Below are positions 1 through 64,000 of a DNA stretch of 64,000 bases, in pieces (positions within the stretch are counted from its first letter, which is position 1; each line of letters begins with the position of its first letter). Source of the stretch: Lepidodermella squamata (lineage: Eukaryota > Animalia > Gastrotricha). A program made the translations under genes and the position numbers. The notes beneath the pieces are model-generated. The model worked only from the letters and a program-made list of their open reading frames with translations. It made no database searches and had not been told where the DNA came from. The stretch is taken from assembly GCA_047495785.1 (NCBI GenBank), contig JBLDXI010000026.1:1116001-1180000 (forward strand). The letters run 5' to 3'.

Positions 1-530
1 CAGCTTGTAGGCAGCGACGATTAACCATGAAGAAAGGCAGACCGAGCCCACAATTGCAACGGCAGCCATGATCATGGTGACTATTAGCAAAAAAAATATG
101 AAAAAAAAATAAAAAATTAGAGGAATTTGATTGTACCTGTTCTCGGCGAAAAACAGCAAGCTATGATAGATACAATCGTGATATCGAAAACTATAATGGT
201 TATCGTAAAGCCAAAACCGAATTCTAGGAAATACTTCATGTTTTTCGCATCATGATCCGGCTCCAAAGTAGTTGAAATACCGCTGGAATCAATCGATGAG
301 AAATTACTCGAAGGCATTAGGGTCGATGTTCCGACTACTGCACTTGGTTTACTCGTGAAAACTGCGAAAAAATTGAGCAGGTACAAGTTGTAACAGGCAA
401 TTCCTAAAACGATGGCAAGCAGGAAAATGTCCAGAGATTTGACGATGATAGCCATTTTTCGGAACGTTGAAATGTGAGGATCGCAGCTCGACGACTTGCG
501 GCAACAAAAAGCGCAACATTTCGGCGCCAT
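1..530 (-). CDS. Small multi-pass membrane protein of unknown family, 5' part (runs off the window start)
   Basis: ATG at 530 (MAPKCCAFCC...), two hydrophobic segments, a GT-AG intron at 136-81, then an in-frame hydrophobic exon (VTMIMAAVAIVGSVCLSSWLIVAAYKL). Confidence 0.55.
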
Positions 531-918
531 AATGCGATGGCCTCGAGAAAAAAATTCATTTTCATTACGCGAATTTGTTAAGGAGGATTTTTTCATTTTT
601 TAAATTTCCCGTTATTTTTGTTTTTTGTTTACGTCCGTTATTTTATATAGGGCGATCTAATTTATTTCATTCGATCAGCGTTGGTTATTGTTATTATAGG
701 ATATAGAATGATGCAACGCACTGGAAGCGCGTGATTTTTTTCGTAACTGAAGAATTATTACGGCAGCAATCATCTAATATCCGCTGAGGGCGAAACGTAT
801 ACAAAAGGTGTTTTCAATTTGATACGAGGTGAATCACGAGTGCTCACCAATATGGGAGTTATTGCTCGCTTATAAATCCCCAGCCAAAGTTCTTATTCGT
901 CGGTAAAAATCATAAAAA

Positions 919-3900
919 ATGCAGAATTTCGTAAGTTTTCAAAAATCATTTGACTATGATTTTAAAAAGTTAGCTTTTTTAGACCGGTGACTGCAAAGCT
1001 GTGAATGAGTTATCGGACCCCATCGAACAGTGTTTATTCATCCACGTGAGCTGTAAAAAATTTAAATAAGAAATATTCAAAAAATTTCACAAATTGAAGA
1101 AAAATCTCGCCTGTGCGCTTTCCAGCGGCTTTTTCAACTACTCTGCTTGGCTCTATTGCGGTTTCCAAGGAACTGGTCTTCGGCTGTTCGGCATAATGCT
1201 ATTCGTAAATCCATATTACAGCAATTTTACGTGATTTTTCTTATTTTTCGCAGATTTTTCTACTTTGCTTCCTGCTGATGTGTCTCGCAATAACTTCGGA
1301 TCAAATGTAAGCAAATTATCCTGTGTTATTTTCAGAATTTTACTTGAATATTTCCAGACTAACTCCAAACTTATCGGCCATTGCTCAAACTCTTCAACTC
1401 AGGTTAAAGAAATATTTTCAAACTTAATTCGATTTTTAATTACTCGAAATTTTTCAGTGAAAACATTGCGGTAAAATCTGGCGTTAAAATTTTCCTCCTT
1501 TTCGATTATCAGACTATACTGCTATTAGGGCGAAACTTTGCTACCATTCGGCTCAGGAGCCGGTGATATTTTCACGTCGATAGCAGCTGTTACAGCGCTT
1601 CGAGACGGCGATCTCAGCTTGCTCTACGGCATGCAACTCGGTTCGGGAGCATTTGCTACAACTGTGATGATAGGTTCAATTGTGGCCATTCGACCTTTCA
1701 GAACCATGCACAGGCCTTTATTGCGAGTCATCATTTTCTACATGATCGCAATTTATTGGGGTAATAAAATTACTCCCTACTTTCTATAAGTAGGTCATCT
1801 CATGCGCCAAGATTATTTTAGTATATTTTTTCTCGAAATTCCGATAAAATTCACGATTGATCGTTTTCAGCTTATTTGCTGAACCTTTTCAGCATTTTTA
1901 GGAACCTAAGTAGAACTAAGTAGAACTTTCTCAAATAAATTGTAATTCTCGCAAATTTATATTTTCGCGATTTTCAGCTTTCTTTGTAATTTGGGATGGC
2001 AAAATCGACGTAGTCGAATCGTCAATTTTTCTCGTCCTTTATTTGATCTATTTCCTGACCGTTCTTGCCGGTCCGGCTATGAATTCCCTTCTCATTAAAT
2101 GGATGGCTAAAAGGCGTAGAAATCGGTGCGAAGAACGTCGAAAATCAGCCGCAAGTCAGCATTCAATCGGTATTTTTTCCTTTTTTTCTCAATATTTTCG
2201 ATAGTTTGATTGCTTCAGGTAAAACTCGAAGGAGAAGTAGCATAAAAATAGTCATTGACCCGGTTGGCGAAAATTTGCAAAACCCGACACCGACCCCGGA
2301 AATACCCGTGGTAATTACCGAACCGGAGCCGGGTATTTTACCGACAGCTCGGATGACTCTCGAACTTCCAACTGGTATGCGTTCGAAAACCAATTCGATG
2401 AACGCTTCAATTGGGCGAGATTTCAAACAAGCCGCCGCGGTTGCCAGCCTTAAAGTCGCCTCAGTTCAGCGGTCAAATTCGGCACGGCCGTACTCGCCCG
2501 GAGCTGAAATTACCGTCACAATACCACCCCGAGTTGTGAACCTAGAACGAAATACTTCGACGTATTCAACCTCAGAAAATCGATCGTTGAGTCGAGTTGC
2601 TAAATTAATCATTAGACAAGGTTCAACTTTGCATGAAAAGAAGCGGTTTAGAAAACGGGTTAGGCGGCCCATTTCATGCCCGGCGCCAGCTGACCAGGAT
2701 GAAGAATTTTCGAAGCTGGAAAATTTCCTAATTTTCGGCTCGTCATCTTCGTCAAGTTCTGATGATGATGAAATAAACGTTAATGCGGCCGAAAATTTGA
2801 ATCACCCTCGTCAAGCGAGAAAACGGCCTAGCAAGAGACGAGTTCGCAGGGTGGCTGAAACTACGGAAGGCATTCAACTGAGTCGAATGACTTCGAACCT
2901 ATCAACAAGTAGCGGCGGGCCTCACATGTCGTTCAGCGGCAGTATTTACACGAATTCTTCAACCCCGACACCTTCATCCGAAGCTCCAGCTGTCCTATCC
3001 CATCGGTTATCAATCGCGAATATTCCAACTTTGGATCCAGGTCAAAATGAAGCTGGCACCAATTTGGAACCTAATGATAATACTTCGAGAAATTTATTTC
3101 AAACTTTTCTTAATGGGCTGAACCCATTTGCAGCAGAGAGTTGGCTTATTGACAGCGTTTTCTGGCAATGTGTTCAAATTTTGAAGGTTCCAATCGTTTT
3201 TCTGGTGCTTTTGACGACTCCAGTGGTTGATGAGGAGAAGCCACTGATGAACTGGAACCGGCTGTTAAATAGTCTACACTGCATTACATCGCCTATGTTC
3301 ATCCTTGCAGCATCCAGGCGTAAGTTAATTTCGAAAAATTATTGAAAAAATCCATTTAATTTAAATTTTAGTATCCAGTGTTACCATTGGAAATTTTGTG
3401 CCAATGTGGGTTCCAGTTTCTGCTTCCGCAGCAATTTTCGGCGTAGTAGTTTTCTTCACTTCCGGCACAGATGCGAGGCCTAAATATCACTTTGTTAGTT
3501 TTGAATTTTCGCTAATTACCCTTAATTATTCAGATTTTTCAGATTTTTGCATTTATTGGATTCGCAACAGCTTCAGCTTGGATTTACATGATCGCAAATG
3601 AGGTCGTTAATTTGATTCAATGTTTCGGGTTGGTGCTGAATCTGAGCCAGGGCCTATTGGGACTCAGTCTTCTAACATGGGGCAACAGTATTGGCGACTT
3701 CATCAATTTTATCGCCGTCGCTAAACAGGGTTTCTCAAAAATGGCTATCAGCGCTTGCTACAGCGGCTCATTATTCAGTAAAAAATTAAAATGAAAAAAT
3801 TCAATTTGTAATTTATCGAATTTTAGACACCCTGTTAGGTCTTGGCGTTCCCCTGCTCATTATTTCAGTTAATCAAGGCGGTCAGGTTCAGGTAAAATTT

Positions 3901-4135
3901 AAATCAATTTTTTTCAACATTTCTCAATTTTTTCAATTAGGTTGTTATACCGGATATTTTGATGATTTTATTCGGATTTTTGGGATTCATCATCGCCACG
4001 TCTTTCATCGCGATACCCATAATACAAAATTTTCACCTCCGCCGGCCTTTTGCCATCTACCTGTTCTGCCTTTACGTTTGTTGCCTAGTTGCCGTTATTC
4101 TATCCGAATTTAAAGTCCTAAAATTGAAGCGATGA
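919..4135 (+). CDS. SLC8B1: NCLX/CCX-type sodium(lithium)/calcium exchanger, multi-exon
   Basis: Spliced product contains LTPNLSAIAQTLQLSENIA-GETLLPFGSGAGDIF (alpha1 repeat) and LGLSLLTWGNSIGDF...MAISACYSG (alpha2 repeat), plus WNRLLNSLHCITSP and C-terminal TMs ending LKLKR-stop at 4135. The start at 919 (MQNF|TGDCK) is inferred. Confidence 0.85.
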
Positions 4136-4168
4136 TATCTCACGTTTTATTTGCCAAATAAAATTTCG

Positions 4169-4884
4169 CTAAATAATGTTTGTCCATGCTAGCGATTTCG
4201 GCACGTGTTCGAGTGCGTTCTTATCGTCATTCCAGCTGTTTTGTTTGCTGATCACACAAATGACAACAGGTGCGCCGCGATGAGTGGTTCCGGCCGCGTT
4301 ATCGCTCTTCCGGACTAATAGCGCGTTAACAGCGGGCTGGTTTTGATTGATAAGAAAACCGAACCAAATCAAGACACCGATTGCCGCAAAAATAGCTCCT
4401 TGACAATGGAAAGATTACAATTTTTCAATTATTTTATGTAATTTTTAATACCGGTCACAGCGACCCTCTTAGCAGAAGCGAAGCCGTTATTAACAGAATT
4501 TTCAGAAATTTGATTGTTTGTTATTGAAATCGCAAGCACGAAAAGGCCGAAATCTGCGATATCGATCGCTAAATTTACGAAAATTCTATCGAATCGCCAC
4601 GTTGCCCATTGATCTTTAACTGCTGGCAATAAAAAAATAATTGAAAAAAATCGCGGTATTTTTCGACTTGAAATACCAATACGTAAATTTATGGCAATCA
4701 AAATTCCGCTTGTTAATCCGGCAAAGGTGAACGAGGTGAACAGGGCGAAAGTTGCCATTGCGTCATAATCTTGCACTGGACAAGCGATAATCCCTAGAAA
4801 CGCGAGAACAACTAAACACCCGTTCAAACTCGCATCTAAGCAGTCGATAACAGACTCAACAAACCGCACCTCAGTTTGTACCAT
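4169..4884 (-). CDS. Small ~4-TM membrane protein, unassigned (MARVEL-like topology)
   Basis: ORFs 4429-4884 and 4169-4372 can be joined through short AT-rich introns and give about four hydrophobic helices. Confidence 0.5.
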
Positions 4885-5098
4885 TTTACCTCAGCTTCAA
4901 GATGAAAGCAAAGAAAAAACAAGATTTTTTAAGGTGGATTTTTATTATTAAAATCAAAATTATGAATAAACGAAACAACGTGTTTCAAATATTTTTCGAT
5001 CAACAACGTGTGGCGCTTTGAATGAGAGAAAGCCATTTCGAATCATCAGCAAAATAATAAATAAACATGGGCATAATAATTTTTCAGACACCAAATGA

Positions 5099-6195
5099 TC
5101 ACGCCGAGAAACCTTCACCGAAACCGAATGAAGTGAACGCGGCGAATAGCGAGTTGCGGCGTTTTGTAGACACCTTGGCACACGACTTTTCCGAAATTTT
5201 GTAGCTCGAGCTTGGCGCAACTGTAATAGAAATTGCAAACAATTTATTATTTTGGTTCATCCTCTCAATTTCGCGGGTAAATTTACCTGAGAGGTTTGAC
5301 GTCGGCGTGATTGAGTAGCGCTTATTCGGGTGGCATGTCACCCGGCTGTTAACGGGCGGCACAGCCAGCGGCACGTTCTCCTTGTTGAGCCCGGCGCCGC
5401 TGCCGCCGCTGACAGGTGCTAGCAGCGGCGTTTGATTGCGCCGCCGCACTGTAACGAAACTGGCGGCAGGCGGCGCCGTCTTGTTGCCGGCTGATTGCGG
5501 GCTGCCGCTAATGGGCAGGACGGTGGCCAACGCGGCGGCGGACGGTTTTAGCTCGGCGAAATCCTCAGACACCCGGCCGGACTCGGGTACGGCGGGAAGG
5601 CCGTAAATCGAAGCGCGACGGAAACTCAATTTGAGAAGCTGAAAACAAAAATGGAAAAATTAATAAAAAACTTCAAAAATTCATAAAATAAGTTCATAAA
5701 TCTAGAAACAATTCTACGTAAAATCGGAAAATTCTAAATCGGAAAATTCTAAAAAATTTCAAAAATTTCAAAATTTCAAAATTTTACCTTTTGAGCATCG
5801 ATATCCACCCGATTGGTGACATTAGTGTGGCGAGTTTTCAGACTGGCCGGGGTGTGTTGAACGGTTGGCGGAGGCGGCGGCGGCATAACTAGGTCATCAT
5901 TGGAGCTGAAAAGCGGCGGGAAAAAGCCGCCCGGCAGCGATCGGCGGCTGGTGCCGCTCGACGAAAGGCGGGGCGATGCGGCTGATTCTTGGCTGTCGAA
6001 GACGGACGACGAATGAATCGACGTCATATCATCGGCGCCCATCGAAATGCAGGCGGTGGCGATGATGGCCGAGGCGGGTTTAACGCGGACTGATAAACGG
6101 AATGATCCGGACATTTCAACGAGAGAACGTCTTGCTTTTGAATAGAAAGATTCAGATTGATTGAGGTGGCGATGTTGATCTACGACTGTTGGCAT
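5099..6195 (-). CDS. Two-exon Ser/Pro-rich, low-complexity protein (~315 aa) with a KEN-box-like motif (NKENVP)
   Basis: Exons 6195-5787 and 5638-5099 join in frame through a GT...TTTTCAG intron (phase 0). Exons are GC-rich and the intron is AT-rich. Confidence 0.6.
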
Positions 6196-7010
6196 GTCGC
6201 GTTTATATACTACGGCACAAGTATCTAGAAAGGACGTAGTAAAGTAGGGACAATATTTTAAAGTGGGACTGGTGGCATATCGACGTCGTTCAACGGTGTA
6301 TGCGTGCGGGATTAAAGGCCTTGGAAGCGCTGATTTAGCGACGCTTCAAGAGCGGTGCGATGGGTTGTGAAGGCCTAGAGAGGCGCGCAGCTGTGAAATC
6401 TTAGCTGGAAAGGGCCAAAACTGGAGAATTAAGGCGGCTTAACGCAGTGTGCACCACGCCTTTATCGACGAGTAGTCGCCCGTCTGAGCACACACGTGGC
6501 GGGTAAACAAACAAATATAAGAACCGATATTGGAGGGGTAACTGCTATCAAGACGTTACTCCGGTGTTTATTATTTACAACCAGAGCGCACCGGAATTCA
6601 CGGCGTATACTTATTTTGTTTGGCAGTCAAACAACGACCAGTCAAAGCGGGCCGCTCGCGCGCGCAAATGATCGCGAAGCGCCGCGATTTTTCACTGCCG
6701 TTACGTCTTGTTGCGGCCTAATAGCAATACTGCTGATTCGACGAACACGCGCGCGTGACCTGCGTAACGCGTTGATACCCAGGTCATGTCAATGCGCACG
6801 CGCAAAATCACGGCCGTTATAATATCGAGTGGAGTAATTTGATGCTAATACCCAGCTGTTATTAAAAGTGCGCGCACTACTTGCGCAATAAAACCGTTGT
6901 GCGCGCTAATTTTCGATCATGCGTTAAAAATATTGCGACCCGCTATTATCACTTTATTGCTGCTTCGGTGAAGTGACTACCAAAATGACAACTTTACAGA
7001 CACATATCAA

Positions 7011-8223
7011 TCAACTGATCTCTTCGCGCTCATTCACGTGGTACTGGTCCCTAAATACGTTAAAAATTCTATATTTTCTCTCAATTTTCACCGTTTATTG
7101 TCACTTGGAGCAATTACAACTTGAATAGCGGGTAGGCGCCATCTTTTCTGGGGTTTAATGTTCATCGTAGACATGAAGGACGAAATTTTAACGGGCGCGG
7201 CTTCGCCGATTTCGAGCACCATTGCTACCTGGTAGTGGTCGACATCAAAGGCGATGCCGTCGCTCAATGCGTAATTCTCGCTATTTTTCGAGGTCGACTC
7301 GATTGCCGGCACAATAGGCGCTTTATCCGTCGCCTCGTAAGACAGCGCGATCATCATATTTGTCGTTACTTTGATCCTTTTCAAAATAAAAAAATTAAAA
7401 TTTCCGATGAATTTAAAAATGAATTTTTTCACCTGTCAGATTGTGGGACATCGTAGGTCACCCAACCCTTGGCGCCCGTTGTTTCGATTTTATTGACGCC
7501 GTCCCAATATAGTTCGTCGTTATCGATATGGACGAGATTGATGTAAAAAATTTGCCCACTTTCGGCATTTTCGTCAATATACTTCCATTGCACAATTTCG
7601 CCTTCACATGGCATCTAAAAATTATTGAAAAAAATTGAAATAAATTTTACAAATTTGAAATTTAATCTTACCGTCATATTGACAAAAATTTGTAAATTCG
7701 TGTTTGTTGTTACGAAAATCTATAAATAAAGTGGTAAATTTAATGGGAAAATACCGAAAATTGCGAAAAATACCGAAGGATCAGCCAGAGGACAAACACC
7801 CGTCACGCAGCTCCCACAAGAGGAATCTGATGTAACGTCCGATTTTTCTGAATTTTTCTGAGCAGGTTTGGCGCGGTCGATTTTCGAAATATCAAGCGAA
7901 ATTTCATTTTGCCTAGGATTTGTTTGGATATTTTTCGGGGTTTCGCCCGATTTTTTCGGCACGTTATTCGAGGCAGTTTTAGGCCGGTGAGCTTTTTCGT
8001 AGACAGACCACGCAAGTTTGATGTATTTAACCGTCGGCCGCGTGTAGTAGCCGGCGAGGAAGGCGAGCGCGATCCAGACAACCCAGGCGTATCGCCATCG
8101 CGAGAAGGTTGAAATTTGAAATTGGATGAAGGCGAACAGGCGCATGACGTTGGTATTGGCGTAGCGCCCAGCGTAGTGGTCGTCGTCATTGTCGTACCTA
8201 CTCTTGCCTGAGTGGAACACCAT
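7011..8223 (-). CDS. Multi-exon protein of unknown function with one N-terminal TM segment
   Basis: ORF pieces 7720-8223, 7429-7614 and 7088-7432 are separated by short GT-AG introns. The last exon reads RDQYHVNEREEIS-stop at 7011. TM segment WRYAWVVWIALAFLAGYY. Confidence 0.55.
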
Positions 8224-8917
8224 GCTTGATACCGGGTTGAATTGCGCTTTTTAACTGAGCTCAATGAGTCACCCTGGCTATGCACACCGTGCCCTTTTAC
8301 CGGGCTGAGGTAGAGAGTACGCTTTCAAAGTAGGCCGTCTGTCAGTTGTGTTGCTGTAATACGGAAAGGTTATTTCAATGACAGGATTGGCCCGATTCAT
8401 AAGCGAATGGATAAAGTAATGAGCGCTATTCTCGCTATAAAATTTGTTGCTGCTAAAAAAATACAACAAAATACCCACAATTTTATGAATATTCCGATTC
8501 ACTAAAATCACCAACAAATAACAGCCACGTATATGAAAATAATTTAAAAAAAAACCTCAGTGATTAAAGTGATGGAGATAAACGTCCGTAAAATCTCAGT
8601 CATTTGTTTTCCTCTCCTTTTTTATTAATTTCACTTTAATTTCACCAGGCACGCGGCAGCTTCAATTTTCGCGGCTTCAATATAGAGCGTGTCGTCTTTA
8701 GTAATCATCCAACACTCATTTCTGGCCCGAGCTGTCTTCGAGAGCAATTGAAGTTTTAATGAGAAAGTCGTATTTTGCTTGAAAAGCAATGCTATTTAAA
8801 TATTTATAGTAAGCAAAATTCGTTGTTTGGTCATTGACAATTCATCAGACGATTTGAGGTAAATTTCAAAACCCCATCAACATTTTTGAAGGCTGATTTT
8901 GCTATTGACACATGAAA

Positions 8918-9455
8918 CAGGGGCTCGCCCCTTAAATGTGGCTTGCCGCATTAAAATGGGTCCAAATTTTGGCACCGCTAAAAATGAGGTTCCAACACGA
9001 AATTTAAGCGTCCTGGCACTAAATTTGTCATATTCTTTGAGATTTCGGCGTTTTCGTTTTATGATCGATACAGATGATGGCCTCCCTGAACCTAGGATTT
9101 TTATTTTAGCTAACTGGCGTGCTAGGCTACGCAAGAAAAGTATCGATGTTGGGTTCCACGACGGATGATATCGGAAAAATCACTGATTTGCAAAATCGAT
9201 ACTCAAAATCGATATCGGTTCTGCAGGCTGAAGTATAACTCATAAACTGACCGCTCATATCGTAAAATACGCGTAGTATAAAGATCTATCGGTTAGGCAT
9301 TATGGCAAAATAATTAGATTCCAGAGAAGACATGAAACTCGAGAAAGCATATTTATAAGATATTTAGTGCCGAAGTGCTGGAACCCTAAATTTAGGGGGC
9401 AACTTGGCACACCCTTTAAAAATGCCCTAAATTGGGCGGCAAAAAAACAACCGTG
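8918..9455. mobile_element. Degenerate foldback/MITE-like element
   Basis: Imperfect inverted repeats, e.g. GGTTCCAACAC...GGCACTAAAT on the left versus ATTTAGTGCC...GTGCTGGAACC on the right. Ends are CAGGG / CCGTG. Confidence 0.4.
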
Positions 9456-9684
9456 TGTCATTTCACGTCAGCACGGCTGAACAAATGAGCTGATTTCCCT
9501 CCCTGTTCGAGCTGCTGTTAAAAACCGAGGGGGTCTCGACAATTTTAATTGAAAATAAGCCATCTTTCTTTTCACAACGTGACTACATTGCAGCCATCTC
9601 TGCTGCGACATTTTGTGGGAGGAGTTAAACATATACTAGTAGTCAATCCTACAACTTCAGTTTTAAATAATAAATCGCTTTCTC

Positions 9685-12054
9685 ATGCCGCGATACTTTT
9701 CGAGAGTTTTGTTCACTTTCTTGATAACAGGCTTTTTCCTTGTCGAGAGCCAAAATGTAACAAAAAGTCATAATTTGACCATAGCTGTCCTCCGGTCTTT
9801 CCTACAACCGCCACGGAACAGCAGATTTGTTAGAGTGACGATGCAAATGGCTGTGGATGCAGTCAACAGCAGACCAGATATCCTCCCGGGCTATCAACTC
9901 CAACTCGAATTCATCGAAGAAGCAATCAACGGCGATCAAGTCGTTACTCGATTTTTCGACTTTTTACGAAGGAACGAAAAGTCAATGTCAAACGTAGCTC
10001 CGCTAGTCTTAGGACCGTACTACGCCCCAGGTTGCTTGAAAGTCTCACCTCTAATAGCTCGTTTCAACATGATTCACGTGACCAATGGCTGTCCGCACCA
10101 GCTAATGACAGGAAATCGTCGGGAATTTCCAACAATTTTTCGCACAATGATACCTGCTGAGATGATCAACGTTGCCCAGGTGAAATTCATCAAAAATGTT
10201 GGAAAATGGCAAAATATCGCAATTTTATCGAATAATCTTGCGTCAAACTACGATCTCGCAAATGACTTCTACGCCCGAAGCATTAAGGTCGGGATAAATG
10301 TTTTATGGTATGACATCAACCCTATTGATTCAGAAACAGCTCCGTTGCTAGCCAAAACCAATGCAAGAATTTTTGTCATTGTAACCTCTGGGCCAATCGT
10401 CATCTACCGACACTTATGCGCGTTGTATAATTATGGTTTCCGAGGCCCGAAATACCTGTTCATTCTCCAGTCTGGGACGATAGGACTGATCGATCAATCA
10501 TTACTACCCCTAGGTTGCTCGGTTTCAATGGCTATCGAACAAGCAGCTCAGTCTATTTGGGTTGGATTCGCCCAGGAAGCTCCGATGAATTTTGGCCCAA
10601 CGGCAGTTGGTTACGATCTTGACTCGTTTGAGAAGGAGTTCGATCGTCGAACCAACAAGTCACGCTTACCCGACTACGAAAACCGACATCGAAATTTCGA
10701 CGAAGCTCTTCAGGGCATTTTGTCCCTTCATGAAGGGGAGAAGCTGCTCCAACGGAAAAACATGTCTTTGAGAGATTTCGGCCGTAATCCTGAAGCTGTT
10801 TTAGCCTCGGTGAAACAAGCCGCCGAAAGCATTCGTTTCAACTCCCTTCGAGCTGGGGAAGTCAAATATTCCGAAAGGATAGAATTTGATTTTGAGCCTC
10901 AATGGTTTTTGCTATACAATGATAGAGATAGGACGTTCAAACCATTTGGGAAAACTATTTTCACCGGGCAAGGTAGTCCTGATGATCCTGATAATCACAA
11001 CTTGACGCTTCTGGATGATGTTTCAGTTTGGTCGGATTTGAAAGATCAGCCTAATGTCTTCAGGGTGATGGACCATGTTCCGTTTTGGGTATTCGTATTA
11101 ACAGCTGTTTTTGCCACGTTACTGTCCGTTATGGAAATGACCCTGCTCAACACAACTAGATTTCTTGTTGGGGACGATCCTGCAAGCTCTTCGAAACAAA
11201 AACTTGGCAATGGAAAAAGATTCATGAATATAGGACTGATTTTTCTGAATATTGGCGCAATTTTCTTCGTACAACCTGAATTAAGACCAGGCTTTTGCTA
11301 TGTCCAGAGAATTTTCCTGGTGGCAGGGTTCAGCTTGCTAAATGGCTCATTATTCGGATTTATCCAACATTTCAGATCGAATCTGACGTTATTTTCGGTA
11401 GCAATTAGCGGTTCTATGCAGAACTTTTCGGTTGCAAGAACTAAAAGATCGCGGAAGAATAAAGCGAAGAAAACCGACGATTCCTGGCAATTCGATGCAA
11501 CCAAAATCGGCAACGCTAATACTGCAATCATCTCTGCGTTGGTGTCGCTGTTCCTTCAGGGAATAGCTGTGGCTGTTACGCTTGCTATTGGATCCTACAA
11601 AGTCGTTGTAGTCACAATGTACCCTAAACCTATTTACGATGAAGATTTAGACGCGGAATTCACGTATCTCTCCCGGCAATGTGAATCGTTACCTAATTAT
11701 GATATGTCTTGTGTCGTCGGTCTTGTTGGAGCAAATTTATTACTTCTCATCATTGGATCTTTCTTCGCTTATGAGGTCAGCGTTCAAGCTGGGCGGATTC
11801 TCAAAAATCCTGAGATTACGGAGATACAGCGTAGCTGGGTCATGGAAATTCGACTTTTCGTTTTGGCAATTTTCAATGTTCTAGGCATTTTCGTATCAGG
11901 GGTTGTTGTAGTTGCGATCATCAACAACTCGACGGCTTGGCGAAATTCAGGCCAAGCTATGCCAATTACTGTTGCAGCAGTGGCTTGTATCAGTTCATTT
12001 TCAACCGGAGCGATTATTTTCTGGCCAGCTATTGCTAAGGTTTTGAAGCGATGA
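9685..12054 (+). CDS. Intronless class C GPCR, GABA-B-receptor-like (Venus flytrap domain + 7TM, no cysteine-rich domain)
   Basis: 789-aa ORF with signal peptide, MAVDAVNSRPDILPGYQLQL and REFPTIFRT (ANF-receptor/VFT motifs), seven hydrophobic helices, TM3 and ECL2 cysteines, and TM7 IIFWP. Confidence 0.85.
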   Translation: MPRYFSRVLFTFLITGFFLVESQNVTKSHNLTIAVLRSFLQPPRNSRFVRVTMQMAVDAVNSRPDILPGYQLQLEFIEEAINGDQVVTRFFDFLRRNEKSMSNVAPLVLGPYYAPGCLKVSPLIARFNMIHVTNGCPHQLMTGNRREFPTIFRTMIPAEMINVAQVKFIKNVGKWQNIAILSNNLASNYDLANDFYARSIKVGINVLWYDINPIDSETAPLLAKTNARIFVIVTSGPIVIYRHLCALYNYGFRGPKYLFILQSGTIGLIDQSLLPLGCSVSMAIEQAAQSIWVGFAQEAPMNFGPTAVGYDLDSFEKEFDRRTNKSRLPDYENRHRNFDEALQGILSLHEGEKLLQRKNMSLRDFGRNPEAVLASVKQAAESIRFNSLRAGEVKYSERIEFDFEPQWFLLYNDRDRTFKPFGKTIFTGQGSPDDPDNHNLTLLDDVSVWSDLKDQPNVFRVMDHVPFWVFVLTAVFATLLSVMEMTLLNTTRFLVGDDPASSSKQKLGNGKRFMNIGLIFLNIGAIFFVQPELRPGFCYVQRIFLVAGFSLLNGSLFGFIQHFRSNLTLFSVAISGSMQNFSVARTKRSRKNKAKKTDDSWQFDATKIGNANTAIISALVSLFLQGIAVAVTLAIGSYKVVVVTMYPKPIYDEDLDAEFTYLSRQCESLPNYDMSCVVGLVGANLLLLIIGSFFAYEVSVQAGRILKNPEITEIQRSWVMEIRLFVLAIFNVLGIFVSGVVVVAIINNSTAWRNSGQAMPITVAAVACISSFSTGAIIFWPAIAKVLKR

Positions 12055-13214
12055 TTTCAGAGCGAAAGACATAATCCGTAATTAGCTCGTGCATGTGAAA
12101 TTTCGCGAAATGAAGGTATGTCTGTTAACGAGTTCTAAATAAACCTTGCGCAGGCTGTGCTGAAGAAATCACGCATATTCGAAAACAAACGTGCCTTTGC
12201 AGAAAAAGAGCTCATTTCGCATAGGACATTTCGTTTTTCGAAAGACAGATTTACCTGCCAAACTTCGCTAAAACTCAGCCAAATTTTTCATATAATTTTT
12301 CATCCTCATGGGAGAATGGAGACTTTTTCACGGGAATGAACTCGACTAAAATGCATTTTTAAACTTTCTCACGGATGTATGCCAACTCAGGTCGCAATTA
12401 TCCGAAAAGGCAGCACAGATCTGAAATTTACGTTTTCTTGACAGGCATTCAACCCTCTAACGATGGTCAGCTTTAGACGAAATCGTACGCAAAACTAGCA
12501 TTTTTTCAAAATTTGGAAATTTTAAAGAAAATCACCAAGCGCATTTTCCCTGCCAGATTTTTCGCTCGGACCCAAATTTAACGAAAAATGTGTCACTTCA
12601 TTGTCGACCGAGGCAATCAATCGATTTTTTTGACCCATTCTCATCTCTGACCCCAATGTGGCTTAATGAAATTATCTAAAATCGTGATTTTCGTAAATTC
12701 ATCGACAAATGTAAATGGAGAAAGAGTGTAACTGAGGCTCCATTGAAATAAATAGGCAGCCCATATGCCAAGTTATAATTTTTCCCTCGGGCGTTCATAA
12801 AAATGTATTTTTCCAAAAAAATGTATCTTAAGGCAGAACCGGGAAAGAAGGAGGGCAGGGGTTACCGGGCCTTTGAAAAAATAATAGACAGTGACTTGTA
12901 ATTCGGTGTTAGCGGAAATTTTTTATTGTCAACTTTTCAGACTCTGTTGTGCGATTTGTTTTTGACCTCGAGGAAAATGTCGCGAACATCGCAATTTTCT
13001 TCTTCAAATAAATGCGGCTAATTTTCAATCAGCTGCACTTCAAAAGGTTCCAAACTCGAAAAGACGAAAGATGCAAAATATGCGTCATTTTTTATTGAAG
13101 ATTATACAGGAAAAAAAGGGAAAACGAAAAATTGAAACAATATTCTTCAAAAATATTTACAAATAATTTGGCAGCAGTAAACATATATTTCACTAGTAAT
13201 CATCATTCCAAAAC

Positions 13215-16200
13215 TCAAAAAGCAGATCGCATCGAAGCCCGCAAATCAACAGGCGCGTCACTATTCGCCGCATCTAGCCGATTATTTTGACCGAACCGAA
13301 CAACATCATAAGAATGGGCAATCGGCGGCGTTAGCACGTGATTTACAGACGCCGCACCAGTTGGCAGATTTTTCTGCTCAACCGGCGACGATTCAGCGGA
13401 GGAAATCGTAACCGGTTCCATCGGTAAGTTTATCGAAGTCGAGGTTACACTAGCCAGTAAGGCTGAATTTTGTAATAATTGCTGCTGAGTCGGTTGTTGC
13501 CCTATGCGGCTTTTCTCTCGACTTTGAAGATACAACAACGTATCCGTGAAAATTTTTGCAGATTGCTGACTAGTCCCAGGCGCGCTTAAATAGCCGTGTA
13601 ATTGATAGGCCAATCGAACAATCGCCGCTTTTTGCTCTTTCGGGATTAAACTCAACGGCGACGGCGCGACAGAAGCGTGGGATGGCCCACTTCTGTACAA
13701 AACAGGCTGGCTAGGCGGAGGTGGCAACCGTTGAACCGGCGCGTGACTAGCTGGCGGTTTCGGCTGGGAAATATTTGGCTGCTTTTGTTGTTGAATTTTC
13801 GAAGCATTATTTCCGTTGTTGTAGCTTCCGAATTGATTCGTAGTCACAGCGTAGACTGCACTCATCGGATTTCCATTCTGAGCCGGCGGTTGCATCAGCT
13901 GGCAATTCGCATCGCCGCACGAGCACGAAACCTGAAAATAAATTCCGAATTTAGAAAAAACTCTCGTCGCGAAATTTGAGGTTTAATATTATAAGAAAAT
14001 AGCGGCTAAAAGCTTATATTTGAGTCCGGTTTTTTGTCACTTAAAAAAGTGAGACGCTTTTATCGGATGACGTAGCCATTTGAACTTCCCGACAATCGTT
14101 TTTTTTGTCACTTAAGAACTCAATCAAAACAAAACAAGTAATAGCCCTAATTCAATCGGATTTTTTCTGGCACATTAGAATCACTATCTGGCAGAACGAG
14201 CACATTTTTGCTACCAGAATGCCATCACAAATCATAATTTTTCATATATTTCTCGTCGTTCTGATTTTAAACTACAGCTTGACAAACGCTGGAACAACGA
14301 AAAATGCCTTGGCTGAGAGAAAAACATCGTCAAGTAAGATCCAGCTTAATTATTTCATGATATCCTTTGTCGGAATATTTTTTCGAAAAAATAATTTTTA
14401 AAATAATTTTCTCTCTGATATAATTTTTTAATACATTCTTTGCGAGCGCATTATTTAAAATCAGGTTCCAATAAGAGTGGGACCCTATTCATTCTACGGC
14501 TGAGTATTTTTTTCAAATTTTTTCAGATATATTGAAGGAGTTTTTCCGTGAGAACAAATTCAAGTCTGTGAATAAAAAACCGTGCGATTCAAAATTGCTC
14601 GGGCCGAAACCGCCACTAATGAAGCAACGAGCTAGACATCGACGAGCTGGGTCGCTTCGCCCAATGAACGAGCCGCGGGATTTCGCTGCTTTGGACGGCA
14701 GTAAAACAATAAGAAATGTTCGCCTAAATTGCTAGATGGCTTTCTGCAGATTCAAGTGCTAAAAACTACTGGTACGAATATCAAATTGACAGACCTGAGC
14801 TAACAACGCCAATTTAGTTCTTTCAATTGAATTTACAATAAATTCGGAATTTTCGCAGTTTTCGAAATTTCAACAGTGTAAATGAGGTGTCTATTTCAAG
14901 GTTGAAGGTTTTGCGATCAAGCTCGAGCACGACCTTGCTGTTATGGACAGCCTGTTCGAGCCATGGTTTTGGGCTCGATGGGAATCCCTACTGCCAATTT
15001 TTTCTCATCTGCAATAAAGGAGACTCGCCTAGAACAATTTTCTCGTTTTTCGAACAACTTTTCTATCGCTTTCCGCAAATTTTAATATTTTCCAGCCGCG
15101 AATCACGTTTCGGAGTCTGCTCTTATCAGCCGCGGCCACCAACTGAGTAGAAGTAGATGTAGATTATCCCTCAAACCAAGCTTTTACCGCCCATTTACGG
15201 AACGAGGTCAGAGAAAAATTCTCGGTTCTATGTACACCTGTATTACCTCTTGCAACATGGCTGATCGCTTTCAACAGCTCGCCCTGGCCAGCAAACTCCA
15301 CTATTCACTCTAACGATCCGCTTGTATATACAAAATCTTACTGTACGTTTATACGGCATATCCTAGAATTTTCATCTCCGGTCTGGAACCCTGCTGATGT
15401 GAAATCAACTAATATTATTGAAAAAGTTCAGTCTTATTTTACTCGAAGGCTGGCCTACCGCTGTAAAATTGCTACTAATTATAGTTATACTGAAAGACTT
15501 TCAATTCTTGAGCTTGAACCACTTGAACTCAGACGCATCAAATCTGACATATTATTTGTACACAAAATGATAACTGGAATGGTGGCTCTTCGTGCTGGTG
15601 ATTTCTTTGAATTTTCTAAAACTCCTCGCGGTGATGAAGAAAATAGAATTGTAATCGAAAAATCAAAGCTTATCTCCGCACTACAATAACTCAGCAAAAC
15701 TACAACTCGTTTGCTATTTTTTCCATGAGTGGCGCAAGAACCGTAGCGCTTCTCGCTGTGACGAAAAATTCGACTGGCTGGATTTGACGAATGATATTCC
15801 CGAGAATTAGCACGAGAAAACTTATTCGAGTTTATGACTATTGATTGGTTTTTGATTGATTGAGTTTTGAGAAGATATGACAAGCATCTTCCAGTCGTAA
15901 TTAAGGAGACAGACACGATTATAATTGATAAAGCCTGACGCTGGCTTTCCTCGCAAAATTTGGAGAAAATCCCGGCTGGTGATGGCCACAGCAGGGCTGA
16001 GTCATGCGTGGGCCGCTTAATCGATCTTAATTTTGGGAAGGATGCGAACGCGAAGAAAAATCGGAAGCACATCTACAATCGCCTGCTAGCCAATAATTTG
16101 ACTGAAGTCGAGCCGAAGTCGAAGTTCAGCGATGTGAACGCAACCGAATCGATGCCACCCGAATCGCCGACGGCAAATCAGTCAATAAGCACAACAACGA

Positions 16201-19200
16201 GCGTAGTCGTTGAAAGGCAGAAATGGGAGAAATTTTGTCCTCATAAGAAGAAGAAGGCGGGCAAGAGAACTGCAACTATCCTCGAGTTAGAGGGCGAGAG
16301 CTATCGCCAAGTTCTGAACCAAGTCCGGCAAGAGCCTATGCCGACCGAGAAGTTGCGGGCGATGCAAATAGCGAGGAGGACGTTAATGAAAAGTTGCAAT
16401 ATAAATTGAGGCAGATATGTGCCATTTCCGTGTCTCATCAAACGCTAAGGAAAATGATTAACCCAGCCATCGTCGTCAATGCGAACTGCTCTCTTTCCCG
16501 TGTCCCGTGAAATTCATCATCCGGGCGGAATTCGAGGAGGGCGAAAAGCTTGGTCAAAAAGAATTCCACTTCGAGCGGATAGGAGAGCCAAACAATTCTT
16601 TATGCGATATCACTAGAAGTTCATTAGAAAACCTGGCCGCATCCTGGCAGATGAATTTAAATGAGCTGCAAATTTAATCGAATATTTCGACATAGCTTTT
16701 TGGGCATTTAAACATCAAGTTGAGGACATAAGATATTTCAGAAGAACCAGATAAAATTAATCCACAGCCGGGGAATTCTTTTTCCATCCGACAGTCCTAT
16801 ATTATCAGATACCATGAAAAATAAAAATGACTGTTAACAAGTGAAAAGTAGGGTGTAGCGAATTTTCGCAAAAAGTGTGCTCACTTGAAGAAAGATTCTT
16901 GGATTCCACGATGTTCTTTTTCCAGTTCTTTTTTTCAGTTTTTCTTGATGATTTTAAATTTTCGAATTTCGGACCTCTAGGAGACTAGGAGAAAACCCTG
17001 AAAAGAGACACTAGCTTGATTCCATCGAAATTTGTGAAAATGTGTGATTTCTCCCCTCAGATTACCCCATAAAATCTCGACAGCGCATAAGAAAATAACG
17101 TCAGAATAAATTACGCGACGAATTATCAATTGATAAATTAAAAAACTTCAAGCACGCATTTTTTCGCTTGTAAACTTTGAAGCCAATTTTCTCAATAAGC
17201 CTGATGAATATCAACCTCTTTTTATCGTTCGACCCCCGTTCATTGACCTTGAAAGTGGCATCAAAATCTCTCGATTTCAAAAATGTCGCTAAATTGTAGT
17301 TCGATTCAAAAATAATATTCAAATTTTACGAATTTCGAGGCAAACTTGGCAAACTATTTTGATTTCAAGTTAGTTTAGTCACAATTTTTTTCTTTCGAAT
17401 GAAATTAGTCATATAATTTTTTTCAAAACATAAAAATAATAAATTCTCACCGTATAGAGCCGTTGCTGTGGAGGTATCTGCTGGGCTGTCGCCGCAGTTT
17501 GAGGTTGCTGAGGCGGCTGTTGCTGTTGTTGCGGTTTATCCTGGCGGTAATTTACCGCCTGCTGTTGCTGAATACCCGGAAAAGCCGGCGCTAAATTGTG
17601 CCGCTCATTACCCGGCACTAGCGACGGGCGATAGCTCTGAGCAATCGAGAAAGGACTAGAAAAATCAACCGACGCCCGCCGCCCGCCGATATCCAGCTGC
17701 GGGGCGAAGGCATTACTCGAAGTTTGAATTCGATCAGGGTAGGGCGGGGCAGAACTGAAATGCTGAGCCCGGTACTGCTGCTGTTGTTGCAAAGGCAACG
17801 CTGGGGCGATTGAAGTGATGGTCGACTGCAAATTCAGCCGCCCGGTAACCAAAGGCTGCTGCGTAAAATTTTGACTCGAAATTTCCATCGATTTCGCAGC
17901 GGTTATGTCAACATTAGGCGGGGGTGAGGATTTTTTCAATGACAACGGCTCTTCATTGCTATTATCATTATCATTCCTAATTGGCGACGCAGTTTTTTCC
18001 TCTAATCTTGGCATTTTCTCTGCGACTTCACTCGACGGCGTTGGTTTCATCAAATTCTGACGACGCTGGGGCTGGGTTGATTTTCGCTTCGATCTCAGCG
18101 CTTGATTAGGCGAGGCCGGGGCTGAATTTGAGCCTGAAAATGCGGCATGGTTTGTTTGAGCTGAAAAGGAGGACGAAGTTGATTCGTTTTGAGGTACGCT
18201 GCTGATGTTCGAGTTATCTGCGTCGAGGCTAGCGGGTTGGTTTTGTTGGGCTTCATCTTCATCGTCATTTTCCGAGTCGGTGTTTGCGGCTTCTCCAGCG
18301 ACTGCAGACTGACTCGTTGATTCAGAGTCGGATTCGATCAAAGATGATTGTTCTCTCTCCGGGGTTTGCTTCATCAAGCCCTGAAAATAATCAAAATTAG
18401 CAATTCAAATGGATGGCGCGATTTTTTTTAATCATGAAAAATAACATTTTGCGAAGCCAAATTTCAGAAATCGTCACCAAGCGAAAACTATTATAGCGTG
18501 TCCCACAAGTTAAACAACTATCTTTAATTTTGCTTTTTGTAAGAATTTCAACAAATTTTTGAAATTAAACATACCGGAGAATTTTCCGTCATTTATCCAC
18601 AATTTTACCGAAGAAATAAAAAAAATTAAAGGGGGAAACCCGAAAAGATAGTAACTGGTTCGGTAATTTTCGGTATTTTACCCGGTTCAAATTTGTCCAG
18701 TTTTTTCCATTCCATTGACAAGTTACAAACTTAATTACTATTCTTAGGGCATCTTTAATTTTTCTAAGATTTTTCTGGCAATGAAATATGACTTCGCCCC
18801 TAATTTTACAGTTTCTGATCTCTTTTCCGTGTTTTTCTTTGTTTAAATAAAGCGAAACGTCGGCGACTTAACATTCTTTCTTGAAGTATCGAGGTAGTCC
18901 GAAATGGTACATCATTCAAATTTAAAAAAAATCTGTTGTCTCTGGTAACGTTTTCTTCAAATTTTATACCAGAAAATCCCTATTCAATTCTCGATCGATT
19001 TGTCAAAACCCGGTCGACAACCGTTAAAATCAATCGCTTCAGTGGAGGTTGAAGTGTTCTTGGCCTAGTGGGGTAACTTGGCTGCATGGCTTTTTCACTT
19101 TTGGCGATGAACCATCCGGCAAAAACTAGGACGATGATTCATCACGCCATGTCCAGGCCAAATATTTGTGCGCATTTTGCACGTTAAAAAATCGGCCAAG

Positions 19201-20381
19201 CTAACCCACAAAATTCAGTTAATTACCGCTCGCGATTGCGAGAGCAGTTTTCCGAGTTCAAGGTGTCATTTGAAAGATAGGACGAGAGAGGAATCTTTCT
19301 GTGGAAACGGCGTTTTCTCAGAGCCTAAAGGGAATGAGTTAGTACTTTTGTCATTTAAAACACGATTTTCGAATTTGGTTGCAAAGAATTTTCCTATAAA
19401 CAAATTTCGTAACAACTTTTTTTCTCGAAAGCGACATGGTAATTAATTTGGATTTTTTAATATTTACAGAAAATTATTTGATATTTTACATTATTTGAAT
19501 ACTTGAATTTATGACCTAGAACTGCCAACCTTAATTCGAATAATATTGGGAAACTCAATTTTTTCAAACAAATTTGATCAAGCGCCAGATATATTGAAGA
19601 AATATGACTTCTTCGGATCGCTGATTATCAAAATAATACAATGGAGTTTCCAGCTTAAAAATAACAAAAATGGCTTGTAAGACTATACGAAAAATTGAGT
19701 ACAAGTCTTAATAGATAATAGGCGAGAAAATCGAATGGAAGGTTTGCTAATCTTGTAACAATGGAGGAAAATCCCGGACAAACAACATTATGAATTATAT
19801 GAAATTATATTAAGGCGAATGACCTGGTTTCTCTACGTTTTCTTTGTTTTTACGACGAAAATAGGGCGACCACCGTGAAGAGTCGCTTTTTCGCCAAAAT
19901 ATCCTCATTTTTTCCATATTTATATTTATGGCATCAATAACATTGGAGGAAAGAAAAATATTTGTTAAATATTCGCAGAATAATTAGCGAATTGGGTTAG
20001 AGAATGAGAAATGCGAAAATTTACCCGTCGATGGTGTTGAAATTCGTGGAATTGAAGTTCATCGAGTGACGCCATGACTTCACTGCATCGCGAGCACGGA
20101 AATTTGCCCGGAATACAAGACGGCTTTCTCGGTAAATCGCCGCGATGGCCGAGTTCAAAATGCCGTTCCAGATAGCCAGCAGCTTTGAATTTGCGCTTGC
20201 AGTTCGGGCAGCTGAACCGCTGCAGGCCGGGTGAATAATGCGCCAATCCCCAGCCTTTAGTTAACGCAGCCGCTGGTGCGGTGGTGATGTTTAAAGAAAT
20301 CGATCCGCTGTTGGATCGATCGGGAGACGATGTAACGGGAGACATTGTCACGCTCAACCTCGAGCGAAGAGAACTTGACAT
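13215..20381 (-). CDS. C2H2 zinc-finger protein (2 fingers) with Q/S-rich regions and a C-terminal PVDLR (PxDLS-like CtBP-binding) motif
   Basis: Exons 20381-20025, 18380-17451 and 13931-13215 join in frame (phase 0, GT...TTTTCAG). Fingers are CPNC-x12-HFELGH and CSRC-x12-HEFQH. An upstream exon cannot be excluded. Confidence 0.75.
15340..15690 (+). mobile_element. LINE (CR1/Jockey-like) ORF2 C-terminal fragment in the zinc-finger gene intron
   Basis: LEFSSPVWNP...IEKVQSYFTRRL...SYTERLSILELEPLELRRIKSDILFVHKM matches the typical post-RT motif of CR1/Jockey-group LINEs. Confidence 0.75.
18494..18845 (-). mobile_element. Diverged copy of the Tc1/mariner-like MITE at 62114-62463
   Basis: Reverse-complement similarity along the element: AGCGTGTCCCA end, GGTAATTTTCGGTATTTTACCC and TTTCTGATC.CTTTTCCGTGT blocks. 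Confidence 0.65.
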
Positions 20382-20782
20382 ATGAATCAATCAAAAATTG
20401 GATAAAATCTATAGATGCATAAGAAATAATGGTTTCACTTTATTAATTATGACATGCATTTCATGTAAAGTCCAACTTAACTTCACTCAAACCAATGTTC
20501 TCTTCACGGTATTATTTTCGCCTATTAATTTCTTTGCGAAGCGAACATTATTTAGGTAGATATATGTCAAGTTGTTTACTTGCAAAAGTTCATTCGCTGA
20601 AGTGCGTTGCGGCCCGGTAGGAAAATGGAAATTTGCAAGTGATTAACGATGCCTTGTTGCGTGGGGTCGTAATGCTAATAGGATCTTAATGAGGTGTTGA
20701 TGGCGCATGAAAACTAGAAAATCTTAATTGCACCTCAAGACTCAGAATCACGCGATACGGTGTAGAAGTTTTTGCGCTGAAA

Positions 20783-21912
20783 TTTCGGAAAATTGTCTGG
20801 AAAATGATAATCGCAACATTTTAAGATTTTCAGTCTGATATTACAAGCACGCGTCTCAATAGAAAACAACATAATGGCGGGCACAATCTTAAAAATGCGC
20901 AGTATTTTCGGGTGCGAGTCATGCATAAAAATATTATGTGCCATTTTGCACTGTTTATGGCACATTTAGCATTTAGCCGCTAACGATAAAAGCGAGCGTC
21001 CAGGTGGTAAATGGCACGTCATGTTCCCGGTTGATTTTTGACAGACAGGTTTCACCGGGAGAACCGCCGTGAAAAATTAAGAACGTTTTGAAAAAACATC
21101 TATAAATGCCTTCAATTATTTATTGAACGCGTTTTTTAAGCTGGATGTTTTAATCTTTATAACTAACGCGCCCTACAAACTGCCGTCAATTTCAGCCGCG
21201 AAAGGGTTAGCTCAAATAATTTTCAGCGATCGCGTGAGAGGTGAAAAAGCAGACAAATACGCCGTTGCCCTAGATTTTGCAAAAAAGCAGAAAATATCTA
21301 CAAATGCGTTTCAAAATTTTCCTCCACAATAAGCAGAACGTCAAAACTTGGAAGATTTTCAAGTTACGAAGTTCGAAGGACAAGCCATTTCGACAATAAC
21401 AAAGCGTGCGATTTGTTTTTTTGGGAAATAGGTACAAAAAATATGTTACTGAAAATACACCAAAATAGCATGATGCCATGCGTCAGGGAATGACGAAATT
21501 AACGAGGCTGCTAATAATTTGAGGTGATTTGGCGATTTCGGCGAGGTCACTGTCTGCCTTTATTGATGCCTTCCGGTTTTATTACACCCCAAAACACGCG
21601 GCAATGAGAAGTGCCAAAAATCATGCCGCCTTTGATGATAGCTAATCATGCTGAGGGCAAGGCTGGTCAGTAAAAACATGGCGACAAAAATAACACAGAC
21701 TTTCTTAAAAATTGTCTGGAAGAAAGCAAATCACATCATTTTTAAGACTTTTATAGTCCGACATTACAAGCACGCGTCGCATCAGAAAAACAAGATCATG
21801 CCGGTCACAATCGACTTCCAGTTCAACTTCCCGCCTCTGCTGCTGACGTGGCGCCGGGCTCCTGGTCAATAGGAAAAATAATAAATAAGTTTCAAGTGAC
21901 GGCGGCACGTTC
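20783..21912. repeat. Pair of diverged direct repeats (~20783-21020 and ~21701-21912)
   Basis: Shared blocks AAAATTGTCTGGAA, TTTTAAGA, ATTACAAGCACGCGTC, CACAATC and GGCACGT in the same order. Confidence 0.55.
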
Positions 21913-22705
21913 AAAGAAATTACCCAATGGTGTTACGCAATTAAAAAGAAATGAGCGCGTGCGCTTTTTATGAATTCACTTTTTCAAGTTTTTCCTTCCC
22001 GGGCAACACAATTGTTTTTGTGTTGCAATATTGTGGCAGTTGACCTGAATCACCAGTTTATTTTATCAAAATTCAACACGGCGTCCAAGAAACTTAAAAG
22101 AAAACACTCAATATTAAACTATAACGATAGAGATTGAAATGAAATACAAGGAGGGTTTTTTGAATATTCCAGGAAAATTATTGGGCTTCAAAGCAGCGAC
22201 AAGACAGGTAGCGAAAATCAAACAAATTCCGATAAAATTCTGCGTGATTTTCTGTATCATATAGGACCTCTTCATATATTTAAAAATTCGCCTCGTAATT
22301 CAGACGAAATTATACACTGCGAAAAAGAAAGAAATACAATTAGAATTATGCTATGAAAGAGCTTATAGAACGAAGAACGAGGGGATTAATTTCCAAGCAA
22401 ATAATTTTATAATTTAATTTAATTAATTTTGAATATCGAAAAATACTTGTGGAGAAATTTCCATCTTCATTAGTGGCAACTGCCTTTCTAATTTTGGGCG
22501 ATTTTTTCCCCCAAATATTCCTTGTTATCTGATGATTCAAGAATACCTGACGATGATAAATCTAGCTTCAATGGTCTAACTGTCGTGACTTCAAGAATCG
22601 TTTAGCCATGTTGTCTCTAATCCGAAAGGATTAGACGAAAAGTTGTTTCTACAAAAGAATGAACGTTTTTTCCCCATTGAATCCATTTAATTTAAAACCT
22701 CCAAT

Positions 22706-24865
22706 ATGAAGCTAATACTTTCAATCCTGGCAGTGCTAATTACGATATCTAACGTACTCGGTCAAGGGAAGCAGTGTACCTCTAATGAATGGAAATGTAA
22801 TAATGGACAATGCATACTGTAATCTCGAACTGTAAAGAAATATTGGAATTAATTGAATTTTTTTGTCGAAAATTAGGAATCAGTACCGATGTGATCGGGT
22901 TCCGGTAAGAAGAATTTTGCGAATTTTTCATTCTAATCTTAATTTATCGATTTTATCAGGATGACTGCGGTAATTATTAGAGTTGCTAATTATCGCCTCT
23001 TACCGGCTTGTTTTATTCAAAGACGATGGCAGCGACGAGCTGAACTGTCCCGCTAGGACAACGACCCAGAAACCAACGACTACGACACAGGCTTCAAGAC
23101 GTGGTCAAAGCTGTTCGGCTGGAAAGTTTCAATGCGTTAGCGACGGGAAGTGCATCGAGTAAAAAAGCTTATGGAAAATCGTTTTTTTTCTAATTGAAAA
23201 CAATTCCAGCTTGAGTCAATATTGCGATGGCGAGTTCGACGTTAGTTTAGTTTTCACAGAAATATTGGCTTAATTTCTTCTTTCTCTTTTTTTCAGGACT
23301 GTGGTAATTCGAATAGCCTTTTTTAAATCTCCACGTTCGAATTTTGAACTTGAAGCGGATCGCAGTGATGAAACAAATTGCGGAACAACGACGAAATCGA
23401 CAGCAGCAGCAGCAACAACTGCAGCCAGGCAGCAGCTATCAGCAACAACTGCAGCCAGGCAGCAGCTATCAGCTGTTCAGCCGGCTTGCGGCTCTTCGGG
23501 AAGCCCACGAATTTTCGGCGGCACGGAAGCAAATCCACATCAATTTCCGTGGCTTGTTCGCTTTACTGACATCAAATTCGGGTCTAGGTCCGCTGGGTTC
23601 TGCGACGGGGCCGTTATCAGCAATCAATGGGTTTTGACTGCAGCTCATTGCGTTGTCGATAAAGACAGCGGGATGCTAGCAACCAGGTTTGAATTCTTAT
23701 ATCTATTATTCTTTCTAAGATTTTCATCCACAACACAACACAATTTTATTTATCTGGCTGGGAGAAACGTCACTAATCTTCGGAATTTTTCCAAAAGTTT
23801 GAATAGGTTAGAAGTTGAGTTAATCTAATTTGGCTCGATTCTCAGTGCCAACTTAAACCCACAGCTCATTGAAATATTCGGGATACGAGAACAAACTCTT
23901 TTCTCCTCCAAGATTCGGACCTTGATGGTTTTCAGTTTTAGGTCATAGGCCATTGAGGGATATTGAACTATATAGAAATTGACGATTCTCCGTATGGGAT
24001 TATACCTTAATTTCCCGATGGATGCCACTCCTCAGACACTCCTTTTCAATTCTCGAACCCTTTTAAGAATTCAGAGCTTTGAACACGTTTTAGGGTTGAG
24101 TTAAGCTTCAAGCGCCACAATTTGACGAAAAGTTTCAAGGAAGAAGGTGGCGTTCTGCGGAATTCTGCTGTGATCATCAAGCATGAAGAATACTTTGGCA
24201 GAGGCCCATCCGAGGAGGGCTACTACTTCGACAACGACATAGCCTTAATCAAGATGGATGCTCCTGTTCAATACGAAGCTTGGCTCAGGCCGATTTGCCT
24301 ACCAAATGAGAGCATTTGCAACGCGGCGAATCCTGATAACGTCACTGCGATAGAGCAATGCAGTGATGTAATTGCGGCTGGCTGGGGAGGCTTTTTACTC
24401 AATCGTAAGTCGAATCCACTTAAGTCTCAGCTTATGCTTCTACTCTTCTTCTCAGGGGTTGTCCAGAGTCCTGTCCTAAAGTTTGCTGAGATGAAGGCGC
24501 GATCTCGACAGGATTGTTCAAGACACTGGAAACCTTCGAAGAATCAAGTTTGCGCGGGCAATGGAATGCCCTCAACCTGCGGCGCAAGTTTATCTGTCTG
24601 GCCATTTTTGCATTTAAATTAGTTTTTTGTCGATTTCAGGGTGATTCCGGGGGTCCTATTATGTGCGTGGTTAACAAAGTCTACTATGCTGTAGGAGTGG
24701 TTTCTTTCGGACACGATAATTGCGGGCAACCTGAATTTCCATCAGTCAGTTTACTTCTTATTTGAATAGTCATCTATTTCTACTAATCTCGTTCCATTTC
24801 AGTACTTCACGAGGGTCTGCTCATACCTAACTTGGATTAGGGAAGCCATGGCTCGATACCCATGA
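22706..24865 (+). CDS. SP1: signal peptide + 2 LDLa + Thr/Ala linker + S1A serine protease (triad intact)
   Basis: Spliced LDLa modules (...[25 protein letters not shown]), activation site PR|IFGG, TAAHC, NDIAL, STCGGDSGGP; stop at 24865. Confidence 0.88.
23411..23472 (+). repeat. 30-nt coding tandem duplication ([10 protein letters not shown] x2) in the SP1 linker
   Basis: CAGCAACAACTGCAGCCAGGCAGCAGCTAT repeated twice. Confidence 0.85.
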
Positions 24866-25273
24866 TGTTAATGAAAAATATACTCGAAACAGCGGTACAG
24901 CCGATTTAGACTTTTCTATTTTGATCACTCATAATAAAATTGATGCCAATGATTGTTATGGAAATCATACTCTGTCATGTCATGCCAGTAACATTTAACC
25001 GTAAACAATAAAATCGTGGGAGTAAGACGAGCATCTCGAAATGGAGGAATCTCAGATGGCTGGCAACCTCCGGCCTTTTCAGCCTTTCCAACAGATTAAG
25101 AAGATAAGTCTTTAGGCATTAATAAAATGCTTTCATGAAATCTGATAAAATGGCTGAACACGCTTCTTGGCTAAATCTGCCGTTGTAAGTCACTAGGACG
25201 AAAGCATTTTTTGCTTTCAGTGTGTGGAGTAGTAGTTGCGTTTATTTGCAGTTGAAGCTGACTTATTGATAGG

Positions 25274-27266
25274 ATGAGACTGTTGGCTCTACTTTTGGTG
25301 ACACTTGTTGTCACCTCTTCGGTTTCCTGTCAGGAACCAGACTCTCAAGCTGGTAACGAGCCAGGTGCACAGGCTGGGAATGAACCAGGAGCTCAAGCTG
25401 GGAATGAACCAGGAGCTCAAGGCTCAAGAGTGAGTTGATTTAACTCCCTCGATCCTCCCTCTAATTCATTGCTTCAAAGCGTGCCGGTTGTGGCCCAGGA
25501 AAATTCCAGTGCGACAATTTGGAATGCATCGAGTGAGAACAAGTTTTAAACGAGCTCATCTGTTTCCCATCGTTTTGTCGATCTTTAGGAGTAGCTTCAC
25601 CTGCGATGGAATAAATAACGTAAAAAGCCAAAATTTTGTCTAATTTTTCTCAATTTATGTAAAATACAGGATTGCCGTAAGATGAATGCGATCTAAAATA
25701 CTTGGCATTACCTATACATCCACCTTAAGGGGATAACAGCGACGAGCGATATTGCAACTCTGGAACAACGACTCGGGCAACTAGCACCACTACTAGGAGA
25801 ACTTCCACAAGATGCAACTCTAACCAATTTCAATGTACCAACGGATGGCAATGCATCCCGTAAGATCAAAGAAAATCGATTCAAAGTAATTCAAAATTAT
25901 ATCTATAGGCTCTCGCAAACTTGCGACGACTACGACGTAAGTTTTATAGTAGCAACAACTCGATATAAGATTCTAATCTATGGTAATTTCAGGATTGCGG
26001 TAAGGTATCACGACCGAAAATCAGAGATTAACTGAAGGAATTTGAATTAAGATGACCTCAGTGACGAGAAATTCTGTGTTACAACGACGAAATCGACTAC
26101 AACCACATCAAGAAGACCTGTTACAACTACAACAACGCGGAGGCCAGTGGCGGTAGGAGCAGCTGCGCCTTCTGGAAACGCATCTCCGATTGGACGATCA
26201 TCGAATCCGTCATCGAGCCCGGCGCAATCTTCTTCATCTGTTGGATGTGGCACCTTAGGCAGCCCAAGAATTTTCGGTGGTACGGAAGCTGAACCGCATC
26301 AGTTCCCATGGATTGTTCGTTTCAAATTTTGGTTCGGCACCAAGTTTGGAGGAAATTGCGATGGTTCGGTTATTAACAATCAATGGGTGCTCACAGCAGG
26401 TCATTGTATTTACGACGATGAGAAAACTCAAACAGTCGCAACAAAGTAAGACTAGGTTTTATTCACAATCATGTAACATTTTCCTCAACTAGTCTCGAGC
26501 TTCAATTCAAGCGCCACAATTTGACAAAAAGTCCCGAGGAAGAAGGCGGAATAATTAGAAGGAATGCCATGATAATCAAGCATGAAGATTACATCGGGAG
26601 GGGGCCTAATGCTGATGGCGTTTACTACGACAACGATATTGCCCTAATCAAGTTGGATGCTCCCGTTCAGTACGAGGCATGGTTGAGGCCAATATGTTTG
26701 CCCGATGATATTTGCAACACAGCGAACCCCGACGATGTTGCTAGGATAGAACAGTGTAATACTGTCACGGCGGCTGGCTGGGGTGGCTTTATTTACGGGC
26801 GTGAGTTTTTGGTCTTTCTGAGGTCTGAAGAATTAGAATAACTTTGCCTTTCAGAGGCAAGCAGGACTGCCAAACAAAGTCCCGTGCTTAAGGTTGCAGA
26901 CCTTCAAGCTCGGGCGAGAGATGATTGCTCCAAAAAGTACCTTTCATCAAAAAATCAGATTTGCGCTGGGAACGGCAATCCGGCAACCTGCGGTGTAAGT
27001 AGAGAAATAAACTTAACTCATATTACAAACAATTTCTTGATATTCAATTCTGCAGGGTGACTCTGGAGGTCCGATCATGTGCATGGTGAACAAGATCCAG
27101 TACCTCGTCGGCGCTGTGTCTTACGGTCCGTCGCAATGTGGATATCCCGAATACCCATCGGTAAGATTTATTCCTAAGATCCCTTGATATTCATGTGATT
27201 TTTTAGTTTTTCACGAGAATCTGTTCATACTTGCCATGGATCAGGAAGACCATTGCTAGCAACTAA
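25274..27266 (+). CDS. SP2: signal peptide + (QAGNEPGA)3 + 2 LDLa + S1A serine protease (triad intact)
   Basis: PR|IFGG, TAGHC, NDIAL, ATCGGDSGGP; same intron positions as SP1. Confidence 0.88.
25345..25420 (+). repeat. 24-nt coding tandem repeat (QAGNEPGA x3) at the SP2 N-terminus
   Basis: CAAGCTGGGAATGAACCAGGAGCT-like unit repeated three times. Confidence 0.85.
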
Positions 27267-27561
27267 AGAGCTTTATAAAGCGGCAACTAGTAGAAAAAAT
27301 GACTAACTAATGTTTGTTTTAAAGATAATTGGAATTCGAATTGTATCTTATTCTTGACGTTTCAACGTTGAATTACTCAGCGTTTTCAATAAAAACTGTC
27401 GTATATTATTTTATGACCGCTCTAACACCGGAATCGAGTTCGTGGCAGATTCGATGCTATTTTCCATCACTTCAAACTGCAGGTCGTACTGAAAAAGCCA
27501 TGACTCCGCGAAAAAGCGCTGATTTTTTTCTGTTCAAGCATCAAAATATAAGAGATAAGAG

Positions 27562-29724
27562 TGTGGCGAAGCCACCTGTTGATGAAATGGTTATTTGAAA
27601 TTGGCGGTCGACCTTGACCGAAATACTTGGAAGTTTATTGTACCGCCAAATGGCGAATGATGATTGGTCGAATCGTTGTATTTAAACCTTCTGTAAATAT
27701 TATATTGATGTCGAAGATCTCGGAGAATAAACTAGAGATCGTTAATAACGTGTTTTATTGTTGCCAGTAGAACTACTAGCCTTGGTCTTCTTACCACACT
27801 GGTGTCAGAAGTGACCGGAAGAAGAAGGTTCTGTTTCGAACTGCAGTGTGTTTAGCGCCTTGAGGGCGTTGGGGGCTCGGGTTGTACCGACGCCCGGCGT
27901 AATATGGTAACAGTTGCCTTGGTTGACATCCTGGCGCAATGGCTCGATTCAGCAGTTGAGGGTTTTGGCCAATGGAATCTGTGCGGAAGGCAAGCGATCG
28001 AAGACAACGAAATCGGCGAAATGGCTGCAACGACAGCGACAGTATGCTGTGAGCCGCGGCCTGGCATGGCGATGGTACGAACGCAACTGGGTGAGAAGAA
28101 TGTTCCGATGTTTCCGGTGAAGCTACGGCGAATGAGGAAGGTGAGGCTATCAGCTGTTCGCAAGATTGACTGGCCTGCTGAACCGATCAGACCGAAGGCG
28201 CGACGGATGGCAATGAAGCCGAGCCAAGTGAAGAACCCGCCAGCAAGGAAGCCGTTGCTATTTTTCGTCGTCAGTCGACCTCGTCGGAAAAAGAAACGCC
28301 GTAATGGTTCGTCGTGTGTCAAGTGCGGGAGCAGTATGGTATCGAAACGGTTCGAAACGATCGCAAGGTTCACGACTGTGTCTAGCGGCTGATTGGGCCG
28401 ATCAACCCGTTGAAGTCAAGCGGCAACGTCCTATGTCAGGTAATACATAAAGACTTGCTCTCTGTCCGAATGTGTGCCACCGGCCAAGTGTGATTGAGTA
28501 AATTGTTAAGCTTGAAACGTTCATTGAAGATTTTCTAACAAGGGAAGGTTTTTTTTTTCGATGAATGGCTGAGAAATTGATTGGCGTAAAAAAAAAAAAT
28601 ACGCACCATGATTTTTTATAGACTGGGACGCGTGTGTGAGCGTCGATATTTGTAATGGATGAATGAATGGATAGATCGTCACATCAAGTGAAGTGTTGGT
28701 TCTTGAATTATAAATTGTAATTGTTTATTTCGTTCTGCAAATGTTCTTCAAAATGGCTGTGACCTTGATTGTATCAATATGATGTGTAATTAGCAAATAG
28801 CTCTCATTACCATTGTAAATAGTCGAGCGAATCGTTCTTTCTCTTGTATACCTATTGTTGCTAAATGAATGAAACAACTCTGCTCTGCTCTATCCCTTTT
28901 CCTTGCGAGATTGTAATAAATGATATAACACTGATCTACCTTATCTATTTTCTCTCTCCAACCCTCTACCTTGCCCTTTGCAAAGTGACGTCTTGGCTCT
29001 CTCTAGTCTGTTATTCTTGCCTCGATATAATATTTTCCTTTGTGAGATAATGTACCTACGAAAGTAATATTCTCAAATCGATGGTCTAGTAATCGTTGGA
29101 AGTCATACGAAGTAGCGTTAACATTACGTTAAACAATTTTTTTTATTTTTATTTTGCCCGCTCGTTGATATTTACGATTCAGAATGTCGGTTGGGCGATG
29201 AGCCAGGCGGCCCGGTCCGGCTTCGATGGATGTCGCCGAGCCGAGGAAGCTTGGGGGTCGTCTCTTCTCGACCAGCGGGAACACGAGAAGTTTTTGAAGC
29301 CCTAGTGGCGATTATTACCAATGAATAAACGTTTGCCTTTCAGATCATCGAGATCGCTGTTCTGAGTTGTAGATAATCTTATCCTAATCTTGTCTTGAAC
29401 TTCTGTCTTGGTCTTGTCTCCTTCTCTCGCTGGTACCTTATACCTTATACCTTTTATCTGTTTCGTGAAACCGAAAGGTGGGAGGAGTGTGGCGAAGCCA
29501 CCTGTTGATGAAATGGTTATTTGAAATTGGCGGTCGACCTTGACCGAAATACTTGGAAGTTTATTGTACCGCCAAATGGCGAATGATGATTGGTCGAATC
29601 GTTGTATTTAAACCTTCTGTAAATATTATATTGATGTCGAAGATCTCGGAGAATAAACTAGAGATCGTTAATAACGTGTTTTATTGTTGCCAGTAGAACT
29701 ACTAGCCTTGGTCTTCTCGCCACA
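27562..29724 (+). mobile_element. Non-autonomous LTR retroelement (2163 bp, Ty3/gypsy-type cis signals)
   Basis: 237-bp LTRs at 27562-27798 and 29488-29724 (TG...CA, 235/237 identical). 5-bp TSD AAGAG at 27557-27561 and 29725-29729. PBS TGGTGTCAGAAGTG (tRNA-Leu complement) at 27800. Polypurine tract GAAAGGTGGGAGGAG before the 3' LTR. No gag/pol. Confidence 0.93.
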
Positions 29725-30024
29725 AAGAGACTTAGCGAATTAACGGGCGTTGGTTGATAAGGCGAACGCGATAGAAATAGGCGCAGGGGTACCACAGATT
29801 TCACGAGGGTTGAGCTTATCCAACATTATTCAGTGAATACAGAGGGCTCCTGGAGCAGAGGATTTAAATTAACGTCACGGTTTTATCTTAAATCTGCCTA
29901 CCTAATACCCCGCTATTCTCAATGCGCCATTGCCTGACCTTGGGCCAATGTGTAAAAATATGATGAAATGATGTAAACGTGTCGCTGCTTGGGTTACTTA
30001 TGCATCAACCCAAGCATTAGAAAG

Positions 30025-32211
30025 ATGGGATTATCATCGAATCTGAGTTTCCTGTATTTTTCATATATCTTCATCCTTGCTATTGATCCAACAAATGAAC
30101 AAGCTGATGGAGTAAGCAATCTTCCTCATCCAAAATCAAAGTTATAGAATATTGCCCGATAAGCAGGCTGGAGAATATTGTCTTCATCAGTTCAAATGCA
30201 GCGACATGACATGTATTCCGTATGAATGATGACTATAATTGTGATTGAAAGGTGACTTCTTTTCTCCTTTCCCACCAGGCTAGACCTTAAATGCGATGGC
30301 ATACATGTAAATTGAATCATATAAATTACCTGTAAACTAACCAAGCTTTCCCTATAGGATTGCAGTAAGAATTGATGCCATAAACCTGTTCACGTATAAC
30401 CCTAAGTTTATCCGAGGAAGAAGATGAGAGTGATGAATGGAACTGCGATGAAACGACCCCGCAGGCAGCAGCCAGAAGACAATGTCAGTCGAATGAATTT
30501 GCATGCAACAATGGAGAGTGTATCAAGTATAAGTTCACAAATCTTGCAACCGGCCTTGAATAACCTAAAATGGCTTTCTTCAACAGCAAGTTTTTCAAAT
30601 GCGATGGCTTAGAAGTAATAAAACTATTTTACCAGTAAATTCAGTCTAGATAATTTGTTAACTTTACAGGACTGCAGTAAGTGGTAACCCTAATAATCGA
30701 ATAATCGTCGAACCATACTATCGCAGTCGATCGAAGCGATGAGCTTAACTGCCCATCCACCTCAACAACTAGAAAGCCCACGCAAGCGACGCGGAGGCCG
30801 ACTACGACAAAATGCCCCATCAACATGTTCCAATGTATTAGCGATGGAGTTTGCATCGAGTAAGTCTTTGCAATCAACAGTATATGGGAGGTCTTAATAA
30901 TTTGCATATTAAAGTCGTAGCCAGTATTGCGACGGATACTTCGACGTAAGCTCAAAAAGATACCTACCATCATGTGCGCGATTACTTATTTTCAAATGAA
31001 CAGGACTGTGGTAAGACCTACTATTGATAGCTCTCGATTTTTGAACATTCCTGAGTCGAAAAGCGGACGCTAGCGACGAAAGAAACTGCACATCCACTAC
31101 GACGCCTAAATCAGTAGCCACACAAAGAAGGCAATTATCTCTCACCGCTCTCGCCGGGACATGTGGAACGATTGCCTCTTCGCGCATTTTCGGCGGAACA
31201 GAGGCCGAACCACATCAATTTCCGTGGATGGTTCGATTTTGGGTGAAATTTGGGGCAAAACCAAGTCGCGGCGTTTGTGATGGAGCTCTCATCAACAGTC
31301 AGTGGGTTTTGACGGCAGCGCATTGCGTCTACGAGGAGAAGCTGCAAATCGTCGCTTCTGAGTATACCTCAAACCTAACAGCCACGACTTTTTAAGCAAT
31401 TTTTGTATGTAGCGTCGAACTCCATTTCAAGCGGCACAACATTACTAAAACCCTCCAAGATGAACGGGGATTGAGTAGAGCAGCTCAGGTGGTCGTCAAG
31501 CATGAAAACTACACAGGCCAAACACCTGATCTGAATGACGACTCTGGCATATATTACGCAAATGACATCGCATTAATCAAGCTCAGCGAGCCCGTGCAAT
31601 TCGAGCCTTGGCTGAAGCCGATCTGTTTGCCAGACGAAAACATCTGCGACTCGGAAAATGCAGATGACGTCGCAACGGTAGAGCGTTGTAGCACAGTAAC
31701 TGTAGCCGGCTGGGGTGGATTTGCGTATGGCCGTGAGTTAGCGAGTTTTAAAATCAAGAAGTGTTTGCCAATAACAAAATTTCCCAGAGAAAAATCAAAG
31801 TCAGGTTTTGAGAATAGCTGAAATGAAGGTTCGATCCAGAGTCGATTGTGAGAATCACTGGGGCATTTCGCAAAATCAAGTTTGTGCAGGCTATGGAAAC
31901 CCATCGACCTGTAGCGTGAGCAACTTGAGCAAATTCGCGCTATTATTTTTTGCATTCTCCCTAATTAATCCTAAAGATATTCTTTGTTTAGGGAGATTCA
32001 GGCGGTCCAATGATGTGCGCTGTGGACAAGATATACTACGCAGTTGGTGCCATCTCTTTCGGGGCACCTAACTGCGGCGAATATGGATTTCCCACGGTAC
32101 TCATATTTGTGATTATTCGATTACTCTAAAATTTTCCATTGCTACCAGTACTTCACCCGGATTTGTTCTTATCTTCCTTGGATTCGACTAACAATGGATC
32201 GCAATTCGTGA
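30025..32211 (+). CDS. SP3: signal peptide + 3 LDLa + S1A serine protease (triad intact)
   Basis: SR|IFGG, TAAHC, NDIAL, STCSGDSGGP; micro-exons at 30358, 30670 and 31004. Confidence 0.85.
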
Positions 32212-32569
32212 GGCTGGAACCCGTTGAAAAACTTCCCCCTATAAACTACTATCTAACGATGATATAAGACGTTATCTTGCAGAATTTGGCAAAATAAATA
32301 GATTGTTTAGTAACTGTCCTTCGAGTATGGCGACTTGTTTCTAGTGTTTTCTTTTTGCCCTTTGGAGCTTCAGTATGTAGATTCCTATCTAGTACGTAGA
32401 ACGAACCCTCGTGTGCACGAATTGCTTGATGACGTGAGTTTATGCCCATTCATAAAATGGTGATACTTAGCTTCAACACACGACTCTGGCACGCTGCTAA
32501 GTTAACAATATAAAATAGACTGAAATTTTACTTCTTCCTATTACACAGTCTTTTGAAAACTTAGCGACG

Positions 32570-34794
32570 ATGGTACAATTATCAGTGACAATTCTAATCA
32601 TCGCATTTATTGGTTTCCCCACAATGAATGCCGATGACTATGTAGACAGTATAACTACTACAACCCTAAGCCCCGATACAGTAACATTCAACAGAACTAG
32701 ATGGACAAGAAGCCCTTCTTCCACTCGGCCAATAAGGAGGCGTAACGCTACGACTTTGGATCGAGATTCGACAACAACTAGGGCTGCGAGAATTCGAGCC
32801 CTTGTAGCAGCCCAAGCTGGGGTTGATCCCGTTGCACAAGCTGGAGGGGTAAAATCTTGCCGCTATCCATTGCAGAAACTAAAAGGGCTTTAATTAGGAT
32901 GGAGATTACTGTCCTGGGCAATTTCAATGCAACAATTACGCATGTGTTCCGTATGAGTAACACATTTCTTACTAAACAATATTCATAATAGTTACCATAG
33001 GAAGGAATACCAATGCGATGGCTACTCTGACTGCCGTAAGAAGAAATGATTGTTCCGCAATTTTCTATAATCTCTACCTTAAAATAATAGGCGACAACAG
33101 TGATGAATGGAACTGTGCAGTTAAAACGAATCCCACAACTAAAGCAACATTCAAAAGGAAGCAGTGCGCACCCAGTGAATTTACATGCTTGGATGGAGGG
33201 TGTGTACGGTTAGTTGTTCAGTCCCTATACCTAGAAACATTATAAAAGTATCCTGTATCATTACTCAGGATGGAATACAAATGCGATTCTTACGATGTAA
33301 GTTGTATTTAAATTCAAGGAATGGTTTTTTAACTGCTCTTTGTTCCTATTAGGACTGTGGTAAGAATTCTGAGACTGAATGCCATTTCGATCTATTGTAT
33401 ACTCATATAACAGACGATTCAAGCGACGAAATGAACTGCAGATCTGCTCCTAAATTACAGAGCTGTGCGTCAAACGAGTTCAGCTGCAACAGTGGCGAAT
33501 GCATTCCGTAAGATTTTCAGCAGTCAACTCTCATGATAACTTGAATGATTAACATTTCAGAATTGATTACAAATGCGATACGTATGATGTAGGTAATCAA
33601 TCTATCCCTGAGGAATAACACTACATTTTATTATTATTTAGGACTGTGGTATGATGTTCCTTAATAGCAATGGAAATTTAACTACCTGTGTCTGAATAGC
33701 GGACTCAAGTGATGAAATGAATTGCAAAACAACTACGACTACGACAACGAAGCGGCCACCGACCACTCAAGCATCCTTTGGAGCTTGCGGCTTCGTGCAG
33801 TTCCAACGTGTGATAGGAGGCACAGAGGCAGACCCACATCAATTTCCATGGATGGTGCGAATGTTCGTTAAATTTGGCACGAAGCCAGGAAGATCGACAT
33901 GCGACGGCGCCCTCATTAACAATCAATGGGTTTTAACAGCGTCTCATTGCATTTATGAATTTGAGACTGGGTTGCAGGCTACTAGGTTTGTTCAACACCT
34001 GAAAATCATTCAGGAAAAATTATCTCAACATTTCTAGCGTGGAGTTGCATTTGAGGCGACATGATATGAGCTTAGATATTAGCGCCGACGGTGGTGTATT
34101 AAGAACGGCCCAAGTTGTGATTAAACACGAGAATTACGTCGGCAAAACTGCGACATCATCTTACGACAACGACATTGCGTTAATCAAGCTCAATTCTCCG
34201 GTTCAATTCGACACATGGCTGCGGCCAGTTTGCTTGCCGAATGAATCGATTTGCGATTCGGTCAATTCTGACAATACGGTTACGGTGGAAAAATGCGTTG
34301 GGAATGTTACCGTTGCAGGGTGGGGTGGTTTTCAGTACAACAGTAAGTTATAAGATTTTCAAAGACCTCACTCAATCTCCCTGGTTTCTTCATCCTCAGA
34401 CAAGGCAGCTAGTACCGTTTTACGAGTTGCTGATCTGCCGGTCCGATCGAGGGCTGATTGCTCTGACACTTGGCAATTGACAAAGAACCAAGTCTGCGCA
34501 GGCTATGGAAACCCTGGAACATGTGGGGTGAGAACCTCAAATGCATTTTTCATCTCTTCAGGAGTTTGTTAACAGGGTGATTCCGGAGGTCCAGTGTTTT
34601 GTTTAATCAACAAGCAATACATCACCGTTGGGGCAGTTTCCTTTGGATCGCCGATTTGCGGTGATTCAGATCGGCCTTCGGTAACTTAGAAGTTAAACTA
34701 TCGTCACTGATGCCTAAAAATCGACAACTTTCAGGTTTTCACGCGGGTCTGTTCCTACCTGTCATGGATTCGTCAGAAAATGGCGCAAAATTAA
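32570..34794 (+). CDS. SP4: signal peptide + Thr/Arg-rich N-terminus + 3 LDLa + S1A serine protease (triad intact)
   Basis: QR|VIGG, TASHC, NDIAL, GTCGGDSGGP; TATA-like TATAAAA at ~32509. Confidence 0.87.
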
Positions 34795-35125
34795 CTGCTA
34801 GTTGAAATCGTCTAGAATTATACCAGTGAAAACTATCTAATGAATAAATTTTATAGCAGCCAAAAAACTTTAATTGTCCGAGCATGATCATACGCGCATT
34901 CCAGACAATTAGGTTATTCGCAGTGCTCTCGAGTGTTCCATGTTCCATAGTAACATGGCACTTTTTATACAACAACGAAATAACACATAGCATTAGGGTC
35001 ATTGAGGAAACAATAGCATAACAGGCTGCGTAGGAAACGACATGGATGTTAATTGCTTGGTCACGCTCGACTTGCGGCACCGTCTCGTGTCGCGCTAGCG
35101 TGACCTTATGGGACAATTCCGGTGA

Positions 35126-36118
35126 ATGAAGTTCCTAACTGCGATAATATTTGCGGCTTTCCAGGCCAGTATTCAGCAGGTATCCTTTATTCCCATTGAA
35201 GCTAAGCAATTCTAAGCTTTTATTTTAAAGATCAATGAAGCTGGGTTGGAGCCTACTAGTCAAGTCCCGACAACGACAGGAACAATAAGCACGAAAACAG
35301 AAGCGAAAAAAGCGACTCAGCCCGCCCAGCCTCAATGTGGAACCTTGGGAGTGGTTCCAAAAATTTTCGGAGGAAACGAGGCAAAACCTGGTCAGTACCC
35401 ATGGCTGGCCAAGCTGGAGATTAAATTCATCGGAGTTTCAAATAGGTCAAGCTGCGGCGGGGCTCTCATTTCCGACCGCTGGATATTAACTGCAGCGCAC
35501 TGTGTTATCGACGAAAAATCGAATGCGAAAGTTGAATATGTCAGGGCTCGGCTCGGGCGTTACAACCTTGCGTTAAATGAGGAGAAAGGTGATGAAAAGA
35601 AATCATCTGCCGTGTATGTCAACCCTAGTTACAATGCGAAGAAGAACTGGATTTATGACTCAGCTTTAGTTAAACTGAGCTCTTCGGTTTCATTCAACAC
35701 GAATGTTCGCCCGATCTGTCTTCCGAATGACATCTGCACAAAGACGAACGTATCACTTTGGACCACGAAAATCGACGGATGCCATGAAGTTTTCGTGGCT
35801 GGCTGGGGAGCAGCCGATAGCGAGGACCATCCTAAAGTTATGCGAGAGGCCTACATGACCTTAACACCTCGAGGTGATTGTGATAGAATATACACTGGAG
35901 TCCTAAATGAAGGCCAGCTTTGTGTTGGCGATGGAACACCTGGTGTCTGCCGAGGAGACAGCGGAAGTCCTTTGATGTGTAAAGTGAATGGCAAAACGTA
36001 TGCAGTAGGAATTACGTCTTGGAGCAGCAAGTCATGTGGCAAAAGCGGGCGGCCATCGGTTTTCACAAGAGTTTGCTCGGTGATGGATTGGATGACTCAA
36101 ATCATGAGAACTAAATGA
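35126..36118 (+). CDS. SP5: signal peptide + Thr-rich linker + S1A serine protease; protease domain on a single exon
   Basis: Exon 1 MKFLTAIIFAAFQASIQQ splices in frame to ORF 35246-36118. PK|IFGG, TAAHC, YDSAL, GVCRGDSGSP. Confidence 0.88.
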
Positions 36119-36418
36119 ATGGTGTAGTAATTAATGCGTTGAATTGGCATTGTTATTGTTATTCTTTCTCTTTGCATAACCGGTGAGAGGGTTTTGCGTA
36201 GTTTTTCATTTTGGTAGTAATTTTTTCTCGCTAAATGCTGTTTACAATGCACATCTTTTAAGTAAAAAATACAGTTTAGCCTACGCTTCAAGGGTCGTGA
36301 CATCTCCAAAGTTCTACAACTGTCTTTGAGTAAGTACGATGATGTTTTTTAATTATGCGCACGCCTTGGTGTCTATAAAGTGTAAAATGCCACCAGCTTT
36401 CTGTATAACAACGCCAAA

Positions 36419-38090
36419 ATGCTGTCTTCTACCATCTTGATTATCATCGTCGTCGCTGCTAAGGTAAAAACAATCATTAGCCGTTAAAATTGGAGCCAAC
36501 ATTATTTTCAGCTAGGCTGTAATAGGACAAGATGGATCATCAGGTTGCACAGTGCCAGAAAGATCGGATGCGGTTTTCCTATTTGGCGGATTCAACGTAA
36601 CAGCAGGCTCGACAGTCAAGGGAGGCTCACCAGTTTACATGAAATGCATCGCGCCCTACAGCTATTCTGGGGATTATCCGTTTTCGGTGTGTTCTGGTGA
36701 CAATACATGGTCACCGCCGTTTAGCTACTGCTTAAATTCCGGGATGCCGACGAAGCCAGCTCAGAATCGTGCCCTTCCTGCGACAAATCGACCGAACCCG
36801 ATCTTTCAAGGTATCGCAGCTTCCCCGCAGCGGCAAGGAACCACCCAGCGGCTAGGAACCACCCAACGAATGACATACTCCTGTCGAGTACCAAGTGTCA
36901 TGAACGCGAATTTTCAGAAAGACGGAGCTCCAATTAGGCCTGGTACCCAGGTCGAAGGCGGAGCCACGGTTTTCATGAATTGCGCAAGCCCTTACACTAA
37001 AACTGGCGATTTTCCGTTCTCAGTCTGCATTGACCAGGACATGTGGTCGCCGAGTTTCGGAATGTGTGTTGCTAACAATCGTAATCCTACTACGTCGCCG
37101 ATGCCACCTCCCCGATCCCAAACAACTCAGCGCTTTTTTGCCCCAACAACGACTACTCGATTCCGCACTTTGCCACCGCTTCCGCCATTCGATGATTCAA
37201 ACCCTTTGCCACCTCTACCGCCTCGAGCTGATGTTGCGAAAGCACTTGCTCCTCTCACTGGTTTAGACCAGTGTGGTGTTTTGCAGATTCCTGACAGAAC
37301 TTACGGAGCTACTTTAGCTAACCCTGGCGAGTTTCCATGGATTGCGAAACTCGAGGTGAAATATCTTGGATCGGAGAGTCCTGTTGCCTGTGGCGGCGTC
37401 TTGATTTCAGACACTTGGATCCTAACTGCAGCTCATTGCGTGATTTACACCGTTACTAAAGCCAAGGCTGAGTGGGTTCGAGTTCGTCTCGGCCGATATA
37501 ACCTTTGGGATGACAGGGAGACCGAAACCATGGTTGAATCATCGGATTTTGTCGTCCATCCGAACTATGACGCTTTTGCGAACAGCAACCCTTGGGATTT
37601 CGCGTTAGTGAGAATGGATCCGCCTGTCGAATTACGGGCTAGGGTTAGGACGATTTGCCTACCCGACGACATTTGCCAATCGGGAAGTGTTCCTGATTCT
37701 GCCACAACTGTCGATGGCTGCACTGATGCTGAAGTAGCAGGTTGGGGACGCAATGAAAGTAAGGACCAACATTAAATTGAAGCTTTATCTATCTCAATTT
37801 TTTATTCAATAGCTGAACCGCGTCCAAGGGTGATGCGCCTTGCGGAGCTGAAAATTGTACCCAGAAGTACATGTCGCCAATCTGTGGATGGTCAATTCTG
37901 TGCGAAAGATGATGGCGAGCAAAAGGTATGCCGAGGTGACAGCGGCGGGCCTCTGATGTGTCGCAGGAACAAGAAAATGTACGCTATCGGCATCATAGCT
38001 GGAAGCAGTTGCAATTCCCGAGGCAATCCTTCCGCTTTCGCTCGAGTATGCTCTGCGGCTTCCTGGATTCGTCAAACAATGAACACCTAA
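36419..38090 (+). CDS. SP6: signal peptide + 2 Sushi/CCP domains + Pro/Thr linker + S1A protease (triad intact, atypical activation site)
   Basis: Two C..P...V.M.C..PY...G.....C.....WSP....C modules; DR|TYGA, TAAHC, WDFAL, KVCRGDSGGP. Confidence 0.85.
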
Positions 38091-38561
38091 AGACGTCTTA
38101 TTTGCGTGCACATTTTCAGTTTTTCTGGGCTATTTTTTGAGGCAACTTCATACCCTATAATAAGTACAGCAGAAAATAATTTTGTAAACGCGATGAAAAT
38201 GAAAATAAACAAAAAGATTGGATTGTGCGTGCGCACTCGCACGTGTAAAAATACCGAAAAAGCACGGTTAGCTCGCATAGCGTGTTCTTCACCGGTCAGC
38301 ACGCGTTCTTCATAAAACAAATTGCATAGCGGTAACATTTTAGTGACCGGCTGCGTATTTGCAGTGTTTTGCTGCGACGCGCACACGGCCGATATTTGCG
38401 CATGGCGATTATATTTTTCGGACACAGCACGTTTTCTGTCACGCACCGTAAATAACCATTTCGGACGTTCCAAAAAACGGGTTTACGCATATTTACCTTC
38501 CGAGTCCCAAGTAGCACCAAACGGATGAATGCCTGACCACGATTTCCTCAGTAAAACTAAA

Positions 38562-40242
38562 ATGATACCCCAAATATTGCGGTTTTTGCTAAACAGCATC
38601 TTATTTCAGGTTTGAAAAATCACTCTGAAATTAAATTTCTTATAAGCCTATCTTCATTTAGTTAGCTATCGCAGGCCACGATCAAGCCGATACCCTTTGT
38701 GTTATACCATTGAATGCTCCTAACGCTCAATTTTTCCATCGCGGCATTAGGGTCGTAAATGGCTTCCCTCTGCCAGCCGGCTCTTTCGTTTCAATGAGAT
38801 GCGTCAAACCCTTCACCTCAACTGCTCGATTTCCATTCTCCCAATGTGTCTCCGATGGATTCTGGTCCCCTCCGTTAGGCACGTGCCTTAACAGCAACAG
38901 TAACGCTGCTATGTATAACGGTCATAGTGGTGTAAAACGAGGGCCGCCCAATTACGTAACAGCACCTGAGAGAACAGTCGACCCATATTGGACCTGCGTT
39001 GTACCAAAAATGCCACATGCCGTCTTCAAAATTGCGGGCGAAAACGTTACAGCTGGTGCTGTAGTAAAAGGAGGCAGTGCGGCATACATGGCATGTTTAC
39101 ATCCATATCGAGCAGTCTATGAGTATTCGTTCTCGGTTTGCGCTGGTCAGGATCGCTGGTCACCCGGGTTCGGCGAATGCTCTGCCTTCAACAAGTGGAA
39201 GAATACGAAGAACGAGGAACGAAGAGGACCAACTTACTCCGAGTCTTACCCGCCTCATGCTCACCCATCGCCTATCAAATTATTCGGTCATGTTAAAATT
39301 GAGGAGGAAGTCCCAACCACAACGACAACTACTACAACTACCTCGACTAGTACTACGACTGAAGCTTACACTGAACCTACAACACGTAGAAGGAGGTTTA
39401 AGGGTCAATGCGGTATTGAGGGCGAACCAGGAAGTCTAAGCGATGGCGAATCGTTTGCTAGTCGTGGTCAGTATCCTTGGATAGCGAAGATTGAAGCAAA
39501 GTTCTGGGGCTCGAAGACCCTCCAGCCATGCAGCGGGGCTTTGATTTCGGAAGAGTGGATTCTCACCGCAGCCCATTGCGTCTACAACGTTGAAACTCAA
39601 GTTGACGCAGAGTGGATCCGAATCCGGCTAGGCCGCTATGATTTGATGTCTTCAATGGAATCTCGCGTTGAGCAGCAGTCAACTATCGTTCACATTCATC
39701 CGACTTTCGATCCGAAGAAGATTTCCGTGTTTGACATTGCTCTGGTCAAACTAGAGCCGCCGGTTAAGATTCATACCAATATTAGACCCATCTGCTTGCC
39801 GGATGATATCTGCTACCCTGTTAAGGTATCATCTACCACCGATACTGTTGACAATTGTCACAATGTAACGATAGCAGGTTGGGGTAGAAACGAAAGTAAG
39901 TCATTCAACTCACGAAATATGCTTAATGTATGATTGCGATTTTTCACAGCTGAAAGTTATCAGAGGATTATGAGAAAGGCAGATCTTGCTATAAGGCCCC
40001 GAACGGAGTGTTACGACAATGGAGCGGTTTACAACGAGCAGCTATGTGTGGCTGACGACGGACTTCACTCGTCGTGTCGCGGAGATGGCGGCGGGCCTCT
40101 GATGTGCAGATCAGGGGATCGCGTTCATACAATCGGAATCACTCCTGGAGGACGCTGTGGCACCAAAAATCGAGGTAGTCCGTCAATTTACTCGAGAATC
40201 TGCCCATCGTTACAATGGATCTACGAAGTGATGGAAAATTAA
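38562..40242 (+). CDS. SP7: signal peptide + 2 Sushi/CCP + serine protease homologue (Ser195->Gly, non-catalytic)
   Basis: Two CCP modules and a poly-Thr linker; TAAHC and FDIAL retained, but GDGGGP and no R/K-IVGG site. Confidence 0.85.
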
Positions 40243-40586
40243 ACTTATATGTACCATTTTCGACATTTCCAATTTTTTCATTCCACAATAAAAATTTGTT
40301 TAATAAATGAGGCTTCGAAGGATGTTTGCTAATTTCTGAAGCCATCGTGACTCTATAATGAGCTGTTAAACTCGTGTATGGCACTGTGGAAATTGCCATT
40401 GTGGATTCGTCTGCCACGCCAACTTGCTTGATGGCTGTTGGGTAGCGGCTCTTTCAATTATGCTGGAGAAAAAAGTTCAGTGAGTGAGAGTAAGAAATTC
40501 GTGATTATAAATTGCCCCTCATCCCGAGTGCCATCATATTTTATGGCGTATTTTATTAGCGTATTTTGGCTTTTAAACCTTAATAC

Positions 40587-43530
40587 ATGAATCAGATCCG
40601 TTTCGCAATTTTAGCCTGCCTTTTCTTCGCAAGGCCAGCATCGTCGGCGGTAATCCACGATTCATAATATGCTTGCCATTTTCGTCTCTACTGGAATTTT
40701 TAAGGGTGATTGTCAAGTTGGAGAATTTTCTTGCAGAACGACAGGAATATGCTTTCCGGGAGGTTATGTGTACGTCAATCAGTAATAACTCAAGATTTGT
40801 AATTGCTTTCATGATATATCTATTCAGATGTGATGGGGACCGTGATTGCAGTAGGTTCCGCATACTTTGAAATGATTTGGTTTGCACTTATATTTAAAAT
40901 GGCAGCAGACGGAAGTGACGAAGAAAACTGTTCAAGTAGCCGAACTCAAACGACACCAAACACTGTGTGCTGCCTTTTACGTTAAATCCGCCATGTCTAA
41001 TTTCGTAATTCTAGACCCGGCAGACTCTGCAGCCGATCATCACTGCCCCCACTACGGCAGCTACACCAATCAGAGGAGTAAATTGGAAGAGTTGCTTGGC
41101 TTTGTGATTTTTACAATTTCAAATCAACACAGGGAGCTTGCTCATCCACCGAGTTCACTTGCAAATCAAACGGCAAATGCATTTTATCCTTCTATGTGTT
41201 GGTTTATTTATGTGCAAAGCATTTTAGATGAAAGCTTTAACCATTTCTTAGATGCGATGGCGGTCGTCCAGACTGTGGTGAGTTGGATTATGAAGTTGCC
41301 AATATCAGGAAATAGATATTTCGGAATTCAGAGGACGGAAGTGACGAGGCTGACTGCCGGACCACTACATCCCGTTCGACAACAACTGCCACTACCAGTA
41401 CAACTGATCAGGTATATTGCCTATAGAGAAACCCTGAAATATATTAAACAGGTTTTATCGTATTTATTGCAGGTATGAATGAATTCAGGAAGTTTACAAT
41501 AACTATAAAAGAATATTTAGAGTGGCTGTACTTCGGATCAGTTCGCATGTAGATCTAATGGCAAATGCATCCCCGCAAAATATGCGACGATGCGGTGAGG
41601 GAAAGAAGAAAAATGATTTTTCAAAAAACAACCACTTGTGTTTTTATATCGCAATAGTATCGTTTCTCTTCTTCATAAGTCGCAATTACGGAATATATGA
41701 GATTTAGCATTGGAAAATTGGTGAATTAGCTTAGAAGCATAGAATTTGCCGCTCGGAAATGTTCGAAAATACCAGAAACTCTACGTTTAATTCTCGGATT
41801 TTCATCAAAATATATGGCAAGGCAGCAATTATGGCTCTATTTCTGCTATCGGAATGATTAAATCGTGGGTTTTTATTAGGAGCATATTAGCCAGAGATCA
41901 ATTAGATAACAATTTCTGACAATAACATTGAAATAACCCCAATTAGCTACAAAATTGCATTTGAATAATAATAAAAAGCGTTGTTTCTTTAAGGATGCAA
42001 TTTTTCCCTTTTTCTTCTCACCGCATAGTCATTTTGAAGGCTACGTCAAAATCCTTTCAAACCCATAAACTTGGCGATTAGATCTTTCAAAATTATGTTT
42101 AGCCATTGAAACACTGATATTTCAGCTATTTACAATGCTGCAAACTTTTTTGAACACACTGTATTCTTACAGAGAAGGTGCACCGCTAACCATTTCGCGT
42201 GCAGAAAGATTTTTCAATGCATTCCAGTTAGTTATTAGTAAGTATGAAGCGCAAGTATAGCTATAAATGCTCAATCAAAAACTTCTGTGAGCTAGGCGTG
42301 ACAGTGAGCTTGATTGCAGTAAGGAAACCTGCAAAAGGTTATAAAATAGTTAGTTTGGTCTGCTTAAGGTGCGATGTTAATGACGAAACAAAAAGCACAT
42401 GTATTTCCAAAATATTTCCTATAATACTCCAAATCATATAAACATCTCCACGGTTTCTCAAGGACCGACGACAGGAGGTGAGATGGTACAATGAAAAGGA
42501 ACATTTTTATATGAAATGGCATTCAGCCGTCGTGCGGTGATGACGAATTCAGCTGCAAGTCGAATGGATTCTGCATTCCCAGTGATTTTGTGTGAGTCAC
42601 GTTCATCCTTCGCCTACGAGCACTATAATATTCTTTTATCATGATGCTTCAGGTGTGATGACGAAGCCGATTGTGGTAAGAGAAGTCGCGCCTAATTTTT
42701 GGAGGTGATTATTTTAAATTTTCCCTTAAAACTCAGTCGATGGTAGCGACGAAGCCGAATGCGACTCCACAAGCAGGGAGGTAATTTTTCTAGATACACT
42801 TCTACTTCTGAGAAAAAGCTTCATTCCATTTGAGGTAAATAACCCGGATATTTCGTGCGGGAGTCAATTCCGTTGCTCAAGTGGCCAATGCGTACCTGCC
42901 ACATTCGTGTAAGACTGTATCCATAATGTGATCATGATATTTATAACAAGATGAGCGCTTATGCCTTCCCATAGATGCGACGGGGATAGAGATTGTTGTA
43001 AGTTACAAGAATTACTATTAGCCTTTGGAGATAGATGATATATCATATGCTTTTGCAGCTGACGGAAGCGATGAAGCTGGCTGTAAGACAACAACGAGAG
43101 TGGTAAGGAATATCAGCTTTTGTTGAAATAGACTCAAAGTCCTATTATCTTTTTCAGGTGAGCAGGACATCGACCTCGCGAACCGGTTTCTGTAATGGAT
43201 TCACGTGTCGACTATCTGGAGAGTGCATTCTTTCTAACAGTGTGTAAGTCGCCATCTCTCGTTTTAGTTTTACCACGATGAAACTGTCAACCCTATTAAC
43301 TTTGTTTCAGATGCGATGGCAGAGACAATTGCTGTAAGTTGTGCTAACTACTCATGGGTTAATTGTAGATTACGCCACAATTTGCTAGTTGACGGTAGCG
43401 ATGAAGAGCACTGCTCCGCAACAACTACTCAAGTAAAATTCGATTGCTGCATTACGGATTGTTGCATAACTTGAATTTTCAGAGCCCTGCGACGACTTTT
43501 GTATGAGACGACCGATGGAGATAATCGAGG
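40587..43530 (+). pseudogene. Degenerate LDLa-only gene (copy A), tandem duplicate of 45129-48091
   Basis: Colinear with copy B, but the end of module 3 and all of module 4 are replaced by a TE-like insert (~41600-42161). Module 5 has a spliced TA|G stop, Cys->Arg, a 2-nt insertion and a lost donor. The 3' end is approximate. Confidence 0.65.
41600..42161. mobile_element. Tc1/mariner-like relic (only the right terminus is recognisable); a related end lies at ~44520-44725
   Basis: TTTTTGAACACACTG|TA at 42161 and TTTTTAGACACACTG|TA at 44725 with similar upstream sequence; absent from the paralogous copy B. Confidence 0.45.
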
Positions 43531-45128
43531 TTAAAGTCAGCATAATTAATCATCGTATATGCACTTGTCGACCTGAAAGTTGTTATTCATTAGCCGCCGT
43601 GTCTTGAATCAGTGCGCGTTTTGACAAATTAACATGCTTATCTATGAGGTTTGAACATTAAAGATGATTTCGTAATTATTTGTAAACTACAGGCGTGAGA
43701 GTATTTTGGGTTTAGATTAAAGCAACAAACATTAACTGAAACTCTGAATCAATTCCTATGGACTGTTGTTTCTGATCGAATAAGGCCTCTAAACAGGCCG
43801 CCGTAAAATGAGAATGAGCAAAATATTGCAGTAGAAGGTTGACGACCCATTCATGCTAAAAAGGGTGCTACGAAGAGAGTTTTCTTTGGTCATTAAATGC
43901 CATCCCTGCTACGATAAAACAAATGAACTTGCTACGGAACAAATACAGCGTCAAACTAGAAACAAATTGTGTAATACTAATACATAAATTGCTGCTCATT
44001 CTGGCGAACTTTTCCGTTGCTAAACATGAATTTGATAGCTCTAAGCGCCAAGTTTCTGCGGTTGGAAGGACGTTCTGAAATGTCTCTACTGAAATGAGGT
44101 AGATCCGGAATCAGACGTGGCTTGCAGAATGCACATTATCAGGCCCGCCCACGTTACGGCTCTGCGCGCGCTCCTATTGGCCAGCTCATTTTGAACTGTA
44201 ATCATGCATGAACTTGCAAAATGACGAAGTTGTGAAATAAACAAAGAAATGCGCAATTTTGTTAGCCAATAAAGTTATTCTCAAGGAGTTCAATTTTATT
44301 TCTGGCTAATGTTACCAAACTTTCATCGTCCCTAAACAGCGCAAGAAATGCTGCCATTGCCTCTATTTTGACAGTAATTCGAGAACTTCACGAGATTCCG
44401 AGGTAGAGCGTTCCTGGCATTTCCCAACCTTTCAGAGAGGCAAAACTAAATCTTCCTTTAGTTTAATTATTAAATTTTCAAATTTAGTACTCATGTTTTT
44501 ACCGTGATTGCGACTTTGGAAGACGGGAAACAATGTCATTGGCGACTTCAGAAACCTTGTTGTTGTTTTTTGAAATAACTACTTGTCTATTCTTTCTCTG
44601 AATTCTTATAACCACAAATCTCGGCGAATGCAGCTTTCAAAATCATGTTTCAAAACCACGGAAAGATTCGCCAAAATGAGCGAATGGAAGCAATATATTA
44701 TTTTCAAACGTTTTTAGACACACTGTAGAAAGCTGTTTCCAAGAGTTCATTTCGCCGGTCTTGAAATCCTTGAATTCCTGCAAATCCAGTCTGCTAAGAA
44801 TTGCTACGCTGGCCGCAACGACGTAAATTTTTCATTCCACATTAAAATTTGTTCAATAAATGCGGCTTCAAAAATAAAATTGAAGATATTCTCTAAAAAG
44901 GATGTTGATTCATTCTTAAAGCCTTCGTGACTCTATAGTAAGGTTTTAAACTCATGTACTGCTGTAAATTTCCACTGTAGTTTCGTCTGCCACGCCAACA
45001 TGCCTTTTGTGTCGCTGCTCTTCCTATTGTTTCGGAAAAAAAAGATTAAAAAAAGACGTGGTAATATGTTGCCCCTAGTTCCGAAAGTCATCATATTGTG
45101 TATTATTTTGGCTTTCAAACTTCAAGAC

Positions 45129-48091
45129 ATGAATCAGATCCGTTTCGCGATTTTAGGCTGCCTTTTATTTGCTAGGCTAGCATCGGCAGCGGTAATCCAA
45201 GATTCAAATTTGTATTACTATTTTCGTCACTACTGGAAATTTTTAGGGTACCTGTCAAGATGGAGAATTTTCTTGCAGAACAACAGGAATATGCTTTCCG
45301 GGAGGCTATGTGTACGTCTAATAGTAAAATTTTATTGCTTTCATGGAATTCTTTCATATTCAGGTGTGATGGGGACCGAGATTGCAGTAGGTTCTGCAAG
45401 CTTTCAGCATATTTGATGAGAAATTTGATATAATGACAGCTGACGGAAGTGATGAAGAAAACTGTTCAAGTAGCCGAACTCAAACGACATCAACCCCCGT
45501 GTGTTACCTTTAATTTTAAATCCGCCATTTCGAATTTCGTAATTCTAGATTCGGCAGCCGACCTCTACTACCACCACTACATCAACCAGAGGAGTAACTT
45601 GAAAACATTCTCTTGGCTTTGCGATTTTTATAATTTCAAATCAATAGCAGGTAGCCTGCGCATCCACCGAGTTCACTTGCAGGTCAAGCGGCAAATGCAT
45701 TTTATCCCGCTATGTGTTGGTTTATTTATGAGCAAACCATTTTAGATGAAAGCTTACCCCATTTCTTAGATGCGATGGTGGTCGTCCAGACTGTGGTGAG
45801 TTGAATTCTGAAGTTGCTAATACCAGGAAATTGTTATTCGGGGAATTTAGAGGACGGAAGTGATGAAGCGAACTGCCTGACCACTACACCAAGGGCAACA
45901 TCCCGCTCGACAACAACTACCACTACCAGTACTACTACTCGGGTATATTGCCCAGAGAAACTCTCGAAGATATCAAAAATACATTGTATCATATTTATTG
46001 CAGGTATGAATCCGGCTTGAGGATTTTAGCAGTCACTGTAACAGGATATTTATTAGAGTGGCTGTACTCTGGATCAGTTCGCGTGTAGATCTAATGGCAA
46101 ATGCATCCCCGCAAAATATAGGTATGTAAGGCTATTTTTGGTGAAAAACCCAAAATCCTTATTTTCTCGGCAGATGTGACGGAGGACGACCAGATTGTGG
46201 TAAGAAAATAGGCTGCATGCCTGATCTCTACAGATTGATACGGCACTAACTCCTAGATGATGGAAGTGACGAAGCAAGTTGCGGAACATCCACTGCCAGC
46301 ACAGTAATAATTTTTACGCGATTAGCGAAAAACATTACCTGTCCTTTTCAGACTAAACCTGCGGTATGAACGGCGTTTAAACTAGAGAATGGGATAATTT
46401 ACGCTGCTGTAATAGCTTAGCTGCTCGCCCGATCAATTCGCATGCAGAACGACTGGCCAGTGTATACCAGCTCGTTATCAGTAAGTTGTGAGGTCAGTCC
46501 TAATGATTTTGATACGACGTTATTTGAATGAAATAGATGCGATGGAGGCTGGCCTGATTGCCGTAAGACATGAAACTGATATTCCGAAATGGCAACGTAA
46601 ACTTCATTAAATTCAGTCGACGGAAGTGACGAAGCGAACTGTTGGCCATTTCCCTTCTCCACCTCGACTGTAAGCCTTTCATGAGACTTGAAAATACGGA
46701 ATCAGATGTTAATGTTTTAGCCTGGATCGAGATGGGTGATCTCGGTTAGTACGCGTAATTTGCTCCACAAGTGCTGCATGACTTATATTATATTATTCCA
46801 GAGAAGGTGCACCGCTAACCAGTTCGCGTGCACAAGGATTTTTCAATGCATTCCAGCTGATTATTTGTAAGCATCAAGCACAAGTATAGATATCAATGCT
46901 CAATCAAAAACTGTGAACTAGGTGTGACGGTGGGCTTGATTGCAGTAAGCAAAACTTGCGAAAGCTTAAGTAAAATGCGCATGATTATACTGGGGTCTGC
47001 TTAAGGTGATGGTAGTGACGAAACAAATTGCACATCAATTATTTCCGTAATATTTCATGTATAATCCTTCAAATCATATAAACATTCCTCGGTTTCTCAA
47101 GGACCGAAGACAAGAGGTGAGGTGGTAACATGAAAACGAACATTTTTTTCATGAAATAGCATTCAGCCGTCGTGCGGTGATGGCCAATTCAGCTGCAAGT
47201 CGAGTGGATTCTGCATTTCCAGTGAATATGTGTGAGTCACGTTCATCCTTTGCTTATAAGCGCCGTATAATAATTTTCCGTGATGCTTCAGGTGTGATTA
47301 TGATGCCGATTGTCGTAAGAAAAGTCGCGCCTAATTTTTGGAGGCGATAATTAAAACTTTTCCTTAAAACTCAGTCGATGGTAGCGACGAAGCCGAATGC
47401 GACTCCACAAGCAGGGAGGTAAATTTTGTAGATACACTTCTACTTCTGAGAAAAAGCTTCTTTACATTTGAGGTAAATAACCCGGATATTACGTGCGGGA
47501 GTCAATTCCGTTGCTCAAGTGGCCAATGCGTACCTGCTACATTCGTGTAAGACTGTATTCATAACGTGATCATGATATTTATAACAAGATGAGCGCTTAT
47601 ACCTTCCCATAGATGCGACGGGGATAGAGATTGTTGTAAGTTACAAGAATTACCATTAGCCTTTGGAGAACAATGATATAATATGCGCTTTTGCAGATGA
47701 TGGGAGCGACGAAGCTGGCTGTAAGACAACAACGAGAGTGGTAAGGAATATGAGCTTTTGTTGAAATAGACTCAAAGTCCTATTATCTTTTTCAGGTGAG
47801 CAGGACATCGACCTCGCGAACCGGTTTCTGTAATGGATTCACGTGTCGACTATCTGGAGAGTGCATTCTTTCTAACAGTGTGTAAGTCGCCATCTCCCGT
47901 TTTAGTTTTACCACGATAAAACTGTTAACCCTATTAAACCTGTCAATCTTCCTATAGATGTGACGGGGATAGAGATTGTTGTAAGTTACAAGAATTACCA
48001 TTAGCCTTTGGAGAAGAATGATATAATATACGTTTTTGCAGATGATGGAAGCGATGAAGCTGGCTGTACGAGAACTACGAAAATCGGATAG
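45129..48091 (+). CDS. Secreted LDLa-only protein (copy B): signal peptide + 8 LDLa repeats, no protease or TM domain
   Basis: MNQIRFAILGCLLFARLASA followed by eight C-x-F-x-C...C..|CD....DC|.DGSDE..C modules that splice in frame; ends AGCTRTTKIG-stop at 48091. Confidence 0.8.
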
Positions 48092-49387
48092 CTTTTCATC
48101 GTGGACTCGGGTATCGAATCACAATCGCAGTGGTAGAAAAATACCGAACGTCCAAAACCTTATTAATTATCAATATATAACAATGATGCATTAAACAGTC
48201 TTTAATCAATATCTTATCAAATCTAAAATATTTAATCAGTTATCAATTATTATCTTATCTTCATTCTTTTTCTGATTTTGGGGCTGCGTTTTAGAACAGG
48301 TCTGCCGAGTAAACTATGGCGATTTTCGAAAAATTCGCAAATTTTGAATTCAAAACTCCAGCCTCCTTTCAAAGTTTTACAAAATTTCATGACAAATTTA
48401 GAATATTGGTGAATGATGGAGGATGATGGTGAATATGAGATCGAAGTTATCCACATCCGAAGCGAGTCGGACTTCGCGTGGGATTCGGAATTAAATTTTG
48501 CGTGGCGAATGACCTTGACTATCAGGTTGACCAGGCCTGTTTCAGAAATGCTGAAGAATGAGAATTTGCGATCAGAAATATCCTACGAAATCAAACTGAA
48601 CTTGATCACATTTCATCAAACCATGCTGCAGATTTTAACCTTCATAATTAGGCAAGCATCAAGTACGACTGGAATGATGCGAATAATATTTTCCCTTTGC
48701 TTGTGAGCATAAGCATGAATCAGCTAGCGCAGCAAAAAAACGCGAAAATAGGAGTTATTAGCACTCGAGCCCGGTTACGTTTTTTTACTGGCCCGCGTAG
48801 AAGTTGTTTTTGGGCTTTTCAAATATCAATATAATGCCAATTGCGATTGGCGATATTTTGCAAATTCCTGGAAAATCAGTAAAAAATCTTCGAAGTTTGC
48901 TCTAGGTATCGACAAGTGGACCGTGATGCGGGGTACCTGGACCATTAAAGAACTGCTTGATTATCATCAACTTGATTAATTGATCACGAAATTTATTTAT
49001 ATTTTCCAAGAGTTTACTTCGCCGGTCTTTAAATCAATTACGTGGCCGAAAATGACATATACAGATGATATACAGCGTGAGAGCTGAGCCTTCAGGCCGC
49101 TGCCTCAACTCAAGAAAACTTTACGAACTTACAAGTTTTAATAATTCAAAAAGTGTTTGTCCGGCATGAATTCCTATAACGCAACGGGGTTAAAGTGCCT
49201 GCGAACCTCTTGGTTTGGATCTACTTGGTTGGCATTGTTTACATGGGCACATATACACACGAATTTTACGTGTCGTGAATGAGGTTTGCCTAGTTTTCGA
49301 TGCCGAAACACATCATTCGTTATGACACATGAGGCCGAGTCGATTAAGTGCACACCGCTAATTGCATTCCACTGAATGCGCACACAA

Positions 49388-49420
49388 TATAAAGCCATGA
49401 GCTCCCCTCAAGTGAGTGTT
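49388..49420 (+). promoter_or_regulatory. Core promoter (TATA + initiator-like) of SP8; the initiator block is shared with SP9 and SP10
   Basis: TATAAA followed ~20 nt later by CTCAAGTGAGTGTTGTA, which recurs at ~53612 and ~57601 together with an upstream CGTGCACAC..TAATTGCATTCC-like block. Confidence 0.45.
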
Positions 49421-49451
49421 GTAGTTTTCAAAATTTCATCTTAGAAGAAAG

Positions 49452-52035
49452 ATGCGCACGTACACTGGGCTCCTCCTGGTCGTCCTCTTGGCTCCTGCCG
49501 TTGTAAGCTTGTCTGAAACTAGGTGCGCCTTCTCTTTAAAAGAGTTTTCGGTTAGTTTGGGCAAGACGACAGTGATTTTGGCGATTGGAACGGTGGTGAT
49601 ACCGGAAGTCCAAGCAGCAATAACGGCGGTGGATCAAGGGGTCGATGCTCTGGGTTCACCTGTGGTGATGGGGCCTGCATAGAAGCGTCTTGGAAGTATG
49701 ACTATTGCCATTCGCAGACCAATTTAATACATATATATTTTTCCTCGCCTAGGTGCGATGGGGACGCAGACTGCAGTAAGAATAATCAGTCTTTCTCAAT
49801 ATTCAAACTTCTATTACGAATTTCGCTAGACGACGGAAGTGATGAGCGCAATTGCAACGGTCCTCTTCCGCCGGGCACCTTCGGACGAGAAGTACGCATC
49901 ATCACAAAAAGCTCCTAATTCCAACTGTATTTTGCTGTTTTTGTTTCAATTTCCAGTCTACATGCACGGGTTTCTCATGCAACAACGGGCGCTGTATCTC
50001 CGCTGACTATGTGTGAGTTCAATTTGTAATATGGTTTTCAAAGCTAAAAAGGAATGTTATAGGTGCGACAATGATGATGACTGCGGTTTGTCTTAGCAAT
50101 TTGCAACTCGAATTCGTAATAGAAGCATTATTCTTACAGATGACGGTAGCGACGAAGCCAACTGTGCAGCTGCCACTACTCCTAAACAGGCACAATGCGG
50201 ACGGGGCGAATTCAAGTGCAACAATGGCAGGTGTATAACAGGCTCCTATCTGTAAGAATATCAGAATGCTAAGATGTGGAATTAATTTGCCCTTATTTTT
50301 TAGTTGTGACGGTGACAATGACTGCGGTGAGTATCCTTAACGATATCAGTGATATCCGACCCATGTTCATCTTGGTTTAGGTGATCGAAGCGATGAAAGA
50401 AACTGCAGAGCTACAACTACAACACCAGTAAGTAGAACCTTACAAATCGGTGATCTGCAGAAATTAACTGAACTTTCCAAGGCTGGATGTGACGGGTTCA
50501 CCTGCAACAATGGAAACTGCGTTAGTTCGTCATATGTGTAAGTTGGGAAATCGGATTCATTCATGGCAGCCGTCAAAGATTCATTTTCTAATTTTTAGCT
50601 GCGATGGGGATGACGATTGCCGCAAGTTTCAATTATTTCTACCGGAATGTTATTTATTAATCGATATTCTAAATGAGCAGGCGATGGAAGCGATGAGAGA
50701 AACTGCCCCGGTTCAAACGGGAGAGTGAGTTATATAATTTATTGAACTGGCTGCAGCGGTATCACATTCAATACTTTGTTCCCAAGGCCAACAGTTGCGA
50801 CGGCTTTACATGCATGAATGGCAATTGCATTCAATCGAGCTATGTGTAGGTTTCCAATCAAAATTACAGTTTTTCCTTAATCCAATGTGATCACCTTAGT
50901 TGTGATGGCGACGACGATTGTGGTAAATCATCATGAATGAATCTTTATATGCCATAAAGTTCTGGCCCATAAATGCCAGGTGACAGAAGTGACGAAATCA
51001 TCTGCCGAGGAGCGGTAATTATAGCCTTTCTTGCCGAAATCGTATAGGCTAATAATTATCTTATAGGCTCCACAGACAACACGAACGACAACTCGACCAA
51101 CAACTAGACCGACAACTCGGACGACGACGCCACCAAGAGCTGCCCCAGCCCCCGCTCGAGCCTCGGCTCCGTCTCCTCCTCAGGCACCTCTACCCCCTGC
51201 TGGAAGTTGCGGCTTGACTAGTTCGAGCACCATGGCAGCAGTTGGTGCCCATCCTTGGATGGTTCGAATGGAAATGAAGTTCACAACAACCCCAGCTGGA
51301 CGTATCGTAATCTGCGGAGGGGCTTTGATTTCCGATCAATGGATCCTTACTGCTGCTCATTGCGTTACCGACGAAAAGGGTGGGAAAATTACTGATGTTG
51401 TGGTCCGTCTTGGCAGGAATGATCTCTCCCAGAAAAGCGAGCGAGGAGCTTATGACCTGGCCGCAACTCAGGTTTTCAAACATCCTAGCTACGATGCCAA
51501 CAACAAATGGTTTATGGATTTTGCGCTGGTGAAACTTCGGTCGAAAGCAGCCTTCTCCAGAACAATCCAACCAATTTGCTTGCCTGAGGGTTTGTGCAAT
51601 GCCACGATTCAGGAAACAGCAGCGTTTGCTGATAGTTGCAGGGAAGCTGTCGTTGCTGGCTGGGGAGTTTCAGACGGTAAACATCTTTGGATCTTGAATA
51701 TTGATTTTTGAATACTGTTTGTATCCTTCTTAGATGATCCCAGCCCCGACCAGCTGCTGGAAGTAGCAGTTCGCATCAATCCTCGTCAGCAATGTGATGA
51801 CAAGTATGGCCGACTATCGACTGCCCAAATATGCGCTGGAGACGGAACACGAGGCACCTGTCGAGGCGACAACGGTAGCCCGTTGATGTGCAAGCAGAGT
51901 TCGACTGGCCGTACTCATATCATTGGTGTTGTGTCTTGGGGCTACGTGGAGTGCGGAAAAAATGGTTATCCCTCTGTATTCGCTCGCGTCTGTACTGCCT
52001 TGCCATGGCTTAAGGAAATTATGGCTAATAATTGA
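49452..52035 (+). CDS. SP8: signal peptide + 5 LDLa + serine protease homologue (activation site deleted, Ser195->Asn)
   Basis: Reading frame intact; SST-MAAVG lacks GRIFGGT; TAAHC and MDFAL retained; GDNGSP. Confidence 0.82.
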
Positions 52036-53656
52036 TCTAAATGATCACCTGAAAACCTTTATTTATCGATACTGTTCTCAGATTACCTATGGATTCTGAT
52101 TAAGTACTTTTCTAGTTTGATTAAGGCCAAAGATAATAAAAATTTGACGAATAACAATCTTGCAAGTGAAAGTTGTCCGGGTATCAGTGCCGGATTTTCA
52201 ATTAGGCAAACAAAGCTACTGCTTTATTGCCCCGCGATTTTCGAGCCCGCAAAGAAAAACCATAAAGAAGAAATTATGTCCTAATGGCCCCCACGATTCT
52301 CGAGGTAGAATTAAACGTAATTGGGAAAGGCTTTGGTAACTTATTGGTGTAGACAATCGTGCTATGACCAGCTCCATCCGTTTCCGGATCAATTAGGACT
52401 TCTCCAGACCTTAGCAATCGTGACACAGTTACGCCGTTTTACATACGCCAGTGGCCTGTGATTCCTAATCAAGGGCTCGCTACCAAGTGCAAAACGCTCG
52501 CCACGATTGCTACAGTGCAGGGATAACTTTCTAGCGGAGGCACGGGGAGTTTGAAGTTTGACTCATCGGTCAATGCACACCGAAGCTTACCTCAACTGAA
52601 CACCCGCCTTTGTGTATTCACTTTTACTTGATTGTTTTCAGGGTGTTCCAATGGTACGATGCCAGCTTTCAGTTTGTGTATATTCGGTCTATACTAGGTC
52701 GCAAATGAGGAAAATCTGCTGAAAATGTATTTCCAGTAGTAACAAGCAAAATCCTGGCTACGCTAATTGCGTAATAAACGGTTCAGCCAAAACAGTTCAG
52801 TTTTACTTTGTGTGTTGTTTTCTTGCTATAATTGTTGCACTTGGCGCGTTGGTACTAGGATTGTGCGGTGCTCCCTTTTTAGCATAAATGAGCAAAATTA
52901 TGATGCCCTGAAGTCGATCAGCAATACTTCACGTCTCATGGCGTCTCAATTACAACCTCATCTTTGAAATGCAAAAAGTGGGCAGGAGCAGGGGTCATAA
53001 ATATTCCGTATTCCTTGAAGTACATAATCGCAAAATGGCGATGAAACAAGTCCAATACGCTGCACAAATCACGATGTTTTTAAACGAAACAAGACTTTTT
53101 TCATTGCCATGTTGTGCAAGAAAGCCGTAAACTTTCTTGAAAATTGACAAAACAGCCCAAGGCCCAAGTGACAATTATTCCGATTTTCCGAACAGCTTGG
53201 CCTGAAATTCTTCTATTTTCTTGAAAATCGAAGTTTGAAGTAAATAACAATATTCCACGAGGTAAATTTCGCTGATATTAATGCTCAGATCTTCTTGGCT
53301 TACTGCAGGCCCCGTCACAAATACACACGAATCATCCCTCGACTGTCAAACATGCAGCATTAAAAACAAAGGGTCTATCGTGATGCTAAGCGTGATGTTG
53401 AGCGTGTCATCTGAAATGGCATTTGAATCTTGGTTGACATTGTTGACATAGGCGCAGATACGCATGAATACGTTGGTGGGTATGAGCTTTGCCTAGTTTT
53501 CGATGCCTAAACACATCATTCGAAATGGCATTTGAAGCCAGTTTGATTACGTGCACACCACTAATTGCATTCCCTCGAACGACCACGCTAGAAATCTAAA
53601 CACGAGTTTCTCTCAAGTGAGTGTTGTATTTTCCAAAATTTCATCTTTTGAGAATA

Positions 53657-56343
53657 ATGCGAACCTACTCTGTGCTCCTCCTGGTCATCTTGGTGGCTCC
53701 AGCTGTTGTAAGTATCACTGAAACTGGGCCACATCTTCTTTCAAACATTTCTTGTTTAGTTTGGGCAAGATGAACAAAGCACTGATAATCCCGGTGATAA
53801 TAACGGTGGTAATAACGGTGGTAACATAGAAAGTCAAGGCAGCTACGGCTTTGATTCATGGCTTCGATGCCCAGGATTTTTCCCCTGTGATGATGGGTTA
53901 TGCGTTCCTATGCCTTGGAGGTAATACGATGCCGTGCATTCAAAATATATAATTAAATGTTGGCTCTTTCCCGTCTTAGATGCGATGGACAGCGGAACTG
54001 CGGTAGGGATAATTTAGAATTTTTGAAGTTCCTTCTTCCATCATCTTTTTTTATCGCAGGCGATGGAAGTGACGAACGCAATTGCAATAGGGGTCGCCCT
54101 CCAAGCCCCTCCGGGCGTGATGTAATGGCTCGCTATTTATCCTTTATATCACCTTTTCTTGTTTTGTTTCCTAGCCTACTTGCACAGGTTTCGCTTGCAA
54201 CAACGGTCGATGTATCTCACCTGACTATGTGTGAGTTCAGCTCATGAAAAATGATATTCTAAATTAATTAGGAATATTTCAGCTGTGACAATGAGGATGA
54301 CTGCGGTAAATGCATTTTAGCAATTCATAATTCGAAGTTGACGTCTTCTTACAGAGGACGGTAGCGATGAAGCCAACTGTGGAAGTGGTACCACTCCTAG
54401 ACCGGTATGATTTGAAAATCGCTGCTTACTGTGACTTTGATTAAGCCGATTCAAGGCACAATGCGGACGAGGCGAGTTCATGTGCAACAACGCCAAGTGT
54501 ATATCTAGCTCCTATGTGTAAGAACCCGCGTAGCAGATGTACATTAAATCAACGTTACCCTTCTTTTCCAGCTGCGATGGTGACAATGACTGCGGTGAGT
54601 ACGATGTACCATTGTTACGTTGACTCAAATCGGTGAAAACCATCTTCCTCCAGGTGATCGAAGTGACGAGAGAAACTGCCAAAGCAGAACAACATCAAGA
54701 ACAACAACAAAAACAACAACAAGACCAACAACAACAACAACAACAGTAAGTGCAATCTACTGGATTTTTAATCCGTAATAACTGCCAATTTTGTTAAGGC
54801 TAGTTCCTGCGATGATTTCACATGTTACAATGGAAACTGCGTTAATTCGCGATATGTGTAAAAATGATAACATTTGCCTTCGGCAGCTTTATTAATGACA
54901 TTTTCATGCTATCATTTCTAGATGCGATGGCGAGGATGATTGCCGCAAGTTTCTTGTATTTACAGTAAAACGCGATGTTATTATTAGTCATGAGCAGGTG
55001 ATGGAAGCGATGAGCAAAACTGCCGCGGCTCAACCGGAACAGTGAGTTATAATTGATCGAATTAGACTCAACGGTAACAAATTCAATACTTCTAAAACTT
55101 CCTCAAGGTCGACAGTTGCGACGGCTTTACATGCAGGAATGGTGATTGCACTCAATCGAGAAATGTGTAGGTTTACCATCAAAATTACAGTTCAACAATT
55201 TATCAAATTTTATCTCATTAGCTGTGACGGCTACAACGACTGTGGTAAATCAACATAAATAATTTTATTATTGGCCCTAAAGTTCTGGCGCCTTTAATTC
55301 CAGCCGACGGCAGTGACGAAATCAGCTGCAGGGTAATTATAGCCTTTCCTGCCGAAATCGGGTTGACTAATAATTTAAATCTTACGCACTGCAGACAACA
55401 ACTCAACCAACAACTCGACCAACAACTCGACCAAGAGCTGCGCCGGCACCTGCACCAGCTCCGGCTCCATCTCCTTCCCAGTCACCTTCGCCCTCTGCTG
55501 GAAGTTGCGGCTTGACTGGTTCGAGCACTGGCCGAATTTTCGGTGGCACCGTGGCCGCAGTTGGCGCTCATCCTTGGGTAGTTCGAATGGAAATGAAATT
55601 CACAACAACCCCAGCCGGCCGTATCATAATATGCGGAGGGGCTCTGATTGCTGACCAATGGATCCTTACAGCCTCTCATTGCGTCACCGACGAAAGCGGT
55701 GGGAAGATTACTGAAGTTCTGGCCCGCCTTGGCCGCAACGATCTTTCTCAGCGTAGCGAGCGAGGAGCTTATGACCTGACCGGAACTCAAGTGTTCAAAC
55801 ATCCTAGCTACGACCCCGAAAACAAATGGTTTATGGATTTTGCTCTCGTTAAACTTCGGTCGAAAGCAACGTTCTCCAGAACAGTTCAGCCGATTTGCCT
55901 GCCCGATGCTTTGTGTAACAGCACAATTTCTGCTTCAGCGGCTTATGCCGATAGCTGCACTGAAGCTGTCGTTGCTGGCTGGGGAATTTCTGACAGTACT
56001 TTCACAATTCTGAGATGCCAAATATTTACTATCTGTTTTAGATGATCCAAGTCCCGACCAACTCCTAGAAGTAGCAGTTGGTATCAATCCTCGTCAACGA
56101 TGTGACGACAAGTATGGTAGACTTTCAACTGCCCAGATTTGCGTTGGAGACGGAACACAAGGCACCTGTCGAGGCGACAGCGGCGGCCCGTTGATGTGCA
56201 AGCAGGGTCCTACCGGCCGTACTCATATCATTGGTGTTGTGTCTTGGGGCTACAAAGACTGCGGAGTGAATGGCTATCCATCTGTATTTGCACGCGTTTG
56301 TTCCGCCCTGTCGTGGATCAAGGAAACCATGGCTAGTAATTGA
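53657..56343 (+). CDS. SP9: signal peptide + 5 LDLa + S1A serine protease (triad intact)
   Basis: GR|IFGG, TASHC, MDFAL, GTCRGDSGGP; stop at 56343. Confidence 0.87.
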
Positions 56344-56443
56344 TCTTCTCGTATTACGTTTTAAAGATTGCGTCCACTAATAACTACTATATGAATTCAG
56401 ATTTTTAATTCCGATTCCATTCTAAGGCCAAAGGTAATATTAA

Positions 56444-56771
56444 CACTAGGAAAAAAACTAGGTTTATTAGCTGATTTTTAGCTCGGAGCCAAAACTGAGT
56501 CGTCAATTTCCATGCAAAAACACAGCTGATTAGAGGGACATAGGAGGGTTTATTAGCCTATCCCAGCCATGACCCGAGCTAATTAGCTTGTCTTTCATTG
56601 TGAGACAAAATAAAGTAGTTGCAAGACAATGAAAATCTAGCTTATTAGCTAGCAAAGGCTAATAAACCCTCCTATGTCCCTCTAATCAGCTGTGTTTTTG
56701 CATGGAAATTGACGACTCAGTTTTGGCTCCGAGCTAAAAATCAGCTAATAAACCTAGTTTTTTTCCTAGTG
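56444..56771. mobile_element. CACTA/EnSpm-type MITE, 328 bp, with perfect 116-bp terminal inverted repeats
   Basis: CACTAGG...CCTAGTG termini; 56444-56559 is the exact reverse complement of 56656-56771; flanked by AA on both sides (2-bp TSD). Confidence 0.9.
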
Positions 56772-57039
56772 AAATCGTCCCGAATAATGTTTGAATATAA
56801 TAAATGCTATAAGGAAAATTGATCGATAATTTATTTTAACTCAGCCGTAGATCTCTCTATGAACTCAGCTCTACTATTAAACATCTTAATATTTAATATT
56901 CATGTTACCCGAGACCATACAATTCGAGACCATACCCAAGACCATTCTCTCGACTCGCCAATTCCAAAACACCGCGAGTTGCATCAATGTTCAGCTCGAC
57001 CAATGGCTGAAAGGAGCGGCGAAGTCCGCGAGACAGGCC

Positions 57040-57365
57040 AGATTTGCTCAGTTTTATTCTCAGACTTAAGAATAGGCGTAACAATGCTAGTTTTCCAGTA
57101 GTCGGGATACTTGCGACAGTCAAGGATGCTGTTGTACAGGTTGACATGGGCGAGTCGTGCTGCTGAATTGTTGAGAGCGTCACGGAGTAGGTTTTCCGGT
57201 ATGTCGTCGGAGCCAGTCGTCTTCTTGTTTGATAATTTCTACAGGTTACGCAGTATATCCTCCTCAGTTAACTTGCGGAAGGAAAATACCTCGGTGTATT
57301 GGCTTGAACGGGAGAAGTTCGGCTTTGGTAGCGAGTTGGCAATACTGGCACCGATGGAGACGAAA
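57040..57365 (-). mobile_element. LINE ORF2 fragment (region just upstream of the RT domain), with an in-frame stop
   Basis: FVSIG...FSFRKLTEEDILRNL*KLSNKKTTGSDDIPENLL...LYNSILDCRKYPDYWKTSIVTPILK, the typical L2/CR1-group RT domain-0 motif. Confidence 0.8.
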
Positions 57366-57645
57366 TTCATTGACATAATTCACCTATCAAGCCTTCTTTG
57401 CGTTCTGGTACAAATTACTCAGAAATGCGTAAATACACACGAATCATCCCTCGACTGGCAAGCCTGCAGCATTGAAAACAAAGGGTCTTTATTGATGTTG
57501 AGTGTGTCATCTGAAATGATATTTCAAGCCGGGTTGATTACGTGCACACCGTTAATTGCATTCCCTCGAACGACCACGCTAGAAATAAGCACGAGTTTCT
57601 CTCAAGTGAGTGTTGTATTTTTCAAAATTTCATCTTCTGAGAATA

Positions 57646-60339
57646 ATGCGTATCTACACTGTGCTCCTCCTGGTCGTCTTGGTGGTACCAGCCGTTGTAG
57701 GCATCTCTGCGAAATCAGACCTAATATTGTTTTATAATATTTCTTGGTTAGTTTGGGCAAGATGAACAAGGCAGTGATAATACCGGCAATGATAACGGTG
57801 GTAATAACGTCGAAAGTCAAAGCAGCTACAGCGTTGGTTCAAGGTTTCTTCGATGCCTTGGGTTCACCTGTGGTGATGGGCAATGCATTGCTGTAACTTG
57901 GAGGTGAAGCAATCATGAGCATTTGGGGAATAATTAAATTTAGCCTCTTTCCTGTCTTAGATGCGATGGAGACGAGGACTGCAGTAGGAATAATTTGGAA
58001 TTTCTGAAGTGCTATCTTCCATCGATTGTTTATTAGGCGATGGAAGTGACGAACGCAACTGCAATAGGGGTCGCCCTCCAAGCCCCTCCGGGCGTGATGT
58101 AATGGCTCGCTATTTATCCTTTATATCACCTGATCTTGTTTTGTTTCCAAGCCTTCTTGCACAGGTTTCGCTTGCAACAACGGTCGGTGTATCTCAGCTG
58201 ACTATGTGTGAGTTCAGCTCATGAAAAATGTAATTCTAAATTAATTAGGAATATTTCAGCTGTGACAAAGACGATGACTGCGGTATAAGCATTAGCAATT
58301 CATAAATTCGAAGTTGACGTCTTCTTACAGAGGACGGTAGCGATGAAGCTAGCTGTGCAAGCGGTACCACTCCTAGACCGGTATGATTTGAAAATCGCTG
58401 CTAACTGCGAATTTTATTAAACCGATTCAAGGCACAATGCGGACGAGGCGAGTTCGCGTGCAACAACGCCAAATGTATACCAAGCTCTTATGTGTAAGAA
58501 AACGCATAACATAGAATAGATTGAATCACCATTTACCATTCTTTTACAGCTGCGATGGTGACAATGATTGCGGTGATTATAATTGTTACGCTGAGTCAAC
58601 TGCGTGAAAATAAGCTTATTCTAGGTGATCGAAGTGATGAGAGAAACTGCCCAAGCAGGACAACAACTACTACAACAACTACAGTAAGTACAATAAATTT
58701 GCTGGAATGCTGATCCGTAATAATTGCCAATTTACTAAAGGATAGCGGTTGTGATGGTTTCACTTGCAACAATGGAAACTGCGTCATCTCGCGATATGTG
58801 TAAATTGGGAAAATTTTCCTTCGAAAGCTTTTTTAATGCTCCAATTTTTAGATGCGATGGCGACGATGATTGCCGCAAGTTTCTTGTATTTGCAGTAAAA
58901 CGTGATTTTAATATTAGTCATGAGCAGGTGATGGAAGCGATGAAAGAAATTGCCCCGGGTCAACCGGAAGAGTGAGTTATTACAGATTGAAATAGTTTCA
59001 GCTGTATACGCAATTAAAAAATTTGAAAATCCAGAGCCGCACCACAACTGTAATAGTGAGTGAAACAATTGTTAGATGTGGCGGTACCAAAACTTTGAAC
59101 ATTTTCCGAAGGCGAACAGATGCGACGGCTTTACCTGCAGGAATGGCAATTGCATTCAATCGAGCTATGCGTATGTTTCTAATTGAAATTAGATAAAAAA
59201 CATCATGATTCAATGCAATTATCTCAGCTGCGATGGTGACAACGATTGTGGTAAGTAGATGTAAAATATAAGTGTGCCGTGAGTTATGACATCCAACTTC
59301 AGGTGATGGCAGTGATGAAGCTAGCTGCAACGCGGTAATTAGTAACTACATTTCTGAATTCATGTAAATAATTTTACCGTAGCCCCAGACAACCAGACCG
59401 ACAACTCGACCAACGACGCCGCCAAGAGCTGCCCCTGCACCAGCCCCGGCACCATCTCCTTCGCCGTCTCCTTCGCCGTCTTCCTCCGCAGCAAGTTGCG
59501 GCTTAGTTGGTTCGAGCACTGGCCGTATTTTCGGCGGCACGGCGGCCGCAGTTGGCGCGCATCCTTGGGTGGTTCGAATGGAAATGAAATTCACTACAAC
59601 CCCAGCCGGCCGTATCATAATATGCGGGGGGGCTCTGATTTCTGACCAATGGATCCTTACAGCCTCTCATTGCGTCACCGACGAAAGCGGTGGGAAGATT
59701 ACTGAAGTTCTGGCCCGCCTTGGCCGCAACGATCTTTCTCAGCGTAGCGAGCGAGGAGCTTATGACCTGGCCGGGACTCAAGTGTTCAAACATCCTAGCT
59801 ACGATGCAAAAAACAAATGGTTTATGGATTTTGCGCTCGTTAAACTTCGGTCGAAAGCAACGTTCTCCAGAACAGTTCAGCCGATTTGCCTGCCCGATGC
59901 TTTGTGTAACAGCACAATTTCTGCTTCAGCGGCTTATGCTGATAGCTGCACTGAAGCAGTTGTCGCTGGCTGGGGAATTTCTAACGGTATACTTCTCGAA
60001 TAGTAAAATCCTAAATAATTGCTAGTGTCTGTTTCAGATGATCCTAGCCCCGATCAACTGTTAGAAGTAGCAGTTGGAATCAATCCTCGTCAACGTTGCG
60101 ACGACAAGTATGGCCGACTTTCAACTGCCCACATATGCGTTGGAGACGGAACGCGAGGCACCTGTCGAGGCGACAGCGGTGGCCCGTTGATGTGCAAGCA
60201 GGGTCCTACCGGCCGTACTCATATTATTGGTGTCGTGTCGTTTGGCTATACAGAGTGCGGTGTTAATGGCTTTCCCTCTGTATTTGCGCGCGTTTGTTCC
60301 GCTCTGCCGTGGATCAAGGAAACCATGGCTAATAATTGA
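57646..60339 (+). CDS. SP10: signal peptide + 5 LDLa + S1A serine protease (triad intact)
   Basis: GR|IFGG, TASHC, MDFAL, GTCRGDSGGP; protease exon nearly identical to SP9; extra 15-nt linker exon (SRTTT) at ~59035. Confidence 0.87.
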
Positions 60340-61107
60340 TCATCTCGTTTTACTTTGAACAATTACGTCTACAGATATAAATACAATTCAAATTCAGATT
60401 CTTGATTCCGATTCCGCTTTAAGGCCAAAAGTAATATATTTTTAAGTAATAATCGAACAATCGTCAAATAAAAATTATGTTATGGAAAAATTGCAATGAC
60501 TACGCTTTGACTATCTAACTTCTTAGTATTTATGTTAATCGAGACATTATAATTTTGAGTAGTAAACCCCACTGCATGAGCCTTCTTTCATCTCGTGGCT
60601 TCATTTCGTGTTTACTTGTTGTAAGGCATGGTTACGTCAGTATAGTCGTGAATTACTTAGGCATAAAGTTTAGCATTTGGTACACGTTGTGTGCTGGTCT
60701 CCTTTTAAAAACACAGCAAAGTTGATGCCCTTTGACCAGCAATCATTCAAGTCTCCACATGTCAGCCAATCAACCCATTTTCGCCAATAAAATACAAGAA
60801 ACGAGCGAGAGTTGCAGTCATGATTATGTAGTGAGCTTTATTCACAAGATGCTTCACGAGAGCTTCTGAACCCCTCCTCTACCTGTGTACAAATGATGAA
60901 TGTAGGGTGCTTTCAAATACGCAAAAAACTTTCCACGTTGACTCAAAACCTTGTTGGTACCTTGTTTAGTAACAGCTATTCCGTCATGCGGATCATGCTT
61001 GCTCTTATTCCTTTTATACCCAGATTAACGCTTGCAGAAGAAAGCCTTGAGTTTCTCGTAAGGATGAGTTGCATTTCATACATTTTCTTCACACAACAGT
61101 AAAGGCG

Positions 61108-64000
61108 ATGTTTTTCATAAAAAAGCTCCTTCTGTTAGGGCTGATTACTGGCGCTGTCGTTGTAAGAAAACATAAATTTAAGTGGGCCATCAAAAACCAA
61201 TTTCTTCATTCAGGATGGGCAGGAAAACGGAGATAATGCAAGTGTCGAAAGACGAGGTCCATGTTCTGGGTTCACTTGTGGGGATGGGAACTGTATATCA
61301 AGACTTTGGAGGTGACACATTTGCCACTTTTGATCAGCCATCATACCAAAACTATACACACTACACACTACACTATAAACACTATAACACTCAGCTAATT
61401 TGCCTGATTCCCTCGCAAATTTCGCCATGTAGAAACACAATGGCAAGATGTTTCTCCACGGAAACAATTTGACTGAGCAGCAATTGCCTACCTCAAATCT
61501 TATACCACGTGAAAGAGGAGCTCGCGTTCTATGTGCATGCTAAGTTTGGTAAATAACGGAGATATCCGTTTTGAGAAGCACTCGATTCAATAATGCAGAT
61601 CAAAGTTTTAGCTTGAGTGTGGTCGCTTTTTTCTCTACGGTCTAGCCATAGAGTATTCCCTTATTCCCACATGCCCACAATCCTGAGCCACTTTTTGTTA
61701 TTCATTATTCTTTATTTTCAAGGTGCGACGGAGACATAGACTGCAGTATGGAATTAATGCGAACTTATCAGAAAACGATGCTCAAACCTATTTTCACCAG
61801 GGGATAGGAGCGATGAAGTCAATTGTGATTCCTATAAACCTAACAGCTCTGGCCCCGATGTATGTTCGCATCGTTCTTATCAATTCGTTATGATTACCTT
61901 GTATTTTAAATACAAGCCCCTTTGTAAAGACGTTCCGTGCAACAACGGACGATGTATATCAGGCAACTTCATTTGCGACAGAATAGATGATTGCGGTGAG
62001 TTCAAGCACTTTAACGATTATTACTCCAAACAATGTCTCTTAGGGGATGGCAGCGACGAAGCAATCTGTGGTGGAAGACCTGAGTTTCATAACGTAAGAT
62101 CAGCAGCGATTTACAGGGTGTCCCATAAGAAACGCAAGCAAAGAAAATACACGGAAAAGGGATCAGAAACTCTAAAATGAGAGACGAAGTCACATCTCAT
62201 GGCGAGAATAATAATTAAGTATGTTGATGGGATTAGAAACGTCCGAAGAAATTTGGTTCAACAGGGTAAAATACCGAAAATTACCAAACCGGTTACCATC
62301 GGGGTTTTCTGGAAATTCTTCAGCAAATGTTTTTATTCCTTCGGTTAAATCGCGGCTAAAATATGGAATACTCTCTCAGCAGGTTTAATTTGAATAATTA
62401 GTTGAATTTCCTAAAAAAAAGTTGTTAGATTAAAAAATGATGCGCAACTTTTGGGACACGCTGAATAATGAGTTTAGGTATTTGCGCTTTTATTTTTGCA
62501 TGTAATAAAGAGTACGTGTGGCAGTAACGAATTCAGATGCGACAACGGCAGATGCATAACAAGCAATTATATGTATGAATTCAAAACATTGCTTATTACG
62601 GTAATCCCAATAATATTTCAATGCAGCTGCGACAGCGATAATGACTGCGGTTAGTTTATCTCGGTTACAACCATTTCAACTCTCCACATTCGAATGTTCT
62701 ATCTGTAGTTTTGAGGCTCTTGTATTGAATTCCGAAGAGCTCCGCAGAGCATATGTCAATTTTAAGTTTAGTTTATGTAAATTGAATGATTTTACCGATA
62801 TCGTCTAGCCGAGTAGCAATCATCAAAAATGTCATGAAAGCATGAAAGCTATACAGGGCCTAGCGCCTAGCTGTCTGAAAAGTGTCTCATTCATCCATAA
62901 CTCAAATTACATTTTTTGTCGGAGCCTTAAATTGGAGGTTGTGAGATATAGTTAAGTACCTATTGCTTAAGGTGATCAAAGCGACGAAATAAACTGCGCG
63001 AGCCACCAGCCAACACCTACAGCACAAGTAAGACCGATAATTTCCATGATAGGTAATATAAATAACACATTTCCAATTTGGATATTCAGCACGCAACACA
63101 GGAGAAAGAAACTCTAGCGGTCCTGGCAAAGTCAACTGAAACAAACGCTTTCGATTTGCCCAATCAAGCGGCTCCAATATCTACCTCGCATCCCTTTTCT
63201 GACCCTTCTATTTCAACTTCCATCGTTGGTTGTGGCTTGATCAATTCCAGTGCGGACAGCGTTGTCGGTGGAAATGTGCAAGCCATTAATCCTCTCCCTT
63301 GGGTGGCTTCCCTGTATTTTGAGGATGGTAGAGTGGACTGCTACGGGGCACTGATTTCTGATCAATGGATCCTTACTGCTGCCGAATGTGTTAGGGACAC
63401 GAAACGTCCCGGAAAAGTAACCATAGTGTTGGCAAGTCTTGGCCGCAAAGAGCAGTCTTTAAATGTGCGAGATGCTTACGACATGTACGGCGTTAGGAAA
63501 TTCTCACATCCTATGTTCTTATGGGGTTCAGGGAAAATGAATTTCGCGCTTATCAAGCTTCGTTCGAAAGTCTCATTTTCTAGCAGAGTACAGCCGATAT
63601 GCCTGCCTGATGCATCAATGTGTGATAACATCTCCAACTCTGAAAGAATGGCAAAAGTCGATGACTGCACAGTAGCTACCATGGCTATAAGAGGTAGGCA
63701 GTTAACTTTTCGTTGCAGATGTTTGATATTTTTGATTTTTTCATTCTTTTTGAGATTTTTATTGATTTTTATTGATGATTTTTGCATGGAATTTTTCCTC
63801 AGATATAGAAAATGCCCAGATATTGGCTGCTGTCAACGTAACCGATCGGCTGAGTTGTAATGACCTAAGATACCTGCCATTGTCGATAGCCCACATATGC
63901 GTCCGTGGACCGGAAAACCTACGCGACGCAGCCCTCGACGGTGGTCCACTTATTTGTAAGCAGCGCCTGACTGGCCGAGCTCATGTGATAGGCATTTTTT
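61108..64000 (+). CDS. SP11: signal peptide + 3 LDLa + serine protease homologue with all three triad residues replaced (3' end beyond the window)
   Basis: [18 protein letters not shown]; DS-VVGG; TAAEC (His->Glu), MNFAL (Asp->Asn), ALDGGP (Ser->Asp). Confidence 0.75.
62114..62463 (+). mobile_element. Tc1/mariner-like MITE (350 bp) in an SP11 intron
   Basis: TA|CAGGGTGTCCCA ... TGGGACACGCTG inverted termini; a second diverged copy lies at 18494-18845. Confidence 0.75.

Follow-up and report, generated by a model that had tools for sequence, protein, structure and literature searches.

Seven-nucleotide exons within LDLa modules of four Lepidodermella squamata protease genes are probably constitutive

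Four serine protease genes (SP1-SP4) in a 64,000-nt stretch of Lepidodermella squamata DNA (GCA_047495785.1 JBLDXI010000026.1:1116001-1180000; the window) contain nine micro-exons, each of which encodes the Asp-Cys5 of its LDLa module. We think that these micro-exons are constitutive, a by-product of the high intron density. They probably arose where a phase-0 intron precedes an older phase-1 intron by 7 nt, were duplicated, and are spliced one ~55-nt intron at a time. We put the probability of this reading at roughly 0.84. We read the micro-exons as constitutive because both of those in SP4 are included in RNA, because their flanks and splice sites are normal, and because a 35-nt exon of SP4, in which the same residues are fused to the upstream exon, is used as well.

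We assembled spliced models of the four genes by script and ran database searches exon by exon. The genes are:

22706..24865, + strand: SP1, 11 exons, 420 aa; signal peptide, 2 LDLa modules, Thr/Ala-rich linker, S1 protease (RIFGG, intact His/Asp/Ser, Ser189); spliced model
25274..27266, + strand: SP2, 12 exons, 472 aa; signal, short repeat, 2 LDLa modules, Thr/Ser linker, S1 protease (Ala189); Trypsin in exon 26052-26445
30025..32211, + strand: SP3, 15 exons, 467 aa; signal, 3 LDLa modules, linker, S1 protease (Ser189); spliced model
32570..34794, + strand: SP4, 14 exons, 510 aa; signal, Thr/Arg-rich stretch, 3 LDLa modules, linker, S1 protease (Gly189); transcribed

By their sequences, the products are predicted to be secreted zymogens with LDLa modules, a linker, and an S1 protease domain. 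With Pfam, the exon pieces score above the cut-off for Trypsin and below it for Ldl_recept_a, the pieces being fragments. In the spliced models, the six-cysteine pattern with a D-C-x3-S-D-E tail (LDLa, PF00057) is present in all 10 modules. All four proteins also have the features of S1A zymogens: an activation site of the form R-(I/V)-x-G-G and the His/Asp/Ser catalytic triad. Residue 189 is serine, alanine, serine, and glycine in SP1, SP2, SP3, and SP4, so given what is known of the S1 family, they are presumably not trypsin-specific. A homologue search with the protease exon of SP4 found distant S1 proteases only (at most 50% identity among the best 150 matches).

The micro-exons are:

22960..22969, + strand: 10-nt micro-exon, SP1 module 1; Asp-Asp-Cys5 plus 1 nt; flanking introns of 55 nt (phase 0) and 53 nt (phase 1)
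23297..23303, + strand: 7-nt micro-exon, SP1 module 2; sequence and spliced model
25670..25676, + strand: 7-nt micro-exon, SP2 module 1; sequence and spliced model
25993..25999, + strand: 7-nt micro-exon, SP2 module 2; sequence and spliced model
30358..30364, + strand: 7-nt micro-exon, SP3 module 1; sequence and spliced model
30670..30676, + strand: 7-nt micro-exon, SP3 module 2; sequence and spliced model
31004..31010, + strand: 7-nt micro-exon, SP3 module 3; sequence and spliced model
33353..33359, + strand: 7-nt micro-exon, SP4 module 2; included in RNA
33642..33648, + strand: 7-nt micro-exon, SP4 module 3; included in RNA

The initial annotation had placed nine micro-exons at exactly these positions, had each carry Cys5 and the preceding Asp, and had argued that the LDLa frame depends on them. 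All of this holds. Every segment has (C/T)AG upstream and GTA downstream (9/9), translation of the spliced models gives the expected Asp and Cys5, and SP1-SP4 are open with the micro-exons and broken without any one of them. (We take the Asp before Cys5 to be a putative Ca2+ ligand, equivalent to Asp200 of LDLR LA5.) Eight of the micro-exons are 7 nt long and one is 10 nt, so with their YAG and GTA flanks they fall within the usual limit for micro-exons (at most 27 nt with canonical sites). The segments are not chance motifs: between 22701 and 34800, the + strand has 8 copies of AG-GAYTGYN-GT and the - strand none, versus a mean of 0.033 and a maximum of 1 in 1000 shuffles. A longer pattern that also includes the next intron and the SDE tail (expected count 0.00) finds the same eight and one false match at 57975. 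The latter is not a micro-exon, but encodes Glu-Asp-Cys within a continuous exon.

Two sequencing runs cover the stretch: X1 (2015), which is RNA-like, and X2 (2024). We compared their contigs across SP3 and SP4 (29800-35000; 5201 nt). The X2 contigs include SP3 but have no joints, and X2 behaves like a DNA run. SP4 is covered by X1 from 32542 on, with all 13 of the predicted introns removed. In the SP4 contig from X1 (1042 nt, word depth 95), both 7-nt exons are included letter for letter. At these two exons, the alignment has jumps of 115 and 109 nt, broken by five letters; these five letters, plus a shared G on each side, give exactly the junctions of the model with the micro-exon included, unlike the skipped form. 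X1 also contains the joints of the 35-nt exon (32950/33001 and 33035/33091). The initial annotation had looked to transcripts that lack GAYTGYN or use other splice sites as evidence against the micro-exons, and there are none among the SP4 contigs of X1. A caveat is that the absence of the skipped SP4 form comes from one run, and that contigs drop rare forms. SP3 has no contig in X1, and the RNA support spans two of the nine micro-exons, both in SP4.

We also examined the introns and splice sites. The 107 modelled introns have a median length of 55 nt (96% are within 46-67 nt), and those that flank the micro-exons are 50-58 nt. The splice sites of the micro-exons score no lower than the others: 7.18 vs. 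6.65 for donors and 6.37 vs. 5.56 for acceptors (neither is significant). Nor are their acceptors enriched for UGC in the nearest 15 nt (0 of 9 vs. 20 of 98 elsewhere). Introns of ~55 nt are most likely recognised singly, across the intron, in which case a micro-exon need not be seen as a unit and would be included by default. In C. elegans, shortening a flanking intron releases micro-exons from their regulator (PMC8378409). Short introns by themselves still leave room for regulation, as the eMIC-regulated exons of Drosophila are also flanked by short ones (PMC8797185).

Comparing the LDLa modules suggests how the layout arose. The window contains 41 of them, all internally split, with four intron layouts. 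Ten are in SP1-SP4, and the comparison uses these further features:

33001..33035, + strand: 35-nt exon (28+7), SP4 module 1; Asp-Cys5 joined to the upstream exon, phase-0 intron absent; a natural control, confirmed by RNA
40711..62997, + strand: comparison set of 31 LDLa modules in other genes; phase-1 intron at Cys5+4 nt, no intron before Asp-Cys5

A phase-1 intron 4 nt from the start of Cys5 is found in all 41 modules. All 10 modules of SP1-SP4 are also interrupted by a phase-2 intron, 8 nt past the start of Cys3, and in 9 of the 10 a phase-0 intron precedes Asp-Cys5. The earlier description of each module as split by three introns (phases 2, 0, and 1) is thus right about the phases and about nine modules, but SP4 module 1 has two introns. 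Among the comparison modules, 29 of 31 are cut by a phase-2 intron 1 nt upstream of Cys4, which puts Cys4 to Cys5 on an exon of 23 or 26 nt. (Of the other two, one lacks the first intron and one is only partly resolved.) None of the 47 small LDLa exons has a length that is a multiple of three, so very small exons that shift the frame are the norm in these modules. In SP1-SP4, the end of one module shares an exon with the start of the next. Modules of the shufflable 1-1 class occupy a single exon between phase-1 introns (PMC8001218), whereas all of those in the window are cut internally, so they do not belong to this class.

The initial annotation had also stated that LDLa modules are typically single phase-1 exons. 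This fails here, with 41 of 41 modules split, and in one unrelated invertebrate LRP-type contig that we found with a relaxed pattern (L001; EGF domains and an LDLa fragment). In four successive modules of L001, introns lie at -2, +1, +6, and +4 nt from Cys5, so intra-LDLa introns at this place are not peculiar to this genome. The micro-exon pattern itself had 0 matches in metagenome contigs, which is weak evidence as few of those contigs are from animals. A literature search for intron positions in LDLa proteases or for a micro-exon LDLa layout found no paper.

The modules of SP1-SP4 are about 50% identical to one another in protein and the cores of their introns cannot be aligned (mean z of about 0.2), so the intron layout is old. 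We propose that an ancestral module of this family also carried a phase-0 intron immediately upstream of the Asp-Cys5 codons; this would have isolated GAYTGYN as an exon. Duplication of modules and genes would then have copied the layout nine times. Selection on the protein (the Cys5 disulfide and the putative Ca2+-binding Asp) probably fixes both the sequence and the length of the micro-exon. As for SP4 module 1, precise loss of the phase-0 intron seems the more likely history. In a tree of the modules (only 36 columns), SP4 module 1 lies among the micro-exon modules, next to module 1 of SP3 (96/85), which weakly favours loss.

Could the micro-exons be regulated instead? The initial annotation had proposed a splicing on/off switch. 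In such a switch, skipping in some cells or stages would give a premature stop, followed by NMD or a protease-less fragment, so that the protease is off. Its premise that skipping shifts the frame of everything downstream is correct. Without any one micro-exon, the frame closes at 53-220 aa, short of an intact protease domain, and the stop lies 593-1031 nt before the last junction (AS-NMD takes more than 50 nt). Skipping would require introns of 110-118 nt, and since introns of 322 and 407 nt also occur, a 110-nt intron is physically possible. Stops at about 590-1030 nt before the last junction are what a switch would need, and it could also account for the lack of an SP3 contig in the RNA-like run and for the persistence of the layout across modules with ~50% identity and unalignable introns. 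But skipping would shift the frame for 40 of the 44 internal exons of SP1-SP4 and nearly all of them would yield a comparable stop, so an NMD-type stop says little in favour of a switch, and conserved intron positions are normal without regulation. The SP4 contigs include both micro-exons and show no skipped form, and there is neither a weak 3' site nor a UGC signature. Two or three redundant switches per gene would gain little, and one module has no micro-exon. Also, regulated micro-exons mostly have lengths that are multiples of three (PMC8378409). Overall, the switch is unsupported and we consider it quite unlikely. Retention was considered as well: read-through of the flanking introns is rejected because 17 of 18 retention forms end early.

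A different kind of control would leave the micro-exon always included, with its flanking introns removed slowly and in order because of a weak AAG acceptor, so that detained introns limit the rate of protease output. The acceptor after the micro-exon is indeed AAG in 6 of 9 cases, versus 5 of 98 elsewhere, although these copies are not independent. All six are in SP1-SP3 (6 of the 7 micro-exons there), where the downstream acceptors score 3.2 vs. 5.6. In the spliced models, these AAG acceptors are dictated by the spacing of the modules. They could guard against skipping, slow splicing, or be merely inherited, and slow splicing is not the same as regulation. Detained introns do flank micro-exons in plants (PMC8831610), and two X1 contigs of low depth (3 and 5 vs. 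95) carry intron sequence around the micro-exon at 33353. But the joints in these contigs are fold-backs, and their source could be a library artefact, pre-mRNA, or DNA. Moreover, SP4, which is the sole gene with RNA, has CAG or TAG acceptors. We view detained introns as very unlikely. It is more improbable still that SP1-SP3 are silent or otherwise spliced, with micro-exons that are not used as modelled. The lack of an X1 contig for SP3 would fit, but the frames are open, the triads are intact, and the splice sites are intact at all 7 positions even though the introns cannot be aligned. In-frame bypasses of the micro-exons exist only via GAG acceptors, which are used by 0 of the 107 modelled introns, and they delete Cys5. 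More generally, we think it unlikely that the 7-nt exon and AAG acceptor of SP1-SP3 form a regulated element, whether by conditional skipping to NMD or as a detained-intron checkpoint. If they did, a family of secreted proteases would be controlled by a splicing switch that is repeated and embedded in a domain, of a kind not described for LDLa proteases. We prefer constitutive splicing, in which case the micro-exons of SP1-SP3 should be included as those of SP4 are, and regulation in other tissues or stages is not expected.

The significance is mainly practical. For the L. squamata genome (122 Mb in 157 contigs, 43% GC, with one adult transcriptome), the annotation comes from BRAKER with short reads (PMC11660948). 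The expectation that automated annotation misses such exons is in line with the general literature, as micro-exons are commonly missed (PMC8831610). The LDLa proteases described here need micro-exon-aware gene models. The array is also a natural series, with 41 paralogous modules, four intron layouts, and one fused micro-exon. It could be used to address the minimum size of an exon between ~55-nt introns, and the effect of a weak downstream acceptor on skipping.

How do these genes compare to known systems? As proteins, SP1-SP4 resemble ModSP and HP14 of insects, which are also secreted zymogens with LDLa repeats before an S1 protease domain. Complement factor I, enteropeptidase, and matriptase are other modular serine proteases that contain LDLa. 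Unlike these modular proteases, SP1-SP4 have no CCP/sushi, CUB, or SRCR domain and no membrane anchor; they have a Thr-rich linker and Ser/Ala/Ser/Gly at residue 189.

As genes, SP1-SP4 recall the micro-exon genes (MEGs) of schistosomes, which encode secreted proteins with very small exons (PMC4015677), and gastrotrichs are sister to flatworms (PMC11660948). However, MEG exons are symmetrical, account for as much as 75% of the coding sequence, and diversify the protein by being skipped (PMC4015677), whereas the micro-exons of SP1-SP4 are asymmetrical, each is under 2% of the coding sequence, and they lie inside a folded domain. With 0 of 47 small LDLa exons in multiples of three and 2-3 micro-exons per gene, we reject membership in the MEG type. 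Neural micro-exons that depend on SRRM4/eMIC or PRP-40 are similarly short (at most 27 nt), and those of Drosophila have short flanks too (PMC8797185, PMC8378409). But these are alternatively spliced, for the most part keep the frame, and have UGC motifs and weak 3' sites (PMC8797185, PMC8378409), and we found none of these traits in SP1-SP4. The lengths of 7 and 10 nt, the acceptor scores (6.37 vs. 5.56), and the lack of UGC (0/9) speak against the eMIC/SRRM4 type.

The micro-exons of plants are closer. Conserved exons of 1-15 nt lie within plant protein domains (such as the 9-nt exons of AP2 and invertase genes), encode core residues, were spread by gene duplication, and are often unannotated (PMC8831610). 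They also merge into a longer exon when a flanking intron is lost (PMC8831610), as seems to have happened in SP4 module 1. In contrast to the LDLa exons, which are 7 nt and are from this genome only, the plant exons have been followed through the land plants, and those named have lengths that are multiples of three (PMC8831610). As probably constitutive exons, the micro-exons work like that of human MPC1, a constitutive 4-nt exon (PMC9929638) that is likewise very short, essential for the frame, and included in mRNA. The MPC1 exon depends on an exon-defining region in the flanking introns (PMC9929638), whereas the flanks in SP1-SP4 are 50-58 nt, as is usual for the introns here, and module duplication has given nine copies of the exon. 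A new mechanism would be indicated only if regulated skipping exists. The micro-exon array is a real and partly RNA-confirmed instance of an already known phenomenon.

We examined the splice sites of SP1–SP4, four neighbouring genes that encode a signal peptide, LDLa modules, and an S1 protease. The acceptor directly after the micro-exon (a tiny exon carrying the Asp-Cys5 of an LDLa module) is AAG in six of the seven cases in SP1–SP3 (at 23022, 23355, 25729, 26051, 30420, and 31063). AAG acceptors are rare at other introns (5/98). In SP4, the micro-exon at 33353 is followed by a 54-nt intron (33360–33413) with no in-frame stop. If this intron were retained, the computed product would gain 18 residues within LDLa module 2 and would keep the protease (528 amino acids). 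GC-AG introns with GCAAGT donors are found at 50622, 54945, 58875, and 24584: three lie at the Cys5+4 position (a phase-1 intron 4 nt into Cys5) of paralogous modules, and one is in SP1. SP1 also has an intron of 407 nt (23687–24093), for which the counterparts in SP2–SP4 are 47–52 nt; no sequence resembling it is present elsewhere in the window.

A second SP4 haplotype in X2, a 2024 run that behaves as DNA, shows 24 differences from 32654–33041 and 6 gaps over 388 nt. A second, allele-like SP4 transcript piece, spanning modules 1–2, is present in X1 (an RNA-like run from 2015). Both also lack the phase-0 intron (just before the Asp-Cys5 codons) that is missing from SP4 module 1.

The window and the comparison contig contain these other features:

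9685–12054: intronless ORF of 789 amino acids with an ANF_receptor domain and a hydrophobic C-terminal half
27562–29724: 2.16-kb element flanked by LTRs, lying between SP2 and SP3
36552–39933: two genes with long exons and sushi-like repeats ahead of a protease domain
40589–43500 and 45129–48090: LDLa-only gene present twice in tandem
51190–52030: protease-like domain without RIFGG and with GDNGSP as its Ser motif
56444–56771: fold-back element (124-nt arms, 98% complementary, 80 nt apart)
63078–63860: protease-like domain with TAAEC as its His motif
L001 (- strand): 1,654-nt metagenome contig, a fragment of an invertebrate LRP-type gene

With their altered catalytic motifs, the domains at 51190–52030 and 63078–63860 are likely inactive homologues. 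The 789-residue ORF resembles a class C GPCR.

The element between SP2 and SP3 has two terminal repeats of 237 nt with TG...CA ends and 2 differences between them, and a 5-bp target duplication (AAGAG). The left repeat is followed by a primer-site-like sequence, and a purine run precedes the right repeat. Because it contains no long ORF, it is probably a young non-autonomous LTR retrotransposon. The fold-back element is MITE-like.

Relative to the second copy of the LDLa-only gene, the first has modules near 41527 and 42179 that appear incomplete or stop-interrupted. In L001, the introns are 75–92 nt and lie at four differing offsets around Cys5 in successive LDLa modules.

Follow-up and report, generated by a model that had tools for sequence, protein, structure and literature searches.

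Does a dense run of genes for secreted protease-like proteins form an extracellular cascade in its own right, or is it the product of gene family expansion? The question is raised by positions 22706–64000 (+ strand) of the window, the 64,000 nt stretch of Lepidodermella squamata DNA analysed here. A previous reading, made from the sequence alone, had described there a 13-gene array, consisting of six LDLa-proteases, one bare protease (SP5), one CCP2-protease (SP6), three dead copies and two LDLa-only genes (L1 and L2). It had proposed a self-contained cascade of members activating one another, in which the LDLa/CCP proteases would sense and effect, the dead copies would serve as cofactors and the proteins made of LDLa alone would be decoys. 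Gene models were obtained by manual splice reading and DP modelling, domains were identified with Pfam and residues by alignment. The spliced models reproduced the array, its strand and the classes of genes.

Eleven S1A protease-like domains, all within 22.7–64 kb of the + strand, were detected by motif scan, tblastn and Pfam Trypsin, with Pfam E values over the window ranging from 1e-11 to 4e-52. Motif scan and tblastn found no S1A domain on the − strand of the window, and none in positions 1 to 22.7 kb. All eight exon pieces tested passed PF00089 (S1A chymotrypsin-fold), with 44.6–177.8 bits for a cut-off of 20.6. A genome-wide search yielded 643 first-look candidates over 121 Mb, or about one per 190 kb, so that 11 domains in 41 kb represent a density some 50-fold above the genome average. 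The cluster extends about 16 kb past the window end, where it includes two LDLa-proteases in inverted orientation and two genes of the CCP-LDLa-only type.

The first four genes are all LDLa-proteases with an intact triad. SP1 (22706..24865, +) encodes a signal peptide, two LDLa modules and a protease domain, with the activation site R|IFGG and Ser189, as established by splice reading, DP model, Pfam and alignment; among its 11 exons are micro-exons of 10 nt and 7 nt, and one intron is of the GC-AG type. SP2 (25274..27266, +) has a signal peptide, a short repeat region, two LDLa and a Thr-rich linker before the protease (TAGHC motif, R|IFGG and Ala189 in the alignment). SP3 (30025..32211, +) has two complete LDLa, an incomplete N-terminal one and the protease (R|IFGG, Ser189); its start codon is uncertain and its signal peptide a weak call. 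The interval separating SP2 from SP3 holds an LTR-like insertion. SP4 (32570..34794, +) combines a signal peptide, a long linker, three LDLa and the protease (TASHC motif, R|VIGG and Gly189 in the alignment).

The next three genes are devoid of LDLa. SP5 (35126..36118, +) consists of two exons encoding a signal peptide, a Thr-rich linker and an intact-triad protease without extra module (K|IFGG, Gly189, Ser226; Pfam Trypsin 3.5e-52). SP6 (36419..38090, +) has a signal peptide, two CCP, a Pro-rich linker and an intact-triad protease (Pfam Sushi 4.2e-7, plus Trypsin), with Lys189 and an atypical new N-terminus, R|TYGA. SP7 (38562..40242, +) pairs two CCP with a protease homologue (Pfam Sushi 1.5e-5, plus Trypsin); it has no canonical activation site, and its signal peptide is a weak call. 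In each of these two genes one CCP passed PF00084 Sushi (30.7 bits in SP6 and 25.7 in SP7, for a cut-off of 20.7), the second being CCP-like by its Cys/Trp pattern only, and between CCP2 and the protease domain there is a Pro/Thr-rich linker of about 75–100 residues.

L1 and L2 follow. L2 (45129..48091, +) encodes, in 29 exons, a signal peptide and eight LDLa with Thr-rich linkers, and its model has neither protease domain nor membrane anchor. Each of its modules is made of exons A (65 nt, phase 0 to 2), B (23 or 26 nt, phase 2 to 1) and C (phase 1 to 0). L1 (40587..43474, +), its LDLa-only paralogue, has a decayed middle according to blastn against L2 and frame inspection: the donor site of one module is lost and its CDG..DC exon is degenerate. 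An in-frame model that omits these remnants retains five to six usable modules, and the coding status of L1 is uncertain.

The last four genes all carry a signal peptide and LDLa modules. SP8 (49452..52035, +) has five LDLa and a protease homologue, in 17 exons, all intact. SP9 (53657..56343, +) and SP10 (57646..60339, +) each have five LDLa, a linker (Pro/Thr in SP9) and an intact-triad protease with R|IFGG and Gly189 (and Ser226 in SP9), and their protease domains are 94% identical. SP11 (61108..64000, +) has three LDLa and a protease homologue, and ends at 64089, 89 bases past the window. LDLa modules, of about 37 residues, were counted by their six-Cys pattern on spliced models, which gave, for LDLa-bearing genes, two to eight modules with a D-x-S-D-E calcium cage. 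PF00057 Ldl_recept_a scored 28.5 bits on a single SP8 exon piece (50097–50252) for a cut-off of 24.1, and 52.5 and 38.2 bits on neighbouring unspliced modules. The sequence-only gene list stands overall, with these corrections: the eight LDLa of L2, the decayed middle of L1, the atypical new N-terminus of SP6, the weak signal peptide calls of SP3 and SP7, and the overrun of the window by SP11 and the cluster.

Whether the members could activate each other depends on their catalytic and activation residues. In the alignment, His57/Asp102/Ser195 are intact in SP1-6, SP9 and SP10, as well as in SP12 and SP13 outside the window. This confirms six intact-triad LDLa-proteases (SP1-4, SP9, SP10), bare SP5 and CCP2-protease SP6. 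The triad residues also confirm the three pseudoproteases: SP7 is S195G; SP8 is S195N and has an 8-residue deletion that takes out the activation site, RIFGG included; SP11 is H57E, D102N and S195G, has lost the Cys191-Cys220 pair and has no basic P1. All eight activatable zymogens of the window (SP1-6, SP9, SP10) have Arg or Lys at P1, whereas their residue 189 is, in the same order, S/A/S/G/G/K/G/G and residue 226 Ser or Thr. Asp189 was absent from every array member in an alignment whose numbering was checked against plasma kallikrein by PDB alignment. Paralogues with the tryptic Asp189/Gly226 combination were found on contigs C54, C36, C42, C78 and C17. Using the rules for P1 and for residues 189, 216 and 226 given in PMC10036332, with specificity predicted from these three pocket residues only, we found no member in the window whose S1 specificity matched the P1 of another. 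As no live protease is apparently able to activate its neighbours, the locus appears to reflect the expansion of a gene family rather than a stand-alone cascade.

The protease-domain phylogeny suggested in the sequence-only reading was built with an outgroup of only 11 foreign proteins, named ModSP, HP14, factor I, MASP and haptoglobin sequences not being among them. All own-genome rows except L029 formed a single clade (support 96/92) that left the 11 foreign proteins outside. The array itself split into three sub-arrays: clade A (SP1-4, 100/100), clade B1 (SP5-7, 95/89) and clade B2 (SP8-11), the last supported at 100/100 together with paralogues L024 and L025. L1 and L2 sit between B1 and B2, and B2 runs on beyond the window as SP12 and SP13. 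Clade A was found nowhere else in the genome, and other own-genome paralogues branch in between the three clades. Elsewhere in the genome, LDLa modules occur upstream of paralogues L007, L008, L012, L024 and L025, and the dispersed family includes at least six further LDLa-proteases outside the window. Each sub-array has expanded through tandem duplications within this wider own-genome family, and the locus is not the closed unit that had been supposed.

These results bear directly on the cascade of mutually activating members. Its genes are indeed co-oriented and dense, the transcripts of L2, SP8, SP9 and SP10 occur in the same RNA run, dead copies are retained by purifying selection, and the Asn found at P1 of SP12 and SP13, outside the window, might be cut by a non-tryptic neighbour. 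Against this, zymogens that need an Arg/Lys cut are accompanied by no Asp189 enzyme, the genes of the tryptic paralogues lie on contigs other than this one, each sub-array is a clade of its own in a dispersed family, and no recognition module other than LDLa and CCP was found in the array. We consider such a cascade very unlikely. A broader proposal is an extracellular protease network specific to this lineage, in which the locus would form a downstream tier targeted to ligands, with the Asp189 paralogues on other contigs as upstream activators and the Asn-P1 subgroup (SP12, SP13, L024, L025) as a further tier cut by non-tryptic members. Such a network would have evolved independently, in analogy to complement or to the ModSP/clip cascades of arthropods; it is a tentative idea, to which we give little weight.

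Are the dead copies and LDLa-only genes mere pseudogenes or fragments left by duplication? Signs of decay do exist, namely the lost splice donor and degenerate exon of L1, the missing activation site of SP8, the loss by SP11 of the entire triad and one disulfide, and the LTR-like insertion in the SP2-SP3 interval. However, the reading frames of SP7, SP8 and SP11 are open over 3, 17 and 11 exons, respectively. dN/dS was 0.11–0.37 across all measurable pairs, about 0.21 on the SP8 branch, and about 0.19 for SP11 versus SP9, a comparison in which dS is saturated. The compared genes, dead copies among them, are under purifying selection.

RNA also speaks against decay, as both L2 and SP8 give rise to correctly spliced transcripts. 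The RNA evidence consists of assembled contigs of two small runs (X1 and X3), direct cover being limited to 45100–51099. Nine GT..AG joints of L2 in X1 and X3 contigs agree with the model, the micro-exons of 12 nt and 15 nt show up as letters inserted in the contigs, and its last exon continues across the gene's own stop codon into a 3′ UTR. Loose ends in X1 match adjoining SP8 exons (16/16 bases), an X1 fragment matches the spliced SP9 model (30/30) and two others that of SP10 (40/40); for L1, an X1 loose end matches at 28/30 bases. L2, SP8, SP9 and SP10 are thus transcribed and spliced. General decay is an extremely improbable account of these genes.

The locus is probably a lineage-specific, tandemly duplicated cluster of secreted mosaic S1A proteins, made of three juxtaposed sub-arrays, non-tryptic and externally activated. 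Its active members would be secreted zymogens, activated by a single cut at R/K|I(F/V)GG. The activating enzyme would be a trypsin-like protease encoded outside the locus, for which the Asp189 paralogues on other contigs are candidates; autoactivation or a non-S1 activator would be alternative routes to cleavage. After cleavage, the LDLa/CCP chain may be held to the catalytic chain through a bond between a propeptide Cys and Cys122, of the Cys1-Cys122 type known from chymotrypsin. Ser, Ala or Gly at 189, with Gly216 and Ser/Thr226, predicts a chymotrypsin- or elastase-like preference for cutting where P1 is non-basic, with the reservation that Gly189 and Ala189 pockets differ from classical chymotrypsin pockets and could behave differently. 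The Ca2+-binding LDLa modules may direct the enzymes to extracellular ligands, and these ligands would most likely be bound by SP7, SP8, SP11 and the LDLa-only proteins too, in the role of scaffold or competitor.

The predicted pockets would also suit a battery of secretory, digestive-type or gland proteases, multiplied for dosage or substrate breadth without regulatory interplay. Near-identical tandem copies such as SP9 and SP10 fit this view, as does a sign of fairly high expression: RNA runs of only 22–118 million letters contain words of 35000–40400 as well as L2 and SP8-10 contigs. Yet digestive S1 enzymes are normally single-domain, whereas selection has here preserved long LDLa/CCP chains together with the propeptide Cys by which they would be tethered. 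A simple digestive role also fits poorly with the conservation of three dead copies and the presence of four genes for modules alone. We regard it as unlikely.

The diversity of architectures in the cluster may have arisen as genes were duplicated and phase-compatible module exons were lost or replaced, and not from ModSP, factor I or MASP. SP5-7, module-less or CCP2-bearing, nest among LDLa-bearing lineages of one own-genome clade, a position that fits module loss or replacement. An exhaustive search of a library of 1.84 billion proteins returned none above 39% identity; the best match of a word search had 38%, and none of its matches carried LDLa. Domain swapping rather than inheritance, as had been proposed, is supported in part. 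The sequences support the view that the locus holds lineage-specific mosaic proteases, homologues and module-only proteins, which would not be orthologues of ModSP, factor I, MASP or haptoglobin.

Clotting, complement and the immune cascades of insects all depend on mosaic serine proteases and on dead homologues of these. On present evidence, the locus is a variant of this known kind, mosaic S1A proteases with homologues, and reveals no new kind of system. Its value is that of a partly RNA-verified example of mosaic architectures built within one lineage by tandem duplication and module-exon loss or replacement, with LDLa(2-5)-protease, CCP2-protease, bare protease, selected dead copies and module-only genes in one small region. 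It yields a testable prediction, non-tryptic enzymes dependent on an outside tryptic activator, and offers material for studies of exon shuffling with sub-module micro-exons.

Among known systems, type II transmembrane and mosaic LDLa proteases (TMPRSS, matriptase, corin, enteropeptidase and complement factor I) have one or more LDLa on a heavy chain that a disulfide keeps joined to the S1A light chain once a single cut after Arg or Lys has activated the enzyme, an arrangement also predicted for the array. They are trypsin-like (Asp189) and carry TM, SRCR, CUB, Fz or FIMAC modules, whereas the array LDLa-proteases have N-terminal signal-like peptides, LDLa only and non-tryptic pockets. SP6, as CCP-CCP-protease, recalls C1r/C1s/MASP, and SP7, as CCP-CCP-dead protease, recalls haptoglobin, which is a CCP with a dead protease. 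Unlike C1r/C1s/MASP, with their CUB-EGF-CUB arrangement, SP6 and SP7 have no CUB or EGF, Pfam detecting only Sushi and Trypsin on their main exons, and their protease domains group with SP5 and own-genome paralogues. SP5 matches 344 PDB sequences at E<=1e-20; the 60 best matches among solved structures comprise kallikrein, factor XI, Grass, chymotrypsin, TMPRSS and proteins of that sort, with no complement protease in these 60.

Insect S1A family members are mostly trypsin-like, and single-domain or clip-domain. The array resembles arthropod SP/SPH tandem arrays in belonging to a large S1A family with many tandem members (71 of 177 genes in PMC10036332) and a sizeable dead fraction. It differs in having an entire clade of non-tryptic members that bear LDLa, accompanied in the same array by module-only paralogues; CLIP (PF12032) gave no match on the exons tested, and the N-terminal regions hold only LDLa/CCP modules and linkers. 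The insect modular proteases Drosophila ModSP, Manduca HP14 and Tenebrio MSP are likewise secreted, with several N-terminal LDLa before the S1A domain and no clip domain, and ModSP-type networks, like the array, also include dead protease homologues (PMC10036332). ModSP and HP14, however, are built as one chain, S-4/5 LDLa-CCP-(Wonton)-PD (PMC10036332, Table 2), whereas no array gene unites LDLa, CCP and protease domain, and the array proteins are at most 39% identical to any library protein.

By a catalytic-motif scan, stop-to-stop frames, Pfam and tblastn with curated domains, which were concordant, 11 S1A protease-like domains were found in the window, all of them + strand and within 22.7-64 kb. 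The same four approaches revealed none on the opposite strand, nor any at 1-22.7 kb. The assembly, in which the window is C26:1116001-1180000, comprises 121 Mb in 151 contigs, with very short introns, and a first-look count gave 643 protease candidates genome-wide, so that 11 domains in 41 kb amount to a roughly 50-fold local excess. The 13 genes reported by the sequence-only reading were recovered, with small corrections once modules and triads were re-derived from spliced models and alignment. Active proteases preceded by LDLa modules are encoded by SP1 and SP2 (two modules each), SP3 (two complete modules and an incomplete N-terminal one), SP4 (three), SP9 and SP10 (five each). SP5 is an active protease with no non-catalytic module, and two CCP modules precede a protease with an active triad in SP6 and a dead one in SP7. 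The two other dead proteases are SP8 (five LDLa) and SP11 (three LDLa). L1 and L2 have no protease domain; L2 has eight LDLa modules and L1 five to six usable ones, its middle being decayed. A short hydrophobic N-terminus starts every gene model, weakly so in SP3 and SP7. Pfam confirmed Sushi in SP6 and SP7, and Ldl_recept_a on one exon piece of SP8 and on unspliced neighbouring modules.

SP1 was read by hand first, and the genes were then modelled with our own dynamic-programming splice finder, which scored codons by log-odds and splice sites by trained donor and acceptor matrices, allowed GT-AG and GC-AG introns, and favoured frames with paralogue homology. Its output was hand-curated against the paralogue alignment. 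Single-exon pieces served as queries in Pfam, homology and structure searches, and the joined spliced proteins were analysed by local scripts. A PROSITE-like LDLa pattern was used as a lead only, the real test being Pfam on single exons. One SP1 intron (24584-24639) is of the GC-AG type, with donor GCAAGT, and lies immediately before the GDSGGP exon; its paralogue SP2 has a GT donor there. Between SP2 and SP3, a segment of about 1.7 kb is flanked by two 240-nt direct repeats (27559-27798 and 29485-29724; spacing 1926 nt, identity 99-100%), and the ORFs in it (e.g. 27852-28392) had no Pfam match; this segment looks like a young insertion, LTR-type or otherwise repeat-flanked.

Two sequencing runs, X1 and X3, were taken as RNA because their contigs are spliced, and a third, X2, as DNA because its contigs cross introns and intergenic sequence. 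Direct RNA support spans only 6 kb. For L2, nine GT..AG joints in RNA contigs coincided with model exon borders, exactly or within the stated ambiguity of the tool. A 12-nt exon (46352-46363) was visible as inserted letters in RNA contigs, and a 15-nt exon (47102-47116), absent from the initial model, was revealed by RNA. In RNA contigs the last exon of L2 continues past the stop codon (48089-48091) for at least 150 nt of 3' UTR, and L2 is therefore a genuine LDLa-only gene. The possibility that L2 is spliced onto SP8 was ruled out by this read-through and by the signal peptide that SP8 has of its own. Between these two genes, at 48300-48900, the depth of X2 DNA contigs rises 4-8 fold, with several divergent contigs, and the segment looks like a dispersed repeat. 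Loose ends or inserted letters of X1 matched the spliced models of SP9 (30/30), SP10 (40/40, twice) and SP8 (16/16, twice), and one loose end nearly matched L1 (28/30). Together with the RNA joints, these matches indicate transcription, in one sample, of at least L2, the dead SP8, SP9 and SP10. Of the words sampled in the SP5-7 region (35000-40400), 55% were present in X1 and 21% in X3.

The cluster continues beyond the window (coordinates continue the same numbering). SP11 ends at 64089, and is followed by a protease-less signal-CCP-LDLa3 gene (about 64466-66279, +), a single-exon class-C GPCR-like gene (66876-69221, or 4876-7221 of the adjoining stretch L031), two inverted LDLa-proteases on the - strand, SP12 (71759-69444, about four modules) and SP13 (77452-73961, seven modules), a second signal-CCP-LDLa3 gene (78579-79664, +) and, last, a retroelement-like ORF. 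The 13 genes therefore belong to a larger cluster, of about 17 genes in about 57 kb, and this cluster in turn to a dispersed family. The two signal-CCP-LDLa3 genes differ from the array in that some of their LDLa modules are unspliced (Pfam 52.5 and 38.2 bits). The class-C GPCR-like gene has a single-exon paralogue on the other flank of the protease cluster (9685-12054, +). Both match ANF_receptor, and the 66876-69221 copy also matches 7tm_3 just below the cut-off; the 9685-12054 protein had no relative at E<=1e-10 in a word-based protein search. That the neighbouring CCP-LDLa gene forms the N-terminus of the GPCR-like gene was ruled out, the GPCR-like ORF having its own signal-like start.

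A closed zymogen cascade requires at least one member with an S1 pocket suited to the P1 residue at which another member is activated. P1 is basic in all eight activation sites of the window: R↓IFGG in SP1, SP2, SP3, SP9 and SP10, R↓VIGG in SP4, K↓IFGG in SP5 and R↓TYGA in SP6. Residue 189 is Ser in SP1 and SP3, Ala in SP2, Gly in SP4, SP5, SP9 and SP10, and Lys in SP6; residue 216 is Gly (Ser in SP5 and SP6) and residue 226 is Ser or Thr. The numbering was checked against plasma kallikrein, in which Asp189 corresponds to Gly, and Gly226 to Ser, of SP5. Zymogens with Arg or Lys at P1 are as a rule cut by trypsin-like enzymes with Asp189, and the combination Ser/Thr189-Gly216-Gly/Ala/Ser226 denotes chymotrypsin-like enzymes (PMC10036332). 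With basic P1 residues everywhere and no Asp189, the predicted specificities are such that no member in the window should activate another. The self-contained extracellular cascade proposed earlier was therefore not borne out; trypsin-like paralogues (Asp189, Gly226, K/R↓I-x-G-G) belong to the same own-genome clade and lie on other contigs (C54, C36, C42, C78 and C17), with an Asp189 enzyme at C54:2.45-2.46 Mb. In the scheme that we favour, all members of the locus would depend on activators encoded elsewhere.

The only possible activation step internal to the locus is at N↓IYGG, a site with Asn instead of Arg or Lys at P1 that is conserved in one subclade, made of SP12, SP13 and the paralogues L024 and L025. 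This suggests that their activating enzyme is another one, Asn-specific or chymotrypsin-like; the site might be cut either by a non-tryptic neighbour or by an Asn-specific protease. SP6, with Lys at S1 position 189 (37917-37919) and the atypical T-Y-G-A as its new N-terminus, might prefer acidic residues at P1, provided that it is active. All members have a Cys 12-14 residues ahead of the cut and the Cys of a conserved I-C-L-P motif (position 122); from the analogy of chymotrypsinogen and the mosaic proteases, this pair is predicted to keep the LDLa or CCP chain attached once the zymogen is activated. Most likely, secreted proteases with ligand targeting and non-tryptic specificity have expanded at this locus in a lineage-specific way, together with conserved dead and module-only relatives.

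His57, Asp102 and Ser195 are all present in the alignment for SP1-6, SP9 and SP10. SP7 carries S195G and lacks an activation site; in SP8, S195N goes together with the absence of eight residues, RIFGG included; SP11 has H57E, D102N and S195G and has lost Cys191/Cys220. These could be decaying copies, and this was ruled out by open frames and intact splice sites over three exons in SP7, 17 in SP8 and 11 in SP11, and by low dN/dS; SP8 is, in addition, transcribed and spliced. Against SP9 and SP10, dN/dS of SP8 was 0.18-0.25 (Nei-Gojobori), and a three-taxon split gave a dN of 0.107 and a dS of 0.512 on the SP8 branch (ratio about 0.21), in the same range as the active pair SP9/SP10 (0.22). For SP11 versus SP9 the ratio was about 0.19, with dS saturated, and the L1/L2 and SP12/SP13 pairs gave 0.37 each. 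SP7, SP8 and SP11 are maintained serine protease homologues.

A maximum-likelihood tree combined the extended locus (13 domains) with 19 further paralogues of the same genome (rows stitched from HSPs, stops masked) and, as outgroup, 11 foreign proteins from a word search, which included no named ModSP/HP14, factor I, factor B/C2, MASP, haptoglobin or digestive chymotrypsin. It gave three clades: A (SP1-4, support 100/100), B1 (SP5-7, 95/89) and B2 (SP8-13 with L024/L025 at C26:860-867 kb, 100/100). All own-genome rows except L029 formed one clade (96/92) that excluded the 11 foreign proteins. Paralogues of other contigs branched between A, B1 and B2; clade A is confined to this locus, the next best genome match being 41% identical. 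LDLa pieces lie upstream of the protease domain in L007 (contig C60), in L008 and L012 (C26:1.01 Mb, duplicated on C127) and in L024/L025, so that within this part of the family LDLa(n)-protease is the prevalent architecture. SP5, without modules, and SP6 and SP7, with two CCP modules each, are placed in the tree amid lineages that carry LDLa, a position to be expected if LDLa exons had been lost or replaced. This nesting gives reasonable support to the earlier suggestion that the architectures arose by domain swapping rather than inheritance. The LDLa-protease paralogues at G000:C127:7160-17910 equal those at G000:C26:1011239-1017599 in E-values and identities, which reflects either a haplotype left uncollapsed or a segmental duplication of very recent date.

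In L2 and clade B2, each LDLa module consists of three exons. Exon A measures 56-65 nt, more where it includes a linker, and runs from phase 0 to 2; exon B, of 23 or 26 nt, specifies C-D-G-x-x-D-C and goes from phase 2 to 1; exon C returns from phase 1 to 0. Whole modules, running from phase 0 to phase 0, can therefore be gained, dropped or skipped in frame. The 23- or 26-nt exon was found in L1, L2 and SP8-13; exons of 23 nt are confirmed by RNA joints, and those of 12 and 15 nt in L2 by RNA contigs. In L1 (41584-42526) the counterparts of two L2 modules are missing, an orphan first exon of one module remains, and in another module the donor site is lost and the C-D-G..D-C exon degenerate. 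Skipping of these remnants would leave the protein in frame, since every module runs from phase 0 to 0. Clade A modules are cut otherwise: the first intron is earlier, exon C is fused to the first exon of the next module, and Asp-Cys is set apart by an additional intron as an exon of 7 or 10 nt. Such micro-exons were predicted in SP1 (22960-22969, 23297-23303), SP2 (25670-25676, 25993-25999), SP3 (30358-30364, 30670-30676, 31004-31010) and SP4 (33353-33359, 33642-33648); all are 7 nt save one of 10 nt. The first module of SP4 departs from this pattern, its Asp-Cys being part of a 35-nt exon. The sole intron common to both patterns is the phase-1 intron after Asp-Cys. LDLa similarity of L1/L2 to B2 (119.7) and to A (104.7) is too weak to place their origin, and the exon-phase pattern that they share with B2 is the better clue.

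The protease domain of the locus is a generic S1A domain. Its best relatives of solved structure were plasma kallikrein, factor XI, Drosophila Grass, chymotrypsin, neuropsin and TMPRSS (E 1e-34 to 1e-28), and no complement protease, factor I or haptoglobin was among the best 60 such matches. An exhaustive HMMER search of 1.84 billion representatives returned 54,303 relatives, of which the best 150 were mostly multi-domain polyproteases, none above 39% identity. A word search with the main exon of SP6 gave identities of at most 38% and no LDLa-carrying match, and a literature search found general accounts of LDLa/CCP serine proteases (insects, schistosomes, remipedes) and none of this family. 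ModSP and HP14 have the architecture S-4/5 LDLa-CCP-(Wonton)-PD (PMC10036332); no gene here combines LDLa, CCP and protease domain, so that membership fails on architecture. It fails likewise for C1r/C1s/MASP, the locus genes having neither CUB nor EGF, and TMPRSS, corin and factor I differ by their extra modules and tryptic specificity. What the locus has in common with these systems is a general design: a heavy chain that binds, a zymogen light chain to which it is tethered, and dead homologues beside them.

Follow-up and report, generated by a model that had tools for sequence, protein, structure and literature searches.

The 114-nt intron at positions 45943-46056 of an LDLa repeat gene from the gastrotrich Lepidodermella squamata contains, near its middle, a strong splice acceptor that abuts a donor directly. 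We are somewhat inclined to the view that this intron represents two mini-introns of modal size, meeting around a zero-length exon, which would be removed in two steps as the main route. We infer the order and the stepwise nature of this removal, as well as the origin of the arrangement, from what is observed directly, i.e. the anatomy of the intron, the strengths of its splice sites, the series of linkers to which it belongs and a mature RNA that fits the loss of all 114 nt. All positions refer to the window, the whole stretch of 64,000 nt that was analysed (contig JBLDXI010000026.1, positions 1,116,001 to 1,180,000), and all features described below lie on its forward strand.

The host gene and the anatomy of its 114-nt intron

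The gene, here called gene B to distinguish it from a second copy A, extends from 45129 to 48091 and comprises 29 exons and 28 introns in a manual model that was checked by script. It forms a single open frame from 45129 to 48091 in which every intron begins with GT and ends with AG, and it encodes a secreted protein composed of a signal peptide and nine LDLa modules with Thr/Ser-rich linkers between them. Each LDLa module is encoded by three exons, cut by phase-2 and phase-1 introns, and the linkers are cut by phase-0 introns. When exons were searched singly, those encoding the first halves of LDLa modules matched PF00057 with E-values of 6e-4 to 4e-3, which remain under Pfam's own cut-off because a single exon corresponds to half a domain. 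The animal that hosts this gene is tiny and lives in freshwater. In the 29-exon model, the remaining 27 introns measure 48-76 nt with a median of 55 nt. Many junctions of gene B are confirmed by the spliced contigs of an RNA run (X1), and all introns among the joints listed are 51-66 nt long.

The 114-nt intron is a phase-0 intron between exon 8 (45851-45942, 92 nt), which encodes the end of LDLa module 2 and a Thr-rich linker and ends in phase 0 with CGG, and exon 9 (46057-46121, 65 nt), which begins with AGT and encodes the first half of LDLa module 3 (PF00057, E = 0.0029). Exon 9 is covered by RNA contigs with a joint from 46120/1 to 46174. The sequence-only reading that preceded this analysis had described the intron as about twice the modal size, with an AG|GT at its centre, halves of 61 and 53 nt that are each of normal intron size, and flanking exons that join in frame as CGG|AGT. 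All of this holds: 114 nt compares with a median of 55 nt, both halves fall within the 48-76 nt of the other introns, and the 29-exon model stays one open frame across the join. The central motif TTTATTGCAG|GTATGA occupies 45994-46009 with 0 letters between AG and GT, so that a T-rich tract and YAG acceptor lie directly against a GTRNGT-like donor inside the intron. Hence, the upstream mini-intron (45943-46003, 61 nt) would combine a weak donor, GTATAT, with the strong acceptor TTTATTGCAG, and the downstream mini-intron (46004-46056, 53 nt) would combine the donor GTATGA with the weak acceptor TTTATTAG. A plausible branch region can be recognised by eye in each half, including the candidate branch site TGTAAC at 46037-46042 in the downstream one. 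If the 53-nt half were kept, the frame would read GTA TGA and thus encounter an immediate stop, and retention of the 61-nt half would shift the frame and, after a few codons of exon 9, reach a stop.

A series of linker micro-exons

The position of this intron within the repeat architecture offers a plausible origin. Linker 1 consists of two phase-0 introns flanking a 45-nt exon. Linker 3 (46304-46415) is built of an intron of 48 nt (46304-46351), a 12-nt exon (46352-46363) and an intron of 52 nt (46364-46415), and an RNA contig jumps across 46304-46414 with ACTAAACCTGC in between. Likewise, linker 4 (46670-46801) harbors a 24-nt exon (46721-46744) between the introns 46670-46720 and 46745-46801, with both junctions present in RNA contigs, and linker 5 shows two phase-0 introns flanking a 15-nt exon. 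Linkers 6 and 7 each have just one intron, with a length of 54 or 55 nt. The 12-nt and 24-nt exons are both confirmed by the contigs of run X1. Since the neighbouring linkers 1, 3, 4 and 5 each hold a micro-exon, the intron of linker 2 (45943-46056) sits where such an exon normally lies. A pair of phase-0 introns, each ~50-60 nt long, again separates consecutive LDLa modules (61 + 53 nt), and where a coding exon of at least 12 nt would be expected between them, there are 0 letters. Even its overall length almost equals that of linker 3 (48 + 12 + 52 = 112 nt). The 114-nt intron is therefore the 0-nt end of a series of linker exons of 45, 0, 12, 24 and 15 nt.

The earlier proposal that a linker micro-exon had shrunk to 0 nt is strengthened by this series and by the behaviour of the linkers in copy A. 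There, the corresponding linker exons differ from those of gene B by two in-frame indels, one of 18 nt in exon 5 (45 vs 63 nt) and one of 12 nt in exon 8 (92 vs 80 nt), so that a single deletion of a whole micro-exon lies within the observed range. The architecture of the gene gives good support to a view of the 114-nt intron as what remains, at 0 nt, of a linker micro-exon, and such an origin is probable. As one alternative origin, a linker segment may have been intronised, its exon having opened with a donor-like GT; exons 23 and 26 currently start in this way. As another, a single intron may have been duplicated in tandem. The two halves are weakly alike, with z = 3.7 compared to 1-3 for unrelated pairs of introns, and their comparison with the linker 3 introns gave no clear likeness (z ~2).

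Strength of the central sites

To score the splice sites, position matrices were built exclusively from the other 27 introns of gene B; splice sites in this genome are low in information, and the scores have to be read with these 27 training introns in mind. The central acceptor (46003) reaches 7.6 and thus belongs to the top quartile of real acceptors, which range from -0.7 to 11.3 in a leave-one-out scheme, and none of 159 decoy AGs in gene B that do not serve in splicing attains this value. The outer acceptor (46056) scores 2.2, at the low end of the range of real acceptors. The central donor (46004) scores 3.9, which increases to 5.2 upon joining to exon 8 as CGG|GTATGAAT, and lies within the range of real donors; the outer donor GTATAT (45943) scores 1.9 and ranks under all 27 real donors of gene B. 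The same GTATGA hexamer acts as an RNA-confirmed donor at 46364, 360 nt downstream, directly after the 12-nt exon of linker 3, and a CAG acceptor is likewise verified by RNA as working in this next linker.

Both inner sites accordingly outscore their outer counterparts, and the spacing between each of them and its partner is the preferred one. This bears on a rival explanation, in which the 114 nt form an ordinary intron, spliced out from 45943 to 46056 in a single step, while the central AG|GT is an unused and as yet undecayed relic of a lost micro-exon or an intronised linker. We consider this possible but rather unlikely, as one-step removal would imply that both inner sites are ignored despite their higher scores and preferred spacing. 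In its favour, the window holds no further case: a second acceptor|donor junction of this kind was not found in the 64 kb, where every other strong AG|GT either marks the start of an ordinary exon or is next to a 7-nt exon.

A fortuitous AGGT in a long intron, or an artefact of the assembly, appears very improbable. By our own estimate from base composition, a bare AGGT will occur in the middle of a 114-nt intron in about 1 of 10 cases. The extended motif is a different matter: when the outer ends of the intron were kept fixed, its interior was shuffled and both halves were required to span at least 44 nt, an acceptor|donor pair of at least the same strength emerged in 90 of 200,000 shuffles, i.e. 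about 5 of 10,000 (~5e-4). In addition, the motif occurs in two diverged paralogues, at a linker position that holds micro-exons elsewhere in the gene. The central junction is thus non-random. Regarding a possible artefact, the assembly was made from amplified DNA of one animal (PMC11660948), and contigs of a DNA run (X2), which may derive from the source sample itself, list no difference at this place.

Comparison of the two gene copies

A search at the DNA level through all 121 Mb of the genome returned no further copies of the gene beyond A and B. Alignment with gene B places the double intron of copy A at 41412-41520, composed of 41412-41472 (61 nt) and 41473-41520 (48 nt), with a central acceptor that scores 8.6 and a central donor that scores 3.9. 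The junction is embedded in a block of 20 identical nucleotides (45992-46011 in B, 41461-41480 in A), and this central block represents the longest identical run in all eight of the aligned A/B introns. Overall identity of the eight introns common to both copies ranges from 58 to 91%; it amounts to 70% for the double intron and to 58% for its interior outside the block. Along the double intron, conserved and diverged stretches alternate (conserved, diverged, conserved, diverged, conserved), which is the pattern expected for two introns. Shuffling of alignment columns yielded p ~1e-4 for a 20-nt block at the junction and 3e-3 for such a block anywhere in the intron, values that refer to two paralogues of which one is decaying. 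These observations agree with the earlier statement that copy A keeps the motif within an otherwise diverged intron, as seen from its 61 + 48 nt layout and the identical block.

Copy A is a decaying paralogue, as it lacks exons 10-15 and carries an in-frame stop (TAT TAG) as well as a Cys>Arg exchange in a later module. Its RNA depth is below 1 in the 5' part and 0.4-0.8 at the double intron. One half of the A/B comparison may therefore escape selection. Hence, of the claim that the arrangement is conserved in both copies, the presence of the motif in both can be retained, but little weight attaches to it with only two copies, one of which is decaying. An unused relic could profit from this situation, since persistence of its motif might reflect recent history rather than selection. 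Against such a relic, the central 20 nt show no change between the copies, whereas identity elsewhere in the interior has dropped to 58%.

RNA evidence

The RNA evidence consists of the assembled contigs of the single run X1, and such contigs drop rare forms and splicing intermediates. One of them ('record 5', 155 nt, depth 41.4) matches 45850-45941 and continues with 21 further letters upstream and 42 downstream. The match halts at precisely the position expected for a GT..AG joint in which one G is ambiguous, and the 42 downstream letters are not intron. In a molecule with exon 8 joined to 46004, the alignment would extend through GTAT, and this extension is absent. The bin 45800-45999 has a mean depth of 19.1, which equals the contribution of this contig alone (92 x 41.4 / 200), and consequently no RNA contig lies over 45943-45999. 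A join of 45942 to 46057 fits these data, its downstream partner being inferred rather than read, and the mature mRNA appears to be free of all 114 nt. This outcome also suits one-step removal, for which only the outer sites would count.

A further alternative is that the central sites serve as occasional alternative sites, giving transcripts with premature stops either as noise or as regulated unproductive splicing, while most molecules use the outer sites. The central sites would be strong enough for such a role, and retention of one half does generate stops, i.e. GTA TGA or a frameshift into exon 9. Nevertheless, none of the X1 contigs has either half of the intron attached to an exon, a weak objection given that contigs drop rare forms, and the depth arithmetic excludes any contig over the first half. 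Altogether, we regard occasional use as improbable.

Intron length in the genome

Conceivably, two-step removal could be favoured by a limit to the length of introns that this animal can process. This explanation was discarded. Myosin genes contain many introns of ~50 nt, together with one of ~110 nt (contig 7, about 17703-17812) that lacks a central AG|GT; adjacent exon matches in these genes are also separated by gaps of 0.2-1 kb or more. In ~290 kb of genome, pairs of strong sites have a sharp excess that is confined to 50-55 nt. Thus, 50-55 nt is a preferred intron size and not a ceiling, and the ~110-nt and ~1-kb introns of the myosin genes rule out a length ceiling as the reason for recursion. 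Since long introns without such a site exist, length does not force recursion, and removal of the 114 nt in one step is mechanically possible. Two introns of normal size are therefore not required, contrary to what was implied at the outset, and the genome's tolerance of such and of much longer introns without internal AG|GT counts in favour of a mere relic.

A matrix screen for abutting introns in the window and a further ~227 kb was abandoned, as reversed-sequence controls gave nearly as many 'introns'; moreover, real exons starting with GT swamped the class with zero distance. Its one usable outcome was the excess at 50-55 nt. An embedded small RNA, as in a mirtron or an intron hosting a snoRNA, was likewise dismissed: no stable fold was detected for the whole intron, its halves or the counterpart in copy A (z +0.6 to -1.0), and a search of the 114-nt intron against Rfam gave no match.

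Proposed origin and two-step removal

For the preferred reading, i.e. two abutting mini-introns removed one after the other, the following scenario can be envisaged. Before the duplication that gave rise to copies A and B, a small exon encoding part of a Thr-rich linker was most likely lost through an in-frame deletion that spared the acceptor and the donor on either side of it. Recognition would then most likely proceed by intron definition, with sites pairing over the length of each mini-intron: the outer donor at 45943, a weak one, would pair with the strong nearby acceptor at 46003, and the GTATGA donor at 46004 with the acceptor at 46056. The 114 nt would leave in two consecutive reactions, in either order, with lariats of ~61 and ~53 nt, and the end product would be the in-frame CGG|AGT join. 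Failure of either step would result in a premature stop, through GTA TGA or the frameshift.

U2AF on the AG and U1 on the donor next to it overlap, and the sites of an AG|GT must for this reason be used one after the other. Exons of 7, 12 and 24 nt are spliced constitutively in this genome; such tiny exons pose the same crowding and require sequential use of closely spaced sites. Hence, a 0-nt exon would call for no new machinery. It seems about an even bet that the junction represents a true zero-length exon in an animal protein-coding gene, recognised by pure intron definition with no cryptic RS-exon and caught midway on the path from a micro-exon via a 0-nt exon to a fused intron.

If two-step removal applies, the intron would provide a minimal natural substrate of 114 nt for the use of an acceptor and a donor without an exon or exon definition, as well as a snapshot of the death of a micro-exon and the fusion of two introns. 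Recursive splicing would then appear as something that follows passively, and quite generally, from the death of exons wherever introns are tiny, instead of an adaptation to long ones, and the smallest known recursively spliced intron would drop to 114 nt. If removal occurs in one step, only a relic motif in an ordinary intron would be left. The model of gene B is unaffected either way, as CGG|AGT stays in frame.

Comparison with known systems

Flies, vertebrates and fission yeast have already provided examples of zero-length exons; introns are not mentioned in the paper on the present genome (PMC11660948). In Drosophila, ratchet points of Ubx, kuz and other genes reside in introns of 11-133 kb with segments of at least 2.6 kb, the smallest recursive intron measuring 11,341 bp (bioRxiv 10.1101/006163). 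The gastrotrich junction resembles these sites in the T-rich acceptor placed directly against a donor, in the possible re-splicing from a regenerated donor and in an mRNA that appears to contain no letters of the site. It differs in size, with 114 nt as compared to the more than 10 kb of the long introns in flies. Fly and mammalian sites are now thought to require a cryptic downstream RS-exon and exon definition (PMC8605326). In the case of the 114-nt intron, the 53 nt after the central site leave no room for such an exon: the only GTs 3' of the central site are GTCACT (+29) and GTAACA (+36), each of which would leave an intron of at most 25 nt. The site would hence have to be recognised through intron definition. 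For human introns below 1 kb, lariat data favour conventional over recursive lariats (PMC10156609).

Fungal stwintrons also involve consecutive standard splicing reactions and have been linked to evolutionary exon loss (PMC6616335, PMC5639578). They share with the gastrotrich intron the setting in organisms with short introns and the consecutive removal of one intervening sequence, which in gene B is proposed. In stwintrons, however, the donor, branch or acceptor of an outer intron is split by an internal one and works only once the latter has been excised, whereas both halves of the 114-nt intron possess intact GT..AG ends and are abutting rather than nested.

Closer to hand are the constitutive micro-exons of gene B (12, 15, 24 and 45 nt) and of neighbouring protease genes (7 nt). 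With those in the linkers of gene B, the central junction has in common the position in the repeat unit, the phase-0 introns, the sizes of these introns and the GTATGA donor. It is set apart by its length of 0, which leaves no coding letters between the two introns; exon 8 has to supply the exonic context of the donor once the first reaction is complete.

The closest precedent is provided by Schizosaccharomyces pombe, in which spliceosome profiling revealed zero-length exons, one of them in an intron of 336 nt and at a site conserved in sister species (bioRxiv 10.1101/226894). This case weakens the view, expressed at the outset, that recursive splicing is mainly a matter of very long introns, as zero-length exons also occur outside these. 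Both systems belong to organisms with short introns and exhibit an acceptor followed by a donor within one annotated intron; the whole intron is absent from mature RNA in S. pombe, and apparently so in the gastrotrich. The S. pombe site resides in a non-coding transcript that hosts a snoRNA and has been demonstrated experimentally, whereas its gastrotrich counterpart is a candidate and belongs to an animal protein-coding gene, with a length of 114 nt and a traceable origin from a micro-exon. If confirmed, it would add to the known zero-length exons a case in a coding gene of an animal, within 114 nt, in a context of intron definition and with a micro-exon ancestry that can still be followed in its neighbours.

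Intron length and splice-site recognition

Across the window and the additional loci of the same genome (L003-L028), about 290 kb together, the excess of strong donor-acceptor pairs is confined almost entirely to a very narrow range of spacings, 50-55 nt. Since splice-site matrices alone performed barely better on the same sequence than on reversed-sequence controls, a large share of the signal by which introns are recognised in the Lepidodermella squamata genome probably lies in their length. In the myosin gene at L008, an intron of about 110 nt (contig C7, about 17703-17812) lacks an internal AG|GT. This gene also seems to contain a 6-nt exon candidate, ACAAAG (G000:C7:18770-19090), flanked by introns of about 72 nt and about 190 nt.

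Sequence variation in gene B and the state of its paralogue

Exon 6 of the LDLa-only gene B starts at a tandem acceptor of the NAGNAG type (TAG|CAG, window 45645-45650, forward strand). In the RNA contig this exon begins at 45648, and hence the upstream AG was used in that contig. At position 46121, the RNA contigs carry T instead of the G of the window, which, at the junction of exons 9 and 10, would convert Arg into Ile. A pair of contigs, one of depth 31 and the other of about 26, points to two alleles at this site. At 45550, RNA and DNA runs alike read C, as opposed to T in the window.

The LDLa-only paralogue A (window 40587-43470, forward strand) looks like a decaying copy. Its donor after exon 9 is gone, and exons 10-15 are replaced by approximately 560 nt of unrelated sequence. 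The module that follows this stretch harbors an in-frame TAT TAG stop near 42236-42241, as well as a Cys-to-Arg exchange in its second exon, and RNA depth in the 5' part of the paralogue is below 1. Between the two copies, DNA-run depth rises to about 3,600 at 44000-44199, compared with about 100 elsewhere, and many loose ends fall within 44128-44198; together, these features suggest a boundary of a high-copy repeat.

Linkers with a single intron

Two Thr/Ser-rich linkers of gene B (47419-47473 and 47741-47801, forward strand) contain only one intron each, with exons 23 and 26 lying downstream. The intron at 47419-47472 is bordered by the 9-nt direct repeat GAGGTAAAT at each of its two junctions. 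According to the RNA contigs of the paralogue, both exons are included. They start with the donor-like motifs GTAAAT and GTGAGC immediately 3' of the acceptor, an arrangement that resembles that of an 'RS-exon'.

Follow-up and report, generated by a model that had tools for sequence, protein, structure and literature searches.

Does a gene whose LDLa repeats are all cut into the same phase-matched exons make many proteins by joining those exons combinatorially, or is the shared layout inherited gene structure that is spliced ordinarily? This question is raised by a 64,000-nt stretch of contig JBLDXI010000026.1 (here, the window; positions count from its first letter). The locus is probably a tandem array of paralogous secreted-protein genes in the short-intron genome of the gastrotrich Lepidodermella squamata. 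Our data make it probable, taken as a whole, that the layout was inherited, that splicing is constitutive and that pieces of repeats are exchanged at the DNA level.

Repeat architecture of the four genes

We analyzed one LDLa-only gene (copy 2) and three genes that add a trypsin-like domain (SP8, SP9 and SP10).

45129-48091, + strand, LDLa-only gene copy 2, intact; 29 exons, 444 aa; signal peptide, then 8 LDLa repeats
49452-52035, + strand, SP8; 17 exons, 562 aa; signal peptide, 5 LDLa repeats, Pro/Thr linker, trypsin-like domain
53657-56343, + strand, SP9; 18 exons, 580 aa; signal peptide, 5 LDLa repeats, trypsin-like domain
57646-60339, + strand, SP10; 19 exons, 575 aa; signal peptide, 5 LDLa repeats, trypsin-like domain

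SP10 runs beyond 59340, the end of the region flagged by the first-pass annotation. Exon coordinates were curated by hand, with phase and an unbroken ORF as checks; path enumeration with splice-site weight matrices was dropped since it overlooked weak sites and at times ranked wrong paths higher. The four spliced models run from ATG to stop without internal stops and contain 8, 5, 5 and 5 six-cysteine units, that is, eight LDLa repeats of about 40 residues in the LDLa-only gene and five apiece in SP8, SP9 and SP10.

We found that all 23 repeats in 45129-59340 share two split sites, as the first-pass annotation had claimed. The A|B intron lies in phase 2 one codon upstream of Cys4 and the B|C intron in phase 1 immediately past Cys5 (23/23 repeats for each). 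Exon A, of 56-86 nt, supplies Cys1-3 and has a phase-2 donor; exon B encodes Cys4-5, runs from phase 2 to phase 1 and is 23 nt long in 20 repeats and 26 nt in three (repeats 2-4 of the LDLa-only gene); exon C, from phase 1 to phase 0, carries the DGSDE motif and Cys6. The B exon that had been offered as an example, 45364-45386, is exact.

45247-45311, 45648-45715, 46057-46121, 46416-46480, + strand, copy 2 A exons 1-4, closed ORF
46802-46866, 47167-47231, 47473-47546, 47796-47881, + strand, copy 2 A exons 5-8, closed ORF
45364-45386, 45770-45795, 46174-46199, 46537-46562, + strand, copy 2 B exons 1-4, closed ORF
46922-46944, 47292-47314, 47613-47635, 47958-47980, + strand, copy 2 B exons 5-8, closed ORF
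45440-45498, 45851-45942, 46257-46303, 46617-46669, + strand, copy 2 C exons 1-4, closed ORF
47006-47046, 47375-47418, 47697-47740, 48042-48091, + strand, copy 2 C exons 5-8, closed ORF
49753-49775, 50063-50085, 50304-50326, 50599-50621 (GC donor), 50900-50922, + strand, SP8 B exons
53980-54002, 54283-54305, 54572-54594, 54922-54944 (GC donor), 55222-55244, + strand, SP9 B exons
57961-57983, 58260-58282, 58550-58572, 58852-58874 (GC donor), 59228-59250, + strand, SP10 B exons
50140-50251, + strand, SP8 fused exon of 112 nt, repeat 2 exon C plus repeat 3 exon A

A layout of one exon each for A, B and C had also been claimed. This is right as to phases and split sites, but C2 and A3 are fused in SP8, and the A1 exons of the SP genes carry N-terminal sequence too. 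Since A starts and C ends in phase 0, the repeats are units bounded by introns of the same phase, the SP8 C2+A3 fusion excepted. The symmetric linker exons described earlier were recovered as predictions with AG/GT flanks, four in the LDLa-only gene and one in SP10.

45549-45593, + strand, predicted linker exon, 45 nt, symmetric (phase 0 to 0), Thr/Ser-rich, AG/GT flanks
46352-46363, + strand, predicted linker micro-exon, 12 nt, symmetric (phase 0 to 0), AG/GT, adjacent introns 48 and 52 nt
46721-46744, + strand, predicted linker micro-exon, 24 nt, symmetric (15 nt by an alternative donor)
47102-47116, + strand, predicted linker micro-exon, 15 nt, symmetric; copy 1 counterpart near 42462-42476
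59035-59055, + strand, predicted SP10 linker exon, 21 nt

All joins of A tail, B and C fit x-[YFW]-x-C-D-G-x-x-D-C-x-D-G-S-D-E-x-x-C, and the calcium-cage motif C-D-x-x-x-D-C-x-D-G-S-D-E occurs in 23/23 joins, with the variants DRSDE, CDNDDDC, CDYDADC and CDGQRNC; the Cys3-Cys4 spacing is constant across repeats. In an exon-by-exon search against Pfam Ldl_recept_a (PF00057), the fused C2+A3 exon of SP8 scored 27.6 bits against a cut-off of 24.1 bits, and lone A exons scored 15-18 bits over profile positions 2-20. As a control for chance, the pattern AG|N-Cys..Cys-N|GT gave 27 matches on the + strand versus 2 on the - strand.

The 79 introns of the four models are 46-114 nt long with a median of 54 nt (A-B introns 50-76 nt, B-C introns 48-61 nt), which amounts to approximately 20 introns per kb of coding sequence; Table 1 of one study gives 4-6 per kb for the reconstructed ancestors LECA, Uropisthokonta and Urholozoa (PMC6142364). 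Intron ends are GT-AG in 76 cases and GC-AG in three, the latter being the repeat-4 B donor at the same site in SP8, SP9 and SP10, and all copy 2 exon junctions are AG/GT. A2 has a tandem acceptor.

The first protease exon matches Pfam Trypsin (PF00089) in SP8 (E 8e-25) and SP9 (E 1.6e-25). The features of an S1 protease (triad, activation site) are complete in SP9 and SP10, both of which have the RIFGG activation site, TASHC and GDSGGP, and incomplete in SP8, which has GDNGSP in place of GDSGGP and no R-IFGG activation site. SP8 is thus predicted from its sequence to be a catalytically inactive S1 homologue. A protein homology search with the SP9 protease exon, whose length window left out relatives of about 570 aa, returned one distant match at 33% identity.

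Inheritance of the layout and exchange in DNA

We found that the B-type micro-exon pattern occurs 54 times genome-wide versus 7 times in a reversed control, and that 40 of the 54 matches lie on this contig; at least 150 unsplit LDLa repeats were scored elsewhere in the genome, among 617 candidates. Outside this family most of the genome's LDLa repeats are unsplit, with arrays for example at C13:1.637-1.646 Mb and C32:3.22-3.25 Mb. The concentration of B-type matches shows that the three-exon layout is a trait of one gene family, inherited by descent. The nearest relative of each repeat is the same-numbered repeat in a paralogue, so repeat order has been conserved. A search for literature on intron positions within LDLa modules gave nothing usable.

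We infer a scenario in which an ancestral LDLa repeat gained two introns, one in phase 2 before Cys4 and one in phase 1 after Cys5. The three-exon unit would then have been amplified in tandem and the genes duplicated, which would leave the same intron sites and phases everywhere. When one three-exon unit is copied, the phase compatibility of distant exons is inherited, not designed.

Repeats also swap sub-module pieces by gene conversion in DNA, and the last repeat of the LDLa-only gene provides the case. Comparison with a second copy of the gene upstream was informative here.

40587-43510, + strand, LDLa-only gene copy 1, decayed, same three-exon layout
47948-48080, + strand, converted tract in repeat 8 (end of A-B intron, B, B-C intron, C), 133 nt, 92% identity to 47603-47735
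47603-47735, + strand, repeat 7 source of that tract (B, B-C intron, C)

Copy 1 shares the split of copy 2 in repeats 1, 2, 6, 7 and 8. It has no counterpart of positions 992-1662 of the copy 2-derived query (repeat 3 B and C, repeat 4), and its repeat 5 has an in-frame TAG at the A/B junction, Cys4 changed to Arg, and neither DGSDE nor Cys6. Copy 1 is probably a pseudogene, judging by these lesions. Repeat 8 of copy 2 resembles copy-1 repeat 8 upstream of approximately 47937, where copy 1 homology ends, and repeat 7 downstream of it: A8 is 100% identical to copy-1 A8, while exon B, exon C and the intron between them match repeat 7 at 92-96% identity. Repeat 8 is therefore a genomic chimera of its own exon A and the B-intron-C of repeat 7. 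Among the SP genes, identity between SP8, SP9 and SP10 is mosaic, with a high-identity block shared by SP9 and SP10 from C1 to past A3 whose borders lie inside repeats; this mosaic likewise points to recombinational shuffling.

It had been proposed that the layout favours recombinational shuffling. Taken furthest, this would give the layout a role in DNA: short introns would serve as neutral breakpoints at which conversion and unequal crossing-over swap A, B and C exons, alter repeat number and speed diversification. The 133-nt replacement in repeat 8 begins within the A-B intron, the borders of the SP9/SP10 block agree with such exchange, and repeat number varies in the family (8, 5, and three recognisable by eye in SP11). 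However, repeat 8 is the one documented case, with no further clear inter-repeat event, and, with introns making up about half of the sequence, a conversion tract of about 130 nt would be expected to have its borders there by chance. SP8, SP9 and SP10 have retained five colinear repeats, and a haplotype comparison found no second haplotig, that is, no copy of the locus in the assembly besides copy 1. We regard a DNA-level role as possible but doubtful, and the proposal as sound in that exchange has occurred and tentative as to how far the layout promotes it.

Colinear versus combinatorial splicing

The first-pass annotation reasoned that an A exon could be spliced to the B exon of another repeat, or a B exon to another C exon. 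The frame logic holds: all phases are compatible and Cys3-Cys4 spacing is uniform, and since A donors are in phase 2, B exons run from phase 2 to 1 and C exons start in phase 1, non-adjacent joins keep both the frame and the six cysteines. B exons are obligatory because their lengths of 23 or 26 nt are not multiples of three, so that skipping from A to C shifts the frame.

Below approximately 250 nt, splice-site pairing takes place across the intron and between nearest neighbours (PMC9225289). Introns of 46-114 nt are far shorter than this limit; their removal would accordingly be constitutive, by intron definition and with every donor joined to its closest acceptor, which leads one to expect a colinear mRNA. 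B exons would probably be joined stepwise, an order of intron removal that we infer. Judged by the architecture, constitutive splicing is most likely. One study ties exon skipping to long flanking introns and weak sites; it also reports that in a few species skipping is tied to short introns, which counts against a constitutive view (PMC6142364). Weak donors are present among the repeats (GTTGGT, GTTTGT, GTATAA, GTAATA, GTAAAA), and these too count against purely constitutive splicing. Introns of approximately 320-400 nt in SP11 indicate that the spliceosome can excise the lengths that a non-adjacent junction needs.

Regulated combinatorial splicing would act as a diversity generator in which A or B donors pair with B or C acceptors of later repeats, yielding secreted proteins with varied repeat number and with hybrid calcium-cage and ligand-binding surfaces. 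Beyond the compatible phases and uniform cysteine spacing, it may draw on the genomic chimera of A8 with B7C7, whose presence in an intact copy suggests that hybrid repeats are tolerated, on the suitability of secreted proteins in an expanding family for a recognition role, and on whole-repeat LDLa skipping, which is real in ApoER2 (PMC7410921). Yet introns with a median of 54 nt favour nearest-neighbour pairing, and non-adjacent A-B or B-C junctions must excise 291-464 nt and bypass 3-4 intact exons with good sites. Within 45129-48100 we found no docking/selector complementarity, a difference from Dscam-type exon choice; the single inverted repeat there is an 18-nt AT-rich pair. SP8, SP9 and SP10 conserve repeat number and order, B exons are asymmetric, and descent alone predicts the compatible phases. 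We therefore consider combinatorial splicing very unlikely; frame compatibility is a by-product of unit amplification and in itself no sign of use. An artefactual origin of the models, with no real introns between the motif pieces and with loci that are decayed or mis-assembled repeats, is scarcely credible. In its favour, the published assembly, presumed to be this one, was made from amplified DNA (PMC11660948) and copy 1 is truly decayed. Against it, the 79 introns vary little in length and are canonical at their ends, the four models are full ORFs that open with a signal peptide and close with a stop, SP8, SP9 and SP10 share the position of a GC-AG intron, and strand and shuffle controls are clean.

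Comparison with known systems

The layout looks like inherited gene structure that is spliced ordinarily rather than a proven repeat-mixing device. If constitutively spliced, it is a clean natural case of a disulfide-locked module cut into three exons in one family only. Such a split in a single family, amid hundreds of unsplit LDLa repeats, bears on intron gain and its spread through repeat amplification, and the spliceosome must process 23-nt exons across introns of about 54 nt. The repeat 8 chimera shows that sub-module exchange occurs in DNA and is tolerated. Combinatorial splicing, if true, would be a new route by which a binding domain is diversified from within, not between domains.

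Fibrillar collagens are built of 54-bp exon units that are uniform in size and phase by descent, and any combination of these exons stays in frame without function. The present genes are alike in that uniform exon sizes and phases come from one duplicated unit, but what was duplicated in them is a cysteine-knot module of three exons, the internal ones asymmetric. In vertebrate LDLa-protease genes, each LDLa is generally one exon between phase-1 introns. The SP genes share N-terminal LDLa repeats, a C-terminal trypsin fold and an R|I-x-G-G site with LDLa S1 proteases (matriptase/TMPRSS, corin, enteropeptidase and Drosophila Nudel); they differ in having a signal peptide, and transmembrane, SEA, CUB and frizzled domains were not seen. 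SP8 further departs from these proteases in having neither activation site nor catalytic Ser.

In ApoER2/LRP8 and VLDLR, alternative splicing alters the number of LDLa repeats and tunes ligand binding (PMC7410921). As in ApoER2, whole repeats here are bounded by same-phase introns, except at SP8 C2+A3. ApoER2 and VLDLR, however, hold whole repeats or three-repeat blocks in single exons that are skipped between long introns without chimeric repeats, while the genes described here have three exons per repeat. The first-pass annotation had likened the locus to schistosome micro-exon genes, whose exons are mostly multiples of three with long flanking introns of 0.1-5 kb (10.1101/2023.06.21.545858). 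Secreted products, many very short exons and tandem family expansion are common to both, and isoform variety is conceivable. The analogy fails on exon symmetry and intron length: the micro-exons here are asymmetric (23/26 nt) parts of a disulfide-locked domain, separated by introns of 46-114 nt, and the five linkers are the only symmetric exons.

The layout recurs in SP11 in the same window, where repeats 1 and 3 share the three exons; SP11 does show a difference in its A|B introns. Neighbouring genes with 7-nt exons have the LDLa module in four exons.

Exon structure of the LDLa repeat genes

Within the window (G+C approximately 42%, eukaryotic, with many very short introns), we built four gene models from coordinates and used the joined translation to check the frames. 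The assembly that holds the window comprises 121.2 Mb in 151 contigs. The models are an intact gene encoding LDLa repeats only (copy 2 of two) and three neighbouring genes that combine LDLa repeats with a trypsin-like protease (SP8, SP9 and SP10):

45129-48091: LDLa-only gene, copy 2; 29 exons, 444 aa; signal peptide and 8 repeats
49452-52035: SP8; 17 exons, 562 aa; 5 repeats and protease domain
53657-56343: SP9; 18 exons, 580 aa; 5 repeats and protease domain
57646-60339: SP10; 19 exons, 575 aa; 5 repeats and protease domain

Each of the four models opens with Met followed by a hydrophobic leader, terminates at a stop and is free of internal stops. Their 79 introns measure 46-114 nt (median 54); 76 are GT-AG, while the three GC-AG introns (donor GCAAGT at 50622, 54945 and 58875) occupy one site, the repeat-4 exon B donor, in each of SP8, SP9 and SP10. 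Exons of 30 nt or less make up 28 of the 83. The LDLa part of this family has approximately 19-21 introns per kb of coding sequence, compared with approximately 1 per kb for the protease part of these SP genes; Table 1 of PMC6142364 gives 4-6 introns per kb for the reconstructed ancestors LECA, Uropisthokonta and Urholozoa.

A six-frame motif scan found LDLa consensus pieces recurring on the plus strand in the order Cys1-3, CDGxxDC, DGSDExxC, and the pattern AG/N-Cys...Cys-N/GT matched 27 times on the plus strand versus twice on the minus strand of the window. We set the end of exon A (Cys1-3), both ends of exon B (Cys4-5) and the start of exon C (DGSDE and Cys6) for all 23 repeats in 45129-59340. 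In every repeat exon A stops after the second base of a codon, one residue past a conserved aromatic residue; exon B, running from phase 2 to phase 1, is 23 nt long in 20 repeats and 26 nt in three; and exon C always starts in phase 1. Each of the 23 joins reads x-[YFW]-x-C-D-G-x-x-D-C-x-D-G-S-D-E-x-x-C, and phase 0 is found at the start of all A exons and the end of all C exons. Introns within repeats span 50-76 nt (A-B) and 48-61 nt (B-C), and symmetric linker exons of 45, 12, 24 and 15 nt occur in the LDLa-only gene and of 21 nt in SP10. The identical split of repeats claimed by the first-pass annotation is thus borne out in 23 of 23, with three small corrections. The three-piece layout stands, except that SP8 lacks the intron between C2 and A3 and that in each SP gene A1 shares an exon with N-terminal sequence; the layout is also present beyond 45129-59340. 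The C2/A3 intron (51 nt) is present in SP9 (54355-54517) and SP10 (58331-58493) and absent in SP8 (50140-50251). Tandem acceptors precede exon A2 of the LDLa-only gene (AG at 45646-45647 and 45649-45650), both in frame and one Gln codon apart.

Exon-by-exon Pfam searches aligned the A exons to positions 2-20 of the Ldl_recept_a profile, placed the fused C2+A3 exon of SP8 (50140-50251) above the curated cut-off as a single exon, and assigned the big 3' exons of the SP genes to Trypsin (PF00089). The SP proteins are predicted to be secreted trypsin-like proteases with multiple LDLa repeats. The R/IFGG activation site is retained in SP9 and SP10, as are the His and Ser motifs, whereas a 21-nt deletion in SP8 (protease exons 51067-52035) removes the activation site and its catalytic Ser is replaced by Asn (GDNGSP); judged by sequence, SP8 is probably a non-catalytic protease homologue. 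The LDLa-only product, eight repeats separated by Thr/Ser-rich linkers, is predicted to bind calcium. The domain and the kind of gene are already known; the novelty is the unusual exon architecture.

Immediately before their start codons, SP8, SP9 and SP10 have a conserved block of approximately 100 nt in common (49290-49420, 53490-53620 and 57510-57620), probably a promoter or 5' UTR that the three genes share. Between SP9 and SP10, a 124-nt inverted repeat (56444-56771; 98% complementary, 80-nt loop) belongs to a dispersed element of approximately 330 nt that resembles a MITE, since at least five other full-length copies (92-97% identity) lie on other contigs.

Splicing of the repeat exons

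The phases are uniform, so the first-pass annotation calculates correctly that neither the frame nor any of the six cysteines would be lost at an A(i)->B(j) or B(i)->C(j) junction. Cys3-Cys4 spacing is also uniform, and hybrids would therefore stay within the natural range. Such compatibility is, however, a necessary outcome of amplifying a single three-exon unit. While the frame argument holds and the DNA contains one chimera, the proposal of combinatorial splicing is unsupported and disfavoured by the architecture.

We consider regulated combinatorial splicing among repeats very improbable. Some donors are weak, and predicted SP11 introns of 300-400 nt suggest that such lengths can be spliced here. 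Yet all introns of the four models (46-114 nt) fall far under the boundary of approximately 250 nt below which a splice site is matched, across the intron, to its closest partner (PMC9225289), and exon skipping across eukaryotes is described in PMC6142364 as accompanying long flanking introns and weak sites. A non-adjacent junction would excise 291-464 nt, 5-8 times the median intron, and bypass three to four exons having good sites, while skipping B alone (A to C) would shift the frame because its length is not a multiple of three. An inverted-repeat search of 45129-48100 found no long intronic complementarity of the docking/selector type, which also counts against regulated choice, as does the conservation of repeat number and order among SP8, SP9 and SP10, where the nearest relative of each repeat is the same-numbered repeat in a paralogue. 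The architecture argues instead that each intron is simply removed, joining neighbouring exons. The introns on either side of exon B are probably excised sequentially, since spliceosome size prevents two complexes from flanking a 23-nt exon simultaneously.

The analogy drawn earlier with schistosome micro-exon genes fails, as those genes differ in exon symmetry and intron length (10.1101/2023.06.21.545858). The closest real precedent for splicing-varied LDLa number is ApoER2, but the skipped unit there is a whole repeat in a single exon (PMC7410921).

Gene conversion and a chimeric repeat

Our data indicate that a chimeric repeat has arisen in the DNA. Exon A8 of LDLa-only copy 2 is identical over 50 nt to exon A of repeat 8 in copy 1, and the A-B intron that follows tracks copy 1 as far as approximately 47937. 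The stretch at approximately 47948-48080 (intron end, exon B, B-C intron and exon C) instead consists of repeat-7 sequence copied within this gene, 133 nt with 92% identity overall and 95% in the intron; copy 1 still has unrelated B/C sequence in its repeat 8, and its 3' end differs. The intact copy, read from its sequence, thus carries a genomic A8+B7+C7 hybrid. Because the tract resembles copy-2 repeat 7 more closely than copy-1 repeat 7, the conversion was later than the gene duplication.

Identity among SP8, SP9 and SP10 is likewise a mosaic whose blocks start and stop inside repeats. Between SP9 and SP10, two blocks (C1 to A3, and B4 with its intron) reach 90-98% identity over exons and introns alike, versus 62-76% outside them; for the repeat-5 introns, the greater similarity is between SP8 and SP9. 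Repeat 8 and the SP mosaic are ordinary gene conversion among tandem paralogues. Both directly support the suggested recombinational shuffling, but with a single inter-repeat event the further suggestion that the layout favours exchange cannot be claimed.

Copy 1 (40587-43510) is probably a pseudogene. Approximately 580 nt of unrelated sequence (41585-42170) stands in place of repeat-3 B/C and repeat 4, and repeat 5 has an in-frame TAG at its A/B junction, Arg at the Cys4 position, and neither DGSDE nor Cys6. Skipping the damaged exons is predicted to keep the frame because all units are phase 0-0.

Distribution of the layout

A whole-genome six-frame search with PF00057 returned 617 candidates, and all 150 of these that were scored are unsplit, each a full-length repeat within one open frame. 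Across the genome, 54 B-type micro-exon patterns were counted, versus 7 in a reversed control; 40 of the 54 lie on the contig holding the window (C26), in a few clusters (0.859-0.866, 1.015-1.017 and 1.157-1.193 Mb). Since scored repeats elsewhere are unsplit and the patterns cluster mostly on this contig, the three-exon LDLa characterises one paralogous family rather than this animal's LDLa repeats in general.

Upstream SP genes contain seven candidate 7-nt exons matching AG/GAYTGYN/GT (25668-33653; 0.09 expected by chance). These would encode Asp-Cys5 of LDLa repeats, and in those genes the B piece seems to carry a further split. In SP11, a further SP gene at 61.1-64 kb, A and B of the second repeat share one exon (about 61918-61996) and introns reach approximately 320-400 nt. 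Identical B-type matches occur at C127:7467-17603, on a second, small contig and in both orientations, and at C26:1014736-1017292, which may reflect a haplotig or a palindromic artefact in the assembly of amplified DNA.
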